A stretch of 64,000 bases of DNA, taken from contig OW569349.1 in NCBI GenBank assembly GCA_937625935.1, positions 604,303 through 668,302 of the forward strand. The letters run 5' to 3'. Each line of letters opens with the position of its first letter. The first letter of the stretch is position 1. The stretch is from Tetramitus jugosus (taxonomy: Eukaryota; Protista; Heterolobosea). A program made the translations under genes and the position numbers. This document shows, one piece after another, positions 1-64,000 of the stretch. The notes beneath the pieces are model-generated. The model ran no database searches. It was not told where the DNA came from and saw only the letters and a list, made by a program, of their open reading frames with translations.

Positions 1-2346
1 TCTTCGTACGATAAACTTGGCACCCAAAGCATCGGCATGAGAGAGCAATCCTCCACGGAATGGAGCGAAACCAGTACCAAATATCATACCGATATCCACA
101 TCTTGAGGATTGGTTGCAATACCCTCCTGAAGAATCATCGAAGCCTCATTGATCATCATCAAAACCATTCTATCAATGACATCAGATCCAGGTATCTTGG
201 TACCCTTGTATTGAGGATAGATCTGTCGTAACTTTGGATTCAATCCATCAAAGGCACCAGACACCTTTTGCGGCTTCACCTTATCAATTACGCTTGCCAC
301 CATACTCTTCTTCTCCTTCTTGTAGTTGTAAATACCTGCACCAGTCTTCTTACCTAACTGACCAGCCTCCACCATCAAACTCATTGGGAATTGATCAGCA
401 GAAGGGTCCACGATAAATCTCTCTCCCAAATCCTTCAATGTATGAGCAGAGTGAGCGGCAACATCGGCTCCGACTTCATCAATTAAACGGAATGGTCCCA
501 TTGGCAAACCAAAGTGTTTCACAATCTGATCTACTTGTTGAATATTGTATCCTTCATTCATCAATCTTTGTGCCTCGAGCAGGTAGATACCCAAAATTCT
601 ATTCACCAAGAATCCAGGTCCATCATTAACAACGATTGGTGTCTTACCCAATTGAAGAGCAAGGTTATAGCAATGCACAACTGTTTCATCGCTCGTCTTG
701 TCGCCTCTCACAATTTCAATCAATGGCATTCTGTGCACAGGGTTGAAAAAGTGGAATCCAACAACATTGGATGGATTCAAGGAAACAGATGCCAATTCAG
801 TGATGGACAAAGTGCTCGTGTTCGTACAAAAGATTTTTCCAGCATCTCTCAAAAGAGTAGCACCATCAACTCCTGGTCTGTCTCTCTGTAACTGCTTCAC
901 CCACTCTTGTTCTGTTGCTTGTAAAATCTTCTTTTTGATGGCCATGTTTTCAACAGCGGCTTCAATCACAATATCACACTTGGCCAAAGATTCCATATCG
1001 ATACCACCGCTCACATACTGCAATAGGTATTGCTTCTTGCGTTTCTTCAACAATTCCTCAATGTGTGCCATACCCTTCTGAACAAACTCCTCCTTGACAT
1101 CTTTCATGAAGACATGTGTATGCTTCTCGAGCAATTTTGATACAATCAACTGTCCAATGCCAGCACCCATGACGCCAGCACCAATCACGCCATATCTAGC
1201 AGTTGAAACGTTTGCGCCACCCTGCTTCATCACTGGTTGATAGACCTTGCTACCGAGCGCCCACTTTTCCCTCAACAATTGAGTTACTTCATCCCTGCTT
1301 GTGTTTGGCAATCTGTCCTTTTTGTAAATCTTTTTTGCGTCTTCGCTCATGAAAAAGACGGACATGAGATTCTTTGATTCCGGACTAGCTGCTGCTCTTC
1401 CAAAGTTCTCAGCCTCTTGCATGAGACTTCTTTGGTTTGGTGTTTTTGTGGCATTGTAAACAGAGTCAAGTGCCAAGTACGGTGCAGGATAACGACCACC
1501 TGTTTGCTTGTCTAAATTGGCCAGAGCTTGTTGCGCAACAATCTTTCTTCCGATATAATTGTTGTTCAATAGCTTTTCCTGAAGAGACAAATACTTGATT
1601 TGGTTGCGCTTTGGCAACGGTTTGTACAGGACACATCTCTGTGCATACTTGCGAACTTCGTTCACAAAGTGATTCTCTCCTGCCCATCGATCCGTTGGCT
1701 CATCGACAACATAGTCGACGAGACCTCTTGCCTTTGCAATCTTGGCATTGAATGTACCTCCAGGAAGGATCATTTGGAGAGCGGGACTCAATCCGATTAA
1801 CCTTGGGGTTCTGACAGTGCCACCTGCACCAGGAATCACACCCAATTTCACTTCTGGCAACCCCACTCTGCCATTGAATGACAGAACACGATAAGAGCAA
1901 GCAAGTGCTAGCTCTAGGCCTCCACCAAGTGCCAACTCATTGATGGCAGCTACAGTTGGAATAGGAAGTGCCGCCAAGCGATCAAACAGAGCTTGTCCTC
2001 TCTGAGCTGCCATCTCGCCCAACTTTGCATCATTCACCTCCTTGTAAAGCGAATGAACATCGGCGCCAACCAAAAAATTTTTCTTGTCGCTCACGATCAG
2101 ACAACCAGCAATTTTCCGATCTTTTTTGAGCAAATCGTCAATTGTATCGAGCGCAACACTCATATCTTGAACAAATTGACGGTCAATGATATTTACAGGC
2201 TTGTTCTCATTGTTTAAGTGAATTTCAAGGAGCGGATTCGATGGAGAATAAAGCAAGTAGACAGTAGGTGCATGGAGCACTTTGGTCATGGGAGCATCAT
2301 TCGTGAGCTCTTCACCACGAACGGTTACAACAACTGGAGATGACAT
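1..2346 (-). CDS. Multifunctional fatty-acid beta-oxidation enzyme (enoyl-CoA hydratase + 3-hydroxyacyl-CoA dehydrogenase; FadJ/HADHA/EHHADH-like); runs off the left edge
   Basis: Not in the ORF track because its stop lies outside the window. Manual minus-strand translation from ATG 2346 (MSSPVVVTVRGEE...) gives crotonase motifs FLVGADV, AAINELALGGGLELALAC and PEVKLGVIPGAGGT, then the NAD-binding motif VIGAGVMGAGI and HFFNP. Confidence 0.9.
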   Translation of the reverse strand, partial: MSSPVVVTVRGEELTNDAPMTKVLHAPTVYLLYSPSNPLLEIHLNNENKPVNIIDRQFVQDMSVALDTIDDLLKKDRKIAGCLIVSDKKNFLVGADVHSLYKEVNDAKLGEMAAQRGQALFDRLAALPIPTVAAINELALGGGLELALACSYRVLSFNGRVGLPEVKLGVIPGAGGTVRTPRLIGLSPALQMILPGGTFNAKIAKARGLVDYVVDEPTDRWAGENHFVNEVRKYAQRCVLYKPLPKRNQIKYLSLQEKLLNNNYIGRKIVAQQALANLDKQTGGRYPAPYLALDSVYNATKTPNQRSLMQEAENFGRAAASPESKNLMSVFFMSEDAKKIYKKDRLPNTSRDEVTQLLREKWALGSKVYQPVMKQGGANVSTARYGVIGAGVMGAGIGQLIVSKLLEKHTHVFMKDVKEEFVQKGMAHIEELLKKRKKQYLLQYVSGGIDMESLAKCDIVIEAAVENMAIKKKILQATEQEWVKQLQRDRPGVDGATLLRDAGKIFCTNTSTLSITELASVSLNPSNVVGFHFFNPVHRMPLIEIVRGDKTSDETVVHCYNLALQLGKTPIVVNDGPGFLVNRILGIYLLEAQRLMNEGYNIQQVDQIVKHFGLPMGPFRLIDEVGADVAAHSAHTLKDLGERFIVDPSADQFPMSLMVEAGQLGKKTGAGIYNYKKEKKSMVASVIDKVKPQKVSGAFDGLNPKLRQIYPQYKGTKIPGSDVIDRMVLMMINEASMILQEGIATNPQDVDIGMIFGTGFAPFRGGLLSHADALGAKFIVRR

Positions 2347-2929
2347 TGCTGTGTGTAGGAAAAGAAAAACTGTGTTTGCTTTGTTTTCGACGTCGATGGA
2401 GAATAACTTTTTCTTTTTTTTCCTGCTGGTCAGATCAAAATGTCCCGATAGTTTTTCTTGTCTGGGGTCTATTTTGATCTTTTCTCTTCCCCGTCATGAA
2501 ATCTCCATTTGGCCAAATGACAGACCAGCAAGAACTACAATGACATAAAAATCCTGCAATTCCTCAGCAGGCCAAGGTAACAATCTGTTAAAAGGGAGAG
2601 TGGCTTCTGCGAGACGTGACGGTTAACTGACTCAGATTAGATTAGGACTCAGGGGTAGTTCTATGGAATACTTCTTTTTGAATTCGATGGAGCGCGTCAT
2701 TCTCCTCCTAACTCATGAGTACTTAATTCTGAGCACCCATAACATCAGGGATCCATTCTCCATGTCTCAACACAATTTGAAACCGTTTTTTTGTAGTTGA
2801 CTAATTTGCCGAAACTTTTTTGATGTGGGTGACAAGAACGAGTGTTTGAGATCTTTATTCTTTGCCTCTTCAAAAACACGTCAAGAAAGAAAAAGCTTTT
2901 TCCAGTCGATCTAAGCTAACCTGCACAAA

Positions 2930-4207
2930 ATGGCTGATCTGTTAAAGAGTAGTGTTGAGGACATGTCCCTCGATGAAGAGTTTGAACAATACGAGTATGA
3001 GACATTACTGGTTCATGGTGATCGCGCCTTCCAACCATCAGGTGTCTATGATGTTGCACCAGCCATGCACGTCACAACAACATACACAACACCCAACCCT
3101 AGTCACTTGGTATACAGTAGAGCACACCATCCAACAAGAGTTCGATTGGAGAAGTTGTTGGGTTTCATGGAAGGTGGTCATGCCATTACCTATAGCTCTG
3201 GTTTAGCTTGTGTTTCTGCTCTCATGCAACATATTAAGCCCAGAAAGGTGTTTATTGCTGCCAAGGAAGGATACTTTGGATGTCAAGATGTGATGAACTT
3301 TTTTAAACATATTGTTGAGACATATGCTGATTCCAAAGACTCAGAACCTTTGTTCCAGGTGGTTGATTTGGAAACCTTGGATGATTTTATTGAGGAACAT
3401 GCAGGGGAACTGAGCGAGAATCAGACACCCTCTGCCACCTCAGACACTCCTGTCTCTTTCAAGAATGGCAGACAGAGTCCATATGTCATCTGGTTAGAGA
3501 CACCAAAGAATCCTTCTTGTTCTCTCGAGGACATTCAAATGTATAGCCAGAAGGCAAAGAAAATTGGGGCATTAGTTGTTGTAGATTCCACTTTTGCGAC
3601 TCCAATCTTGCAAAAACCCTTGGAGTTGGGTGCTGATTTTGTTGTCCACTCCGCAACCAAGTACCTCTCTGGTCATTCTGATGTCTTGGCTGGTGTTGTT
3701 GTGACTAAATCTGCGGAATCTTCCAAGAAGTTGCACAAGGAGCAGAGTGTCATGGGCAATGTTCTCGGTAACATGGAAACTTGGTTGTTGTTGCGTAGTG
3801 TGCGTACATTGCAAGTACGTGTCAATCAGCAATGCCAATCAGCATTGGTGGTTGCAGAGTGGTTGGAGTCCCAGATCAATAACCCTGAAACAAACTGCAG
3901 AGTGACTAAAGTGTGGTATCCAGCCCTGAAATCTTCCACCTACTACGATTTGTGTCAGACTCAAATGGGAGGAAAGGGATCTGGCATGTTATCTGTCGAG
4001 TTGGACACACCAGAGAATGCTGAAAAGTTCCCAGCACTTCTCAAGCTCATCACCGTTGCTGTGTCACTCGGAGGATATGAGTCATTGATTGATTATCGAT
4101 ATATTTGGGATCATACAGTAAGTCCACTGTTGCTCCGAATTAGCATTGGTCTCGAGAATCCACAAGACATTATCAAAGATATCAAACACGCCTTGAAAGA
4201 ACTGTAA
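2930..4207 (+). CDS. Cystathionine gamma-synthase/gamma-lyase family PLP enzyme
   Basis: 425-aa ORF with YSR..HPT, ETPKNP, DSTFATP, the PLP-lysine motif HSATKYLSGHSD, SLGGYESL and RISIGLE. Confidence 0.93.
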   Translation: MADLLKSSVEDMSLDEEFEQYEYETLLVHGDRAFQPSGVYDVAPAMHVTTTYTTPNPSHLVYSRAHHPTRVRLEKLLGFMEGGHAITYSSGLACVSALMQHIKPRKVFIAAKEGYFGCQDVMNFFKHIVETYADSKDSEPLFQVVDLETLDDFIEEHAGELSENQTPSATSDTPVSFKNGRQSPYVIWLETPKNPSCSLEDIQMYSQKAKKIGALVVVDSTFATPILQKPLELGADFVVHSATKYLSGHSDVLAGVVVTKSAESSKKLHKEQSVMGNVLGNMETWLLLRSVRTLQVRVNQQCQSALVVAEWLESQINNPETNCRVTKVWYPALKSSTYYDLCQTQMGGKGSGMLSVELDTPENAEKFPALLKLITVAVSLGGYESLIDYRYIWDHTVSPLLLRISIGLENPQDIIKDIKHALKEL

Positions 4208-4324
4208 GTCGGGATTTTAAAACTCAAAATGAAACTTCAAGATTGTAAGTAATTTGTAAGAAAAGAAACGCAAAAAAAAACAATAATTTCTCCATTCCAC
4301 ATTATCACACGAGCGAGCTTGAAA

Positions 4325-5230
4325 ATGATGCAAATGAGACGAGCACTGCTGTTCACAACAACAACAACAACAAAATGCAACACAAATGCGCAAGTTAATT
4401 CTCTTGCCACAATGATGAACAATTTGAGACCATTCCACTCCACAACCGCCACATGCAACACTGAACAATCACAACAGCAACAACAACCACAACAAAGAAC
4501 CGGAAAAGACAACAAACTAAAGATGAAGAGATCCATTTTGGAAGAATCGCAGAATCACAATGAAGACATTGACCTCACCACTGAAATGCCAAGAGTGTAT
4601 GAAGGTCAGTTCGAACCATCGAGACATCACGTCAAGCACGCACAAAAATCACCCGATGACAAGGAAAGCAGATTCATGTATCCAATGAGACTGGACAGAC
4701 ATGACAACCCTGTTTTCAATTACTCAAAATTCACCGCTTACAACAAGGCAAGATACCCTGCCATTGAAACGAACAAGGTTGTGATTCCAAAGAAGCCAAG
4801 ACATCCATACTCACCACCTACTCTGGATCAAGTTGACAAATTGATGGAGTTTAGAAAGGGTGTTGATTCGGATGATTTGATTGCATCGCGTGCCTCTCCA
4901 CTCGTTCGTCAAGTTCTCTCCTGGAACAATGCATCACAACCAGAGTTGAACAGCAGAGCAAAGCAAATTGCAGTCAAGAGATTCCAGTTGCATCCAAGTG
5001 ATCACGGTTCTGCTCCAGTGCAGATTGCTGTCATGACTGAGAGAATCAAGTACTTGACAAGTCACATGCAAGTGCACAAGCAAGACAAGTACACGGCAAG
5101 AAGACTTCAAATTTTGATGAACAAGAGGAAGAGAATGATGCAATACTTGAGGAAGAGAAACCCAGAACAGTACTGGAAGGTCATGAGAGGATTGGACGTC
5201 AAGGTCAAACAACAAATGTCTGCCTTCTAA
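4325..5230 (+). CDS. MRPS15: Mitochondrial ribosomal protein uS15m
   Basis: Presequence-like N-terminus. C-terminal S15 domain DHGSAPVQIAVMTERIKYLTSHMQVHKQDK...KRKRMMQYLRK. Confidence 0.9.
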   Translation: MMQMRRALLFTTTTTTKCNTNAQVNSLATMMNNLRPFHSTTATCNTEQSQQQQQPQQRTGKDNKLKMKRSILEESQNHNEDIDLTTEMPRVYEGQFEPSRHHVKHAQKSPDDKESRFMYPMRLDRHDNPVFNYSKFTAYNKARYPAIETNKVVIPKKPRHPYSPPTLDQVDKLMEFRKGVDSDDLIASRASPLVRQVLSWNNASQPELNSRAKQIAVKRFQLHPSDHGSAPVQIAVMTERIKYLTSHMQVHKQDKYTARRLQILMNKRKRMMQYLRKRNPEQYWKVMRGLDVKVKQQMSAF

Positions 5231-5525
5231 TCTCTGGGAGAGAAAACAATAAAATTTACACATAACTATTCACACAGTATGGATGATATCATTCTTTCAT
5301 CTTCCGACACCGCACCCAATCCAAAATTGTTGCTTCCGCATGATGGTGACGTAGGGGAAACCTCCCAACTTCGAAAGCACAACTTTCCGTGTGTTGCCGA
5401 CAAAAAACATTTCGACTTCCAAAACAAACAACTCCCACCACCACAGCTCTGTACAACAAACATTACCCATACCCACTATACCACCCCCTTTCTCACTAAT
5501 TTTTTATTATTAACATCTATTGACA

Positions 5526-8500
5526 ATGAGTTTCTTTGGTTTTGGAGGAGCTGCAAAAAAGCAAGGCACCCCATCGAGTACTGGTAGCCCAAGTGACTCT
5601 GTGGACACATCCAAGTTGATATCACCAGTTTATGACACTGGAAGAAATGTTGATGGTTTGTGTCAAGCTATTGCCGTTTTTTTTGATTCGATTGTTGATG
5701 TTTTTTTTGTGTCCATTTACGATAATGTTGATAAGCTAACAACGGATGGTTGTGTTTTTTTTATTGTTGACAGATATTGTATTGGGACTGTTGAACACAT
5801 TGAACGATAGTGAAGCTGCTGTTCGAAGCTTGATGCACAAGAGTTTGTTACAAATTGGAGACAATGAACCAGTGTTGGTCTTGTCAAAGTCTCTTGGTTT
5901 CCTGAACAAGCTTTCAAAGTCTCAAAAGGGTCATCGTGTGCTTGTCATGAACATGATGAGTGAGTGCTTGGACAAGAATGTCGAGCTAAAGTTGCCTGAC
6001 GATTTAGCAACAGGATTGGTGATTATGAGTGTGTTGGAAATTGTAGCCGAAAAGGTTTGTTTTTATTTTTTTTATATCAGCGAAGCTTTTCATGTGCAAA
6101 TGCTATTGTGTGTGTCTGTTTTTTTTAACTGTAAAAACTGTGATTGATGACTAACCATTGATGACTTTTGTTGTGTGATATTGAGAACAGTCCATTTCAT
6201 CAGAGTGGCAGAATGCTGCTTGTAAGCTGCTGATCAGTTTGTCCAGATTGGCTCCTGATATCGTAGCAAAGCAATTGTTGGAGAGATTTCCATCGACTTC
6301 TCCTCCTCACTACTTTATTGTGAAGGCGTTTGCTGATTTTGCGTACACTTATCGTATGTCTCTCATTTTTTTTTCTCGTTTCACATTCAATATGGATTGT
6401 TTGTTGTTAACGCTTTAATTGTGTAATGATACTTTTTAGCACACTTGTTCTTGCCTCATTGCAAGGAAGTTGTGAGTAGATCGTTGCCTATATTGGCCTC
6501 TTTGAAACAGGATAATCTGAAATGGGTGTTCTGTGCTGGTTTGGGAAGATGGGCAGAAGCTGTTGTTCGATGCAAGAAGGAAAGCAAGAACAATATTCCA
6601 ACTTCAGAGTACTCATCGGCAATGCACGCTGCCATTAAGCACATGTTGAACGATTGGTTAGTGATTAGAGAGCCAAAGATTCGATTGGCCGCATCTGAAG
6701 CGATTGGTTACATGTCACACATTATTGAAACAAATCATTTGAACGAGTTGTTGAAGCCGATTATTGCTGGACTTTTGGGAATGATGAGAAAGGAAGCAAA
6801 GGGAGAACAGTTACCTGTGACTATCGGTTTGAAGAATGTTATTTATGTAGTAGTAAGAGATTGCTCTGCTAGTCTCAGCGAACACTTGGAAATTTTGATG
6901 AAGGAATTGATGAGTTATTTGCCTGGAGCAGTCAAGATAGAAAACACGTCACAAAAGGCCAAGCAGAATCTGCACGAGTTGTTGAGTTGTTTCGAATATA
7001 TTGGTAAGCAATACACGGATCAGGTGGTGAGCTTCTTCCAGAGACATACAGAGTCAAAGGAACCACTTGTTAAATTGACTGTGTTGCGTGCCTTTAAACA
7101 CATGGTATCGAATTTAGACATTGAACTTGCGAGCTACAAGGATGTCCTTGTGTCGGGATTGAAATTGTTCACACAGTATGAAGACACAAAGATTCATTTG
7201 GAGTATGCCCGCCTCATTCACGAGATGGCAAAGCACAATTATCTGCAGTCGCTTGGTGGTACAGATCTAGTGACCGTTGTGATTCAGGGTGCTTCTATTT
7301 CTGACGATGCCATTGCCAGACAAGCAAAGTCGCCTCAACCTATTCCTAGCCCTACATTGGAGGAGTTGCGCACAGAATGTGATGATATTTTGTCTGATTT
7401 TGCATCTGATTTGGGCGAGTACATGGATCCTGTTTTGTGGCCGTTCCTTATGGAGCATCTGATTCCTTTCGAGCGCACAGCCTCATTCTCCATTCTTTGC
7501 AAATGTATTTCTGATATTGCCAAGAGGAAGAAGAATGATGATGATTTTATCATTGATTATGATAGAACTGTGAATGTGCCAAAGCCAAATCAACTCTTAG
7601 CGAGATTAATTATTATGTTGAACGAGCCTTTTGGTAGAAATCAACCTGGTGTAAATATTCTGCGTGCTCTCTATTGCTTGTCTCCCAATATCCACCCTGA
7701 TCTTGTGGAGGTTTGGAGCAAGTCACTTCCAAAATTGAAGAGATATCTTGATTCTGAGGATTCTTTCAATCAAGACCAATGGGAAAATTATTTATTAAGC
7801 TTGGTACGTGATAGTATCGATGCTGTCAACGATGACAGCTGGTCTGTTCAGTTCGGTGATGCATTGTTGGAGCAAATGAGGCTTTATACTGGCATGAGAA
7901 GTTTCAAGAAGACCTTGCTCAGCATTCTTGGTCTCGTCATTCAAAAGACCAATCTCAAGGAGTTTATTCATAGAGCAGTTGGTGAGCTCTTTGATGGCAC
8001 AGACCACGCAAGCGATATTGAGAGATTAGGTTGTGCCAGAGGTTTGGGACAGGCTGCTGCCGTGAATACTGACGTTGTTTTGACAAAACTCCAAACTATG
8101 GTCAAGACACAGGAGAAGAAGCAATCTGGTGGCTGGTTCTCCAGTAAGCCTACTGGTCCATCCGTCGGTGGTGGTGCCAAGGCATCCGCTCTTTTGACCT
8201 ATGGCTATGTGACCATGCTTACCCCTACCGATTTGATTACTTCCAGAGTTGAGGTCCATATCATCAACAATATCTTGCCTGTGTTGCAAGGACCTGCATC
8301 CTTGGAGGTGAAAGAGAATGGATTGCGTGCGATTGATTTGATTGGTAAGGCTGTTCATCCAAACAGATTGGAAAAATTTGTTCTCAAGTCCAGAGACGAC
8401 TTGATCAAGGTCATTTTGAGCATTATGAATCCTCCAGCAGAACCTAATGCAAAACCTGATCCTAATGTCCACAGACTGAGAAGTTTAGGCTTGGAAGCTC

Positions 8501-10830
8501 TTTCTACGCTCATTGGCTTACCTCTAACGATTAATATCGATGTTCAAACAGCTGTTCTCAATGGCACCTTGAACATTTTTAAGACGAACATTGACGATAA
8601 GACAACTGAGGAATTGCTCATTCAAAATCTGGATGCCATGCTCAACGCAATTCTCATTGCTGAGCCAACTCAAGGAACCCTTGATGATTTATTGAGGGCT
8701 CTAGAGCCATATCTTCGATCTCGAAACGAGTTGGAAAGATCTCGTGCAGCATCCACCTACGTAGTGCTATTGAAGGACTTTGCTAGAATTATCTCTGAGG
8801 AGAAACCAGACAATGATGCATTGAATTCTTGTGGCAGAATTGTTGCAAAGCTTGTCCCTAGAATTACAGAGAGCAATATCGATGTTCGAATGGCCAGTAT
8901 TGATGGTATCTATGTTGCTCTGAGAATTCACTATTACCTCAAGTTGGGAACTGGAACTGAATTGCCAGAGCACATTCAGAAACTTGGTCCTTTGAGAGCT
9001 AAACTCGATGTCAGTGAGCCTATGGAATTATTCGCTGTTGCAAAGGAGCTTGCTGGAATTCTTACCGAAGCAATTGATGCTGCTCACTTTGCTACTGTGA
9101 TTGAAGCGCTGCTTGATACGTTGGATGATGTTGAGATTGATGGTGCTAATGGATCTTGTGTTATCTTAAATGGCTTGATCAGAACTCGTGGAAGCGAGCT
9201 CGAGAATGAAACTGTGAAGTTTGTGAAGAAGATTATTGAGATCATGGCTCAATTAAAGGACAGAGAGCAAATTGTTACTGGCTTGTTGCATGCAATTCGT
9301 GGATTTGCCAGAAACTTCTCACTTCCAGTGATAAATGCGCTCATTGCCATGCCTGTGCCACATTCAACTGAGGTTATCAAGGCATTCCAAATTCTTGCCA
9401 CAGATCCTAAATTAGTGTACATATTGATGGACCATTTGCTCGATATTATCAACAACTCACAATTGTATGAGGAGAAGAAAAAGGGAGGTGAAAGCAAGAT
9501 TGAACTCATTCCAACACACAATCCAAAGTCCTGCACATGTGCTTTGGCAGAAGTATTGGATGTCCCAACCACCAACAGGATTGCACTTGAATATTATCCA
9601 AAGATTGTCATGACAACACTTTTGAGATTAGGTTCAGCTAATGCTATGACAACCGATCCACCAGCAAAGGACAGTCAAGTTGCCCTCAAAAACTTCTTTA
9701 CTTGCACAGAAGACGAAGAAATCTTGAAGAAAATTGAAAAGGCAGAGCTATTCCCAAAGATGATTGGCAACGAGTATGCCGATGCTATTCAAGACACATT
9801 GCATATTGTGTGTACTGCTCATCCAGAACACATCCCAGCCATGTTTGAATTCTCCAAGCAATTCATCTCAAGAACATTTATTGGCCATCGTATTCCTGCT
9901 ACTTGCATCGTTTCTGTTCTCCTTTACCATATGAAGAACGACAGAGATATGATTTATGCAGCTATCAATGCATTGCTTGGAAGATCCGGTACTGATGAGC
10001 AAGTTGTTGTCAAGCTACACGCTCTAAGAGGATTGGCAAATTTGACTCAACATCCAAAGGATGTCATGCACAGATACGTGACTCCTGTCGTCGGTGCTAT
10101 GATTGCCAATCTCGAAGACTTGGACGAATCTGTCATTATGCAAGCCATGAAGAGTGTTAGTCAAATCTTTGAGGTTGCAGAAGATGAATTCATTGCGCCA
10201 CTATTGCTCAACTTGTGTGTACGATTAAGACCTTCATTCGAGAAGAGTAATCCAATTATTCGGGAGGCTTCCATTCAACTCTTTGGTTCTCTTGCTCGTT
10301 TCTGTCAAGGTGTACTCAGCGATACTCTGATTAATAATATTCACAACAACTTGCCAACAATTTTGTTGCACTTGCAAGATAATGATGTGACAGTTGTACG
10401 AACATGTAAGAAGGCATTAAGACAACTCGTTGCAGAGCTAGGATCAAAGCCTTTGATTGAATTGTTTGATTGCGAGCAATTGGATGTGAAATCCACACCT
10501 GAACAAGATGCAAAGGCATCATTGCAATTAGAACTCGTAGACTTTGACGAATTTTCTGAGAAATTTGCTGCTGTCTGGGTGAAGGAATTCCCTGACAGAA
10601 TCAGTGATATTGTGATGAATTTAGTTGTGTTCTTCAAGAGTGATTGGGCTGGTGTGACTGCTGGCTCATGTTTGATTACCGGCCACATTATTGCCAAGAT
10701 TAACTCTGATCAGAAGCAAAGAGTGAATCTCAGACATACATGCACATCAATGGTTGCTCTTCTCAAGTCGCCTAGCGCACTCATTCGTGAAAAGGTTTCC
10801 ATGGTCTTGGGTCTCATGTTTGAGGCCTAA
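5526..10830 (+). CDS. MROH1: Maestro HEAT-like repeat protein (MROH1-like); exons 5526-5655, 5774-6054, 6191-6353, 6440-10830
   Basis: Long HEAT-repeat ORF with LWPFLMEHL and GCARGLG. Three introns (GTTTGT/GTATGT...YAG) join the upstream short ORFs in frame. Confidence 0.8.
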
Positions 10831-11514
10831 AAGCAATCTCCAAACACTAGAATCATCAAATAAACGTAAAATGCAAAAGTCCTTGAACTGGCTGTCATGT
10901 CACAACCATCACCCAAAATCTTCAAAGGATCACTTTTGGTCAATGCCCCGCACAGTCCGCATCACTCTAAAAATATGATGTCTAAGAAGGAGGAGAATCT
11001 TCTTCAATCAAGCAATTTTGCATGATGTGATCTTTGTTCTCAAGTGGCTGCGTATTTTTAAATTATTTCAGTTCCAAGTATTATAGAGGGAGAACAGCAA
11101 GGCAAGACGGCAACACCATCAACAACACAAATAACAATACCAAAACACGACAACAACTGTTGATCTTCAACTCTCTCTCTGTACAGCTAACACACAATTT
11201 CTTTTTGGTGAGGTAAGTTTTTCTGTTCGAATCTTTTTTCACACGTGTGAGTCTCAAAGGAAAACAGAGAGAGCGCTACAAAGCAAGAATAGCTCTGTCT
11301 CTCCTTTTGGATTCTCCTTCTCATCATTATGATGAACCTCACTCACACTTATCGTTCATATATGTATCTCTCTGCATTTCTCTTTTTCATTTCTTCTCCC
11401 ACAAACAGAGTCAGTGAACGAACGAACAACAACAACTTGATCAAAAAGCAAAGAACAACAACAAATCATCATATTTATAACAACTAACAACAACAAATAA
11501 CAACAAATAACAAC

Positions 11515-14500
11515 ATGACGGCAACAGAAAACAACCAATTGTCGTCATCGCTACAACAACATGACGACAATACTCACAACACTAACAATAACAATAGTGG
11601 AAGTCTATTGTCAGGTGAAATTGCATTGGCTGCTTCCTTGGCAGCATCAAGCAACAACAAGAAACAATTTTTGGCTCGTTTTGGTGTTTTTCTCAAGGCC
11701 TGTCGATACCTGATACTGCTCGTTTTGTTCCTGTTGGGCATTCGAACTGGTTTTCACACGTTTTTGCACAGAAATCAGTTTAGCTCCAGTGTAACAAACA
11801 CGTTGTGTTCTCAGATGGATACTGAACAGCAATTAAGACCATTTTTGCTGCCAAGAAAGAGTAATTCCACCTATCTAGGCTCAGTGCTCGGTCGTCCCAT
11901 GACCTCTGTGTGGTCCTCGAAGGAACTGAACCGTTTTCGCGAAGAGGATCACGTTTGCGATTTGCCGCCAAAGTTCCAATTCAAGAAATTTTTGTGGTTT
12001 TTGACGGATGGCTTGCCTGTAAAGTATTCTAGGAAGACGTTGACTCATTTTGCGGCCAACTCTGTTTTGTATACGATTGATATACCGGGTCCAAAGTATT
12101 CTCATGCCATTTATACGAGTTATTTAACTGGTCAACTGCCAACCAATTATCAAGGAACTCCGATTGATGGAGATTCGTTGATTAAGAGCATGCAGAGAAG
12201 TCCTTCGATTGGTCCATTGACGTACATTGGCCCAGAGTGGAGTTTTTTGGCCATCTCTGGTAAACAAAACTATGAACACTTGTTCAAGAGAATCATCAAT
12301 AAGCCTGAGCCTTTGGATCAGCCTCATGACAGAGCCTATCGATTCTTCTTCCAGGATCAGCCATCAAAAGATTGGTTCAAGAGTACTCTGGACTATATTG
12401 ATGCAGAGGGTGGATCTCTGTTCACTCACTCTGCCATCTTTGATCACATTAATCACGGTGTGTTCAGAAACAATCCTACCAACACAAAGTATCTGGACTT
12501 TTTGGCAAATCGTATTGCTGATGATATCAATACGCTCAAGCAATGGGTGGACCAGCATCCAGACTATTTGCTCATTTTGTCTTCGGATCATGGTTGCGAC
12601 GATGTGTCAAACGGTTATGTTCTCCATGGTTATTCCACCAATGGTAACGAAGGTTACGTCATGCTCTACAATCCAAATTTGGTGCCACATCAAGAGCGTG
12701 TCGATGTAGTCGATGTTGCACCTACGATTGCAAAGTACTTGGACAAGGTAGATATTCCAGCAGATAACATTGGTGTCACGCGTGCCTACTATGGTTCCAC
12801 ACCTGAGGATTTGAAGTACAAGGGAAATGCACTGAAGCAAAATATGATTCAATTGGCCGATACTTCCAACCGAAGAGGTGTTCCTAATATCAAGTATGAC
12901 ACAATCAACAATCTCATCAAGATGAGTGCTGAGAAGGGAGCTGGATTCGTGAGTGATGGTTCACTCAATATTCGATTGAACCAATCCCTGACCGCAATGA
13001 AGATGAATCTGTACAAGTTATTGCACAAGCCATATAGTTGGGTTGTATTCTATGCCGTACAATCATTTGTGGTCATGATGCTCATTCTGTACCGATACAA
13101 CTACAATACTCTCTTATTGATGGCCAAGGGATACATCCTCAAGGGAATCAAGTTGCTCCTCTTCATGTTTCCACTTTATTTTGGAGCATTCTTGAATATT
13201 TTGTTCGTGTGGGATTCATGGAAGGGTATTATTCGTTCTGGAGGACCATTCTACGTGTGGCACGCATATCTTGCACTCGTCGTGTTTTATTTGCTGTTCA
13301 GAGTAGGTATTACATCGGAGGAGAAGGACAAGAAGAGAGTTCTGGGCACTGGTAAGAACTTTTTGTGGCACACGCTGATCGATATCACTTGGTTCATGTT
13401 GTTCACACTGTTTAGAAAGCAGTGGAAGTGGGTGTTTGATATCAAGGCGATCTCTTTAGTTCCTTATGGTCTGTTGGTCCTATTTATTCTCATGACATCA
13501 CACATTAGCATTGTCAGTGTTCTATTATTACCATTCAGACTGATTCGGAAGATACTGAAGAGACCACTTCCAACCAATCCACAAGTTCAACCAAAGAAGG
13601 ACTATGTTCATTTGGTTGTGTCATTGGCATTGCTCGGTTTGATTATTTTGTTCGAACTCACGAGTGCAAAGGGTACTAGCAGCAGAGAAGAGAAGGAGAT
13701 GTACATCAAGTACTATAACATTGGTGGTTTCCACATATTCTTTGCTCTGTTCCTTGCCCTGAACCTTATTTATTTCATTGTCACACTTTTGTTGGGAACA
13801 AATGATTTGGACAGATTGGTCATTCCTGTTACCTTGTACGCGTTTGCTATTATGAGAGACACACCACATGGCAGAGTATTGACGACGGTACTCAACTTGC
13901 AGTACTTGATATTGTTGGTTCCATTGATACAGAGAGTGAACCACATGGCCGCACAACACAGACGACAAGCGAAGAAGAAGATGATGAATCTGCCTGAGAA
14001 GTCAATTGTTTTGTTAATTTCGAACTCGCATGCTTGGGATCTGCTTCAGCAAGCTATCATTCTATTCGCTTTGAATCAACCATTGTATCAACTAGTTGTT
14101 GGTAAGGAAGAGAAGTTGAATGTGGATGCTCATCCTTTTGCAGGTGCTATCGGTATGAGATCTCATCAAGAGTATCCATCTTTCAATGCATTCCAAATGG
14201 CATTCGAAAAGTGGCACACCATTGTTCTCTTTACACTCTTCTTGTGGAAGGTTATACACAAGACTCCAGAAGACCTAGCTGTCGCAAATCAACAAGTTCA
14301 ATCTGCTCAAACCAAGACACCTCAAAGAAAGTTGAGATTGACAGATGCTGAGAGAGAAGAAGATAGAGTGTACAATACTGACCTTGCCATTACAACAAAT
14401 GCCTTGCTGCTCTTCAATGCCAATGGTTTCTTGCAGCTCATGCTGTGTTTCATTGGTATGAACCATCCATTCGAAGACAGTGTAGTGTACTTGATTGTTA

Positions 14501-14766
14501 TGTCACTAATGGGAGCTCTGTTTACTCTCTTCCATTTGATCACACAGTACTTCTCGTTGGCCAAGATTGTTCAATTCTTCCGCAGAAGTAACACCCATGC
14601 GCACAAGTCTGCTGTTCTACCCAGAACATCCACCTCTGCTGTCGACAAGGACAAGGAACCATTGTTGCCACTGGATTCAAAGATGGCATCCTTGCACTCT
14701 GCTTCTGCGACCACAACCAGTGTCAGCAACAGAAAACAACATTCACTAGATGCTAAGGACCATTAA
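11515..14766 (+). CDS. GPI ethanolamine-phosphate transferase-like protein (alkaline phosphatase superfamily domain + multi-pass membrane domain)
   Basis: FLTDGLP, PGPKYSH..YLTG, DHINH, SSDHG and HG metal-ligand motifs after one TM helix, followed by many hydrophobic segments. Confidence 0.72.
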   Translation: MTATENNQLSSSLQQHDDNTHNTNNNNSGSLLSGEIALAASLAASSNNKKQFLARFGVFLKACRYLILLVLFLLGIRTGFHTFLHRNQFSSSVTNTLCSQMDTEQQLRPFLLPRKSNSTYLGSVLGRPMTSVWSSKELNRFREEDHVCDLPPKFQFKKFLWFLTDGLPVKYSRKTLTHFAANSVLYTIDIPGPKYSHAIYTSYLTGQLPTNYQGTPIDGDSLIKSMQRSPSIGPLTYIGPEWSFLAISGKQNYEHLFKRIINKPEPLDQPHDRAYRFFFQDQPSKDWFKSTLDYIDAEGGSLFTHSAIFDHINHGVFRNNPTNTKYLDFLANRIADDINTLKQWVDQHPDYLLILSSDHGCDDVSNGYVLHGYSTNGNEGYVMLYNPNLVPHQERVDVVDVAPTIAKYLDKVDIPADNIGVTRAYYGSTPEDLKYKGNALKQNMIQLADTSNRRGVPNIKYDTINNLIKMSAEKGAGFVSDGSLNIRLNQSLTAMKMNLYKLLHKPYSWVVFYAVQSFVVMMLILYRYNYNTLLLMAKGYILKGIKLLLFMFPLYFGAFLNILFVWDSWKGIIRSGGPFYVWHAYLALVVFYLLFRVGITSEEKDKKRVLGTGKNFLWHTLIDITWFMLFTLFRKQWKWVFDIKAISLVPYGLLVLFILMTSHISIVSVLLLPFRLIRKILKRPLPTNPQVQPKKDYVHLVVSLALLGLIILFELTSAKGTSSREEKEMYIKYYNIGGFHIFFALFLALNLIYFIVTLLLGTNDLDRLVIPVTLYAFAIMRDTPHGRVLTTVLNLQYLILLVPLIQRVNHMAAQHRRQAKKKMMNLPEKSIVLLISNSHAWDLLQQAIILFALNQPLYQLVVGKEEKLNVDAHPFAGAIGMRSHQEYPSFNAFQMAFEKWHTIVLFTLFLWKVIHKTPEDLAVANQQVQSAQTKTPQRKLRLTDAEREEDRVYNTDLAITTNALLLFNANGFLQLMLCFIGMNHPFEDSVVYLIVMSLMGALFTLFHLITQYFSLAKIVQFFRRSNTHAHKSAVLPRTSTSAVDKDKEPLLPLDSKMASLHSASATTTSVSNRKQHSLDAKDH

Positions 14767-14942
14767 ACGGGAACCATTTTACAATCAACCTTCTGTAGTT
14801 TCTCTTGATTTCTCCGCCATGTTCGCAGCTCAATGTTCCTTCCAGCCTGAGCTTGACCTCGTTTCTCAAGATATGCAAAAACGACAACAAAACAACAACG
14901 AGAGCCACAAGACAACATCAACTAACATTTTACAAACTTAAC

Positions 14943-15572
14943 ATGTCCTCTTCCAAATCCAAACAAAAGGGAAAAGCATCCGCATCCAGCAATGCAAAGA
15001 ATGAACAATGGGTCATCTTACTCATGGGATTTCCAGGTGCAGGCAAGGTATGAATCAGAATCGTTCGTTATTGTTGTTGTTTGCTCTCCGTTTGTACTCA
15101 CTCGCCAATCATTAACATGTAGAGCTATGTGGCGAAACAGTTGGAGTCCAAGCACGGCTACATTCGAATCAACCAGGACGAACTCGGATCAGCAGACGAA
15201 TGCAAGAAAATGTTGGCAAAGTCGTTAAAGCACGGAAAGTCAGTGTGCATCGATCGGTGCAACATTCATCCCAAGGAACGAAAAATGTGGATCAATGAGA
15301 CGAGAATGATATTGAATGACAAGTCGTTTCGCAACTTTGACTTGATATGGTTGAGTACATCGGTCGAAGAGTGCAAACGGAGAGCAAAGGAACGAAAGAA
15401 TCACCCAACGTTGGACATTGACAAGGCAGATGAAGTCATTGACGAGTTTGCCAAAGGATTTAAACCGCCGCAGACATTTGAAGGATTTGTAAACTTGTTT
15501 AATGTGTTTGATACGGCGAGTGCCAATGTAACATTGACTTCCCTGTCCAAACGTTCCATCATTACCAAATAA
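14943..15572 (+). CDS. Small P-loop kinase (AAA_33 / polynucleotide-kinase-like); intron 15048-15122
   Basis: Splicing restores Walker A GFPGAGK|SYVA. Also RINQDELG, IDRCN, CKRRAKERKNHPT and PPQTFEGF. Confidence 0.85.
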
Positions 15573-15680
15573 AACAGTCATACTCCCTATCTATCACACC
15601 TAACACAACCTCTATGTGGTCGGATAAAAAAACACTGCTTTTTTCACAACTCGAACAACAAACAGAATCAAAGAAGAAGC

Positions 15681-16364
15681 ATGAACAATTTGCCAGGTAC
15701 ACCAACCAAACGGAGGAGACTTGCAGCAGCCAATTCCTTGTTGCAAGAACAGCAACAAACGACCAATGTGGATTCACCAACTGTGCAAAGCAGCAGAGTA
15801 CGAAAATCGATCAATTTTCCAAATCAACCGCTCGCTCATCACGCGAATCATTTTCTGGCGCGCCAAAAACTTTCTACGATCACGAATAACCCGCCCATTG
15901 TCGAACAGCAACAAGAGGACGATGAAGCGCGGACGGAGCGGAAAAACGATCTAAAAGTGTTCGAGGAGACACTACGGACGAAATTGATTGAAAGCATAAG
16001 GGTGGGTCAACGATATGAGCTTTTGTTGATTGGAATCATTGTGTTGATCCTCTGTTCAACATGTTTGTGGTTATTCAGTAGCTTTAGCTATTCAAGGCAT
16101 GTTTTTCTGTTTTCTATTGCTACTGTAGCATTCTTCATGCTGAGTGGCGGTTATGCCAAGATTCAAAAGCCAAAGGTCTTGTTGAATCAAATGAACAGAG
16201 TCCTTAGAGTGTTCCATGTTCGTTTCAACATTACAAAGCTAAAGCTCGTGCGGTTGAAAACGAAACAGAGCACACAGCCCACACCACACTCTGCAGAGGA
16301 AATTGCGACATCGTTCGGAAGTGGACTCCCTGGAATTCTTGATGGTGTCGGTGGTCGAAACTAA
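15681..16364 (+). CDS. Spo7/CNEP1R1-like regulatory subunit of the Nem1 (CTDNEP1) phosphatase
   Basis: DLKVFEETLR resembles CNEP1R1 DLKAFERRL. It is followed by two TM helices and KIQKPKVLLNQMNRVLRVF. Confidence 0.7.
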   Translation: MNNLPGTPTKRRRLAAANSLLQEQQQTTNVDSPTVQSSRVRKSINFPNQPLAHHANHFLARQKLSTITNNPPIVEQQQEDDEARTERKNDLKVFEETLRTKLIESIRVGQRYELLLIGIIVLILCSTCLWLFSSFSYSRHVFLFSIATVAFFMLSGGYAKIQKPKVLLNQMNRVLRVFHVRFNITKLKLVRLKTKQSTQPTPHSAEEIATSFGSGLPGILDGVGGRN

Positions 16365-17645
16365 AAACTCTGTGAATACTTGTGCTCTCTATGAGATCAC
16401 ATCTTGGAAGAGCAATCCTGTCGCAGCTCCAATAAAAAACAGGATGAGAATTTAACAACACTTTAACCTTTCTTGATAGCAACAAGGAGAATAGGTGAAC
16501 TCGAATCTCGAAAAGTAACTACCTGAGGAAATTGTGACGTCGACAATAGTTGCTATGTATACCTTAAGATAACCATAGGTATCTCATTCAAGATGCAAAC
16601 GGCTTTGCGTGTACGGGTTGTAACACTGTTGTCGATATCCGAGTAATAACAGAGGCAGTATGAAAACGCTGTGACAGTAAGAGTGTTTGAATTGTGAGCG
16701 GGTTCTTTGCTTCTAGAATGCTTTACTCATCGTACAACGTTCTCGCAAAGTTTTGACGTCATGAACATCATTGGAATTGGTTGCTCAGCTCCACATCGAT
16801 GATCCAAGAAAAAGTGTTCTGTTGTTTAAAAGATGAAATGGGACAGCAACTCGGAATAGAGCGCGATCCCACAAGCCACTTTGTGACTTTGAACTGTGAA
16901 GGTTTGTTCAACTTGGTAGTGATTCGAATAAAATTCTCGATTCATCAGTGCAGCTTAAATCCTCAGCTAACACATGACTCCTTTCCCGAGCAATTATGGT
17001 TTCACTGAGGATTTTCCGAGATTGAAGTACCGATTACTTGGAACGATTCGACAGTAACTCGAGATCGGTGTGCTTCATTGAAGTTAAAAGGCATTGTATG
17101 CTAATGAGAAGACATCCAGCAACACTTTTATCTCCCATACAGACAATCAGACTCAAGCCTCCGCCGGGTTCTCGTTTTCTGTCGTTGCTCAGATCTGGTG
17201 GAGAGGGTGAGAGTTTTTTTGGCTCTTTTTTTTAATAAAGTGGCTCTCCACTTCACTCAGTTCGTCGAGTGATATTGAGACCGTTTCATTGTAAGCAACA
17301 GTACAATTTTTTGCTTTTAAAGTTGCTGCTCTTCTCACTCATGACTTTCAGCAGCACTCGCAACAAAAACACCATAACAGCTACCACCAGCAATACACAA
17401 TGCCACAAGAGCTTTAGGCCACAAGCATCATGTCATCAAAATCATTGATCGAAGAACCAGTTCCCACTACCAATGACCTACAACAACAAGAAGAAGAGCA
17501 ATATATCCGGTTCAATCTCGGGCACGAAATGAACTAGGTGAGCTTGAGAAGTGCTGATAGCTGTTTAGAGCTCGTTTCCATACTGACCAATGGAACGTCA
17601 AGTTGTCGCCTGCCAAGTCCATCATTGCTTAGAGTCGGCGGCCAA

Positions 17646-17759
17646 TTTTTTTTTCCATACAACAGTTGCCACTTTATTCAATTCACTACTATGAGACATG
17701 TCGTCACTCAGGACCGCGGGTTCTGAGCTATTGCGCAGGTCTCTTTAGCTAACGAGGTC
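17646..17759 (-). mobile_element. 114-bp 5'-truncated non-LTR retroelement 3' end (element A) upstream of 5S rRNA copy 1
   Basis: Its reverse complement aligns with the 3' end of element B (ORF2 stop CAATAG, hairpin GCTCAGAACC.., AATAAA, GTTGTATGG, A9). Perfect 11-bp TSD TCGGCGGCCAA at 17635-17645 and 17760-17770. Confidence 0.9.
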
Positions 17760-17794
17760 TCGGCGGCCAAACGTTGTGAAAAAACAAGGTAAAT

Positions 17795-17914
17795 GTCTAC
17801 GTTCATACAATGGTGGAACCACCTCTTCCCATTTCGAATAGAGAAGTTAAGCACCATCTGGCTGAGTTAGTATTGAGATAGGAGACTACTCGAGAACCCT
17901 CAGTAATGTAGGCT
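17795..17914 (+). rRNA. 5S rRNA gene (dispersed copy 1, intact)
   Basis: GTCTACGTTCATAC...GAAGTTAAGC...GTTAGTA...GGAGAC...TGTAGGC, about 119 nt. Helix I GTCTAC/GTAGGC. Followed by a TTTT Pol III terminator. Confidence 0.95.
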
Positions 17915-17989
17915 TTTGCAATTTTGTTGCCCAACATCAACCGAGAGCGAGCCGTAGTCAGATGCGGGACAAATTAATGCCCTTTGCTG

Positions 17990-18369
17990 GGACGTGTGGT
18001 CAACCGTCATTGAATTTTTGTGGCACTCGAGAATGGCTTCAATTGAGCTACACGTGCCAAGGAATCAATCAATTCAAATTCAATCGATTGCTCATGTCCA
18101 ACAAGGTGAGAAAACCCAAGAGGGCATTGAACAATAAAGAAATTAACAACTGGTATCGATTGGGAAGACGAACATTGTTTAATGTTCAATTATACAATCG
18201 TAATGTAGTGGATAAGCATTTTCAATACTTGGAAGGCGTTCACACTCGATTATTGTTATCAAATAACAAACAAAGCATTTATCCATTTGGTTGGCATTCA
18301 CACATTGAATATGGCTGGTTGTACGCAAATTACAGACGATGCAATCATTCATTTGAAAGCTATTCATAC
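17990..18369 (+). pseudogene. Truncated, frameshifted paralogue of the F-box/LRR gene at 19852-20928
   Basis: FCGTREWLQLSYTCQGINQFKFNRLLMSNK is nearly identical to FCDTREWLQLSYTCKGINQFKFNRLFMSNK. Degenerate LRRs follow, then an abrupt junction with 5S copy 2. Confidence 0.85.
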
Positions 18370-18484
18370 ACATTACTGAGGGTTCTCGAGTAGTCTCCTA
18401 TCTCAATACTAACTCAGCCAGATGGTGCTTAACTTCTCTATTCGAAATGGGAAGAGGTGGTTCCACCATTGTATGAACGTAGAC
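18370..18484 (-). rRNA. 5S rRNA copy 2, 3'-truncated (lacks terminal AGGC and the T-run terminator)
   Basis: Exact reverse complement of 17795-17909 (115 nt identical). Confidence 0.92.
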
Positions 18485-18522
18485 ACCATTAATGAATAAT
18501 AGCCCTATGTCCGCGTGTTCCA

Positions 18523-19288
18523 GAAGTGTTGATAGGTGATAGAGCGTTGAGCAACACAAATGTCAGAGAGGGTCGAGAGGAGCATCTCGTGCAGATGAGG
18601 CAAAATCGATTGAATCTGAGCCTGAATGGATGTTGGAGGCTGAATTACAGAAAGTAAGTGAGTGGAATGAATTCCTCAAGTGCCCGTTCGGTCTAGAAAG
18701 AAATGAACTGTGGTTTTACCACCAAGTCAGAAGTGGTACGCTCCACACAAAGACTGTACTGCGTGACTTGTATGAGCCGTTGATAGAGATCATGTGTGCT
18801 CACTGCGGGAGCGCGCCAGAGACTATTGCCCACCTACTAGTGGAATGTGATGAAGCCAAAAGGGCAAGAAAGGAACTGGTTGAGGAATTCAAGGCCAAAT
18901 TGGACAAGCTGGAGTTTATGAGGCCAGCCAAGTTAAAGATATGGTTCGATGTTGTGGTTTACGATGACGGGAAATTGGTACCGCTAAGTCCAAGTCGTTC
19001 CACTGAAGAAATCCTGGCAGGGTTAATGGGAAAAGAGGATGACCAGAAGGATGTGTTGATGAAGGAGCTGGTTGTGCACGGTCGCAAGAAGAGGGAAACA
19101 AAAGTTAAAAGGCTGGTGAATGCAATGAAGAGGTCTTGCATCAAACGGTTACACAAAGTCTGGAGAGACTCAGTAGCGAAGAGATGTGAACAATAGCTCA
19201 GAACCTGCGGTTCTGAGCGACAACACGTCTCACTGTAGTGTATAGAATAAAGGGGCAACAAATGTTGTATGGAGGAAAAAAAAAAAAA
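18523..19288 (+). mobile_element. 766-bp 5'-truncated LINE (L1/Tx1-type ORF2 C-terminus, element B) upstream of 5S copy 2
   Basis: ORF 18630-19196 contains the zf-RVT-like motif CAHCGSAPETIAHLLVEC. 3' UTR has a hairpin, AATAAA, GTTGTATGGAGG and A13. Perfect 14-bp TSD GTCCGCGTGTTCCA at 18509-18522 and 19289-19302. Confidence 0.92.
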
Positions 19289-19302
19289 GTCCGCGTGTTC
19301 CA

Positions 19303-19567
19303 ATCTTTAATCTGAAGATGTGGCCATCACCAATGGTATGGTAGCCAATGGAATGGAGTCAAAGCAACCGAAAAGACAGCCAATAATTTATGTGAGTCCC
19401 ATGACTCTCCTTCACCTCTTCACCACAGCAATAGCGAAACAGCAATGAAGCTCTGCGAGTACTATTGAGAATTAATCAGGTGACCAAGGGCCATGGCTCT
19501 TCGGACGATGGCTGAAGAAAACAAAAGACAATAGAGTGAGCAACCGAAATGGTTGTATTAAAAAAAA
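19303..19567 (+). mobile_element. Older decayed retroelement 3' end (element C) stacked behind element B
   Basis: Ends CAATAGAGTGAGCAACCGAAATGGTTGTATT-A8, matching the family terminus. Only a degenerate TSD candidate (TCCAATCTTTAATC / TCCAGCATTTAATC). Confidence 0.55.
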
Positions 19568-19851
19568 TCCAGCATTTAATCCTTGGTGAGCAAGGTAGAC
19601 ATTTGGTTGTAGATAGAAGGATCTGATGATAACGCGGTGAAGATGACAACGGAATCTATGGCTCAAGGAGACGAAGAACCACCATAAGTGTTTAACTTTT
19701 ATGCCTATTTTAAATGACAGCAGTCATCGAATCAATTGAGCCGGCACTTGGGAATGAAACCACATTGTCACCCTTTTCTTGATTCCTTTTTGTCGTAGAA
19801 ACGGAGACGAAACTCATTAACAAGTTCGAGTAGCACAAACAAAGACAGGTA

Positions 19852-20928
19852 TCAGGGCACGTTTCTCTTCATTCCAATAAGAGTTATTGAACTGGACTCA
19901 CAATACTCAACCACCTTTTCGATGAAAACATTGTCTCGTCGACTGTTAGACCAACTGAGCGTGTGAATACCATTCAAATAAAATAATGCCCTCTCTGTGA
20001 TCGATTCTTGATTGCATCCATTCAAATTCAGTGCGTGGATACCTGACAAATGAGAAAACGCATTGTCTGTGATGTTAGTGCAACGACTCATCTTGAGTGT
20101 ATGAATACCAGTCAAATAAGGAAATGCATTGTCTGTGATATTTCTGCAATAACTCATATCAAGACTTTGAATACCAGCCAAGTGACAAAATACATTATCT
20201 GTTATTTGATTGCAATCACTCATATCGAGCGTGTGAATGCCAATCAAATGGGAAAATGCATCATCTGTAACTCGATTGCAAGCATTCATGGAGAGCATGT
20301 GAATTCCAGTCAAATGACAAAATGCACTATCGGTGATTTGATTGCAGCCATTCATGTAGAGCGTGTGAATGCCCTTCAAGTACGGAAATGCCCTGTCTGT
20401 GATATTTTTGCAGTAACTCATATGCAGTGTGTGAATTCCGGTCAAATGAGCACATGCTTTGTCTGTAATTTGGTCACAATAACTCATATGGAGTTCGTGA
20501 ATGCCACTCAAATGACAAAATGCATTGTCTGTGACTCTACTGCCACCGTACATATAGAGTGTATGGATACCTTTCAAAAATTGAAAATGCTCATCCGTCA
20601 CATCCGGATGCCAATTTACCCCAACATTGAACAGCGTTCCTCTGTTCAATCGAAGCCAGTATCCAATTCTTTTAGGACTCAACTCACGTATTAAAGTTCT
20701 TCTCTTGTTGGACATGAATAATCGATTGAACTTGAATTGATTAATCCCTTTGCAAGTGTAACTCAGTTGCAACCACTCCCGAGTGTCACAAAACTCTATA
20801 ATTTTTGACCAGGCATCCCTACAAAGCACAGAATTAATTTCAATCGAACAAAGTCTCCTCCTTCGTTTGGTTTTCACATTCTTACTGTTGGCCTTGCGCT
20901 CCTTCTGCATCATATTCTGTTGTTCCAT
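19852..20928 (-). CDS. F-box-like + leucine-rich repeat protein (about ten 22-aa LRRs)
   Basis: F-box-like LCRDAWSKIIEFCDTREWLQLSYTCK, then tandem LxGIHTLxMSxCxxITDxAFxx repeats with a 66-bp nucleotide period. First ATG near the N-terminus taken at 20928. Confidence 0.85.
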   Translation of the reverse strand: MEQQNMMQKERKANSKNVKTKRRRRLCSIEINSVLCRDAWSKIIEFCDTREWLQLSYTCKGINQFKFNRLFMSNKRRTLIRELSPKRIGYWLRLNRGTLFNVGVNWHPDVTDEHFQFLKGIHTLYMYGGSRVTDNAFCHLSGIHELHMSYCDQITDKACAHLTGIHTLHMSYCKNITDRAFPYLKGIHTLYMNGCNQITDSAFCHLTGIHMLSMNACNRVTDDAFSHLIGIHTLDMSDCNQITDNVFCHLAGIQSLDMSYCRNITDNAFPYLTGIHTLKMSRCTNITDNAFSHLSGIHALNLNGCNQESITERALFYLNGIHTLSWSNSRRDNVFIEKVVEYCESSSITLIGMKRNVP

Positions 20929-21144
20929 TTCTTTTTTTTCTCTGAGCGGGATTTCTGGACCTTGCTCAAGCCAGAAAGGAACTCTTTGACTCCTGTCAAT
21001 GTATTTCGGTCCAGCCAAAAACTTGATCCACGAACCATCCAATAAACATCGATTGCCGCTGATCATCGCAGAGTATGACCAAGCGTATGAACCCTTCAAA
21101 AAGAGGTACTAATGCTTGGAGCTCAATGTTTTCTGCTCAGAACT

Positions 21145-21703
21145 CATGGAAAAGTGAGTCTATTTGATCAAATAGACGGACGGAGTTAAACTTGTAGAAA
21201 ATGCTAGAAACAACCTGTTAGATCGTCAAAGTTGAACATGTACAGCGAGTGTGGGGATCTCGACAAAGCTTTGGAGATGACTCCATGAAACCAGATGATT
21301 CACTCATAGAATGTATGGTGGACATCCTTTCTCGGGCAGAACGTATGGATGAAGCAGAGAAACACGACTCTAATCGAAAAGGATTCAATGATTGCATTGA
21401 GAGCGCTTCTTCGTGCTTGTCGATCTCGTATGGATATCGTCCGAGATGACCGAGCGTTCAACCAAACACAAGTTGGATGTGTCAAGTGAAGAAGAAAAGA
21501 AACGATTATTGAGTTTAAATGGTGAAGAATAGCAATAGGATATGCTCAATTGAAAACTTCAGAGAAAATTGCCAGAATTTTCGAGTTGTGGTGACTGTCG
21601 TCAAGTACATCTCAATGGTTACCGGTCGTGAGCTTATTGTTCGTGACGCGAATCGGTTGCATCACTTTACTCCAGATGGAAGTGCTCCCGCAAAGATTTC
21701 TGG
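21145..21703 (+). pseudogene. Decayed PLS-class PPR protein with E and DYW deaminase domains
   Basis: Colinear frame-shifted fragments: LNMYSECGDLDKAL; CMVDILSRAERMDEAEK; ALLRACR; EEEKKRLL..E(R)IAIGY; NFRV(C)GDC; KYISMVTGRELIVRDANRLHHF..DG; KCSRKDFW. Confidence 0.85.
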
Positions 21704-22002
21704 TGCTCAAAGTATTATGAATCACTCAAGTATCATCGGAGAAGTTCTGAACCATATCTGTTTGAGCACTTCTCGCGAAGCTGTAGAAGTTCTTTCCATT
21801 TCTGCGCCGATATTTACAACAAAAAATTTTGCCCCCAACCATTCTAACCGGTTGACTTTAGGCAACGAACGCGAAGCTTTCAACCTCAAAGAGAGAGATT
21901 TTTGGATACACGAGGTCACACCTTAGTATTTGTAATTATTGTTTCCTATCTAAACGAAGCATCTCCACACCAAGAACCCTCGAATCAAACTCAACAACCA
22001 AA

Positions 22003-22899
22003 ATGCCTGATGAAGATCACAAATTAGAAGCTGCTATGGACTTGATGCAAAGATTGCCTCCTAGCTCCCTTGAATCTAATCTCTCTTTTCTTGTGGCTCT
22101 CGCTCCTGAAATTTCTGAAGATATCCTGTCCAACATTGATGCTCCTCTAAAGGTTGAAACATGTCAGCACACAAAGAAACCTTTCCTTCTGTGTGACTTT
22201 AATCGTGATGGAGACTCCTATAGATCTCCTTGGAGCAACGAGTACCAACCTCAGTTGGACGATGGAGTTACACCATCTGAGAGAATGAGAAAACTGGAAA
22301 TTCACGCAAATGAATTGTTTGGAGAGTATTTTAGACAGTAAGTATCCGCAATGATCAAGGATCATAGCAAACAGTCTACCAATTCACATAGCTAACTGAC
22401 TTTCTTGCGTATTATTTACCATAGATACTATGATAAGACCTGCATCTTCTCTTGCTACTTTTGGCAAGAAGAGGACAATGAGTTCTCTTGCTACATTCTG
22501 GTGAAGAAGGAAACAAAGAGCGAGAGAGGAGTTGAAAATGGTGTCTGGGATGCCACACATGTCGTCAGAGTCGCAAACAGTGAGGACAATGAATCTGTAA
22601 CATATACTCTTGTGAGCACAGTTCTATTGGACTTAGGTATGAAACACAATAACACCAACCTCTCCGGATCTGTACAGAAGCAAGTCACAAAGACGTTTCC
22701 AATTGTCCAATCCGACGAACAGCACTTGGCCAATATGGGAACAATGATCCAGGATGTAGAGAATGTACTGTGGGACAATTTGAACCATGTTTACTTTGGA
22801 AAGACAAAAGAGATTACATCCCATCTGAGAAGCATTCATGAACTGGGTCTGAGAAACAGTCAGTCTCTGATCATGGGCGAACTATTCAACAAGAAGTGA
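22003..22899 (+). CDS. CAPZB: F-actin capping protein beta subunit; intron 22338-22424
   Basis: AAMDLMQRLPP, LCDFNRDGDSYRSPWSN, WDATHV, HLANMGTMI, VYFGKTKEI. Confidence 0.95.
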
Positions 22900-23107
22900 A
22901 ACTTTCTGTGGGGAATGACACCCACAGTAAACAAACAGATTGTATCTTCGCAACCACCAATAAACCCGAGATGCGGAAAAAGTTTCGGCTGAATCATGTG
23001 AAGATGCACACAATCAGATTTCACACGACCACCATAAATACTCTATTAGTAATAGCTAAACTCACACGCAACAACACAAAAAACAAAAACACTACTGCTG
23101 AAACAAT

Positions 23108-24085
23108 ATGCATATCATCAACAACAATCTCAGTCAAAAGTTTGTCATTCATTTGGTCAAACTTCACAAGTATCCCATCTTCAAAATGCTCCAGTTCGAA
23201 GAAGCAGTCATGCGAACAGACACGCATCAACCTCATCACATTTGGATCACTGTCAACGAAGGAACACCATCACCTAGGATTGTCATGGGCAGTGGAGGCA
23301 AAGCAGAAGAGCTATTGCACATGCATCACATTCACAATGATGAATTGCCTGTGATTCGTCGATTCACAGGAGGAGGAACAGTGTTGGTCAATGATCGAAC
23401 CATGTTTGTCTCCATGGTTGGATCGCACGAATTTTTGAAACAATTTGGAATGAAGTGTCATCATGATGAGACAAGAGTGTGGAATCAACCGTTTCCGACT
23501 GATTTGATGCACTGGACGGCAGAGTTTTACCGACCATTGTTTCCCGCGCATTTACGGTTTGATTTACTGGAGAATGATTATGTGTTTCGATTGGATGCGG
23601 AGGATGAGAATTCGATTGCAAAATTCGCGGGAAATGCACAGTACATGACTGGTGGTTTGTACAAGAGATTTTGTCATCATACGAGCTTCTTGTGGGATCA
23701 TGATCACAGTGAAATGGAAAAGTATCTGACACTTCCGAGCAGGAGACCAAAGTACAGAGAAGCTCGAACCCATGGATCCTTTTTGACCAATTTGAGTCGA
23801 GTCAACTGGAAGACACCAGAAAATTTTGCAGCTCAAGATGCCTCTGCAACGACAGACACTGTACAGAACCCGTTCTTACAATCTGTGTTGAAACGTGTGC
23901 ATCAACTGAGTGAAACAGATTGGAGAGAGCATGTGGAGGATGTGCAGGAGCATTTTGATCAGAATCAATTTGAGCAAGTAAGAGAAGAGTACATGTGGAG
24001 AGAGAACAAACTACGGAGAAACAATTATCATTATCATCCAGATTCATCGATACAGAATCAGATTGATCTGTTGCATCAGGACTAA
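23108..24085 (+). CDS. Lipoate-protein ligase-like (BPL/LplA/LipB catalytic domain)
   Basis: IRRFTGGGTV, ENDYV, KFAGNAQY, HHTSFLWD, PKYREARTHGSFL. Confidence 0.88.
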   Translation: MHIINNNLSQKFVIHLVKLHKYPIFKMLQFEEAVMRTDTHQPHHIWITVNEGTPSPRIVMGSGGKAEELLHMHHIHNDELPVIRRFTGGGTVLVNDRTMFVSMVGSHEFLKQFGMKCHHDETRVWNQPFPTDLMHWTAEFYRPLFPAHLRFDLLENDYVFRLDAEDENSIAKFAGNAQYMTGGLYKRFCHHTSFLWDHDHSEMEKYLTLPSRRPKYREARTHGSFLTNLSRVNWKTPENFAAQDASATTDTVQNPFLQSVLKRVHQLSETDWREHVEDVQEHFDQNQFEQVREEYMWRENKLRRNNYHYHPDSSIQNQIDLLHQD

Positions 24086-24154
24086 TAGGAGGATTACAAA
24101 AGTCGAGTAAAATTTTACATACAATCGTGAATACAATTACAGTGTCATTCTCGT

Positions 24155-24888
24155 TTATTGTTCTGATAACAGCTCTAACACATCGGTCACAAAATCCTTC
24201 TCTGGATTGTCTCTGTACTTCTTAGCTAGCTCAATTGCATGCTTAAAGAGTTTCACTACATTGGTTCCATCGGCAGCCGAAACAAAGTAGAATGGAAGCT
24301 CTCTCTTGGTGACAAAGTTGAAAGTCTTTTCAGTGCTCAACATGTCCACTTAAGCAACAAGGGTGAGTTAGCTTACTACTATTCACTCCAGATTATCATT
24401 GAACGATAATACATGAACAAACAATCAATAGCCTACTTACTGTCAATCTTGTTAGCCACGACGATGCATGGAATATTACCCCTGTAGTTTTGTAGCTCTT
24501 CGTACCACTTATCCAAATTTTTATAAGTTTGTCTCCTTGTGACGTCAAACACTAGCACACACGAGTGAGCTTGATGGTAGTAGGAAGGATGAACATTATT
24601 GAATCTCTCTTGGCCGGCTGTGTCCCAAAAGTCAATATCTACTTTTTCACCCTCTAGCTTGGCACTGTATCGGAACAAGCTCAGAGCATGTGTACTCTGT
24701 TGTTGAGGTTGACTTCACAGAAAACAAGAAGTATGAGCATACACAAAGGACTTGGTATCAGATGAAGAAGAAAACTGTTAAATCGAAACATACTATCCGT
24801 CAACAAGAAATCTTTCAACCAGTTTGCTCTTTCCCACAGCTGAATCACCAAGTAAGATGATCTTCAAGTCTGCAGCTTCCTCACTCAT
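24155..24888 (-). CDS. RABL2: Rab-like GTPase RABL2; introns 24713-24793 and 24349-24440
   Basis: KIILLGDSAVGKSKLVERFL, spliced YQPQQQSTHAL, DFWDTAGQERF, VANKID, FVSAADGTNVVKLF. Confidence 0.92.
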
Positions 24889-25374
24889 TTTTTCTATCCG
24901 ATGTTCCGTAAATGAACGCTCAGAGCGCCAAAAACATGTGAATTCTTCTTTTGGGGCTTGTGGGAATTCCCTTCTAACCAAGAATAACTAACCTTCTGGT
25001 CATGTTAGAAGCTTTATCCTGTTCTCAAATGAAAGAAACAACGACAATACAACGAGAACTCTATGACCTGAGTAAGAACCATCGGTTGTTATCGTGTTAC
25101 ATAACCATTCGTAACATTCGAACACGTAAGAACGTCCAACCAATATCATCCGATACGGAAACACTTGTAATTTTTCCGTCGATGCGTTGTTCCTCAAAAT
25201 ATTCCGCCTGACTGTTTATCCTTACATTACGTGTGATGCCGATCACTCCCAAAATTTCACACAATTTAAACCCGCAAGCAACACAACAAAAACAAAACAA
25301 CAACCCAACCAACCACACACAGATCCACAACAATCAACAACAACCCACACACACACACCATCAACAACAACAAT

Positions 25375-26148
25375 ATGTTTATGAGAAGAATAACAACATC
25401 CTTTGCTAGAATTCACTCTGTTAGCAACGCATCTCTGATTATGCGACCTCAACCCATGAGAAGGGAATTTTCTTGTGCGATTCACATGCTCCAACAACAA
25501 CAACAACAACAACAAGAAGAAGCAACAAAAAATAATGAATCCACAACCAACAATGAACAACAACAACCAACAGAGAACAACAATAAGGAACTTCAAGAGC
25601 TAAAGGAAAAATTACAGGCAATGGAAACAAAGGCAAAGGAATTTGAGAACAAGTACAAGAGCTCTCTGGCTGAGATGCAAAATGTGAGAAGAATTGCAAA
25701 GACTGATGTGGAAAATGAAAAGAAATTTGCCATTCAAAAGTTTGCTTCTGGTCTATTGGATGTGGCTGACAATTTTGAGAGAGCCATTCAGAATGTGTCA
25801 GAGGACGATGTGAAGAATATTACAGAATTTTTGACTGTTGAAAATAGTGGTGCAAGTGATGAGCTTGTGCGAAAGGCGCGCACTCTAAACTCTGTTTTCC
25901 AAGGTGTGAGAATGACTGAAAACATTTTGCAAAAGACGTTTGGTAACTTTGGAATAGAAAAAATGTCAGATGTAGAAGGTAGTGGCTTTGATCCTGCTTT
26001 CCATGATGCTGTTGTGAAACAGAGCTTGAAGGAAGGAGAAGACGCAGCAAAGGCCAATACTGTGACTCATGTGTTGAAGACTGGTTACAAGATTAAGGAT
26101 CGTGTGTTGCGACCTGCTCAAGTCGTCGTCTGTGTTCCAGAAGAATAA
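25375..26148 (+). CDS. GRPE: Mitochondrial GrpE (Mge1) nucleotide exchange factor
   Basis: Presequence, then AEMQNVRR, FAIQKFA..LLDVADNFERA, FDPAFHDA, GYKIKDRVLRPAQV. Confidence 0.95.
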   Translation: MFMRRITTSFARIHSVSNASLIMRPQPMRREFSCAIHMLQQQQQQQQEEATKNNESTTNNEQQQPTENNNKELQELKEKLQAMETKAKEFENKYKSSLAEMQNVRRIAKTDVENEKKFAIQKFASGLLDVADNFERAIQNVSEDDVKNITEFLTVENSGASDELVRKARTLNSVFQGVRMTENILQKTFGNFGIEKMSDVEGSGFDPAFHDAVVKQSLKEGEDAAKANTVTHVLKTGYKIKDRVLRPAQVVVCVPEE

Positions 26149-26306
26149 AAAAATCAAATTGTTAAACGTTTGAGGCTTATTTGCTCTTATGATGGCAATC
26201 TGTCAAGAAGAAGGTTGAAAATCTCCAGAAGTTGCGTATGAAGATCCTAATTGTCCACTCCGAATGGAGTGTTCAATCTCGATCCGTACTTTGCTGGCTT
26301 GTCGGT

Positions 26307-27557
26307 CTAAGGTTCCGCATGCAGCAACTTATTGATTGAGTCGAAGATCAATCTCTTCAACTTTTCGTTCTGTACCTTTTCAGCTGCAGACTTAACCTTT
26401 TCTGCATCTGCAAGCATAATACCGTTCTGTTGAAGATCCTTAACTTGAACACCAAGGGCAGTGACGAGCGTGACTCCCAACATAAAGTAATCAAACTCAA
26501 CACGAGATGGTTTCTGAATGCAATTCATGGGTAGGTATGGGGTTGATGTAGATTCCACATTTGCACCTTGTTTAACACTTGAACCGAAATCACCCAAGAA
26601 CCAATTGCCTGCAACATCCATAAAGATGTTTGCAGGTTTCACATCCATATGTACAAGACCGCATTTGTGGATGTGGGCAAGAGCTTGGCACATTCGAAGT
26701 GCCCCATCATATACGGCTTCTTCTGTCATTAGTCCAGCTGCTTCAGCAACAGTCAGGACATAACGAGGCATTAGAATACAATTAAAAACATCAGAGGTAA
26801 CGTTTGGCATTCCATGTTCTCTTCGATTTACCTGAACCTGATGAGTTTCTGCCTCTATGATACCAATAGCTTGTTGAGTTCCAAACTTCAGAAGATTGAT
26901 ATGATCAATCTCTTTTTGGGTAGAAGGATCGGAATGTAGTAACACCTTGACCACAATGGCTCCTTTTGTCTTGTCATTCATGCCAGATAATAGAACAGCA
27001 TCAGGTGAATTGGTATCAGCAGTAGGTAAAGGGCCATCCAACTTGATATGAAGTTGTTTTTGGATAGATTCTTGTATCGTGGATCCAGGATATCTCTGTG
27101 CATCTTCATACAAGGCACGAGCCATCTTCTCATTTGCAACTAAGTTGCATCTCATTGCATATTTCTCAACGATCCGATTCAATACATCTTCATCCGGTCT
27201 TTTAATACCACTTAATTCAAGCCACCGCAGAAAATTCTTGAAAACCGGAGGTTCAGAAGTTTCAGTAGTGTTGGTTTTCACGATGGATTTACTTGTAGAT
27301 TGTATTTGCATCAAAGAGTACAGAATGGAGTAGAAACTATTGGCATCAGCAACACCAAAATCGACCAACATGCGTTTGAGAGTAGCTTCTCCGTGAGACA
27401 GAGAGGCCAACAGAAGACTGCCAGTTGTATCCAGCTCAAAGTTCAATGTTGTTCCATAGCACTCTTCGACTAGTCTCAGCCACTGATTCAACTCATTCTT
27501 TTTGTAGCTCTTGAACGTTTGGTAATCAGGAGTGAAGGTTGCGTCAGAATCTTTCAT
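26307..27557 (-). CDS. Divergent Ser/Thr protein kinase with an uncharacterised N-terminal region
   Basis: VVKVL, HMDVKPANI, LGDFGS, DYFMLGVTL. No canonical Gly-rich loop or APE motif. Confidence 0.85.
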   Translation of the reverse strand: MKDSDATFTPDYQTFKSYKKNELNQWLRLVEECYGTTLNFELDTTGSLLLASLSHGEATLKRMLVDFGVADANSFYSILYSLMQIQSTSKSIVKTNTTETSEPPVFKNFLRWLELSGIKRPDEDVLNRIVEKYAMRCNLVANEKMARALYEDAQRYPGSTIQESIQKQLHIKLDGPLPTADTNSPDAVLLSGMNDKTKGAIVVKVLLHSDPSTQKEIDHINLLKFGTQQAIGIIEAETHQVQVNRREHGMPNVTSDVFNCILMPRYVLTVAEAAGLMTEEAVYDGALRMCQALAHIHKCGLVHMDVKPANIFMDVAGNWFLGDFGSSVKQGANVESTSTPYLPMNCIQKPSRVEFDYFMLGVTLVTALGVQVKDLQQNGIMLADAEKVKSAAEKVQNEKLKRLIFDSINKLLHAEP

Positions 27558-27767
27558 TTTTGTTCTCAATTCAGTGTTGTCAAAAATTGTAGAAGGAATG
27601 CCGGCAGCAATTCTATCCCCAGTTCACCTCGTTCCAATTCAAAATTCAACATGAGAAAAACTGCGACATTCCAATCGAAAGGGAACTCGTTTTTCTCCAA
27701 TCACAAAACACCACCCAAACAGAACGCAAGTACAACAACAATCAATATCCACAAAATCTGAGTGACA

Positions 27768-30661
27768 ATGTTCTTTGTGATTGACTGGTTTCTGCAGTTT
27801 CTTGTTCTCACACGCAAGAACATTTTGATCAATGTTCGAAATTGGAAGACTACACTGTTTGTGCTTCTTTCTCCAGTGTTGATTGTGGTTGGTCTCAACT
27901 TGATGTCCACTGTGCTGACCAACAACATTGAAGCCATGTTGGGCGGAAAAAGACAAGATGTTTTGCACCCCAAGCCCGCCATGATTCCCCTTTTGCCGCC
28001 TTGCACTGGTTTTGGCGCCAGAAAATGTGTAACACTACGATTTTCTCCTCCTGATGCGTTGCCAATCATACAGACCATTTTGACTGACAATCAGTTGTCT
28101 GCCACTGATTATGTAGCCTATGACAATGATACCGTGTTGAGTGATTTCATTTTGATGAATCCTAATACAACCATGATTGGACTGAATTTCTTTGGTGGAG
28201 TATCACAACATGGTGATATCTCCTATGTGATACTTTACAATGACACGGAGACGAGAAGTGATCCATTGAGTGTCGAAAAGCCAGTGAACTTGATTCCACG
28301 GGTTCAATTGACGGTTGACAATGCGATCGTAAAGCACAAATTGAGTAAGCTCTGGGGTCAATCATTCAACCAATTCCCAAAGGCTAAAAACTACGTGTAC
28401 AATAAGTTCCAAGATGCATTGAATGACAATGTTGAGACAAATATTGTCAGTCGTATCATTGATATTAGCTTAAGGAGTGTTGCAACTCCAAAGGTGATCA
28501 ACTCCACGAATACTCCCATCTTTGAGAAGGCAACTTTTGAAGGATTCTTGCAGTATATTCTAGCAGGATTCTTCCTTCAGTTCTCTATCGTCATGTTTTG
28601 GATTGCTCTCTTGTACTATATTGTATGGGAAAAGTCATTGAATCTGAGATTTGCAATGACTATTATGGGCATGAGAAATAACAGTTGGTGGCACTCGTGG
28701 TTCGTTGCTGGTTTCGTCCAGATGCTGTGTGCTGTCCTTGCAGTGTATGTGACAGGACTGGCATTCAAGATGAAGATTTTCTTGAACACGAATCCATTAA
28801 TCATATTAATTATTTTCTGTAGCTTTGGAGTTAGTTTGATCTCTGTAGCCATGTTACTCTCAGTCATTACAACAAGCAATAGAGCTGCAAGTATGTAGTA
28901 GTGCACTTGTTTTTTGTAATGCTCATTTCATCTCTTTCAGTGTCTAACTCCATTGCCTTTGATATAGTTCTGGTTGCTTTCATTATTAATGGTATTGCTT
29001 TCTTTACGAGCATGATTACAAGTAACGGTATTATTATTTACGCAATCTTTACCAATATGCCATCTGTCTACAAGGGTTTATCCTGGTTCCCTCCATTCCA
29101 TTTCTGCAAGTGTATTGCTGATTTGATTACAATTACCTATGGCCTCGGAGGAGCAACCTCACCAACGGACAACCACTATACATGGAAGGTTTTCACTCAT
29201 GAGATTACAGGTCTCGTTGGAAAAGCTCCACCAACTTTCCATAATGTTCTTCTCATGTGGGCCATCAGTGCTGTTCTTCTTATTGCTGCATGGTACTTGG
29301 ATCATATTCTTCCAACAAGCATGAACGGAAAGAGCAAGCCAGTTTACTTTTTTGTGTTGCCATCCTTCTGGGGTCTATCAAGAAAGAAGACCAATCTCCT
29401 TCATATTACCAATGCTCTGTTGGCAGCAAAACCAGCAGCAATCCAGCTTGCAGCTAGTGAGCCTGATCGTCGAGTTTCAGAACAAATTACAAAGACACTG
29501 GAGCAGCAAGAGAATGAAGAAGAGTCCGATGTTCTCCGTGTTGTTCAAGTCGAAAAAACATATGGTGGATTGTTGAAAAAACAGGTGAAGGCTGTACAAA
29601 ACGTTACGTTCAAAGCTAACAAGGGAACATGCTTGGCCTTGCTTGGCCACAACGGTGCAGGTACATTGTTTTCTTTTATTTTTGTTTTTAAGAGTTCGTA
29701 TTGTTGGTTGTTGGAGCTAACATTTGTTTATGTCTCAATAGGTAAATCTACAATTATTTCGACCATTATTGGACAGAATGACCTCACTGCTGGTCATTGC
29801 TTTGTTTTCGGTAAGGATGTGAAAACAGATATGGATCTAATTAGAAGAGATATTGGCGTCTGTATGCAAGATGACTTTTTGAATCCAAACATGACTGCTT
29901 GGGAGCATTTGCAATTGTTTGCTCAATTCAAGAACGTTCCGAACAAGAAGCAAGAGATTGAACAGAGATTGCATGATGTCGGTCTCTATAGTGTCAGAAA
30001 CAATCAAACTCGTACATTCAGTGGTGGTATGAAGAGAAGATTGAGTTGCGCAATAGCTCTCATTGGTTCACCTTCCATGGTGATTCTAGATGAGCCCACA
30101 ACTGGTCTCGATGTTCAAAGCAAGAGATTGATTTGGAATCTTGTGCATCAAATGAAAAAGGACAAGCTTGTATTGCTCACTACTCATGCAATGGAGGAGG
30201 CAGATAAGCTTGGAGATCAGATTGTCATCATGGCGTACGGTAAGATTAAATGTATGGGTAACAGCTTACAACTTAAGAATCAATTCGGAGCTGGTTTCAA
30301 TATTCAAGTGACAGCCAATGTTGTCAAGCGTGAGACGTTGGAGGAAAATACTGAATCCGAACAGATGCATCAACAATTAGTGACAAAGATGAACCATATC
30401 CAAGATGTGATTCGTAAGCATGTACCACAAGCAGAAGAAGTATCACAACAAGCAAACTCTCTCCTCTATAAGCTTCCTCAAGTGAACATGAAGGAGCTGA
30501 TTCCGTTGGTTCAAGAAATTGAAAGCATCTCCATTTCGAAGCAGGGAGAAGAGAAGGCCATTGTAAAGAGCTTCCACCTGAGTCAGTCAACCCTGGAGGA
30601 AGTGTATTTATCAGTTACCAAGCAAGCCAATTTTGGAGTAAGCAGTGATCGTCACTCATAA
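27768..30661 (+). CDS. Half-size ABCA transporter; introns 28891-28940 and 29661-29741
   Basis: TMD with a large exoplasmic loop and EK..LR..M..MG. Walker A LLGHNGAG|KST after splicing, signature FSGGMKRRL, LDEPTTGLD, LEEVYL. Confidence 0.92.
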
Positions 30662-30734
30662 AACATAATTGATCATTTATCAACTTTATATTGCACGTTT
30701 TGTTGCTTAGCCAAAAAAAAGAAAGTAGATCATC

Positions 30735-32102
30735 ATGTTCAGGCATTTGCACCACCTAATCAACGAACAGTTGGTTGATTTTGTTGATGGCTTGTTGAAT
30801 GATCAGAGTCAGGTCGATTCACTATTGAAGTATTACTCTGACGAATGTGATGATGGTGAACCAAGATTGAGTGCCTTCTTAGGTTCAGAATTGTTCCCTC
30901 AAGTGAAACAAGTGAGCAGCGAAGGTTTCGAATCGATTGGAACGCAGGAGAAACAGATGTCAATGATACAACGGCTGAATGAAATGTATGATTTGTGTTA
31001 TAACAAATTGCATACTGGAGATTGGAGAGCTGTGAAGCAAGGGTGGAGAACTGGTTTGGCTTTCTGTGCTTGGTTCTCATGTTTGTTGCAGTTGGTGTCG
31101 TCAGATGTGGAACAATGGGATCTATTGCAGTGGAAGCAGGTGCTATACAAACTAGATATTGGTATCATGATGGGAGATGATCGATATCGAGATCAAAATC
31201 TTCAGGAACTGATCGAAGTTGTGCATGATGTCACAATCCAGTTATACCCTATCCATTTACATGAAGAAGGAATAGATGTTCAAAACGAAACACTATCCTC
31301 TCGTTCCAAAAGGACGAAGATGGAGTCTAGGTTGGAAGGTTTGATGAGTGATGTGGATAGCAAGACGTTGGCCACTGCTGTTCCTCATGTACCAGAAATT
31401 CCTTTGTATCGATTCGAAAAGGAATACTATAATTCCAATGTTCCTGTCATTATTGACTTGAGTGAAGAAGATTCTCCCTTGTTGAACTATTCTCTCCTGG
31501 TGGAGCTGGCAGGTTATCGTACAGTGCCAATAGAGTTTGGACATAACTACTTGGATCGAGATTGGACTCAAAGATTGATGGCCCTCCATGAGTTTGTCCA
31601 ACAACACTTACTGTCACAACAATCAACTACCAAGGGATATTTGGCACAGCACACACTGTTTGACCAAATTCGACCACTGAGAAAATACATGCAAGAGCCA
31701 ATCTATTGTGCTGTAGGCGCCGGTGAATTGGAATCGGTAAATGCTTGGCTGGGACCATCAGGTACAGTCTCTCCACTTCACACTGACCCCTTCTCCAACA
31801 TACTAGTGCAACTAATGGGTGAGAAATATATTCGTATTTATTCTAGTGAATATGATGAGAGTCTCTATTATACTATAGAGGACACAGCCTTGAAGAATTC
31901 CAGCAGAATTAGCTCGTTACCTGCTCGAGAGAGTGAAACTCTACTTCGAACAGAGTATCCAAGATTCATGCAAGCTCCTTATTGGCAAGGAATTCTTAAA
32001 CGAGGACAGGCACTGTACATACCAAAACTTTTTTGGCACTATGTGGAATCATTGAGCACATCCTTTTCGGTTTCTTTCTGGTTTCAGGAACAACACCGAT
32101 GA
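30735..32102 (+). CDS. KDM8: JmjC-domain hydroxylase JMJD5/KDM8
   Basis: KLHTGDW, RTVPIEFG, GYLAQHTLFDQI, NAWLGPSGTVSPLHTD, WHYVESL..SFSVSFWF. Confidence 0.92.
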   Translation: MFRHLHHLINEQLVDFVDGLLNDQSQVDSLLKYYSDECDDGEPRLSAFLGSELFPQVKQVSSEGFESIGTQEKQMSMIQRLNEMYDLCYNKLHTGDWRAVKQGWRTGLAFCAWFSCLLQLVSSDVEQWDLLQWKQVLYKLDIGIMMGDDRYRDQNLQELIEVVHDVTIQLYPIHLHEEGIDVQNETLSSRSKRTKMESRLEGLMSDVDSKTLATAVPHVPEIPLYRFEKEYYNSNVPVIIDLSEEDSPLLNYSLLVELAGYRTVPIEFGHNYLDRDWTQRLMALHEFVQQHLLSQQSTTKGYLAQHTLFDQIRPLRKYMQEPIYCAVGAGELESVNAWLGPSGTVSPLHTDPFSNILVQLMGEKYIRIYSSEYDESLYYTIEDTALKNSSRISSLPARESETLLRTEYPRFMQAPYWQGILKRGQALYIPKLFWHYVESLSTSFSVSFWFQEQHR

Positions 32103-32175
32103 GGATGGTGAGGCTTCACCGTGGTTGTTTGTTGCACCTATTTACAATTATTTACCAAGAGAATTGATTCACTAA

Positions 32176-32730
32176 TCACCATAGAACAAAATCTGCACAA
32201 TATGCCTGGAAATTGGTTTCTTTCTTTCGGCTTTGAGAATAGGGAAGCAGAACTCGCGTATTCCGTCTCTTTTCTCTTTTTATCTTGCCTGTCATTGACT
32301 TGTTGACTTCCTTGTTGTGATTTGTATTGGGCACAACCATTTGAACAACTGCCGAACGTGGTGGAGAGGCAGACTGTTGAGATTCCAAGGGCGGAGAGTA
32401 GTTTTGGGGTTCTAAGAGTGGTTCTGGTTGCACAACCTTTAACTCGGCCGAGGAAAAGGGCATAACAGGTACAAACGGTTGAACCTTTGGCAGTTCTGAG
32501 TAGTATTCTGTGGTTGTCGTAGTCGTAGTGGTGGGCACTACAGCTAAGTTGTTTTGACCTAGATAAGAGGGACAGCAAAAACCTTGTTGGATAACATAGT
32601 GCGACACGACGAACATTTCATCATGTACATTCAGGAGGCTCACAGGTTTAGACAGGAACATTCTTTGGTATTCTTGTATCAGAGTATCATCTATATCTAG
32701 CTTCAGACCTAGGGGCATTGACAAATCCAT
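32176..32730 (-). CDS. Hypothetical 184-aa protein
   Basis: ATG-started ORF with an A/C-rich leader, filling an otherwise empty gap. No recognisable domain. Confidence 0.35.
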   Translation of the reverse strand: MDLSMPLGLKLDIDDTLIQEYQRMFLSKPVSLLNVHDEMFVVSHYVIQQGFCCPSYLGQNNLAVVPTTTTTTTTEYYSELPKVQPFVPVMPFSSAELKVVQPEPLLEPQNYSPPLESQQSASPPRSAVVQMVVPNTNHNKEVNKSMTGKIKREKRRNTRVLLPYSQSRKKETNFQAYCADFVLW

Positions 32731-32994
32731 ATTATCTTTTCTTTTTGTTGTTTTATTTGTTGTTCCTGTTGGTGACTACGGACCTGCTCAGGAATTTGTC
32801 TTTCATGGAGTCCATGAAACATCAGCCAGATCGCTCCCGACGAGCGAAGGATAAGATTCTTTGGTCCCATCACAAGTGGGCAAAGTTCTTGATTGATATG
32901 GGAATAAAGTTTGCTTTCGAAAATGGTTTAATCACAAATGAGGGAATGATGTCCCTACTCCATAAGAAGGTTCCAAATGTTGCGCAATCCAACT

Positions 32995-35835
32995 TTAGGA
33001 AATGAAAGAATAAAGACTAACGTTGAAAGTGTCAATGTCAGCACCTACAATCTTCACCTCGTCGTGCCCGTGAGAGTGGCAATCCAGAGCACTCATTACG
33101 GCAGTAGAGAAGGAGTATACAGGCTTCTTGCTAATCATTGAGTACACCACTGCTGGATTACTGAAGGCAAACATTTCATTACCATCCGTCATGTGCGACA
33201 TTTTGGGAATGAAATTTGGACTACCAAATTGACTTGTGACGCCATCACTCCCGGTTACGTAAAAGTCAGGACAAATCTCGTCCAAGATCTTTCCTTCGTG
33301 ATGTGCGCTCCATTGGACAATACGTCCATCAGTACCCGTTGAAAGAATGGTCGTTTCATTTCGACTGAACTGGATGCTTGTAACGTATCCATTGTGAGCT
33401 TTCCACTTCATAATTGGATCAGCTCTCTTTGCATCGTAGACGCGAATGTACCCATCATTGCCTGCCGCGACAAACATGGAGCCATTGTGATTGAAGGACA
33501 CAGTTGAAACTGCGACATCTGGCTCGAGAGAGAATCGATTCTCCACTTTCATTTGCTTGAGATTATAACCTAGTATGATTCCTTTGAATGTTGCAGATGC
33601 TTCATCGTTGAGACAACTGACAATACAACTGTTTCCATTGGTTGGGCAACTCGCTAGATCACAAATATTCTTGTATCGCATGTTTTCAGTGACAGTTTCT
33701 GATGCGAACTTGCCAGTCTCCGTGTTGCACACACGTAATCTTCCATTGCTTGAGCCAGAGAGCAACAAACTCTCATTTTTCTTGATCCATTCAACACTCA
33801 GTGCAGGTGCGCCACAATCGAATGCAACGCATGATGAGTTGCTCAGAGACCATACGCGAGTATATCGATCTAAAGCGGCAGTAGCTACAGCAGTACCCTC
33901 GCTGTTGAACTTGCACTGTGTGACGAACCTCTTGTGACCACTCAGTGTCTTCTTTGGTTGCAACTGCTTGAGACGACCATAGTCTTGCGGCAAATCTCGA
34001 TGCGATCTTCTTCGTGTGAGCATCTGAGATTCCATGTCTGAGTTTGATGTGGCAGACGTAGGACTTGACACTCTTTGTTGAGATACAGCAGGCGTGGCGT
34101 TCGTAACTTCGCCTGACAAGGCAGCACCCTCTTCCCATACGTCCTGTTGTCCTCTATTCGAATCAGCACTTGTGTTTGGCAACAGTGTCGATCCAGACAC
34201 TGAATCACCTGTACCCAACATGTCACTATTGTTCGTCACTGGTGTCAAGTCACCTCTCGTGTCCTGATCATCATTACCACCATCATCGTCACTACCACTT
34301 GAGCCTCCACCACTACCACTACCACTACTCGTTGTGCGTTGATTCACCGCAGAATGAGTGAGAATAGAACTGGACCGTGCATGCTGCACATGATCATTAT
34401 CAGATGGAGATGCATTGGCTGGTATTTGATCTCTATGTATACCTGCATCCCTCTCCAACTTTGCAATATACATTTCTGCAGCAATCAACTTGCTCCTCAG
34501 TGATTCATTCTCATTCATGAGCATATTGACCTTTCTTTTGAGAGATGTCAATCGATCTCTCTGATCCGATTCGAGTGTCAACAGCATTGGCCTCTCTGCT
34601 CTCATCAATGACGTACTAATAAAGTTGTACAGTGATACATAGAGCATCTCTAACCAATTCTTGTGAAAATAGGGTTCCAATTTCGTGTTTTGTACATCAC
34701 TCAGCTTTAAAAACGGTAGAATGAACCAGTCCTTCCACTCTTCATCATCACGAATCAACTCTACACCAAATTCTTCAAAAAAGTCACGAATCTTGTCCAA
34801 TCGATTCATTTGCACACAATTTACAACATAAAACTTTTTGAGACTCTGTTCCAATTTTCTCACAGTTTCACACACTCCATTATGTCGACTATTATTATTG
34901 TTACTACTATAGGAATTAAAATTGATTTGATTGTGATTACCACCACTCGTATTACTCGTACTATTACTACTGTTACTATTGTTAGTAGTTGATGTTGTCA
35001 AACTGTCTCTATTGTTACTACTACTACTACTAGTAGTACTAGTACCACTACTACTAATACTAATACTAATACTACCGTTACTAGTACTACTATTGCCTTG
35101 ATTGCTACTATTTACATTGTTACTACTACTATTGTTATTGATTTTTGATGATGATGATTCATCGAGTGAGACATTGACTGATGATGAGGATGACGATGAG
35201 GATTGATGTTGTGAATGTTGTGAATGTTGTGAATGTGGATACTCATCTTGACTACTGCTCAACAACATGTACACAAAATATTTTTTTTCCAAGTATCGCC
35301 AATACTCGATACACTTGATAATTTCATACTGTTTCAAATAAAAGAACAATTGTTCAACAATTTTTTCACATGAAAAAATTTTGGATGGATCATTGCGAGA
35401 TTCCTTATCAAATGCACGAATCGTTTCATTAAATCCTCTAAAGTGCAAGTAATCCTTGACGTGATCATCTGCAACTGATATACTATTGGATAGAGATTGT
35501 TGTTGTTGATGATATTGCTGCTGTTGTTGATGTTGATGTTGTTGGTGATGTTGATGACTCTGTTGATGATATTGTGATTGTGATTGGGAGGATGAGGGAA
35601 AGGCAGAGGAGGTGATTGATGTTGTTGTAGGTGTGTTGTTTAGTGATGATTGTTGTGCAGTAGTAGTAGTAGTAGTAGTAGTCGAAGCTTGAGAGGATGT
35701 TGTACTTGTCAATGGTGTTGTTATGGTGCTCGTGGTGGTAGTAGGAGAATTGACATTGTCCATGGATGGAGGATTGTTGGATGTGGGTGAGGGACTGTTG
35801 TTGCTCACTGTCGAAGTGGAAGTTGATGCTGGCAT
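32995..35835 (-). CDS. WDR91: WDR91-like protein (LisH-like N-domain, coiled coil, WD40 repeats) with S/N/Q/T low-complexity tracts
   Basis: VKDYLHFRGF, EWKDWFILPF, YFHKNWLE..SLYNFIS, and C-terminal WD40 repeats. Confidence 0.85.
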   Translation of the reverse strand: MPASTSTSTVSNNSPSPTSNNPPSMDNVNSPTTTTSTITTPLTSTTSSQASTTTTTTTTAQQSSLNNTPTTTSITSSAFPSSSQSQSQYHQQSHQHHQQHQHQQQQQYHQQQQSLSNSISVADDHVKDYLHFRGFNETIRAFDKESRNDPSKIFSCEKIVEQLFFYLKQYEIIKCIEYWRYLEKKYFVYMLLSSSQDEYPHSQHSQHSQHQSSSSSSSSVNVSLDESSSSKINNNSSSNNVNSSNQGNSSTSNGSISISISSSGTSTTSSSSSNNRDSLTTSTTNNSNSSNSTSNTSGGNHNQINFNSYSSNNNNSRHNGVCETVRKLEQSLKKFYVVNCVQMNRLDKIRDFFEEFGVELIRDDEEWKDWFILPFLKLSDVQNTKLEPYFHKNWLEMLYVSLYNFISTSLMRAERPMLLTLESDQRDRLTSLKRKVNMLMNENESLRSKLIAAEMYIAKLERDAGIHRDQIPANASPSDNDHVQHARSSSILTHSAVNQRTTSSGSGSGGGSSGSDDDGGNDDQDTRGDLTPVTNNSDMLGTGDSVSGSTLLPNTSADSNRGQQDVWEEGAALSGEVTNATPAVSQQRVSSPTSATSNSDMESQMLTRRRSHRDLPQDYGRLKQLQPKKTLSGHKRFVTQCKFNSEGTAVATAALDRYTRVWSLSNSSCVAFDCGAPALSVEWIKKNESLLLSGSSNGRLRVCNTETGKFASETVTENMRYKNICDLASCPTNGNSCIVSCLNDEASATFKGIILGYNLKQMKVENRFSLEPDVAVSTVSFNHNGSMFVAAGNDGYIRVYDAKRADPIMKWKAHNGYVTSIQFSRNETTILSTGTDGRIVQWSAHHEGKILDEICPDFYVTGSDGVTSQFGSPNFIPKMSHMTDGNEMFAFSNPAVVYSMISKKPVYSFSTAVMSALDCHSHGHDEVKIVGADIDTFNVSLYSFIS

Positions 35836-36009
35836 TTGTGATGATTGATTGTTGGGTGTGATAATCTCACTAGTTTTTTTCTGTTGTTGTGTGATCCGCA
35901 CTTTCTTTTTTCTTTGGCGGAGAGAAAACAATTTTGGGCGTTCTAACAAGATCCAAGTGTGAGCTTTTGCTGTGAGTTAGAGGTGTTTGCTGTGTTGTTA
36001 GTTGGTTGT

Positions 36010-37388
36010 TTATTGTTTAAAGCTCAACATCTTGTTCGCATCGTCCAGATCCTTCTTCAGTACGTGAGACAATTCTCCAATGCCCTGACTCTGCATGTTC
36101 AAAAAGTTGAGAATCGATTGAATGGTCTCTGGATCGTTGAGTGTGGCAGTGACGCTCTCATTGCTCTTTGACAAGAGTCGATTCGTGCTCTCTGTATAGC
36201 TGTCAATCTTTGGTCTCAGTTCGTTCAATCGACCTCTGAATTGATTCGGCTGATGCAATGCACTGGTCAATGACTTTAATCTCTCATCAATGGCAATATC
36301 TTCTGTTCGTATGTAAACTCCCTGTTGCATTCTCACTTCAATGCCCTTCATCAGTCTCAGAATACGCTCCGACGATTTTCTGTGTCTCGCTCTAATCTCC
36401 TCCACTTCTCTCAACGTTTCCAATCGCTTCCTCTTGTATGACTCGGCCTCCGATTTGAGTGCACTCAGTACTTTTTCGAGTTGAGCACGTCTCGTGTTCT
36501 GAATTTCGATACGATTCGCCAATTCATCAAAACTTCTCACTGGAATGGGCAGCATGAGTCTGTAGGGTGCTCTCTCAAGTGCATTGATCCATTGTGCATC
36601 AGAAATGGCATCACCATACTTTTGTCTCATGAGATGATACGCCTCCTTGAATTGTTGTTCATTTTGGACGACATTGTAGAAGAAGAAGTGAAATTTGCAA
36701 AATTTCTTATTCTTGTCATATCTCATCTTGATACTGAGCAGTGAAGTGCCTGATCCGTCACCTCCAGACGCAGTCACTATTTCATCAAAAAAAACAATTG
36801 AGTATATTGGCGTACGATCCTACAACACACATGAAAATGACTCCAAAAAAAAGGATGCAAGTACTTACGTGCAATCGGTTGAGAGGATGATGTGGTTGAT
36901 GTTGTTGTGGGAGCTAGTGAAGTTGAAGTACCTGCTGTTGATAATGATGTCGGTATGGATGATGAGAATGAAAAACCACCACCACCTAGGCCACCTAGTC
37001 CACCCAGTCCACTACTTGTCGTATTGGTGGCCAGATCTGATGTTGTTGTTGTTGTTGGATTGGTAGTGGTAGTCGTAGTAGGAGCAAAAGAGAATCCTCC
37101 GGTATTGTCAGTTGATGATGTTGTGGTAGTTGTTGGTGCTCCTGTTGTTGTGGAAGGACCAAAATTGAATCCAGAGCTAGTGGGTGCTGGTGCGACATTA
37201 GATGAAGATGACGAATCACCAAATGAAAATGAAGAAGGTGCGTTCGTTGTTGTTGTTGAACCACCAAATGAAGGTGCAGCAGCAGAAGAGGAGGATGATG
37301 TGGCTGGGGCAGCACCACTGGAACCACCAAAAGTGAAGCCTCCACCAGATGTGCCTGATGTACCTGCTGATCCAAAGTTAAAACTCAT
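36010..37388 (-). CDS. NUP54: FG-nucleoporin Nup54-like; intron 36777-36868
   Basis: FG/FxFG-rich exon 1. Exon 2 has CKFHFFFYN, W..AL..P..LMLPIPVRSFDELANR and QFRGRLNEL. Confidence 0.88.
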
Positions 37389-37608
37389 TTGTTGCTGAGA
37401 GTAGTTGCTGGTTGCTGATCCTTGTTGCTGGTCGTGTTTTTTTTTTCTTGTGAGGTGGAGAAATTGATAAAAATGTTTTTTGTGGAGGTGAAATTCAAAA
37501 TAGGCGCGAGTTTATTGAACGGAGAACTGCAGCGTGGTTGTTTCATTGGATGTCCAATTACTCCATGCATTTCGTCTAGACACACACAAAAATGCTCCAC
37601 AACAAGTC

Positions 37609-38355
37609 TTAATCAACCTTGTTGACTTCTTCTTCAATTTGCTTCTTCAGAGCTTGTTCGCTCAGGGTGACATCGATAATCGACGGCGTTGATTCAGCTG
37701 CTGGAGCAGATGAGCGAATGCCAAATTTACTCAAAAAGGCATCGTGATCAATACCATGATGTTGCATATTGCTCAAGAAGGCATTCCAGAACAAGTTCAA
37801 TGTAGAAATGTACAGAATACGATAATGAGTGGGCAGGAACAAAAAGTTGACAAACTGAGCACCTGGCCACACAATCAAATCAATAATAAATGTCGTGAGA
37901 AACTCTGATTTGCATTTCTGTACACTTTCTTTGATTGTTTTGCCCTCGAGCAGAGACATGGCCGTAAAGAACACTGCCAACGTAGCAGGACCAAATGCCA
38001 ACTCATCCCACAGCACCTTGTAACAACTGACTTTGACTGCTTGTAGCCTTGATGCTCCCTTTGGTAGTTTGATCACCTTGTCAAGTGCCTTGTACCACAC
38101 GTAGCTCAATGGACCACTAATGGTCAATCCATAGACACCGAACCGTATCGTACGCCACAAATCATACTTTGAATGTTCGTGTGATGTGTCTTTTCCGTGA
38201 TGAGCGTCTGATTGAGCCCTTCGAATCATAATTTCTTGACAGAGTGCATCACCTGTTGCATACAGTGTGCCAGCAGTGGCAATTTGTGTCAAGAAGGGTC
38301 GTTTCTGAAGTGCCAAGTTGTATGCGTGCCAAACATATTTGAGTCGTTTTACCAT
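37609..38355 (-). CDS. Mpv17/PMP22 family membrane protein
   Basis: RPFLTQ..T...GDALCQ, DLWRT.RF, VWPGAQFVNFLFLP..YRILY..WNAFLS. Confidence 0.92.
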   Translation of the reverse strand: MVKRLKYVWHAYNLALQKRPFLTQIATAGTLYATGDALCQEIMIRRAQSDAHHGKDTSHEHSKYDLWRTIRFGVYGLTISGPLSYVWYKALDKVIKLPKGASRLQAVKVSCYKVLWDELAFGPATLAVFFTAMSLLEGKTIKESVQKCKSEFLTTFIIDLIVWPGAQFVNFLFLPTHYRILYISTLNLFWNAFLSNMQHHGIDHDAFLSKFGIRSSAPAAESTPSIIDVTLSEQALKKQIEEEVNKVD

Positions 38356-38670
38356 TGTGTTAAGCTAAAAATCTGATTTGTGTTGAAAATTGTTTGTTGA
38401 TTTTGTTGATTTTGTTGTGTGATCAAAAAAGTCTTCTCTGTATTGCGAATTGTTGTTGTTGGCTGGGTGGTTGAGAAGGAGGGATATTTGATAAAGTGTA
38501 TGAACAGGTGTGTGCTGTTGTTGTGTTCGTTTTCTCTGGGAGTGTGCACAATGGTGTGTGGGTGTGTTGCTTCGCAGAATGTGTAGGGATTTTCCTCCAT
38601 GTGAAATGATTTGCGGAATTTTTCCCGCGCGATGTTAAATTTCTCCGCACTACCTTTTTCTTCGAACCCT

Positions 38671-40095
38671 TCAAGGGAACGGAGAGAGGCACTTCCAGTA
38701 CTGAGACTGTACTTGCAAAACTTTGCGATACATATCCATGTGCTCAGGTGATGGTTGTATGCTGTTGTGTTCAATGGATCCGTATTGTATAGGTATCAAA
38801 CTTGGTGATTCACCATTAAGAACCTTGAGACACTCGGAGACACAGAGGGCAACAGTGTCACACTCGTATCCACCCTCTAGACAGAGAACAATACGACCTT
38901 TGTTAACTTCTTTTTCAAGCTGGTAAATGAGGTGACCAAAGATCTGGGGTGTCAGTTTCATCTGGCCAAGTGGATCTCCTTCCACCGCATCAAACCCAGC
39001 CGATATTAGCACGAGCTCTGGCTGAAACTCACGAGCTATAGGCATGAGGATGGAGTGCCAAACATACAGCGCATCTCCATCTCCATAGGGCTGAGGATTA
39101 GAAAAGGGAATATTGACATTCTTTCCTTTGGCAGTCTCAGTTCCCACTTCATCCACTCCTCCAGTCCCTGGATAAAAACCACCATGTCTATGCATGGAAA
39201 AGAATAGAATTCGGTCATCATCGTACAGAATATCCTGAGTCCCGTTCCCGTGATGAACATCCCAATCGACTACCAATACTCGGTTTAATCCCATTCTATT
39301 CACAGCCGCCTTTGCAGCTACAGCTACATTATTGAACAAACAAAACCCAGATGCCTTATCACTAAAAGCATGGTGACCTGGTGGTCTGACGAGAGCAAAC
39401 CCGTTTTGTGCACCTTGCAACAAAACCTTCTCGACGACAGCAATGGTACTTCCTACTGCACTTAGTGCTGCCTCAGCTGAGTGTTCATTAAAATACACAT
39501 CTGTCGTCTTCTTCAGCTCTGGAACAGGTAGAGACACATCATGGACCAAGTTCGATCCAAAGTGCTTGATTGCGCTGATATATTGTTCAGTATGGACAAG
39601 ACAAAGATCTTCATGAGAAACTGAATCTCCTTGAATAATAGTGCACTTTTGATCAAAACCTTCTTCTTCAATCATGCTCCAAATCTTGGTCAACCTAGCT
39701 GGTTTCTCAGGATGAGAGGCCCGTCCAAAATGAAAGGACATTCTTGGATCGTACGAGATAATCGTTCTTCCCTTTGACTCACTTCGATGGACACTCAGAT
39801 CTAAGTTCTCTGAATCTGTCGAGTCTCCTCGAATAATATACACACCATTGGGCTTTAGGATGTTTCCCATGATTACTTCTCCTGAATTCATTTCATCTTC
39901 AAAGAAAATGTTCTTCAAGGAGTACTTTCTCTCCAAGTTTGTGATGTTCACTTTGTAAACTCCCTCCGGGTAGGGATGATGATGATGGACAAATTTGGGA
40001 AGTTTAGAGCTAATGTGAAACTTCTTCAAAGGAATTTGATCACAAGTTGATTGTTTGCGATTCCTTCTCATGAAACATATCGTTTCGTCTGACAT
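38671..40095 (-). CDS. Class II histone deacetylase (Hda1/HDAC6-like)
   Basis: HPEKPARL, RPPGHHA, GFCLFNNVA, DWDVHHGNGTQ, SAGFDA..GDPLG, LEGGY. Confidence 0.95.
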   Translation of the reverse strand: MSDETICFMRRNRKQSTCDQIPLKKFHISSKLPKFVHHHHPYPEGVYKVNITNLERKYSLKNIFFEDEMNSGEVIMGNILKPNGVYIIRGDSTDSENLDLSVHRSESKGRTIISYDPRMSFHFGRASHPEKPARLTKIWSMIEEEGFDQKCTIIQGDSVSHEDLCLVHTEQYISAIKHFGSNLVHDVSLPVPELKKTTDVYFNEHSAEAALSAVGSTIAVVEKVLLQGAQNGFALVRPPGHHAFSDKASGFCLFNNVAVAAKAAVNRMGLNRVLVVDWDVHHGNGTQDILYDDDRILFFSMHRHGGFYPGTGGVDEVGTETAKGKNVNIPFSNPQPYGDGDALYVWHSILMPIAREFQPELVLISAGFDAVEGDPLGQMKLTPQIFGHLIYQLEKEVNKGRIVLCLEGGYECDTVALCVSECLKVLNGESPSLIPIQYGSIEHNSIQPSPEHMDMYRKVLQVQSQYWKCLSPFP

Positions 40096-40148
40096 TGCTT
40101 TTTCTGACTGATGATACTTGAATGAAAAGAACTACAGAAATCAGGCAT

Positions 40149-43100
40149 TTATTCGGAGAAATGAGCTCTGAGATCTTGCCAGATGAGACTCGATGTACTC
40201 TTGATGGAGTGCCATACTTTACTATAGCGACTCCAGTTGGTTATCTTGAACCATTGGCGATACACTGGATTGTTGGGTTTGGTTAATAGGAGCATCAAGC
40301 AAGCGAGTAGGCGAAATGAGAGTCCCAGTACTAGCAACATGCCCCAACAGAGAGCATGATGAGAAAACTGATATCCAAAGGTGTCTAAAGCTCCACTGAG
40401 ATCATAAATCTTTCGATACGTCCACAATTCATTGATGTAGAATAGTTCCATGCTGTATCTGAGAGGACTAAAGAAAGGAGCATATCTCAATGGAAATTTC
40501 ATCTCTTCAAACATGGGTAATCTGGGTGAGATGCCGCTGAAAATATTGAGGATGAATATCATGACAACAGCAGCCAGTTGAGCAATATGAGGGGCTACAA
40601 CAATTGATATCACATATCCCAAGCCATAACAACTCCAATACGTCAGTAGAATGGTGTAAAAGTACTCGATCGTTGGAGCTTTAGGGCCCATTAGAGAGTA
40701 GAATATAGAGGTAAAGATTAGTGGGGCAATGATGTTGTTTGGAATCATAGAGAGATCTTTTGCCCAAAAGTAGAGCACAGTAGAAAGTCCTGTCTGTGAC
40801 TCCTTCCTATACACTGTCTTTTCTCGACCAAACACCCGAAGACTAGCCATGATGGAGCACAGAGCCATACCCATTCCAATAGTATTAGATAAGGTTACTA
40901 TTGGATTAGAGACAGGATGTTTGCAACCTTCTCTCAGTTCCTTCGGGCACTGATTGTATATTTCAGGTGGCACAGGTCCTTTGAATTTGTCTCCCAGGAA
41001 CAACATACCAACAAAGAATCCAGTGAGAGCAACTAGTATACTATCTAATATGATTGATCCAAGTCCTCTCAATTGTTGTATCGCCGATCGTTCGAAACAC
41101 ATGATGAACTGGTACAATAGAGAGTACTTTGCCTTGCGATACGTTTGATTGTACTCTGAACGATTCTCTTGTATTGTTGACTGCCTGATTGAGATTTCAT
41201 TACCGAGTTTTGTTTTGCTTTCGAATTCCATCCATATATCAGGGAGATTATCGACCTCTACGGGCAAAGCAAGCTCTGCCTCACCCGTTCTCTGAGTAGG
41301 AAACACTGTTCCTGATGTGATATCCATAAGATAATCTGATGGATTCACATGAGTGGGAAAGCTATATCCAAGGCATTCAAAATATTTTTGAACTCCAGTT
41401 ACGGGTCCCATATACGCTGTCCTTCCACCTCTACCCAGCAACAACAGAGAATCAAACATTTCGAAGCATTCGTATCTAGGTTGATGGATGACACCAACAA
41501 CCGTAATACCTGATTTTGCAATACTCTTCAGCGCTTCACATACTTCCTTCGCAGCTGCAGAATCGAGACCACTCGTCGGTTCATCACAGAAAAGAATAAT
41601 AGGTTGAGCCACTAGTTCTATTCCTACAGATACCCTCTTTCTTTCCCCTCCAGAAATTCCACGTTTATCCTCATCTCCAATTACTGAGTGTCGAACATGG
41701 CCTAAACCGAGCACTTGGATCACATTGTCAACAATATCCATAATTTCATTCTTGGACTTCTTTCGATCCAGTCGAGTTCTAGCACTAAAGTACAAGCTTT
41801 CTTCAACGGTACACTCTCGGATCATAATATCATCCTGAGGAACAAAACCAATTCTATCACCGTACTTGTCTAAGTTGTCAACCATTTCGCCATTCACAAA
41901 GATCTTGCCCAATACATCTCCATAGTATGCTCTACCCGCTAAGGCTGATATGAAAGAACTCTTGAATATATTCATTGTTAGAGTTAGTACATGAATGCGA
42001 TAAATACAAAAATGTTCCATACACACCTTTCCTGCACCTGAGACACCCATCACAGCAGTCAGCTTACCATGTTGTACCTCTCCATTCACTCCTTGGAGTA
42101 CGATTTGTTTGTTGGAGCGGAGTTTCAATCCCAGTTCCTCAAATCGGATATCGAGAGCAAAATCAGATTTGGGCAGCTCGATCCTTGGTCTTTCGTCCTT
42201 TTGAATGGTCTGGTAATCTGGAATCTTAACCACGAGAAGGTGTTGGCTAGAATCTATCTTGTTCATTGAGTTCTTCTTCTCTTCAAGTTTCTGTTTTCTC
42301 TTACTTCTGTAGCTATCTCCATATCTACGATGATACATTAGATAGAGGATGTACAAGCCGTACAGGACTCCAATCGAGACAATAATAAATATGATTGTGG
42401 CAATACCAGAAGCTGTCATGGAATCCTTGGGTGACCCAGCGGGACAGTGAGAAAAGAAGAAGGTACAACGGACTGGTGATACAGAACCTGCCTGACAAAA
42501 GTGTTTCTTTGGACATTTCACCTGGATAGTAGGATCTGGACAGTAATAACCAGCTGTGCAGGGGAGCGCTAAGAAAGATCCCTCAGGGCAGTATTGAGTT
42601 CGAGAGCATGAATATTTTTCGTTTGGATTGGGACAATAGAAGCCTGCAGGACACTTTTGATTCTGCATGGTTCCAGGAGGGCAATAAGGCATCGAAGTGG
42701 ACCCAGGAGTCAAACATATGTGCGGTTCCATTACAGTACTGTTCGTACAATAGGTTTGTCCAGGGCATAACAGTTCGTCATAATGAAATCTCGGATCCTT
42801 TTCTTCCTCCACAATGACCTCTCGACCAAGGCCACAATAGTCTCCTAATTTGCAATCATAGATGCCCGCCAACATAATCTCTCCACTTTTTGTCCTCACT
42901 TTGAGTAAGAATTTACCTGGAGGGACAAGGATTGGAGGAAACACTGATGTAGCTGCCCAAGTACCAACAGGTGCTTTCACTTCTTTGACCAAATTGTTGC
43001 TATAGCATGTTTGTTGCAGAGGCTGGAACCCTGAATTTTCTCCCAGATGGGGCAAAGAGCAAGGCAAGGGATTGATCAAACCAGCTTCAGGGCATACAAG

Positions 43101-45257
43101 ACCGAGTGGGCAATCATGCATCAAACCGTCTCCTGGACAATAGAAGCCCTTAGGACAATCGAAATCAAGGAAGCTTCGGTAAACGAATTTACCTGGAGCA
43201 GGTCTAGTGACCAATGGCTTATCAAAACTACAACACAACCAACCATTCGAACATGATGAACTGGTTACAGCAAAGTCAGCAACAGAGATATTCTTTGGTT
43301 TCAATGAGTTGCAGTATGTGGCGAATGGCTTGAGAAACATATTATCTGGATTGGTTTGGAGTCGATCACACACTTCCGAATATCTATCCAAGGATCTGAT
43401 TTCCCATTCATACCTTGTAATGGATGAAAACACATGTTGGTCATTTTGTGATACATGTAAATCGTGTATCTCTCCAGGAGATTGTAAAATGTTAGAAAGA
43501 GTTAGTTGGAATTTTCCATTATTCTCTCCACTGTTGTATTGAGGTGTCTTTGTGACAACAGATATCATATTATTATCCTGAGCCAAATAAGTACTCGTTT
43601 TCCAGTAGAGATAATAGAAAGAATTCAAGTAGCTGTCAAATCCTTGGTTGAGTAGATTCACTTCACACTTGACATGCTTGGAGACTGAATCTACACAAGT
43701 CTCGTAAGAAACATCAGCAGATGTGTTCGAATAAGGGTATTCTCGAAATGCTTCACAGATCACTCTAGGATTCAAATAACCATCCTTGTTGTATGGTTCC
43801 AATTGTTGTCGAACATCTGTATGAGCACTTCGAATCGATTTGACTCTTCCACCCACAGCAATACCCTCTGAGGACTCACTGAAAGAAAATATGTTGTGCC
43901 AAGTACCATCTGACTGAAGACCTGGAAGAACAAAAAGCTTCGCTTCTCCTGTTCTCACATGATACTCTGCAACATTCAAGTACACTCCCAATGATGATTG
44001 ATACTTAACATTGTTGCAATTTGTATCAGAATTCAAGGACAGTGGCCTTCTTAGCGGGTCAACCTCGACCGATAAGGCTGTGATCTCACTCTCTGCAGTT
44101 GATACTTGATAAGCGATAGAGTCCAACTTGTTTGTCAGGTCAATCTCTCTATCTGTGGCTTCTGTGTTATCGAATTCTACGATTGTGACAAGCTTCGATG
44201 TGTAAATGGCAACAAACAAAGTTGGCTTTGCATGAGAGAAGCGAGAGGAATCAAAATAGGAAGGACCTTCATTTCCCAAATTGCTCCAATGAATGAAAGG
44301 TTCTATCCGAAGTTCCTCCTCTTGTTCTTTCCTTGGAGGTTGACCTGAAACCTTCCCATGATGCTTGAAACGTTCGTAATTAATAGTCCAAGTAGCTATC
44401 TTTTCCAATTCATTCCCGAATGAGAAGAACTGAATCTGAGAAGTTTTGGTCCGAGTGTTTTTCGTTGGAGTCGCGAGCTGAACCAGATTAATACTCAAGA
44501 GTGTCGAGTCTCCCATACTTACTACTCTCATATCAGGTACAGCCTTTACACTTTCATTGAAATCATGTCTCCGTCTCACAATTGGAATATTGGAATCATT
44601 CTTGCCATCTCTTGTGTCTCCTTTGTAGCTAAATGTCTCCAGGTAATATTGATGCTTTGTCTGATCATGCACAACACTGGCCATTGCTGTCATTGTCTTC
44701 ATATCAAATAGTATTTGTTGTGCATCAGATGGGAGTTGACTCCGTAAGAAATAAGGTGTCTTTAATCGCGAGTTGTATAGAACGATTTCTCCAGTGATGA
44801 GTGCCATGGCCAAATAACTGTCCTGTAGTAGTTGTGGTGTGACATTGGGAGTTGATTGATCATTGGTTGATTGGATAGTCGTGCTGCTACTCGTTCTGAT
44901 TGCTATGATGCTCCGACATTGGTCATTAGAGGTTCCTCCTTCACTGCGCCTTTGCAGAGATTGTTGTGCACTAGTTGAGCCACAGAGATATGGTTGACTA
45001 CTCGTTGGTAGAGAAAAGAACTCAACATCAGAGATGAATCGTTGACGTGAAGCAAATGAATTCTGATGTTGACACCAAGTGGCATGCACATTGGATGTAA
45101 GTTGATCAAATGTCCTTGAAGATTCACAAGATGAAGGAACTCCTGGATAAATTCTGCCTGCTCCTCGGACATGATTCGATAGGAATGTTAAAACAAACAG
45201 TAGGTGCACAACGATGGTGATCACACCTATGACTTTGAACGGAGGTGACATATTCAT
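40149..45257 (-). CDS. ABCG-type half transporter with a very large Cys-rich extracellular N-terminal region; intron 41961-42026
   Basis: N-terminal hydrophobic segment, CPxGxYCP repeats and a TM helix. Then Walker A GVSGAGK|SS, ISGGERKRVSVG, DEPTSGLD and an ABC2 membrane domain. Confidence 0.92.
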   Translation of the reverse strand: MNMSPPFKVIGVITIVVHLLFVLTFLSNHVRGAGRIYPGVPSSCESSRTFDQLTSNVHATWCQHQNSFASRQRFISDVEFFSLPTSSQPYLCGSTSAQQSLQRRSEGGTSNDQCRSIIAIRTSSSTTIQSTNDQSTPNVTPQLLQDSYLAMALITGEIVLYNSRLKTPYFLRSQLPSDAQQILFDMKTMTAMASVVHDQTKHQYYLETFSYKGDTRDGKNDSNIPIVRRRHDFNESVKAVPDMRVVSMGDSTLLSINLVQLATPTKNTRTKTSQIQFFSFGNELEKIATWTINYERFKHHGKVSGQPPRKEQEEELRIEPFIHWSNLGNEGPSYFDSSRFSHAKPTLFVAIYTSKLVTIVEFDNTEATDREIDLTNKLDSIAYQVSTAESEITALSVEVDPLRRPLSLNSDTNCNNVKYQSSLGVYLNVAEYHVRTGEAKLFVLPGLQSDGTWHNIFSFSESSEGIAVGGRVKSIRSAHTDVRQQLEPYNKDGYLNPRVICEAFREYPYSNTSADVSYETCVDSVSKHVKCEVNLLNQGFDSYLNSFYYLYWKTSTYLAQDNNMISVVTKTPQYNSGENNGKFQLTLSNILQSPGEIHDLHVSQNDQHVFSSITRYEWEIRSLDRYSEVCDRLQTNPDNMFLKPFATYCNSLKPKNISVADFAVTSSSCSNGWLCCSFDKPLVTRPAPGKFVYRSFLDFDCPKGFYCPGDGLMHDCPLGLVCPEAGLINPLPCSLPHLGENSGFQPLQQTCYSNNLVKEVKAPVGTWAATSVFPPILVPPGKFLLKVRTKSGEIMLAGIYDCKLGDYCGLGREVIVEEEKDPRFHYDELLCPGQTYCTNSTVMEPHICLTPGSTSMPYCPPGTMQNQKCPAGFYCPNPNEKYSCSRTQYCPEGSFLALPCTAGYYCPDPTIQVKCPKKHFCQAGSVSPVRCTFFFSHCPAGSPKDSMTASGIATIIFIIVSIGVLYGLYILYLMYHRRYGDSYRSKRKQKLEEKKNSMNKIDSSQHLLVVKIPDYQTIQKDERPRIELPKSDFALDIRFEELGLKLRSNKQIVLQGVNGEVQHGKLTAVMGVSGAGKVCMEHFCIYRIHVLTLTMNIFKSSFISALAGRAYYGDVLGKIFVNGEMVDNLDKYGDRIGFVPQDDIMIRECTVEESLYFSARTRLDRKKSKNEIMDIVDNVIQVLGLGHVRHSVIGDEDKRGISGGERKRVSVGIELVAQPIILFCDEPTSGLDSAAAKEVCEALKSIAKSGITVVGVIHQPRYECFEMFDSLLLLGRGGRTAYMGPVTGVQKYFECLGYSFPTHVNPSDYLMDITSGTVFPTQRTGEAELALPVEVDNLPDIWMEFESKTKLGNEISIRQSTIQENRSEYNQTYRKAKYSLLYQFIMCFERSAIQQLRGLGSIILDSILVALTGFFVGMLFLGDKFKGPVPPEIYNQCPKELREGCKHPVSNPIVTLSNTIGMGMALCSIMASLRVFGREKTVYRKESQTGLSTVLYFWAKDLSMIPNNIIAPLIFTSIFYSLMGPKAPTIEYFYTILLTYWSCYGLGYVISIVVAPHIAQLAAVVMIFILNIFSGISPRLPMFEEMKFPLRYAPFFSPLRYSMELFYINELWTYRKIYDLSGALDTFGYQFSHHALCWGMLLVLGLSFRLLACLMLLLTKPNNPVYRQWFKITNWSRYSKVWHSIKSTSSLIWQDLRAHFSE

Positions 45258-45512
45258 ATATTTGTGGTGGTGTTTGTGCTGCTTTGGCCTTTGGTTGCCC
45301 AAAATGAATTCCTGAAGAGCGATTCCTGAATTGCTAAGTATTTTTACTCACGGCCGGATGCCGGAGCGCAACAAAAATAAATATCCATGAGGACACGCGA
45401 TACTATTCTGAAGGCAAGCAGAGCTAGATCCGCAAGGGCTTTAGCTGACACTCCGGCGAAAACAAAAGCCCCTACGTACATTCCTCACACTGTCCATTTG
45501 ATCTTTGCGGAA

Positions 45513-47270
45513 CTACCTGGCTGCTGAGCTCTGAGCATCCAACCAATCGATCCGCTCCAAAAGACTCGGATGTTGTCTATTATACACACTGTACATTCCA
45601 GTGCCACAAATGCTGTCGACACCTGCATTGAGATCACAAATTGAGATGAGTGCCTCCCGTATGTTGGTATGATTTTTCTGGGCAAACACGTCACACTTAA
45701 ACTCCCAAGATCGTTGGACAAAATTGCTGATCATATTGATCAAGGATGCCACGGGTGAATACATGTATGAAAATAGACACAAGCCAACACCCGTGTCCAC
45801 CTTGTCGAATCCAAAGCTAGTATAAAATTCTGTGCGATAGGCGACCAATGAAAATAGAAACAGGAATACACCAAGCGAAAACAAGTGCAAACCTATAGTC
45901 CATGCAGAGTGCCTGTTTTGGTAGTGGCAAACTTCGTGTGCGATCACAGCCTGCACCTCTTCAACCGACAACTCCAATAGTGGAGAGTAAATGACTATCC
46001 ACAAAATGCCACTCTTCTCCACAGTAAATGCATTCATTATGTCTTCATGTTCCACAACTACCACTTGCCACATGTTCTCCTTGATGCCTAATCGCTTGAA
46101 GAATGGGTTCCAGTCACTCCGAGAGAAGAATCTATCTTTTGATGTAGTAGTGGTTGATCCATCCGTTTCTTGCTGTTGACCGCACTTATTCATGTTACAA
46201 GTCTTACGCGATGTCGTGTTTGCTAGCGTATCCTTGGAGGGCGATGAAGGCATTGATTTCCTGCGGCGACATTGTGTCACGTCAGTAGTTTCCAGACCAA
46301 TCATCCGCCGCCAAGTATCCTTATCAAAATTTGTTGAATAGTCATTTTCGTCATCAGTTTCTTCGTCATCCGAACGACTGGTACTCGAGTTGCTGCTTTC
46401 ATCTTGAACGTGCTCACTATTGTCATGCTCATTGTCATTATTCCCATCAAGTTCATCATTGTCACTGCCATCAATGCTGCTACCATTCGAATCATCACCA
46501 CTCACTGGTGCAAGATCCAAGTGCGCACAATTGTTTGGGTCATCTTCCAAAACAGAAGACTTGTTCAATGAAACATTGAAAAACAAGGGAAGCAACACAG
46601 ATGGATACAATTCAAATATACCAACAGATAGAGCACCTGCACCGACCCATATATACAGCCATTGCTCTCCACCTCCAATATTGATCAACCATAGAATTAA
46701 ACTGAGCAAAGGGCAACCGATCACCACTGCCAAAAATCCCATTTTCAACTGTGCAGACAACCACTTGCCAAAACTATCGGTCCAACTCTCCTCCACCACA
46801 AAGACACGATAAATTTCGAATGGAGCCTTGCATATCGAACTGGACAAACTCACAATAAACAAAAAGATGACACCTCTCCAAATCTCAAAATGATCCATCA
46901 TAAATGGATAGCGATTACCCAATCCAAGACCAACAGCACTACCACTACCAACAACAACAACATTGCTCAACACGAAATATTCAGTAATCGATTGACTCAA
47001 CCGAAAAATCCACAAAAAGACTCCACTCAACAAAATGCCATTCTCACAGACGAAACCATAGGTGCTCTCCAATCGTTCGAACAAGGTTTTTTGAACTGAT
47101 TCATGAATCATCTGTTGCCACTCTTGAGCATCGATCTGAAGAGACAAGTGCTCCAGTGCAGACTTATCACTGTACTTCTTTTTGAGTCGCTGAACATAAC
47201 GAATCGTTACAATCTGATCAAAAAAGAAGCTAAATAGCTGAAGAGCCAGTGTGATGATAAAGTACACCAT
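45513..47270 (-). CDS. Ste24/ZMPSTE24-like M48 CAAX prenyl protease with an acidic low-complexity insertion
   Basis: Multi-TM N-terminus, NAF, VQAVIAHEVCH (HExxH), RSWEFKCDVFA, HPSLLERI. Confidence 0.85.
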   Translation of the reverse strand: MVYFIITLALQLFSFFFDQIVTIRYVQRLKKKYSDKSALEHLSLQIDAQEWQQMIHESVQKTLFERLESTYGFVCENGILLSGVFLWIFRLSQSITEYFVLSNVVVVGSGSAVGLGLGNRYPFMMDHFEIWRGVIFLFIVSLSSSICKAPFEIYRVFVVEESWTDSFGKWLSAQLKMGFLAVVIGCPLLSLILWLINIGGGEQWLYIWVGAGALSVGIFELYPSVLLPLFFNVSLNKSSVLEDDPNNCAHLDLAPVSGDDSNGSSIDGSDNDELDGNNDNEHDNSEHVQDESSNSSTSRSDDEETDDENDYSTNFDKDTWRRMIGLETTDVTQCRRRKSMPSSPSKDTLANTTSRKTCNMNKCGQQQETDGSTTTTSKDRFFSRSDWNPFFKRLGIKENMWQVVVVEHEDIMNAFTVEKSGILWIVIYSPLLELSVEEVQAVIAHEVCHYQNRHSAWTIGLHLFSLGVFLFLFSLVAYRTEFYTSFGFDKVDTGVGLCLFSYMYSPVASLINMISNFVQRSWEFKCDVFAQKNHTNIREALISICDLNAGVDSICGTGMYSVYNRQHPSLLERIDWLDAQSSAAR

Positions 47271-47519
47271 AATCTATTTTTTTTCACTCTTGATGCCGTC
47301 TTGTTGTGAAGCAATAACAAGCAATGGTAGACACTTGAACACCTTTGATTTTGAGCGGGAGAATATTTGCTTTTTCAGCTCGGAGAATCAAAACTATTGC
47401 GTTTGAGGAGATTCGAACTCGCGCTTGTCACAAACCAACACAACGGAAGCAAACCATGTGTGATCAGTATGGAAAGAAAAGAAAAGATTGATCCTGAGGA
47501 ATACAATACACAATGTTGT

Positions 47520-49943
47520 TTATACTTTCACAACAAATGAAGATGATGTACCACTGTAGTTCTTCAATCCATTAAGATGTTTTGCAACTCCAAAATGTTG
47601 GATACGATAAGTACCAGACTGAACAGGCACTGTCTCTCCAATACTCCACTGGATGATTGCGAGTGACTCAGCTGGTGTGAAGTAACTGACTCTGGTCCAT
47701 CTGAACTTTGTATCCCAATCAGCATCATTGAAGATAACAGTCCAAGATCCACCTGTTTCCTGTCTCTCTACAGTCAAGAAAGTCTTGCCAATCATATAAT
47801 CATTCTTAGGATGACCAGCCCAGAAGGAAACTTCGACCAAATCACCTGTGGTATAAGTTTTGGTTTTATCGACATCCTTATCGACGCTACCAAAATGCTT
47901 ACCAATTGGAGGGAGATCGAGAATCACACCAGGATCAAAACTGATCATATTCTTCAAATGATTTAATGGAGTGGGACCTGGTGGCACTGGCTTTCTCTGT
48001 GCGATGGACAACGCAAGTTTGTTGAACTCTTGTACATATGCACTCAAAGTGTGTGGACCATAAATCGTGCTAGCACCTTCATATCTTTGCATTTGATACT
48101 CTTCATACGTGGTTGAATATCCAGAGTAGGCATTAGAAAGACCACTAACAACAACTGTTGTGGAATCAGAAGGAAAATCTATAGGATTAGCCTTTGTGAT
48201 TGAGTTATGAATAAAATTTCGAAGTCTACGACCACTCATGGTAGTAATCTCGGAAGGTACATTCAACATCACAAGGTTACCCAATCTGAAGATTTGAATG
48301 GGTAGAATATCGGCGCACCATGGATAGGGCTTCGTCATTCCGACATCCAACAAAATAGGTTTTGGCGCTTGACACTTCTTTTGTTCTTCAGTCGGGTGAG
48401 CGATAAAACCACTAATGAAGTTCCAGAACGGGTTTCCAGCTGTATGATTATCCCCCTGTCTAAAGCTCAGATCTCCTGGGCCATCTGTTGTTCCTGCTGC
48501 GAAGCTGTAGCCCATTGCTGCCCTACAAGTTGTTCCGGATGTGAGATTTCCTCCAGCTAAGTTAAGATATTGGCTGTCAACTGTGACATTGAACATATCG
48601 ACAAAGGTGTGTCTAAAATCAATAGGGCCCTTCAAAGCAGTGCTATTAGACACATTCATAAATAGATCCCATGCCTTCTTAAATTGATTGTCACCAATAA
48701 TTTTTGTAGATTCGAACTCATCCTCTCCTGGACCTTTGCCGGTACAGAGTTGAGTCTTTCCCTGGCATGTAGAATCAGGATCACAAGGTGTCACACCATC
48801 TGGGCAACTAGCTCCTCTTGTATTGGGAGAAACATCTCCTTCATTGGTCTGAGCGAACACTGCCACAAAATCTCCGCCAATATTTTTCCGATTCATGGTA
48901 ATTTCAAACTTGTAAGCTGCAAAACCCTTGTTATCACCAGAAATGTATTGGTTGGTATTGGTCATGGATGTACCGTGAACAGAGAACCAGTTGAGCATAC
49001 CAATTGGCACACCTTGTTCGTTCTCAAGTCTCAAGAGAACCATTCTCTTATCTGTGTCACCAATGTTTGCATACTTGGCACGTTCTTCACTTGGATTCAT
49101 CAAGTAAGCAGTAGGAGATCGATTAATGTTTGATCCAAACAAGTCACCTTGACTCATCAAAATTCTTCCTCCCTCACTCATACTGTTGTGTGCCTTTTCA
49201 ATGGCAGCGATGATACCATTCACCACAGTTTCAAAATTCTTGTGCTCGAAACCCAGTGTCGTAATATCATACACAGTGTACCAACTGAGTCCACCTGGAG
49301 TTGCATGTGTGTGCGTCGATGTCAGAACAATATTGTCCATATTGTAATACTTTGCGAGTTGTGGGTGTTGCTGTATTCTCTCTACCACTGTTGCTTTCAC
49401 AGCAATGGTCGACATGCACAAATCCAGATTCACAATCACAAAACGTTCACCATTGACCTTGGATGCAACTGCAATGGCTCTAGCATAGGTACGAAAATGG
49501 ATACCATGGGTTCTCTGGTTCAACATGGCATAACCTAAGACATGTCAGATCAATAAATCAGAAGAATGAGGATGAGGATTAGTCAATCGATTGACGACGC
49601 ATTGCTTTGATGGCTTGATTCTTGTTTTCCAACTTCAATCAATTGGAACAAAAATCAAGCATCTGGAAAAAAAAACAGGTTGCCAGCATGAAAAAGAATC
49701 GAGTGACCATCTGGCGACCGTTTTTTTTGGTTTTACAAATGTGACTGAAACCATACCCATCATTCCTACTTCTGCAGCAGGTCCTGTAATGTCTTGCTTG
49801 GCAACACCAATCTTGTACAAATTTTCATCATTTGGAATCTGTTGCCCCTTTGTAGTTGCAGCAGATTGAACAATAGACAGTGTACTCAATAGTAGAGTCA
49901 ATAACAGAAACAACGTTGTTGTAAACAAAAGATATCTGGACAT
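47520..49943 (-). CDS. Neutral/alkaline ceramidase; intron 49535-49756
   Basis: Signal peptide, DITGPAAEVGMMG|YA, THTHATPGG, NRSP.AY, VHGTSM, SGDNKG, QRYEGASTIYGP. Confidence 0.95.
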
Positions 49944-50171
49944 TGTTGTTCTTTGTTTGTTTTTTGGTTTAATTTTGGTTGAGTTTTGCTTCAGCTGTCG
50001 CAGGGGCGTATTTCTGTTGCGACATTGTCCATGGAAGCCAATCGGCCGACATTTTCCCTCAGCTCTCCAAGAGAAAGCGAGTGAAATCAGACTAGATGAC
50101 GTCAGACATCACTGTGTGGGCCTCGCAAAGGGAGGACATACCGGTGTGTGCAAAGATTTTCTTGGTCGCTG

Positions 50172-51041
50172 TTATTGACAGTCGAGAAGGATTGGATTAG
50201 CTCGTTCATACATGATATCTGATCTGATGATATACTTGTAGCTATTTTCTGTTTGATGGGGAGCACCCTCATGCCTCCAATTCTGTTCTCCAGCTTGATA
50301 GAACACGAGCGCTTTGCCTGTTTGACAATTAACCTTGGTCTCCACAGCAGTACCCGAAGTGTCGAAATAATTACGTTTGTTTCCTGGGAAGAACACAGTT
50401 TCACCACCATCCAAGTCCTCACCATTCAAATACAAAATGAATGTGAGAAGAGTTTTCTCATTGGCATTCCTTGTGTAGCCAGCATCAAAGTGAGGTCCAA
50501 ATTTTTGACCCTTTGAATACTTGTTGAACCTCCATCTACCATTCAGAGCCTCCTGTCTCTTCAATCTCCACTCTTCATTCTGATAGGTCACAGTTGGTGG
50601 TAAATGATCGACGATTCGGTTTTGGATCACGTCCAACATCGACTTGGGTATATCACAGAGAACTCGGCTTGAATCTCTCAATTGTCTCGTATAATCATTG
50701 ATTTCACTGTTCTGAAAGGAACCGGATAAGATGGAGAGAGGTGCTGGACTGTACCCCAACTGTTCACTCAGCGCAATGAGTTGTTGACACTCGTTGGATG
50801 AACAGACATTGAACAGGACGAAAGCGCCAGGAACATTGGCGAGTTCATCCCTTGTAATGTCGGATTCTTCATCAAATTGGATGTTATCTGCTTGTTCAGT
50901 GTCCACATGCCTCAAAAGATCATTCACATGGTATGTTTTGTCTGTGCCACCCTTCTCTGTGATAGTTGCTTGGTTGAGCTGCGTTGTTCCGCCATTATTG
51001 GTGGAGCTTTCTGATGTATGTAGTGATGTACTTTGACCCAT
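50172..51041 (-). CDS. 2OG-Fe(II) oxygenase (prolyl-4-hydroxylase-like), possibly N-myristoylated
   Basis: RFNKY..GQKFGPHFD, LYLN..GGETVF, HEG, KYIIRSDIMY. Starts MGQSTS. Confidence 0.88.
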   Translation of the reverse strand: MGQSTSLHTSESSTNNGGTTQLNQATITEKGGTDKTYHVNDLLRHVDTEQADNIQFDEESDITRDELANVPGAFVLFNVCSSNECQQLIALSEQLGYSPAPLSILSGSFQNSEINDYTRQLRDSSRVLCDIPKSMLDVIQNRIVDHLPPTVTYQNEEWRLKRQEALNGRWRFNKYSKGQKFGPHFDAGYTRNANEKTLLTFILYLNGEDLDGGETVFFPGNKRNYFDTSGTAVETKVNCQTGKALVFYQAGEQNWRHEGAPHQTENSYKYIIRSDIMYERANPILLDCQ

Positions 51042-51360
51042 GGTTTGATCTTGTGTTGTCTGGCAATGTTGTGTTTCTCCTCACACAGATGTCCCTGTAG
51101 CTTGTGACACCTTCACCAAGTACGACCAGAGTTCGCACCGAAACTGTTCGAACATCGGTGTTTTATGTTGTTTGTTGAATTTTCAAGCAAAAAATTTTGT
51201 AAGTTTGTTTTGATCAAGATAAATTTAGAATGGATTTCCAAAGCCAACAAAAAATTTTGCTTCACTGACACGGCCAAAGGTTATCACAAAGCACATAAAC
51301 ACATAAAACATCCAATTCGTTGCGTATCCCTCAGATCAACATTAACTGGAGAGTTTCAAC

Positions 51361-52677
51361 ATGTCCACCGTAGCAGAACAAGAACTTTTAGACACATTCA
51401 CCAAAGCACAACAGCTGCAAAAGGATGGCGATCAAAACTCTGATCAAGTGATCCGTCTCTATCAACAAATTGTGAATTATAATTCTGACAGCGTTGCCAG
51501 AAATGAACAAATTATAAAAACCAAAGAGGACAGTATCTATAAATTGGCAGAGATTTATGCAAGATTGAAGCAGCCACAAGAGTTGCGAAATTTGAATGAG
51601 TCTATTCGTCCATTTTTCACCGATCTTGCAAAGGCAAAGACTGCAAAGATTGTGAGAACCATTATTGAGTTGGTAGGAACAATTGAAAACACATTAGATA
51701 TTCAAATTGATATTTGCAAGGAGTCAATTGATTGGTCAACACGAGAGAAACGAAATTTCTTGAGACAGAGAATCGAATCGAGACTTGCTGCTCTCTATTT
51801 TGAGAAGAAGGACTATCCTTCAGCATTGAATTTAATCAACAAATTGTCAAGAGAAGTTAGAAGATTGGATGATAAGGCACTGTTGGTCGAGATTCACTTG
51901 TTGGAATCCAGAATTCAACATGCTTTGAAGAATATACCAAAGGCAAGAGCAGCTCTCACTGCTGGTCGTACAGCTGCCAATTCCATTTATTGTCCACCAT
52001 TGTTGCAAGCCGATATCGATATGCAATCTGGTATTTTGCACGCAGAAGAGAAGGATTATAAGACTGCCTTCTCGTACTTCTTTGAAGCATTTGAAGGCTA
52101 CAATAGTTTGCAAGAAACATTAATCGGAGGTCAACAAGCCATTCTCTGCCTCAAGTACATGTTGCTGTGTAAGGTCATGACACACCACCCAGAAGATGTT
52201 CAAAGTATTTTGTCATCAAAGAATGCGCTGAAATATACGGGACCACAGATTGATTCTATTAGAGAGATCTCAAATGCGTTCCAAGAGAGATCCCTTCATG
52301 CATTTGACCGAACATTGCAGCAATACAAGGTTGAATTGGTTGATGATCCAATAGTTTACACTCATTTTGCTGAGTTGTATGATAGTCTGCTGGAGCAACA
52401 TTTGTTGAGAATCATTGAGCCTTATTCCAGAGTTCAAATATCTCACGTGGCTACCCTTATTGATCTCCCAAGAGAAAAGGTTGAAAAGAAGTTGAGCCAA
52501 ATGATTTTGGATGCTACCCTGAATGGAACACTGGATCAAGGAAGAGATTGCTTGATTGTGTTTGAAGAAACAAAGAAGGATGAATCATATCCTGCCGCCT
52601 TGGAGACCATAGAGAGTATGAATTCTGTCATGGACTCTCTCTTCCTTCGTGCAACTCAGCTCGCACGCATGAAGTAG
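51361..52677 (+). CDS. PSMD11: 26S proteasome regulatory subunit Rpn6
   Basis: AKAKTAKIVR, DDKALLVEIHLLES, ANSIYCPP, DYKTAFSYFFEAFE, IIEPYSRV, LSQMILD. Confidence 0.97.
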   Translation: MSTVAEQELLDTFTKAQQLQKDGDQNSDQVIRLYQQIVNYNSDSVARNEQIIKTKEDSIYKLAEIYARLKQPQELRNLNESIRPFFTDLAKAKTAKIVRTIIELVGTIENTLDIQIDICKESIDWSTREKRNFLRQRIESRLAALYFEKKDYPSALNLINKLSREVRRLDDKALLVEIHLLESRIQHALKNIPKARAALTAGRTAANSIYCPPLLQADIDMQSGILHAEEKDYKTAFSYFFEAFEGYNSLQETLIGGQQAILCLKYMLLCKVMTHHPEDVQSILSSKNALKYTGPQIDSIREISNAFQERSLHAFDRTLQQYKVELVDDPIVYTHFAELYDSLLEQHLLRIIEPYSRVQISHVATLIDLPREKVEKKLSQMILDATLNGTLDQGRDCLIVFEETKKDESYPAALETIESMNSVMDSLFLRATQLARMK

Positions 52678-52920
52678 ATGCAAGATTCTTATCTTTCAAT
52701 TTGTACATTGTTGTCCGAACCTGCTGGACTGTTGTAATCCCCTATAAAGAATCCTTTAATCCCTATGAATTCTAAAGTCAGTTGTAGTGCGGTGTTAGCC
52801 CTTGCTTGGTCCATAAATGGCTCGCAGCGCAACAGACGTTGTGTTGACTACAGACGCAATTTCTGAGCGGGTGTTTGTTCTTCTCTCCAACTGCAATAGA
52901 AAAACTAACCCGACTCAATA

Positions 52921-53388
52921 ATGATGATAACTACAGCCACCTCTAGTCAAACGAATTATGTTGCTATTGCTGTGGGATTAGGTGTGGGATTGGGTGTTGG
53001 GATACCTACAATGATCGTGATTCTTCTATTGATCTTATTGTCGATCATTTTGACTTCGCTCGGTATCTTTGCCCTATGTCGAAGAAGAAGAAGAATGGAA
53101 GAGAATAGAGACATTGAAATGCAAGATCTTGCCAAGATTGCTTTGGAAGAACTCCATCAGGAAGAGGAGGAACCCATACTCATGCCTGCAACTCCCAGAC
53201 AGGAGTTCAAGGATGACAACATCGAATCATCAACTGTGTTTGCCACTGAAGGAGATGAGCAAGAAGCAACACACAACTTTCAAGAAAGAACAGAAAGGGA
53301 TGTCACGTGTGTAACTGAGAGGGAAAAGGATAACAATCACAAAGGAGTGAAGCCTGCTTGGGAAGAACCCTCATTTCACGAACAGTAG
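52921..53388 (+). CDS. Small single-pass membrane protein
   Basis: Long hydrophobic stretch (IAVGLGVGLGVG...) followed by RRRRR and an acidic tail. Confidence 0.6.
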   Translation: MMITTATSSQTNYVAIAVGLGVGLGVGIPTMIVILLLILLSIILTSLGIFALCRRRRRMEENRDIEMQDLAKIALEELHQEEEEPILMPATPRQEFKDDNIESSTVFATEGDEQEATHNFQERTERDVTCVTEREKDNNHKGVKPAWEEPSFHEQ

Positions 53389-53800
53389 TTGAACTGTGCA
53401 CAAGCTAAACTCGACCAAAACTAGTCAACAATGAACCAATAATTTTCATGAAATGCTTTTGATTTGTTTCTGTGGCGGAGTTCTTTTGGGGTCAAGGGGA
53501 AGAAAAACACAATCCGCGTAATTACATAAGGATACCGATTGTCGCGCTTTTGAGAGGTGATAAGCGTTGACTTTTTGACTCTCCCTTGACCAAAAAGCCG
53601 CTGGCAAGAGATTGCGCGATGTAGTTCAATTGTACTATTTGGGACTCGATCCTAAAAATGAGGTTGCTCTTTCCTCCCCTGAAGGAACCAAATTCATGTC
53701 AACAGTGCCATATTCACACCCCTTCATCCATGATGTTGAGTGATTCTTCTCACAAGCAAACAAGAACAATCTCAGAACCAAACCGAACCAAATCATTATC

Positions 53801-56800
53801 ATGGTGTCTACTGCCAACAGCAATTCTGCTGCGGATAGCAGTACTACTGGTACGACAAACAACCAGACCATTGTGCGTAAGCCGTTCATCCAAGTCGTTC
53901 AAGAATGGACGGCTGCCATTGACCAGAAATTGAAACCTGTTGTGCTCCAGAACAACCATTCCTCTGAATTACCAAAGTTGGTTCCGATGGAAGATGATCG
54001 TTCTTTTGAAGAACTACTGGCTCTCATGAATGACCAAACCACTACAAGTTCTCAATTTTTTTTCGCTTGTCGGAACGGTAGTGATTCAGTGTCTCTACAG
54101 TTGTTTAACCACTTGATTGAGACTCGCAGTAGTGACAACGGTTTGTTATCTGTGAGTAAGATGACAGACAAAGAAAATTCTAATTGCACTCTCATGCATG
54201 TTTGTGCACAAAGAGATAAGATTCAATGCATGGAGTTCTTATTATCTCTCAACATGTCAGTAGATGTGCTCGATTCAGTGTCTGCCACACCACTGCACTA
54301 TGCAGTATCTCAGAACAATCATGAATCTACTCTGTTTCTCTTGAGCAAAGGTGCAAACATCAATGCAAAAGACTCCTACTCCAAGTTTCCTCTGCTCATT
54401 GCACTCAAACATAAGCATTATGCCTTAATGGAATTACTGGCCCCCTTTCGGCCTGATGTTCATCAGAGATTATACAAAGGCAATACACTCTTGCATAATA
54501 TGGCCGAGGAAGGTGACATCATTGCAGTGAGACTTCTCGTTGAAAAATTGAATGCATCTCCTCTGAGAAAGAACAATGAAGAAGAGAATGTACTTTATAA
54601 CGCTCTTCCTTATGTTGACATTGTTCAATATCTGGCCGTCCACTTTGCTTCCAAGGGTTTGGATCGCATGCTCTGCAACATCAACACGTCTGGCAAAAGC
54701 ATACTACACAAGTGTGGAACTGATGGGCACATTGATAATGTTTTATTGCTCTTCAAGTATGTAAATGTTTCCGAGCTCAACCAGAAACAGATTGAATCAT
54801 TATTGAACAGCATGGACAAGAAGGGGGAGACACCACTGGTTTTAGCCGTGAAAAACTACAGAAAGGAGCTAGTACGGTTCTTAGCCGAGTGTATTGAGGT
54901 TGAATTGAATGAAGGAGATTCAAGTGGTGCAACTGCTCTTCAAACAGCGGTAAGTACGACTGATAAGGATATGATCAATACACTCTCAAAGGCAGGAGCT
55001 TCTCTAAAGCCAATTAATAGACATGATGAGAAATCAGAACAGAATAACTGCTTAGCTTTCTTAAGTAGTATGACTACTACTCTAGTGCTACTACTATCAT
55101 TCATCTCTATCATATGCATTATAAGCATGGCTGGTATTTCTCTTGGATTTTATGGAAGAAGTATAGGGCGAGAGACAAAGAGTGCAAGAGACGACTCTTT
55201 TAAAGAGGTAACCGACTATCTAACTAGCGAAATCTCACGACATACAGTTTCATCTCTCTCAGCTATCTCTGCATTTCAAACTAATCTCATTGACACGAGT
55301 GGCTCGCTTCAGAATGCTTTGGAGTTTTCCTTCACTATGCTTCAGTCAATATACAATGAGTCTGATTTCACAATTGATGTGTACATTGGTTCTCATACGG
55401 GAGACCAAGTTGGTGTGATTGCAGCTTTTAATGCTCCTGTCGATGTTTGGACACTGTATGCTAACAAATCTCTATTTGAACATCACAAGGCTCCATCTAT
55501 CTGGGATCAAGATTTGAACGAAATCTTAACATCAGGAACACTTTTTTACATGAATGCATCCGAATTTGACAAATTTGGACCTTTTTATCAAGTTGCCAAT
55601 GATTCATTAGGAGCTGCTTGGACTCCTTCCTTTGCACAATTATCGTTCCCTGGTTCTCTTTTTGTTTCCTTTATGACTTCAGTGAGAGATCCTGTAACAA
55701 ATCAAATGCAATTATACATGGGTAGTGATATCACAACAGAAACCATTTCACGGTTTTTAAACCAGAAATCGATTGAGTGGTCGAGCACAATTGTAATTAT
55801 GGAAAAATCGACAGGGTATCTAATCAGTACTAGTGATCCACAATTTCTGGTTTATACAACTGACGACACGACGATTCATCGATTGAATGGAACGACTGGT
55901 GGAAATGAAGTCATCAAGAAAATGTTGAGTTATTCAAGACAAGAGTTTGGCCAAAAACTGGAGAAAGTGAGATCTAACGCTTATGGATTGTTCGAGCATC
56001 AAAAAAGATACTACCTCCTTAACATTGGAGAGTTAAAGGATAAATATGGTCTGGATTGGTTTATAGTGCAAGCTGTACCTAGAGATCTCTTCTTTAGAGA
56101 TTTCAAAATTGCGATTGGATCCATGATTGGTCTAACTTGCATATTGCTCTTTGTTGGAGTGATTGTATCTGTGGGGTCTTCTTTCCTTTTTATGGCTCCA
56201 TTGAAGAGGCTGTCAGCTCTGGCAGAAGAAATCAAATTATTGCAATTGGAACAAGTGGAGAAAAAGTTAGCTCGAGACATTTCTTTCTTTTCCGAGATAA
56301 GAAGCTTACAGAGTTCGTTCGGATCAATGTCTACAAGATTGAAACAGTTTCGACAATTTATTCCAGAACACATTTTGGCTGTGATTGAAACTGAAGTCGC
56401 TCACAAGGAGATCCTAAGACAAGAAAGCAATTCTCTTACCATCAAGAAGAGTTCATCCAAAGAGTCCTCGGTTAAGAAAGGGGAAGTGGAGCAGAATACC
56501 ATGTATGAATCATGTTCTGATACGCTCATCTCTACAGTCCATGCAAACTATCATTCCAAGGGTTTGGTGACAAATGCACTAACTTCAGGTTTAGTCAGTG
56601 GAACTGTGTCTGTGATGACTATAAAGTTCGACGACATGTCACAAATCTTGGAGTCATATTCGATTGACGATGTCAATGATGCCATGAAAGATCTATTAAC
56701 TGCAATTAAGGACAAAATTAGAGAATCAAATGCTCAATTGGTCTCTCACACACACTCTCATGCAGTTATCTCCTGGAATACGTTGATCTCGCAGTCAGAT

Positions 56801-57349
56801 CATCGAATTAGAGCCATACGGACGGCTCTTGGTTGTCAGAAATCTGTTTTAGGTTTACAGGAGGCTTGGAGAATGAGAGGTTTTCCTCTTTTGAACATTC
56901 AAATCGGATTGAGTTCAGGTGCATCATTCTACGGAAACATAGGATCCGATTCAACCAAAATATTTACTGTGATAGGAAGAGCAGCCAACGAATCCAACAC
57001 TGCATGTCTTTTAAATGAGTCTTGGGGTACAAGAATTCTGGTGTCTCACAATATTTATCAAGCAGCAAAAGATTCTTTCTTCTTGCGTCCTATTGACAAA
57101 ATTACAGATGAATTGCGCATCTATGAACTGGGAGAAACTAGAAGCACAGATGAATGGAGCCACGAATTGTCGCAGGATATTACAAAAGAAAACGATATTT
57201 GGTTTGAGTATACAAGGGGCTTCAAGTGTTTTGATAGAAGAGATTATGAGCAAGCATTCGTTATTTTCTCAGAATACTTGTCCAAATATCCATTTGATGC
57301 TGTTGCTCAGATCATGGTCGATAAGTCGAGAACGATGTGTGAACTCTAA
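53801..57349 (+). CDS. Ankyrin repeats - TM - Cache-like sensor - TM - HAMP - class III nucleotide cyclase-like receptor (probably catalytically degenerate)
   Basis: Ankyrin motifs (TPLHYA, GETPLVLA) and two TM helices flanking an extracellular domain (WTPSF, LDWFIV..VP). Then HAMP (PLKRLS..SEIRSLQSSF..M..L..F..FIP) and a cyclase fold (IQIGLSSG..FYGNIGS..FTVIG). Confidence 0.88.
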   Translation: MVSTANSNSAADSSTTGTTNNQTIVRKPFIQVVQEWTAAIDQKLKPVVLQNNHSSELPKLVPMEDDRSFEELLALMNDQTTTSSQFFFACRNGSDSVSLQLFNHLIETRSSDNGLLSVSKMTDKENSNCTLMHVCAQRDKIQCMEFLLSLNMSVDVLDSVSATPLHYAVSQNNHESTLFLLSKGANINAKDSYSKFPLLIALKHKHYALMELLAPFRPDVHQRLYKGNTLLHNMAEEGDIIAVRLLVEKLNASPLRKNNEEENVLYNALPYVDIVQYLAVHFASKGLDRMLCNINTSGKSILHKCGTDGHIDNVLLLFKYVNVSELNQKQIESLLNSMDKKGETPLVLAVKNYRKELVRFLAECIEVELNEGDSSGATALQTAVSTTDKDMINTLSKAGASLKPINRHDEKSEQNNCLAFLSSMTTTLVLLLSFISIICIISMAGISLGFYGRSIGRETKSARDDSFKEVTDYLTSEISRHTVSSLSAISAFQTNLIDTSGSLQNALEFSFTMLQSIYNESDFTIDVYIGSHTGDQVGVIAAFNAPVDVWTLYANKSLFEHHKAPSIWDQDLNEILTSGTLFYMNASEFDKFGPFYQVANDSLGAAWTPSFAQLSFPGSLFVSFMTSVRDPVTNQMQLYMGSDITTETISRFLNQKSIEWSSTIVIMEKSTGYLISTSDPQFLVYTTDDTTIHRLNGTTGGNEVIKKMLSYSRQEFGQKLEKVRSNAYGLFEHQKRYYLLNIGELKDKYGLDWFIVQAVPRDLFFRDFKIAIGSMIGLTCILLFVGVIVSVGSSFLFMAPLKRLSALAEEIKLLQLEQVEKKLARDISFFSEIRSLQSSFGSMSTRLKQFRQFIPEHILAVIETEVAHKEILRQESNSLTIKKSSSKESSVKKGEVEQNTMYESCSDTLISTVHANYHSKGLVTNALTSGLVSGTVSVMTIKFDDMSQILESYSIDDVNDAMKDLLTAIKDKIRESNAQLVSHTHSHAVISWNTLISQSDHRIRAIRTALGCQKSVLGLQEAWRMRGFPLLNIQIGLSSGASFYGNIGSDSTKIFTVIGRAANESNTACLLNESWGTRILVSHNIYQAAKDSFFLRPIDKITDELRIYELGETRSTDEWSHELSQDITKENDIWFEYTRGFKCFDRRDYEQAFVIFSEYLSKYPFDAVAQIMVDKSRTMCEL

Positions 57350-57659
57350 GGTCAACAATAATAAATTCTGACTGAGTGAAGGTTTATTGTCATTCACATG
57401 ATCTTGCGACCTTCCCAAAGAACTTGCCTACACAGTGACTCCAAGTTCTTGAAAGGACCACCAATAGGATTGGAATTATCGTTGGGTCCATTGTTTGATG
57501 TGTTCCAAGCAGTAATCATTTTCCTATTGACGTGCGAAAAGGCACTCCTGTTTAAAAATACAAGTTACTCCAGATTGTTCAACTTTATGTGACGAAGCGT
57601 TTCTTCTCTAATTGTTACGGACGGGGCATATACACTGGAGAAGTTGTCTTCACTCCAGG

Positions 57660-58630
57660 ATACACGATTGCTACTAAAGCACATGATTGCTCATTATTGA
57701 CTTGGTTTGTGAGTCCACCTTGAGGGTGGAAGAATCATTCTCGTGATCAAATGGTGGAACCATGTAGTAGGGCCGTCAATGGACACTGGCGTCGTATGAT
57801 ACAGTGATCTGCAAGTCGTTGTAAAGCCTCTATCACTCATGATATCGAGAGCCATCTTTCTTGCAAGTTCGTTATCAAAAAGAGGGTTCATTGAACTCAC
57901 ATAGACACAACCTGCAATGGCACCAATTTCAATCTTGTCCTCGAACTCTTCTTCAATAGCTTTTGCTACACTCTGGAAAAGTTCTGTGCTATTTTCTTGA
58001 TTTGGGCCTGTTTGCTCATCATATCACCCAGTGTGACCCTAATACTCCTTTTTTGTTGTCATTGATATGTGGACTCTGAATCTCCTTTTCGGAGTCATCA
58101 TCCTCACATCTCCAATGACTGATTCGTCCTCAATCAACCCACACCTTTTACGGACAACATCTAGCGTCATGCAGCAATTTCCTTCTTCACTGGAGAGAAC
58201 ACTGGAGAAATAACATTCACTTGCTCCAGGATTTGTTGACAGCCTTGAGAGAATCATGTAAGACGTATCGAATGACCGTGTCCTTTAACTTGTTCTCTCC
58301 GCTGAGCACTGCTCGTGTATAGGTTTCATCACCTATAACCACGAAAGCTGGTCTCGCTTCTTGAGCACACTGGCGACCTTCTCAGATCATAGGAGATTCT
58401 TGATGTCGTCCACTGACATGTTCTTCATGCCATGGACGACACTTTGACCCCTTTCTTGTGACATCAACACTGCGTTTGGGTGCAACAGTGCTGTTGCCAG
58501 TCCTACTCTCAACGAATTCAACAAACTTATAGATAGGGTCACCCTTGGCCATCACCATGCAACAAAGCGTTACTGTCCTTTCATCTTGATGACTTGGACT
58601 CGGTTGAGCCGATTATTTGGCAGGCATACG
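57660..58630 (-). mobile_element. Decayed ORF1-only retroelement copy (element F)
   Basis: Colinear nucleotide similarity to 59450-60520 (e.g. GATGTCGTCCACTGACATGTTCTTCATGCCATGGAC; GATTGCTCATT..TTGACTTG..TTGTGAGT), with stops, frameshifts and deletions. Confidence 0.85.
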
Positions 58631-58639
58631 CAACAGGAT

Positions 58640-59400
58640 TCATTCTCTTTTTGGAATGTTGCGAGGGCCTTCGCTACCATCGGGAGCATCATTGGTGAAG
58701 TCAGATGGTTCCGTAGCCCTAGCAAGTTGATAGGACCTACGGAGAACCCCTGACTTGATACTGGCCAATCTTGCTGGCAACTGTATCACCAACGGCGACA
58801 CGTACTGATCTCTTCTTGTTCGTTGAGTTGGGGTTACTGAGATCCAACTCAAGTATCTTCATTGGTGGTTGTGCTTCTTGCACGATCCACCATGATTGCT
58901 CGAGCAGCAATCTCTTTCTTGAACACCTCGGAGGTGCTCAATACTGCTCGAGGATTGCTCTGTTACGAGCATCCTCATCATTGGTGTTGGTGGTTGGCTC
59001 TTGGCTGGACGTAGTTGGAGTGGCGGGATGCGACTCTGGCATGATCGACTCCAGTCATCGGCCGGAGACGGAGTCGAAGGTTCGAATTCGGAGATTCGTT
59101 CCGGTGTCCTTTGTTGTGCCGAGCATGGCCTTGATGTCGTCCTCCGTCTTTCCTTTGACAACATGGAGGACGACCTTCTTGGCACAATCTACGTTGTGCT
59201 TGAGTGCTTGCAGCCACTCACCTTCTTGTTGTGGTTGAAAAATTCAACAAATGGGTAAATGTTGTCATCAACAACAGTTACCCACACAACAAACCTCTTG
59301 GGGCCTTTCTTGATGACTTGGACCCTGATGAGCCATTCACCAAAATCTGAGCCAATCTTCTTTGCCAAGGCAGCCTTGGGTCACCTGTAAGGGGATGTAA
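58640..59400 (-). mobile_element. Decayed, more divergent ORF1 retroelement copy (element E)
   Basis: Translates to EWLIRVQVIKKGPKRFVVWVTV..IYPFVEFFN, VDCAKKVVLH..KTEDDIKAML and NKKRSVRVAVG, matching element D ORF1. It starts directly at the left TSD of D. Confidence 0.8.
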
Positions 59401-59415
59401 AATCGCCAGAGCCAA

Positions 59416-60581
59416 TTTTTTTTTCCATACAACCATGTGTGCTTGCGCAGCAAGCACACGATTGCTCATTTATTGACTTGTTTTGTGAGTGACGACCCGT
59501 AGGGCGTCATTCACTCTTCTTCTCTTGTTGTCCCCGACGGTGCACCTACACGTTGGAAGAATCACTCTGTTGAGTGGTTTGGTTGTAACCTTGTAGTAGG
59601 ACCGTCGATGGACACAGAGCCATCTGTTGTTTTTTTCTTGTTTTGGGCCTTGTTGCTCATCAACTCACCCAGTGTGATCCTAGCACTCCTCTTCTTGTTT
59701 TCATTGAGTTGTGGACTCTGAATCTCCTTTTCGGAGTCATCATCCACATCCACAATGACTGGTTCGTGCTCAGTCAAACCATACCTTTTGCGTGCAGCAG
59801 CCAGCGCCAATGCAACAATTTCCTTTTTCACTCTGGCGAACACTGGAGAAGTGGCATTCACTTGCTCCAGAATTTGCCGGTTCTCAGCACTGAGCTGTAC
59901 AACAGGCACTGATGGCAGTGGTGTTGCTACAGTCCTCTGTTCTTCTGCCTCCACTATCTCAGGAGTAGTCTCCATCCTAGCAGTGGCTTGGGCAACTTCT
60001 TGTTCCGGCATTGGAACCGGTTTGTTGCCCCCTTGACCCTTTGTCTTTCCCAATTCCTTGGTGAGTTCTGTGACCTGTCGACGCAGTCCGTCAACCACCG
60101 TCAGCAGCTCCTCGTACATCTTCGTCAACCTCTTGTTGACAGCCTTGAGAGGATCATGTGGTCTCTCGATGTATCGAGTGACCGTGGCCTTTATCTTGTT
60201 CTCTCCGCTGAGCACTGCTCGTGCATAGGTTTCATCACCTATAACCACGAAAGCAGTGTTACGCTTCTTGAGCACACTGGCAACCTTCTCAGGTCCCAGT
60301 AGCTTCTTGATGTCGTCCACTGACATGTTCTTCATGCCATGGACTACCACCTTTCTTGTGCAATCAACACTGCGCTTGGGTGCAGCAGTGCTATTGCCAA
60401 TCCTCCTCTCCTTGTTGAACAACTCAACAAAGTCATAGATGCGGTCACCCTTGACCGTCACCCATGCAACAAAGCGTTGCTGACCTTTCCTCTTGATGAC
60501 CTGGACTCGGTTGAGCCAGTCACTGCCGTATTCCCTCACCAAATTTGTTGAATCACCAGACATGTGATCCCGTTTTTTTCT
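59416..60581 (-). mobile_element. ORF1-only poly(A) retroelement (element D) upstream of tRNA-Ser
   Basis: 15-bp TSD with one mismatch: AATCGCCAGAGCCAA (59401-59415) and AATCGCCAGAGGCAA (60582-60596). Single ORF, then a 3' UTR of about 137 nt ending AATAAA..GTTGTATGG-A9. Confidence 0.88.
59562..60563 (-). CDS. LINE ORF1p-like protein (two RRM-like regions, coiled coil, basic tail)
   Basis: Open 333-aa frame from ATG 60563 with RKVVVHGM...DDIKKLL...AFVVIGDETYARAVL (RRM-like) and a heptad-rich segment. May be slightly 5'-truncated. The ORF1 identity is inferred from context. Confidence 0.65.
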   Translation of the reverse strand: MSGDSTNLVREYGSDWLNRVQVIKRKGQQRFVAWVTVKGDRIYDFVELFNKERRIGNSTAAPKRSVDCTRKVVVHGMKNMSVDDIKKLLGPEKVASVLKKRNTAFVVIGDETYARAVLSGENKIKATVTRYIERPHDPLKAVNKRLTKMYEELLTVVDGLRRQVTELTKELGKTKGQGGNKPVPMPEQEVAQATARMETTPEIVEAEEQRTVATPLPSVPVVQLSAENRQILEQVNATSPVFARVKKEIVALALAAARKRYGLTEHEPVIVDVDDDSEKEIQSPQLNENKKRSARITLGELMSNKAQNKKKTTDGSVSIDGPTTRLQPNHSTE

Positions 60582-60625
60582 AATCGCCAGAGGCAAAAGT
60601 CGCTAATTTATGATCTAATCTATCA

Positions 60626-60708
60626 GCACTCTTGTCCGAGCGGTCAAGGAGCCTGACTAGAAATCAGGTACGGGAAACCGTGCGTAGGTTCAAATCCTAC
60701 AGAGTGCG
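60626..60708 (+). tRNA. tRNA-Ser (anticodon AGA)
   Basis: Acceptor GCACTCT/AGAGTGC with discriminator G. Anticodon arm CCTGA-CTAGAAA-TCAGG, long variable arm ACGG-GAAA-CCGT, T-loop GTTCAAAT, and TTTT terminator at 60713-60716. Confidence 0.97.
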
Positions 60709-60792
60709 GATCTTTTAACCAACCAGCTTAAATTTTATAACTAAATCGAGAGGTAGCTGACAAACACAGGAAAAGAGAAAAAACTCGAACAA

Positions 60793-61031
60793 ATGTCAAC
60801 ACAAGGACAGTCAGTGCGGGCGGTAGTGATCCGTATGTAGTATGGACTATAAGAGAAACGAGGCGGTCACTGGAAAGTTCAACGAAGCAATCAACAAAAT
60901 TGGCTAGTTGCTCAGACTGGGTAGAAAGAGTTCAAGTGATGAGAAGAGGTTTCAAAGCATGGATTATTGTCAAAGGCGACACAAGTGTAAAAGAATCTTC
61001 TGAAAAACCTTCAAAGGAGCAAGGAGATTGA
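60793..61031 (+). pseudogene. Decayed 5' fragment of an ORF1-like element downstream of the tRNA (element G)
   Basis: SDWVERVQVMRRGFKAWIIVKGD versus element D SDWLNRVQVIKRKGQQRFVAWVTVKGD. Contains stops and frameshifts; no tail or TSD seen. Confidence 0.65.
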
Positions 61032-62144
61032 AGATACCACCACAAGAGGACCACGCTATTTGTTTCCAGTAAAGCTAGGCAACAAGTAGTACAAAAATCT
61101 ATTGGAGCTACAGAAAGCAGGTTTTGTAGCTTTTCTTCCCTGAAAATAAGCTCTATTCAATTAGCATATCTACTCCAGTAATCCAAGCCAAGACATCCTC
61201 CACGAAGTATTGTCTGATCCAAATCATGAACATCAAGAACTGCTGCAACTGTGAAACTCCGATTGATGACTTTTGCTTCATCCATTTGTGCATTTCAATA
61301 GAATTAAGGAAGCTGCATAACATGGAATCATGATTCCTTTGTGGCTGTGAATACCAAATTTATCAAACAGTTGTTGAACCATGATAAAGGTTGGAAACAC
61401 TGTTGGCAGTACAGTTGAAGAACGATCACTCAATAATGAACAAAAGATATTTATCCGAAAATCTATTCCCTACCGGAGAATAATTACGGTTATGAAAATT
61501 TTCCTACAAAAATCAAAGTTGAAATTTAATCAACAAGTAGGAACGAAACAAGAAATCATCAATTCAAGAAAAATGTATGGGCTTGGGAAAGTTCAAATCA
61601 CGAAAATTTTTTACCCCTATCCCTCAAAAAAATAAAATTGTAATTCTTCTACTAATACATTTTTCGTACCCCTTGTACCTTCAAACGTAAGATGTAATAT
61701 TTGGACATTCTCTTTTCAGAAATATTTAAAAATTTCTGTTGTTTCTCAACTTCTAAAAAAAAAGAAAGGACAAGAGAAACAATATCAGAAGAAGAGAGAA
61801 ATCGCATTTGTGATTTATTAGGACTCTTTTTTATTGAATAGTTGTTTTACAATTGGATGATTTATTCGTATGTCGTCATTAATCCTCAAGTTTGTGAATT
61901 CTTCAATATTGATCTTCCATCTTTGTTATTTCGTTGAGTTGAATGGATGGAAATTTGTTGATTTTGCTGACTATCTCGTTTGATCAATATCTTGAGCATG
62001 TTGACTGACAAGCCAGAGTGAACTAGTACCACCACAAATTTGACTTGCAACACAAACCTATGGTGGTTGTAGGCAAGCAGTGTTCGTATTGTACAGTTTG
62101 AAGTGAACAACTTTGCTGTGAGAACCTTGATGGTTGAGATCGTG

Positions 62145-62166
62145 TGGGTTGGGTTTGGGTTTGGGG
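62145..62166 (+). repeat. Short interstitial telomere-like tract
   Basis: TGGGTTGGGTTTGGGTTTGGGG, about 1 kb internal to the telomere and in the same orientation. Confidence 0.75.
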
Positions 62167-63156
62167 ATACATCCTGGATTCCCCAACCTAAGGAAACGAT
62201 TTCCTTATATGGCAATTTTTTTTTTGAGATTTTTTATTGCTCAAGGAGCTTCAGCTGGTTGAGGTGAAGAGATTGGCGAGGTTTTCAACTCGATTTGAGC
62301 TTTATCGGCTCGTAGAGCCGATATATCTGTGCTGTATTTAACAGATTTTCATCTGCAACAGTGTTAAAACTGCAATAGATTTCTGTCGATTTTGATCCTG
62401 TACTGGAGTTAAGACATTAGAGTGAGACTTGATTTCTTTAGTTTGGATCAGGATATTGAGACAGTATTTGATCATTTTTAACATGATTTTCTTCCAGCTA
62501 TAATTTTTGCCTCAGTTTCTGAGTACCTGATTTTTCAGAATTTTTGACAGACTTGATTTAGTGTTTTTCTGGATAGAATAGACAGATTTTATTAAATAAT
62601 CACTGTAGAATCAGATGTTTTATCTAGTAATGAGACTTTTCTACGTAAAATCCTGTAAGACAGTGAAATAGTGAAGTTTCAAATCTGCATCTAGTTTAAA
62701 GTTGAAATCCCAGATCCAACAGGTCAGAAATACAGATTACTAGCTTTTCTGAATGACAATTCATATTTATGAATGTAATAGACTGAGAGTCTTTTGGAAA
62801 AATTGTTCTTCTGAGAGCGATTAACCCTGACAGAATGAGAATTCAAACTTTGTGTTGTTCTTGAGTGCAGAGTTGAATACCCAGACCCAACCCGTCATAA
62901 CTGAAAAGAAAGAGCAATGATTACTCATTAAACGTGTATTGACTCGCTTGATTGCCTCTAATCCTTCCAGATGTTGAGCATTTAATGAGAAGTTTTCGAT
63001 TTTCGACAAATACTCATGAGTGAATGTCAAGCGATGGAAATAGAAATGAACTGAGTAATTTTAACTTCCATTAATCTTGTTTGATCATATTTTAGATGAT
63101 AGATTGTTTCTATTTTGAATTTGGATGAAAATTTTGATTTTTGAGAAGGAATTTGA

Positions 63157-64000
63157 TTTGGGTTTGGGTTTGGGTTTGGGTTTGGGTTTGGGTTTGGGTT
63201 TGGGTTTGGGTTTGGGTTTGGGTTTGGGTTTGGGTTTGGGTTTGGGTTTGGGTTTGGGTTTGGGTTTGGGTTTGGGTTTGGGTTTGGGTTTGGGTTTGGG
63301 TTTGGGTTTGGGTTTGGGTTTGGGTTTGGGTTTGGGTTTGGGTTTGGGTTTGGGTTTGGGTTTGGGTTTGGGTTTGGGTTTGGGTTTGGGTTTGGGTTTG
63401 GGTTTGGGTTTGGGTTTGGGTTTGGGTTTGGGTTTGGGTTTGGGTTTGGGTTTGGGTTTGGGTTTGGGTTTGGGTTTGGGTTTGGGTTTGGGTTTGGGTT
63501 TGGGTTTGGGTTTGGGTTTGGGTTTGGGTTTGGGTTTGGGTTTGGGTTTGGGTTTGGGTTTGGGTTTGGGTTTGGGTTTGGGTTTGGGTTTGGGTTTGGG
63601 TTTGGGTTTGGGTTTGGGTTTGGGTTTGGGTTTGGGTTTGGGTTTGGGTTTGGGTTTGGGTTTGGGTTTGGGTTTGGGTTTGGGTTTGGGTTTGGGTTTG
63701 GGTTTGGGTTTGGGTTTGGGTTTGGGTTTGGGTTTGGGTTTGGGTTTGGGTTTGGGTTTGGGTTTGGGTTTGGGTTTGGGTTTGGGTTTGGGTTTGGGTT
63801 TGGGTTTGGGTTTGGGTTTGGGTTTGGGTTTGGGTTTGGGTTTGGGTTTGGGTTTGGGTTTGGGTTTGGGTTTGGGTTTGGGTTTGGGTTTGGGTTTGGG
63901 TTTGGGTTTGGGTTTGGGTTTGGGTTTGGGTTTGGGTTTGGGTTTGGGTTTGGGTTTGGGTTTGGGTTTGGGTTGGGTTTGGGTTTGGGTTTGGGTTTGG
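63157..64000 (+). repeat. Telomere (TTTGGG)n, about 140 units
   Basis: Homogeneous array with the G-rich strand running 5'->3' toward the window end. One TTGGG variant at 63973-63977. Confidence 0.97.

What the first reader, a model, noticed from the sequence alone, without database searches (positions are those of the whole stretch)
17635..60708. Position-specific LINE system that targets just upstream of Pol III genes (5S rRNA and tRNA)
Seen: all three Pol III genes have a TSD-flanked, poly(A)-tailed element upstream, on the opposite strand, with its 5' end facing the gene. The spacer from gene +1 to the near TSD edge is 24 bp for 5S copy 1 (17771-17794), 24 bp for 5S copy 2 (18485-18508) and 29 bp for tRNA-Ser (60597-60625). 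The TSDs (11, 14, 15 bp) and spacers differ in sequence, so the target looks positional rather than a DNA motif. I saw no family member near any protein-coding gene away from these loci. Known: Dictyostelium TRE5 LINEs insert about 50 bp upstream of tRNA genes in this orientation through ORF1p-TFIIIB contact, and yeast Ty1/Ty3 also target Pol III genes. Inference: this is an independent TFIIIB/Pol III-tethered safe-harbour retrotransposon in a Discoba-like genome. The extra 5 bp at the tRNA would fit a short pre-tRNA leader, placing the first nick about 24 bp from the transcription start in all three cases.
Basis: partly seen in the sequence, partly recalled or inferred. Interest (0 to 1): 0.95.

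Follow-up and report, generated by a model that had tools for sequence, protein, structure and literature searches.

The report
LINE family that targets Pol III genes
A family of jumping genes (LINE retrotransposons) in this small heterolobosean amoeba genome inserts almost only at a fixed spot a few dozen bases upstream of tRNA and 5S rRNA genes, always head-to-head, closely copying the behaviour known from Dictyostelium TRE5 in an unrelated branch of eukaryotes.

Summary
All three Pol III genes of the window carry a poly(A)-tailed, TSD-flanked element upstream on the opposite strand. Spacers are 24, 24 and 29 bp; TSDs are 11, 14 and 15 bp.

It holds across the genome. The family's 3' end motif occurs 301 times against 3 for a control. 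Of 100 nuclear tRNA/5S genes, 36 have such an end within 7 kb upstream-antisense, against 1, 6 and 3 in the other configurations. Of 22 elements with both junctions readable, none is a clear exception.

The first nick lies 26-30 bp from tRNA genes and 21-25 bp from 5S genes. A second lineage nicks about 10-12 bp further out. tRNA targets share no motif.

A groundwater metagenome holds the exact empty site of one window insertion. Four environmental contigs with relatives show the same geometry.

ORF2 is APE + RT + zinc knuckle, closest in the PDB to L1 ORF2p. ORF1 has an RRM-like domain.

The host is a heterolobosean by one marker, RPN6.

The TFIIIB tether, the pre-tRNA leader and independence from TRE5 remain inferences.

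The scan had already found this system on other DNA of this genome (s1-547744). I found no paper describing it.

The parts
17795..17914 (+). 5S rRNA gene copy 1 (target gene)
   Evidence: Rfam RF00001, 100.4 bits
17771..17794 (.). 24-bp spacer between 5S copy 1 and the first-nick site
   Evidence: Read from the sequence; TSD scan
17646..17759 (-). 5'-truncated element of the GG lineage: 3' UTR only, 114 bp including a 9-nt poly(A). Its 11-bp TSD tcggcggccaa lies at 17635-17645 and 17760-17770.
   Evidence: The exact 3' motif hit at C6:621951(-) corresponds to this copy.
18365..18484 (-). 5S rRNA gene copy 2 (target gene)
   Evidence: Rfam RF00001, 91.3 bits
18485..18508 (.). 24-bp spacer between 5S copy 2 and the first-nick site
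18523..19288 (+). 5'-truncated GG-lineage element, 766 bp. It holds the ORF2 C-terminus with a CCHC knuckle, the 3' UTR and 13 A. Its 14-bp TSD gtccgcgtgttcca lies at 18509-18522 and 19289-19302. The insertion is polymorphic: absent in groundwater-metagenome contigs.
   Evidence: zf-RVT is weak in Pfam. The joint 18508->19289 skips 780 bp with 14 letters shared on both sides, in runs X2 and X3.
19313..19567 (+). Older TT-lineage element fragment, with 3' end ..GGTTGTATT-A8, stacked behind the previous one. Its degenerate TSD matches 11 of 14: tccaatctttaatc at 19299-19312 and tccagcatttaatc at 19568-19581. Before the later insertion its nick lay 34 bp from 5S copy 2.
   Evidence: Read from the sequence. 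Exact motif hit at C6:623854(+). blastn homology over 19396-19567. The stretch 19289-19493 is present in the wild-strain contig without mismatch.
60626..60708 (+). tRNA-Ser(AGA) gene (target gene)
   Evidence: ARAGORN and Rfam RF00005
60597..60625 (.). 29-bp spacer between the tRNA and the first-nick site
59416..60581 (-). ORF1-only (non-autonomous) element with a complete 5' end, 1166 bp. It has an 18-nt 5' UTR, ORF1 at 59565-60563, a hairpin-containing 3' UTR ending GGTTGTATGG, and 9 A. Its 15-bp TSD with one mismatch lies at 59401-59415 and 60582-60596.
   Evidence: The ORF1 model has an RRM-like domain at residues about 61-135.
57668..59400 (-). Stack of older, decayed ORF1-type elements behind the young copy. 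This shows repeated use of the same tRNA docking site.
   Evidence: blastn and tblastn homology; sequence

Best explanation
**What it is.** This is a family of APE-type non-LTR (LINE) retrotransposons with several sub-lineages.
- Autonomous copies are about 5.2 kb. They carry ORF1, then an ORF2 of 1267-1318 aa with APE, RT and a CCHC knuckle.
- ORF1-only derivatives of about 1.2-1.3 kb also exist. They share the 3' terminus ..GTTGTAT(GG/T)-An.

**How it integrates.** Copies integrate by target-primed reverse transcription at a fixed position upstream of tRNA and 5S rRNA genes. The element's 5' end always faces the gene's 5' end.
- The first nick is on the gene's sense strand. In the GG lineage it lies 26-30 bp before mature tRNA +1 and 21-25 bp before 5S +1.
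- In the TT lineage it lies about 10-12 bp, roughly one helical turn, further out.
- The second nick is 11-18 bp further upstream. This puts the element's 5' end at 42-46 bp from tRNA genes and 35-40 bp from 5S genes in the GG lineage.
- In the TT lineage the 5' end lies at 50-53 bp from 5S genes and at 57-58 bp from the single resolved tRNA (Tyr).

**Why position, not sequence (inference).** The same sub-lineages hit tRNA genes and 5S genes, which have unlike flanks and different internal promoters. The site is therefore read from the Pol III pre-initiation complex. TFIIIB, the factor the two gene classes share upstream, is the most likely landmark. Within the allowed window the endonuclease only weakly prefers to cut 5' of an A.

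**Consequences.**
- The TSD re-creates the native -25 to -40 region next to the gene, so the gene and the docking site survive.
- The site is therefore hit again, giving head-to-tail stacks that reuse the same TSD.

**Shown:** anatomy, geometry, genome-wide specificity and recent mobility.

**Inferred:** the protein tether, which element protein makes the contact, and the leader-length explanation of the tRNA/5S offset.
For: **Window anatomy.**

**Copy number.**
- There are 301 terminal-motif hits against 3 for the control.
- More than 150 ORF2 C-terminus matches occur at 30-100% identity.

**Coordinate cross.** I used 100 nuclear Pol III genes and 238 listed element 3' ends. 36 genes have an end within 7 kb upstream-antisense. 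The other configurations give 1 (upstream-same), 6 (downstream-antisense) and 3 (downstream-same). Chance predicts about 3 each.

**Junctions.**
- tRNA genes, GG lineage: 15 sites, spacers 26-30 bp, mode 28.
- 5S genes, GG lineage: 8 sites, spacers 21-25 bp.
- 5S genes, TT lineage: 3 sites plus the window copy, spacers 34-35 bp.
- tRNA-Tyr, TT lineage: 1 site, spacer 40-41 bp.

**Element-centred survey.** 22 TSD-resolved copies lay in tiles chosen by element homology.
- 16 lie directly at a Pol III gene.
- 4-5 are stacked behind another copy.
- 1 has its flank off the tile.
- None is a clear exception.

**5S-centred sample.** 12-15 of 30 5S genes carry a canonical upstream copy.

**Same-site reuse.** The same TSD occurs three times at four loci.

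**No motif.** The 16 tRNA sites aligned on the nick share nothing except A at +1.

**Empty site.** X2 and X3 hold the exact empty site with a single TSD copy.

**Environmental contigs.** ORF1 relatives of 42-96% identity sit head-to-head with Pol III genes.
- tRNA-Asn, with the element 5' end about 45 bp away.
- tRNA-Gln.
- A tRNA-like 5' half, about 43 bp away.
- A 5S 5' fragment.

**Proteins.**
- RVT_1 and a weak zf-RVT match in ORF2.
- An APE domain in a 67%-identical relative.
- The same APE segment matches 44 places here, 9 of them in the same 1267-1318 aa open frame as the C-terminus.
- The best PDB match is human L1 ORF2p, E 5e-18.

**TRE5-A parallels, from papers.** Same orientation rule, tandem formation, and an ORF1-only derivative mobilised in trans (PMC5391098). 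Distances are 40-54 bp at tRNA genes and 37-41 bp at 5S genes (PMC5911963).
Against: - No experiment or model here shows any contact with TFIIIB, TFIIIC or Pol III.
- 5S genes do carry a conserved upstream motif, about AAAAYGYGGAAAT ending near -23. It spans the nick sites. For 5S alone, sequence recognition cannot be excluded.
- U6 (2 genes) and 7SL (4 genes) show no nearby element ends. This is not significant (p about 0.07), but it does not support 'any Pol III gene'.
- One decayed ORF1-type fragment lies downstream of the tRNA-Ser in the wrong configuration.
- The tRNA and 5S gene lists are incomplete: 63 and 47 scored candidates.
- The TT-lineage distance at tRNA genes rests on one resolved junction.
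Confidence: 0.85

Rival explanations
1. Sequence-specific targeting. The endonuclease recognises a DNA motif that happens to lie upstream of Pol III genes, such as a TATA-like box or the 5S upstream element. No protein tether is involved.
For: - 5S genes share a conserved upstream motif that spans the nick positions.
- The base after the nick is A in 20 of 27 sites, and many tRNA spacers begin with AT-rich runs.
Against: - The 16 tRNA targets aligned on the nick have no information content above the small-sample background, except A at +1.
- Near-identical copies (98-99% over the 180 bp compared) sit at 5S, tRNA-Leu, tRNA-Tyr and tRNA-Ala genes with unlike flanks.
- AT-rich dinucleotides are everywhere in a 58% A+T genome, yet copies are not.
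Confidence: 0.05
2. Random integration followed by selection. Copies land anywhere, and only those in harmless places next to Pol III genes survive in a gene-dense genome.
For: The genome is compact: long intron-poor ORFs fill the window. Selection against genic insertions must be strong.
Against: - Selection cannot produce a +/-2 bp distance, a single orientation, or reuse of the very same nucleotide position with the same TSD.
- It also cannot explain the absence of copies downstream of the same genes or in other intergenic DNA.
Confidence: 0.03
3. The geometry is real, but the family is not an independent invention. It belongs to, or was horizontally acquired from, the same L1-like lineage as Dictyostelium TRE5, and its targeting was inherited rather than convergent.
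For: The likeness to TRE5-A is very close (PMC5391098, PMC5911963).
- The same orientation rule.
- Nearly the same distances for tRNA and for 5S genes.
- The same APE-RT-zinc-finger ORF2.
- ORF1-only derivatives.
- Tandem stacks.

TRE5 is filed under L1, and this ORF2 is closest to L1 ORF2p among solved structures.
Against: - The nearest full-length proteins among 1.84 billion representatives are at most about 30% identical. The few that carry a name come from scattered eukaryotes: a protosteloid amoeba, a nematode and an insect.
- TRE-like elements were not found in non-dictyostelid Amoebozoa (PMC5006619).
- Dictyostelids themselves evolved TRE5-like targeting a second time, in NLTR-B.
Confidence: 0.25
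4. The tether is not TFIIIB but another part of the machinery shared by tRNA and 5S genes, such as TFIIIC or a Pol III subunit. Yeast Ty1, which uses AC40, is a precedent.
For: - tRNA and 5S genes both depend on TFIIIC.
- U6 and 7SL genes showed no nearby copies.
- Ty1 uses a polymerase subunit rather than TFIIIB (PMC7459421, listed; abstract only read).
Against: - The nicks at about -24 and -40 bracket the region where TFIIIB sits on Pol III genes. This rests on established knowledge, not on a test here.
- TRE5-A ORF1 binds TFIIIB subunits in vitro (PMC5911963, PMC5391098).
- The U6/7SL sample is only 6 genes.
Confidence: 0.3

Closest known systems
Dictyostelium discoideum TRE5-A (tRNA gene-targeted L1-like non-LTR retrotransposon)
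   Same: - Integration upstream of tRNA genes in one orientation only, 5' end to 5' end (PMC5391098).
- Similar distances. TRE5 lies 40-54 bp from tRNA and 37-41 bp from 5S (PMC5911963). Here the GG lineage lies 42-46 and 35-40 bp.
- Also targets 5S genes.
- ORF2 with APE, RT and a zinc finger.
- Variable TSDs and 5' truncation.
- An ORF1-only derivative (TRE5-A.2) mobilised in trans.
- Tandem stacks rather than nested insertions.
   Different: - The host is a heterolobosean (Discoba), not an amoebozoan.
- The 5S targets are dispersed chromosomal genes, not the extrachromosomal rDNA element.
- The 5' UTR is very short, about 18-30 nt, rather than a modular A/B-module 5' region.
- ORF1 has an RRM-like fold, whereas TRE5-A ORF1 is reported to resemble no other ORF1.
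- Two lineages here are offset by about one helical turn.
- Sequence relatedness to TRE5 was not tested.
Polysphondylium pallidum NLTR-B and Dictyostelium purpureum NLTR-A
   Same: These are non-LTR elements unrelated to TREs that independently acquired tRNA-upstream targeting. NLTR-B lies 39-64 bp upstream (PMC5006619, PMC5911963).
   Different: They carry an RNase H domain after the RT. No RNase H was detected in the ORF2 part read here. The hosts are dictyostelids.
Yeast Ty3 and Ty1 (LTR retrotransposons targeting Pol III genes)
   Same: They use the Pol III transcription machinery as a landmark for safe integration upstream of tRNA genes. Ty3 uses TFIIIB (PMC5911963).
   Different: They are integrase-based LTR elements, with no TPRT and no poly(A). 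Ty3 inserts at the transcription start, and Ty1 in a nucleosome-periodic window.
Human LINE-1 ORF2p (solved structures 8SXT, 8UW3, 9K6G)
   Same: It is the best sequence match among solved structures, collinear over APE, linker and RT. ORF1 contains an RRM and a long helix, as L1-type ORF1 proteins do.
   Different: L1 is not position-specific. The identity is low (E 5e-18). The ORF1 domain order differs: here the RRM comes before the long helix.

Membership tests
APE-type non-LTR (LINE) retrotransposon | 3' poly(A) tail, variable-length target-site duplications and frequent 5' truncation (hallmarks of TPRT) | tested here: met
   27 junction pairs have TSDs of 11-18 bp and tails of 5-38 A. Element lengths run from 72 to 1911 bp, all sharing the 3' end. 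An exact empty site was found in another strain.
APE-type non-LTR (LINE) retrotransposon | ORF2 with an N-terminal apurinic-endonuclease-like domain and a reverse transcriptase | tested here: met
   - RVT_1, E 1.5e-18, in L066:1501-3558.
- Exo_endo_phos (23.2 bits) and Exo_endo_phos_2 (22.0 bits), both below Pfam's gathering scores of 24.5 and 27.4, in the 67%-identical relative P0001.
- That APE segment matches 44 places in this genome. Nine of them lie in the same 1267-1318 aa open frame as the C-terminus.
L1 superfamily (L1/Tx1/TRE-like) | RT phylogeny placing the element inside the clade | not tested
   No labelled reference sequences (TRE, Tx1, L1 and others) could be brought in. The only pointers are that the best PDB match is L1 ORF2p and a weak zf-RVT match of 20 bits, below the cut-off of 27.5.
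L1 superfamily (L1/Tx1/TRE-like) | C-terminal cysteine-rich (CCHC) motif after the RT, and ORF1 with RRM and coiled coil | tested here: inconclusive
   - A C-x2-C-x7-H-x4-C motif is visible in the ORF2 C-terminus, but the Pfam score is under threshold.
- The ORF1 model is confident only over residues 70-130. This part is RRM-like, with Z up to 9.1.
- The long helix at 138-176 is of lower confidence.
TRE5-like position-specific integrators (functional class) | Insertion in a narrow window about 40-55 bp upstream of tRNA genes | tested here: met
   The element 5' end lies at 42-46 bp in 15 GG-lineage tRNA sites. It lies at about 43 and 45 bp in environmental contigs.
TRE5-like position-specific integrators (functional class) | Strict orientation, with the element 5' end facing the gene 5' end | tested here: met
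   36 genes have upstream-antisense ends against 1 with upstream-same. 42 canonical adjacencies against 3 in the other orientation occur among 63 genes in the held DNA.
TRE5-like position-specific integrators (functional class) | Dependence on the Pol III transcription complex (A/B boxes, TFIIIC/TFIIIB) and ORF1-TFIIIB contact | not testable with these tools
   This needs a retrotransposition assay and binding tests.
TRE5 lineage (phylogenetic membership) | ORF2/RT groups with Dictyostelium TRE5 elements | not tested

The most novel reading that the evidence does not exclude
The family is an independent, convergent re-invention of TRE5-type docking in a different eukaryotic supergroup. The near-identical distances in the two systems, and the one-helical-turn offset between the two local lineages, would then reflect the conserved geometry of the TFIIIB-DNA complex. 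The two nicks would bracket its footprint, so the TSD would be that footprint.

A further, more speculative step concerns the very short 5' UTR of about 18-30 nt. Because every new copy lands at a fixed distance from a TBP-containing complex, full-length copies may borrow divergent promoter activity from the Pol III gene's upstream region instead of carrying a full internal promoter.
Probability: 0.4. Interest if true: 0.8.

Novelty: new member of a known kind. Interest (0 to 1): 0.65.

Why it matters
Position-specific LINEs that read the Pol III machinery were so far known, among non-LTR elements, only from dictyostelid amoebae (PMC5006619, PMC5911963). I found no report for Heterolobosea or Naegleria in the searchable library.

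A second system, in an unrelated supergroup, shares several features with TRE5-A:
- the same orientation rule;
- almost the same distances at tRNA and 5S genes;
- ORF1-only partners;
- tandem stacks.

This gives a natural comparison for asking what a LINE pre-integration complex recognises on a Pol III gene. It also lets one ask whether the geometry is dictated by TFIIIB.

The system looks recently active. It has intact ORF2 frames, copies 98-99% identical over 180 bp of their 3' ends, and an insertion that is polymorphic between strains.

The two sub-lineages, offset by about one helical turn, offer built-in variants for mapping the determinant. The family also illustrates how mobile elements persist in a 26-Mb, gene-dense genome.

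Tried and rejected
**Steps that led nowhere.**
Long copies could therefore not be traced to their 5' ends. I used coordinates instead.
- The word-indexed protein search with the ORF2 half found only one relative.
- The exhaustive representative search found only short fragments and relatives of at most about 30% identity.
- Cluster look-ups gave almost no names. A labelled RT tree was therefore not possible.
- The Atlas look-ups gave only generic APE-RT clusters for ORF2 and nothing for ORF1.
- My first two homology maps of the tiles were unreliable. Stop-to-stop ORFs ran into neighbouring genes, and antisense ORFs had entered the library. I replaced them with a sense-only library.
The single-protein scan worked.
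- Rfam did not call the truncated tRNA in L095 or the 5S fragment in L096. Those two rest on direct sequence comparison.
- Paper searches for the accession numbers of the related assembly and of the runs found nothing.
- Complex prediction was not used, because no host TFIIIB sequence was available.

**Readings rejected.**
- The 5S or tRNA gene is part of the mobile unit. The TSDs flank the element only, and the empty site keeps the gene.
- Assembly artefact. Independent runs hold both the filled and the empty forms.

Full report
**1. The observation**

Rfam and ARAGORN place three Pol III genes in the window:
- 5S rRNA at 17795-17914 (+);
- 5S rRNA at 18365-18484 (-);
- tRNA-Ser(AGA) at 60626-60708 (+).

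| Target gene | Element | Length | TSD | Spacer |
|---|---|---|---|---|
| 5S copy 1 | 17646-17759 (-) | 114 bp, tail 9 | 11 bp | 24 bp |
| 5S copy 2 | 18523-19288 (+) | 766 bp, tail 13 | 14 bp | 24 bp |
| tRNA-Ser | 59416-60581 (-) | 1166 bp, tail 9 | 15 bp, one mismatch | 29 bp |

In each case the element is on the strand opposite to the gene, and its 5' end faces the gene. By blastn and tblastn with a library of family members, all family homology in the 64-kb window lies at 17646-19567 and 57668-61028.

**2. The elements**

The copies share a conserved 3' end. It holds an AATAAA signal and then ..GGCAAC..TGTTGTATGG followed by poly(A). I call this the GG lineage. A second group ends ..GCAACCG.AATGGTTGTATT(T)-An; I call it the TT lineage.

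ORF2:
- The ORF2 part that I could read (L066:1501-3558, 686 aa) has RVT_1 (E 1.5e-18) and a weak zf-RVT match.
- A 67%-identical relative from another public assembly (P0001, GCA_037189345.1) supplies the N-terminal half. It has weak Exo_endo_phos/Exo_endo_phos_2 matches, both below Pfam's gathering scores, plus RVT_1.
- Its best match among solved structures is human L1 ORF2p, collinear over APE to RT, E 5e-18.
- The APE segment of P0001 matches 44 places in this genome. Nine lie in the same 1267-1318 aa open frame as the C-terminal matches. Intact APE-RT-zinc-knuckle ORF2s therefore exist here.

Full-length size:
- At two tRNA genes, C23:91520 and C18:90744, the APE start lies about 1.35 kb from the gene.
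- The element 3' end at those genes lies 5.25-5.3 kb from the gene.
- This fits a full-length element of about 5.2 kb with ORF1 in front of ORF2.

The tRNA-Ser copy of the window is one of many ORF1-only elements of 1.17-1.33 kb. They have a complete 5' end, an 18-30 nt 5' UTR and their own hairpin 3' UTR, but the shared terminus.

ORF1 has no Pfam or Atlas relative. An AlphaFold model is confident only over residues 70-130. That part is an RRM-like fold: 21 chains score Z >= 8, nearly all the top 50 are RRMs, and the best Z is 9.1. A long helix follows it.

**3. Genome-wide test**

The terminal motif plus six A (GTTGTATKDAAAAAA) occurs 301 times in the 26.35-Mb assembly. The reversed control occurs 3 times.

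I crossed two coordinate lists:
- the 238 listed motif positions;
- the 53 nuclear tRNA genes and 47 5S genes that the genome search scored.

Within 7 kb of a gene, the counts by configuration were:

| Configuration | Genes with an element 3' end |
|---|---|
| Upstream, opposite strand | 36 (19 tRNA, 17 5S) |
| Upstream, same strand | 1 |
| Downstream, opposite strand | 6 |
| Downstream, same strand | 3 |

Chance predicts about 3 per class.

In DNA that I could read (69 tiles, 295 kb), I searched from each element 3' end for its TSD, without using the gene annotation. Of 22 resolved copies in element-selected tiles:
- 16 abut a Pol III gene;
- 4-5 lie in a stack behind another copy that does;
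- 1 has its flank off the tile;
- none is a clear exception.

In a 5S-centred sample chosen independently of elements, 12-15 of 30 5S genes carry a canonical upstream copy.

**4. Geometry**

| Lineage | Gene class | Sites | Spacer, gene +1 to first nick | TSD | Element 5' end |
|---|---|---|---|---|---|
| GG | tRNA | 15 | 26-30 bp, mode 28 | 13-18 bp | 42-46 bp |
| GG | 5S | 8 | 21-25 bp, mode 24 | 11-18 bp | 35-40 bp |
| TT | 5S | 3 | 34-35 bp | 16-18 bp | 50-53 bp |
| TT | tRNA-Tyr | 1 | 40-41 bp | 16-17 bp | 57-58 bp |

- The window itself holds a TT copy at 19313-19567. Its degenerate TSD places its nick 34 bp from 5S copy 2.
- The two lineages thus differ by about 10-12 bp, roughly one turn of the helix.
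- At four loci the same TSD occurs three times, with two elements in tandem. This is what repeated cutting at the same nucleotide would give.

**5. Position or sequence?**

The 16 tRNA targets aligned on the nick show no conserved position except A just after the cut.

5S genes do have a conserved upstream motif. It is present whether or not an element is there, so it is a feature of the gene.

Copies 98-99% identical over the 180 bp compared sit at 5S, tRNA-Leu, tRNA-Tyr and tRNA-Ala genes. What tRNA and 5S genes share upstream is the Pol III initiation complex, not a DNA word.

By TPRT logic, the first nick is on the gene's sense strand at the gene-proximal TSD edge.

The 4-5 bp tRNA/5S offset is real. 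A pre-tRNA leader of that length would explain it, but I could not test that.

**6. Mobility and independent replication**

Contigs of two groundwater metagenome runs (X2, X3) join 18508 directly to 19289, with 14 letters that fit both sides.
- This is the exact empty site of the GG copy at 5S copy 2.
- The same contigs keep the older TT copy behind it without a mismatch.
- The insertion is therefore polymorphic, and the order of events is confirmed.

Searching public collections with ORF1 gave environmental contigs with relatives of 42-96% identity. Every one with enough upstream sequence shows a Pol III gene on the opposite strand, 5' to 5'.

| Locus | Pol III gene on the opposite strand | Distance |
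|---|---|---|
| L098 | tRNA-Asn | element 5' end about 45 bp away |
| L099 | tRNA-Gln | ORF1 start 68 nt away |
| L095 | tRNA-like 5' half with a box A, cut by the contig end | about 43 bp |
| L096 | 32-nt 5S 5' fragment | ORF1 start 77 nt from the 5S 5' end |

**7. Host**

The RPN6 protein of the window is most like those of three heteroloboseans: Willaertia magna (65%), Naegleria fowleri (66%) and Acrasis kona (64%). The next named hits, from plants and fungi, are about 50-57%.
- This is one marker and a best-hit argument.
- No dictyostelid appears among the 120 best hits listed.

**8. Comparison with what is known**

TRE5-A of Dictyostelium shares the following with this family:
- It integrates 40-54 bp upstream of tRNA genes and 37-41 bp upstream of the 5S gene (PMC5911963).
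- It always has its 5' end facing the gene's 5' end.
- It forms tandems.
- It has an ORF1-only derivative mobilised in trans.
- Its ORF1 binds TFIIIB subunits in vitro (PMC5391098).

The present family works like TRE5-A in every respect that I could measure.

Whether it belongs to the TRE5 lineage is open. I could not obtain TRE sequences, and the nearest proteins in a 1.84-billion-protein library are at most about 30% identical. TRE-like elements were reported absent from non-dictyostelid Amoebozoa, and tRNA targeting arose repeatedly within dictyostelids (PMC5006619). I therefore consider convergence more likely than shared descent, at roughly 3:1.

**9. Limits**

- U6 (2 genes) and 7SL (4 genes) show no element ends nearby. 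The target class is tRNA and 5S, not demonstrably all Pol III genes.
- One decayed ORF1-type fragment lies about 60 bp downstream of tRNA-Ser, pointing away. It is unexplained.
- The tether (TFIIIB, TFIIIC or polymerase) and the element protein that makes the contact are inferred by analogy only.
- The scan had already reported this system on other DNA of the same genome (s1-547744 and several first-reader notes).
- This report adds nick-level geometry, the two lineages, the empty site, the environmental replicates and the ORF2 architecture.
- Searches of the held literature found no description of such elements in Heterolobosea or Naegleria.

**10. Verdict**

This is a real, well-supported and recently active Pol III-gene-targeting LINE family. 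It is a new member of a known functional kind, in a new eukaryotic supergroup.

Noticed in passing
window 60765-61100 (+): A decayed, internally deleted ORF1-type element lies about 60 bp downstream of tRNA-Ser. It has the same orientation as the tRNA, with its 5' end facing the tRNA's 3' end. It starts MSTQGQS.., like the L064 subfamily, and has a GGCAAC..-like 3' end near 61080-61100. It is the only copy in the window that breaks the upstream/antisense rule. A TRE3-like downstream habit or a lost target gene are both possible.
   Followed up: partly
upstream of 5S genes, e.g. window 17760-17775 and 18505-18522; tiles listed: Dispersed 5S genes share a conserved upstream element at about -37 to -21. 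It has the form (C/G)AAAAYGYGGAAAT or a CGGCGNCAAA variant, whether or not an element is inserted. It is probably an upstream promoter element of 5S genes in this organism.
   Followed up: partly
window 59416-60581 and loci L060, L088, L080, L017: ORF1-only elements of 1.17-1.33 kb are abundant. They have their own hairpin 3' UTR but the shared GGTTGTATGG terminus, which parallels TRE5-A.2. The window copy has an internal deletion of about 40 codons near the ORF1 N-terminus relative to the others.
   Followed up: partly
G000 C54 and C56: The two contigs carry identical tRNA coordinates: 941, 12773, 14364, 14438 and 44585. They look like two copies of the mitochondrial genome in the assembly.
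   Followed up: no
window 17795-18484: The two 5S genes are convergent and identical over at least 115 bp, forming an inverted repeat with a 450-bp spacer. Elsewhere 5S genes occur as divergent pairs (C1:57053/58194) and as direct pairs (C10:499896/501145).
   Followed up: no
tiles C13_115020 and C39_413348 (L029, L014): tRNA-Glu(TTC) genes carry a 24-nt intron. ARAGORN without the intron option reports them as 'tRNA-???'. The 'tRNA-Gln with an 862-nt intron' call in C14_496655 is a false positive that lies inside an element.
   Followed up: partly
window 60001-64000: The 4-kb composition window 60001-64000 has an unusual composition, with GC skew +0.28 and AT skew -0.20. I read only 60700-62300 and did not examine the cause.
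   Followed up: no

What the first reader, a model, noticed from the sequence alone, without database searches (positions are those of the whole stretch)
59401..60596. ORF1-only retroelement sharing its 3' terminus with ORF2 elements: half-LINE or split (bipartite) LINE
Seen: between its TSDs, element D has one open RRM/coiled-coil ORF, a short 3' UTR and a poly(A) tail, with no endonuclease or RT. Its last bases match the ORF2-type ends: GCCAATTTTTTTTTCCATACAAC occurs identically at 17641-17663 and 59411-59433. The rest of its 3' UTR differs from that of element B. Copy F has the same ORF1-then-UTR layout, so this is a family and not a one-off deletion. Known: HAL1 elements are ORF1-only non-autonomous L1 derivatives. 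Inference: D is either a HAL1-like parasite that kept ORF1 because ORF1 supplies the targeting, or one half of a two-component LINE with ORF1 and ORF2 on separately mobilised RNAs.
Basis: partly seen in the sequence, partly recalled or inferred. Interest (0 to 1): 0.88.

Follow-up and report, generated by a model that had tools for sequence, protein, structure and literature searches.

The report
ORF1-only LINE parasite at tRNA genes
Element D is a slightly damaged copy of an abundant, recently active 1.3-kb jumping gene that keeps only the RNA-binding ORF1 of a LINE, lands about 43 bp in front of tRNA and 5S genes, and must borrow reverse transcriptase from ordinary two-gene LINEs in the same amoeba genome; it is not half of a split LINE.

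Summary
Window 59401-60596 is a TSD-flanked, A-tailed retroelement on the minus strand. It has one ORF and no endonuclease or RT, and lies 44 bp upstream of tRNA-Ser with its 5' end facing the gene.

D belongs to a family I call T1. About 40 near-complete copies exist. Of 30 fetched, 23 carry an intact 382-388-aa ORF1, with a 27-nt 5' UTR and a 130-nt 3' UTR. D's 333-aa ORF is a damaged version: 43 aa are deleted in the first RRM and the C-terminus is frameshifted.

ORF1 is under purifying selection (omega about 0.25 for shared variants). Two pairs of loci have identical ORF1s. The ORF1-to-3'UTR junction occurs in soil metatranscriptomes.

The split-LINE idea fails. At least 25 loci have a related ORF1 directly upstream of an endonuclease/RT ORF2, including a full-length relative of element B. 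No ORF2-only family was seen. No full-length element has the T1 ORF1 or its 3' UTR.

A second ORF1-only family (T2) is T1's sister. T1 shares the 3' tail (ATGG) and insertion distance (43 bp) of the B clade. T2 shares those of clade II (ATT, about 52 bp). This suggests different ORF2 donors.

Closest analogues are Dictyostelium TRE5-A.2 and mammalian HAL1. The scan had already reported this system on other pieces of this genome.

The parts
59401..59415 (.). Left target-site duplication of D: AATCGCCAGAG plus CCAA
   Evidence: Repeated at 60582-60596 with one mismatch
59416..59424 (-). A9 tail of D
   Evidence: Sequence read
59425..59561 (-). 3' UTR of D. It ends in the family-wide terminal motif GCAAT-hairpin-GGTTGTATGG (last 10 nt at 59425-59434).
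   Evidence: 99% identical to the T1 3' UTR found at 40 scored places, each one just downstream of a T1 ORF1 hit or (two places) with no ORF hit nearby. Predicted extended hairpin, z = -3.9.
59562..60563 (-). ORF1 of D, 333 aa plus stop. Tandem RRM + coiled coil + basic tail. A damaged version of the 382-388-aa family ORF1: 43 aa deleted in RRM1 and the C-terminus frameshifted.
60564..60581 (-). 5' UTR of D, 18 nt. It lacks about 8 nt of the 27-nt family 5' end A(n)CGCAGAAAAAAACGGAATCAC.
60582..60596 (.). Right target-site duplication of D
60626..60708 (+). tRNA-Ser(AGA), the Pol III gene targeted. D's 5' end lies 44 bp upstream and faces it.
   Evidence: ARAGORN, Rfam
58613..59384 (-). Element E: a 5'-truncated, decayed copy of the second ORF1-only family (T2). 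It is older than D.
57670..58611 (-). Element F: an old, 5'-truncated T1-like copy with internal deletions and an insertion. The ORF1 end is followed by 3' UTR remnants.
   Evidence: Direct repeats D4-D10 with D, 83-94%; sequence
18523..19288 (+). Element B: a 5'-truncated B-clade LINE (ORF2 C-terminus with zf-RVT, 3' UTR, A13). TSD GTCCGCGTGTTCCA at 18509-18522 / 19289-19302. It lies 38 bp upstream of a 5S gene.
   Evidence: The full-length relative L051 has ORF1 + ORF2.
17646..17759 (-). B': a 114-bp 3' fragment of a B-clade LINE. TSD TCGGCGGCCAA at 17635-17645 / 17760-17770. It lies 35 bp upstream of the other 5S gene.
   Evidence: (I4)
17795..17914 (+). 5S rRNA gene, the target of B'
   Evidence: Rfam RF00001, 100 bits
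18365..18484 (-). 5S rRNA gene, the target of B
   Evidence: Rfam RF00001, 91 bits

Best explanation
D is a copy of T1, a non-autonomous, ORF1-only non-LTR retrotransposon family of a heterolobosean amoeba.

Structure (shown). A T1 element is 1.31-1.34 kb: a roughly 27-nt 5' UTR, a 382-388-aa ORF1, a roughly 130-nt 3' UTR and an A-tail. ORF1 has two RRMs, a coiled coil and a basic tail. The 3' UTR ends in a long hairpin closed by GCAAU...GUUGU, followed by AUGG.

Mechanism (inferred). The polyadenylated RNA is translated and ORF1p coats its own RNA in cis, which would explain why the ORF stays under selection. The RNP borrows the endonuclease/RT (ORF2p) of co-resident full-length LINEs, which recognise the shared 3'-terminal stem and tail. 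Target-primed reverse transcription then occurs about 43 bp upstream of Pol III genes. The 5' end faces the gene and an 11-16-bp TSD is made.

Most likely donor (inferred). The B clade, the clade to which window element B belongs, because T1 shares that clade's tail (ATGG) and its insertion distance.

Status of D (shown). D is a dead or crippled copy, with RRM1 deleted and the C-terminus frameshifted.
For: Family and structure.
- More than 70 T1 ORF1 matches at 78-96% aa identity.
- 23 of 30 fetched copies have a complete ORF. 5' and 3' ends are uniform, each with its own TSD.
- The T1 3' UTR was found at 40 scored places: 38 just downstream of a T1 ORF1 hit, two with no ORF hit nearby (probably 3' fragments), and none directly continuing an ORF2 end.

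Targeting.
- 18 copies sit a median 43.5 bp from a tRNA gene, in fixed orientation.

No ORF2 of its own.
- None of 62 endonuclease matches lies downstream of a T1 or T2 ORF1. Every endonuclease N-terminus checked is preceded by a B-type or clade-II ORF1.

Autonomous donors exist.
- L051 has an ORF1 of 336 aa overlapping (ATGA) an ORF2 of 1277 aa.
- 11 ORF2 frames exceed 1200 aa.

Selection and activity.
- Pairwise dN/dS is 0.26-0.39.
- Shared variants have omega 0.25, p = 4e-12 against neutrality.
- Two pairs of loci have identical ORF1s in different flanks.

RNA.
- Contigs from four metatranscriptome studies, one of them oligo-dT, cover the element and bridge the ORF1 stop into the 3' UTR. 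None runs past the element ends.

Shared 3' end.
-.

Donor pairing.
- Insertion distance: T1 43.5 bp against B 43 bp (p = 0.12), and against clade II 51 bp (p = 3e-5). T2 53 bp against clade II (p = 0.89), and against B (p = 7e-4).
- Yet the T1 and T2 ORF1s are sisters inside clade II.

Precedent.
- TRE5-A.2 has the structure AB-ORF1-BC and is mobilised in trans by ORF2p. Its ORF1p shows cis preference and its 3' C-module is essential (PMC3159450).
Against: - Trans-mobilisation, cis action of ORF1p and recognition of the 3' stem are all inferred; none was tested.
- The genome search scores only the best candidates (121 of 331 for ORF1), so a rare full-length T1 master could have been missed or be absent from the assembly.
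- The metatranscriptome data are contigs. DNA carry-over cannot be excluded, and no transcript ends are visible.
- The 3' stem shows almost no covariation (one T-A against C-G at one pair), so conservation could be of sequence and not of structure.
- The donor assignment rests on small samples (B n = 7, clade II n = 10), a few junctions set by hand, and two correlated traits.
Confidence: 0.85

Rival explanations
1. Split (bipartite) LINE. ORF1 and ORF2 are normally carried on separate, separately mobilised elements that depend on each other.
For: ORF1-only copies far outnumber any one ORF2 family. T1 shares its terminal bases with ORF2 elements.
Against: At least 25 loci have ORF1 immediately upstream of the endonuclease. 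Start and stop overlap (ATGA, ATGTTGA), as in ordinary bicistronic LINEs, and this includes B's own family. No ORF2-only family was seen: the ORF2 copies without an ORF1 are 5'-truncated.
Confidence: 0.03
2. T1 copies are repeatedly produced by deletion or template switching from a full-length T1 master (ORF1+ORF2) that is rare, unassembled or just extinct. Selection on ORF1 would then act on the master, not on the ORF1-only copies.
For: T1's 5' UTR and its first 3'-UTR hairpin resemble those of clade-II full-length elements, so it did arise by loss of ORF2. The genome searches score only the best candidates.
Against: All copies share one identical ORF1-3'UTR junction across subfamilies up to 6.6% diverged. 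Independent deletions would differ. No endonuclease match follows any T1 ORF1. The nearest full-length ORF1 is only 45% identical. The sister family T2 is also ORF1-only.
Confidence: 0.07
3. D is a one-off product (premature polyadenylation or internal deletion) or a processed pseudogene of a host RRM gene.
For: It has a single ORF, an A-tail and a TSD. Pfam gives no LINE signature for the ORF.
Against: Dozens of copies exist at Pol III genes with a uniform structure. The ORF is homologous along its length to the ORF1 of full-length LINEs. The 3' end is the LINE terminal motif, not an internal polyadenylation site.
Confidence: 0.02
4. The ORF1-only elements are kept, or tolerated, because the host or the autonomous LINEs benefit from them. 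For example, ORF1p might be supplied in trans or might modulate Pol III genes. They would then not be pure parasites.
For: Purifying selection on ORF1. High read depth in an oligo-dT metatranscriptome.
Against: Selection during amplification is explained by cis preference alone. Copies carry the TSDs and decay typical of selfish insertions. Nothing here ties them to a host function.
Confidence: 0.03

Closest known systems
Dictyostelium discoideum TRE5-A.2 (non-autonomous derivative of TRE5-A.1)
   Same: It is an ORF1-only derivative of a two-ORF, APE-type LINE. It integrates about 50 bp upstream of tRNA genes with its 5' end toward the gene. It is mobilised in trans by ORF2p, its ORF1p acts preferentially in cis, and a structured 3' end is essential (PMC3159450; PMC5006619).
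   Different: The host is in a different supergroup (Heterolobosea against Amoebozoa). TRE5-A.2 is a recent deletion of a near-identical master that still exists. T1 has no master, its nearest full-length ORF1 is 45% identical, and it has an ORF1-only sister family. T1 has a 27-nt 5' UTR instead of the A/B promoter modules. Its ORF1p is a tandem RRM, whereas TRE ORF1 proteins are reported to resemble no other LINE ORF1. Its tail and insertion distance match a clade other than the one its ORF1 comes from.
Mammalian HAL1 (half-L1)
   Same: It is a non-autonomous LINE derivative that encodes only ORF1p and relies on ORF2p from autonomous elements. It forms long-lived families of its own (PMC5753468).
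   Different: HAL1 derives from L1, whose ORF1p is built as coiled coil, one RRM and a CTD, and it inserts without site preference. T1 ORF1p is RRM-RRM-coiled coil, and insertion is restricted to Pol III gene upstream regions.
LINE-SINE partnerships through a shared 3' tail (stringent-type LINEs)
   Same: The non-autonomous partner carries the LINE's 3'-terminal stem and tail, presumably the RT recognition site (own knowledge; 3'-tail origin of SINEs stated in PMC5786205, abstract listed).
   Different: T1 has no Pol III promoter head and is protein-coding. It is presumably a Pol II, polyadenylated transcript.

Membership tests
ORF1-only non-autonomous LINE derivative (the kind represented by HAL1 and TRE5-A.2) | Retroposed unit: TSD, A-tail and variable 5' truncation | tested here: met
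   D. Family: TSDs of 10-16 bp and A-tails; 5'-truncated copies L003, L016 and L017.
ORF1-only non-autonomous LINE derivative (the kind represented by HAL1 and TRE5-A.2) | The single ORF is homologous to the ORF1 of autonomous LINEs | tested here: met
   26-45% identity to the ORF1 of 15 full-length elements, alignable end to end.
ORF1-only non-autonomous LINE derivative (the kind represented by HAL1 and TRE5-A.2) | No endonuclease or RT inside the unit | tested here: met
   Pfam. The 130-nt 3' UTR follows the stop in every copy. No endonuclease match is adjacent.
ORF1-only non-autonomous LINE derivative (the kind represented by HAL1 and TRE5-A.2) | A multi-copy family with one conserved junction, not independent deletions | tested here: met
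ORF1-only non-autonomous LINE derivative (the kind represented by HAL1 and TRE5-A.2) | Mobilised in trans by the ORF2p of autonomous elements | not testable with these tools
   Only indirect evidence: shared 3' terminus, shared target position, and intact ORF2 donors present.
TRE5-like Pol III-upstream targeting | Insertion in a narrow window about 40-55 bp upstream of tRNA genes, with the 5' end toward the gene | tested here: met
   T1 median 43.5 bp (n = 18); also at 5S genes.
TRE family of Dictyostelium (phyletic membership) | ORF2 RT groups with TRE5/TRE3 | not tested
The best database relatives of the ORF2 are only 21-26% identical, and the only named one is a plant L1-like protein. The host is a heterolobosean. 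Membership is not claimed.
SINE | Pol III promoter head (tRNA/7SL/5S-derived), non-coding | tested here: not met
   The 5' end is a 27-nt A-rich leader followed by a 1.15-kb conserved ORF. Rfam and tRNA scans find only the neighbouring genes.
Split / bipartite LINE | ORF2 elements lack ORF1, and no bicistronic form exists | tested here: not met
   At least 25 bicistronic loci.

The most novel reading that the evidence does not exclude
T1 and T2 descend from one old ORF1-only ancestor that lost ORF2 long ago. They have survived by re-pairing with different autonomous clades, changing little more than the last bases of the 3' tail: ATGG for the B clade, ATT for clade II. Their sister ORF1 proteins nevertheless integrate at the donor clade's distance (43 bp against about 52 bp). 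If the reading is right, this is a natural swap experiment. It would show that the borrowed ORF2p, not ORF1p, sets the position of integration upstream of Pol III genes.
Probability: 0.35. Interest if true: 0.7.

Novelty: new member of a known kind. Interest (0 to 1): 0.55.

Why it matters
ORF1-only LINE parasites are known from mammals (HAL1) and Dictyostelium (TRE5-A.2). Here the same solution appears in an unrelated protist lineage, together with TRE5-like targeting of Pol III genes. My literature searches found no description of this for Heterolobosea.

The ORF1-only forms are the most successful elements in this compact genome and keep their ORF under selection. That is population-level support for cis action of ORF1p.

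Two sister ORF1-only families match different autonomous clades in both tail and landing distance. This gives a testable handle on an open question from the TRE5 field: which element protein reads the Pol III transcription complex and fixes the integration point.

Tried and rejected
- Pfam on the ORF1 gave nothing usable.
- The ESM Atlas feature search gave only sub-threshold hits, at most 0.78.
- The sequence search of 5.8 billion proteins found only 5 relatives of ORF1, all on 0.9-1.9-kb environmental (ENA/JGI) contigs. One contig, L074, shows a tRNA followed by T1 but diverges after the stop, probably an assembly chimera.
- The ORF2 search found only 21-26%-identical relatives, so the LINE clade was not assigned.
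I then fetched small pieces only, so whole full-length elements other than L051 were not read end to end.
Instead I compared singleton with shared codon variants.
- Covariation in the 3' stem is too weak to prove a structure.
- L023's ORF1 ends in TGA and is followed by unrelated sequence. I checked whether this was a full-length T1, but it is a rearranged fragment with no ORF2.
- ORF2 domains near T1 copies (C24, C21, C34, C35, C14) were considered as possible linkages. Where the sequence was read (L005, L013, L027), they are separate stacked insertions with their own A-tails and TSDs. For the others the coordinates place ORF2 upstream of T1, on the tRNA side.
- A genome paper checked for the organism's identity was uninformative.

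Full report
**1. What is at the coordinates**

Window 59401-60596 holds a retroelement on the minus strand. It is bounded by the duplication AATCGCCAGAG at 59401-59411 and 60582-60592. Counting the next four bases, the duplication is 15 bp with one mismatch.

From 5' to 3' the element has:
- an 18-nt leader;
- one ORF (60563..59562, 333 aa);
- a 137-nt 3' UTR ending in GGTTGTATGG;
- nine A.

Pfam finds no endonuclease or RT in the ORF. The 5' end lies 44 bp upstream of tRNA-Ser(AGA) at 60626-60708 and faces it.

The window is a chromosome end: (TTTGGG)n runs from about 63150. The genome has 26.35 Mb in 56 contigs. The best named relatives of a ceramidase encoded in the window are Acrasis kona (59%), Willaertia magna (56%) and Naegleria gruberi (54%), all ahead of dictyostelids. 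The host is therefore a heterolobosean, on the evidence of one gene.

**2. The 23-mer**

The 23-mer is exact at both sites and is not expected by chance, but it overstates the element match:
- GCCAA is flank at both places. The small element at 17646-17759 has the TSD TCGGCGGCCAA at 17635-17645 and 17760-17770.
- Nine bases are the A-tail.
- What the elements truly share is GTTGTATGG.

That short end is still meaningful. In 48 distinct 3' ends from all LINE families fetched, the A-tail is preceded by AATAAA, a few bases, GCAAC, a loop, GTTGT and AT(GG or T/A). In an alignment of six different 3' UTRs, GTTGTAT is the only invariant block. ViennaRNA pairs GCAAC with GUUGU in each family folded. 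Covariation is minimal, so the structure is plausible but not proven.

**3. D belongs to a large, uniform, ORF1-only family (T1)**

The D protein finds 126 matches in its own genome. More than 70 are at 78-96% identity, and about 40 cover residues 10-327, nearly all without stops.

In the 30 loci fetched:
- 23 have a complete ORF of 382-388 aa;
- all have the same leader, A(n)CGCAGAAAAAAACGGAATCAC, before the ATG;
- all have the same roughly 130-nt 3' UTR directly after the stop;
- each has an A-tail and its own 10-16-bp TSD.

Unit length is 1.31-1.34 kb.

The T1 3' UTR occurs at 40 scored places. Thirty-eight lie just after a T1 ORF1 hit. Two have no ORF hit nearby and are probably 3' fragments. 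None directly continues an ORF2 end.

D itself is damaged. It lacks 43 residues of the first RRM, including conserved positions, and a small deletion frameshifts its C-terminus.

In the window, D is the newest element of a stack. Moving away from the tRNA gene, the order is:
- tRNA-Ser;
- D;
- E, a 5'-truncated copy of a second family, T2;
- F, an old decayed T1-like copy.

**4. The split-LINE model fails**

A full-length relative of window element B (L051) has an ORF1 of 336 aa whose stop overlaps (ATGA) the start of a 1277-aa ORF2.

Coordinates of endonuclease matches were crossed with ORF1 matches. At least 25 loci have an ORF1 immediately upstream of the endonuclease. Fourteen of these ORF1s were fetched and are intact, at 334-463 aa. 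They fall into a B clade and a clade II, split with 100/100 support.

No endonuclease match lies downstream of any T1 or T2 ORF1. ORF2 domains seen near T1 copies are separate stacked insertions. In L027 an ORF2 element's A-tail abuts the same 12-bp target that flanks the T1 copy, as expected from repeated hits at one position.

The genome therefore has ordinary bicistronic LINEs plus ORF1-only derivatives. It does not have a two-part LINE.

**5. Origin of T1**

- ORF1p: it is alignable along its length with full-length ORF1s, at 45% identity at best over the first 200 aa (L065, clade II) and 26% with the B clade.
- Leader: it nearly equals that of L065 (AAAAACGCAGAAAAAACGCT).
- 3' UTR: its first hairpin resembles the first hairpin of clade-II 3' UTRs.

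T1 is thus a clade-II-type element that lost all of ORF2.

A second family, T2, has an ORF1 of about 420 aa, 48% identical to T1's. It has its own 125-nt 3' UTR and more than 20 copies without stops, and it is ORF1-only as well. It is T1's sister in the ORF1 tree, with 94/90 support. Both families have an extra hairpin inserted in the terminal loop. This suggests, but does not prove, a single old loss of ORF2.

**6. The ORF is used**

- Among 23 intact copies, pairwise dN/dS is 0.26-0.39.
- Variants shared by two or more copies arose in replicating lineages. They give an omega-like ratio of 0.25, p = 4e-12 against neutrality.
- Singleton variants give 0.45. Only intact copies were used and no correction for transition bias was made.
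- Two pairs of loci on different contigs, next to different Pol III genes, have identical ORF1s. Activity is therefore recent.
- AF2, run with an 18-sequence alignment, gives two confident RRM-like domains (residues 10-175) and a helix at 181-219. The rest is disordered.
- The best Foldseek hits are tandem-RRM proteins (DND1, HuD, HuR) and the RRM-RRM-coiled-coil proteins NONO/SFPQ.

**7. RNA**

Contigs from four metatranscriptome studies, labelled soil metagenome for three of them and one made with oligo-dT, cover most of T1. They bridge the ORF1 stop into the 3' UTR and do not extend past the element ends. These are contigs from RNA libraries. They are consistent with an ORF1-only transcript but do not prove one, and they show neither transcript ends nor strand.

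**8. Which ORF2 donor?**

| Group | 3' tail | Median distance from tRNA 5' end to element 5' junction | n |
|---|---|---|---|
| B clade (autonomous) | ATGG | 43 bp | 7 |
| Clade II (autonomous) | ATT/ATA | 51 bp | 10 |
| T1 (ORF1-only) | ATGG | 43.5 bp | 18 |
| T2 (ORF1-only) | ATT | 53 bp | 11 |

Tails are; distances.

Mann-Whitney tests:
- T1 against clade II, p = 3e-5;
- T1 against B, p = 0.12;
- T2 against clade II, p = 0.89;
- T2 against B, p = 7e-4;
- T1 against T2, p = 4e-5.

Five junctions were set by hand from TSDs.

Two sister ORF1 lineages thus follow two different autonomous clades in both tail and landing point. I read this as follows, at moderate confidence. T2 borrows clade-II ORF2p. 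The fine position is set by the donor and not by ORF1p.

**9. Comparison with known systems**

The closest analogue is TRE5-A.2 of Dictyostelium. It has the structure AB-ORF1-BC and lies about 50 bp upstream of tRNA genes. It is mobilised in trans, its ORF1p shows cis preference and its 3' module is essential (context). HAL1 is the mammalian analogue.

Differences here:
- a different eukaryotic supergroup;
- no surviving master element;
- a diversified ORF1-only lineage;
- a tandem-RRM ORF1p;
- a minimal leader;
- an apparent cross-clade partnership.

Membership in the TRE or L1 families is not claimed. It was not tested, and the ORF2 has only 21-26%-identical relatives in the database.

**10. 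Earlier notes of this scan**

Notes on other pieces of the same genome already describe the Pol III-targeted LINEs and the ORF1-only forms. My tests agree with them. New here are the selection test, the ORF1 tree, the RNA evidence for the junction and the tail/distance pairing.

**11. Limits**

- Genome searches score only the best candidates.
- Only one full-length element was read end to end.
- All mechanistic steps beyond structure, copy number, position and selection are inferred.

Noticed in passing
window 63150-64000: About 850 bp of perfect (TTTGGG)n run to the window end, so the contig ends in a telomere. D's stack lies only about 2.5 kb from the subtelomere.
   Followed up: no
window 17795-18484: Two 5S rRNA genes in inverted orientation, with 116 nt perfectly complementary. 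They flank a 143-aa fragment that is a partial, inverted duplicate of the F-box/LRR gene at 19852-21099 (inverted repeats I2, I3, I5). Each 5S gene has its own LINE fragment upstream.
   Followed up: partly
window 19852-21099 (-): An F-box protein with about 10 leucine-rich repeats of 22 aa, seen as a 66-nt DNA period (repeat D2).
   Followed up: no
L058 (G000:C27:145800-147050): A clade-II full-length element whose ORF1 ATG is only 19 bp from tRNA-Asn, far closer than the usual 45-56 bp. It may be a 5' truncation or a deletion of the spacer.
   Followed up: no
L101 (G000:C30:430325-430585): A clade-II element 70 bp from tRNA-Val, an outlier. The spacer may hold a remnant of an older insertion.
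   Followed up: no
L004:1410-1449 (-) and other T1 copies: Directly after the ORF1 stop (TAG), about half of the copies have ATG followed by a 12-codon mini-ORF; the rest have GTG. This could be a relic of the ORF1/ORF2 restart junction. It is not conserved.
   Followed up: no
G000, e.g. C15:382480-382959, C43:176218-176691, C8:44922-45401: A third group of ORF1 matches, 51-59% identical to T1 over residues 14-170, mostly with open frames of 200-320 aa. It may be another, older ORF1-only family or a set of decayed copies.
   Followed up: no
L074 (ENA ERZ9422687 contig, 1643 bp): A metagenome contig with a tRNA gene, a spacer of roughly 50 bp and a 93%-identical T1 ORF1. It diverges right after the stop codon. 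This is probably an assembly chimera, but it shows that the organism or a close relative occurs in an environmental sample.
   Followed up: partly
all full-length elements (L051-L065): 5' UTRs are only 10-35 nt, mostly starting with A(n) followed by CGC, so any internal promoter must lie inside ORF1 or transcription depends on the Pol III gene neighbourhood. ORF1 and ORF2 overlap by ATGA in the B clade, and by ATGTTGA or ATGTTAG/ATGTTAA in much of clade II.
   Followed up: partly
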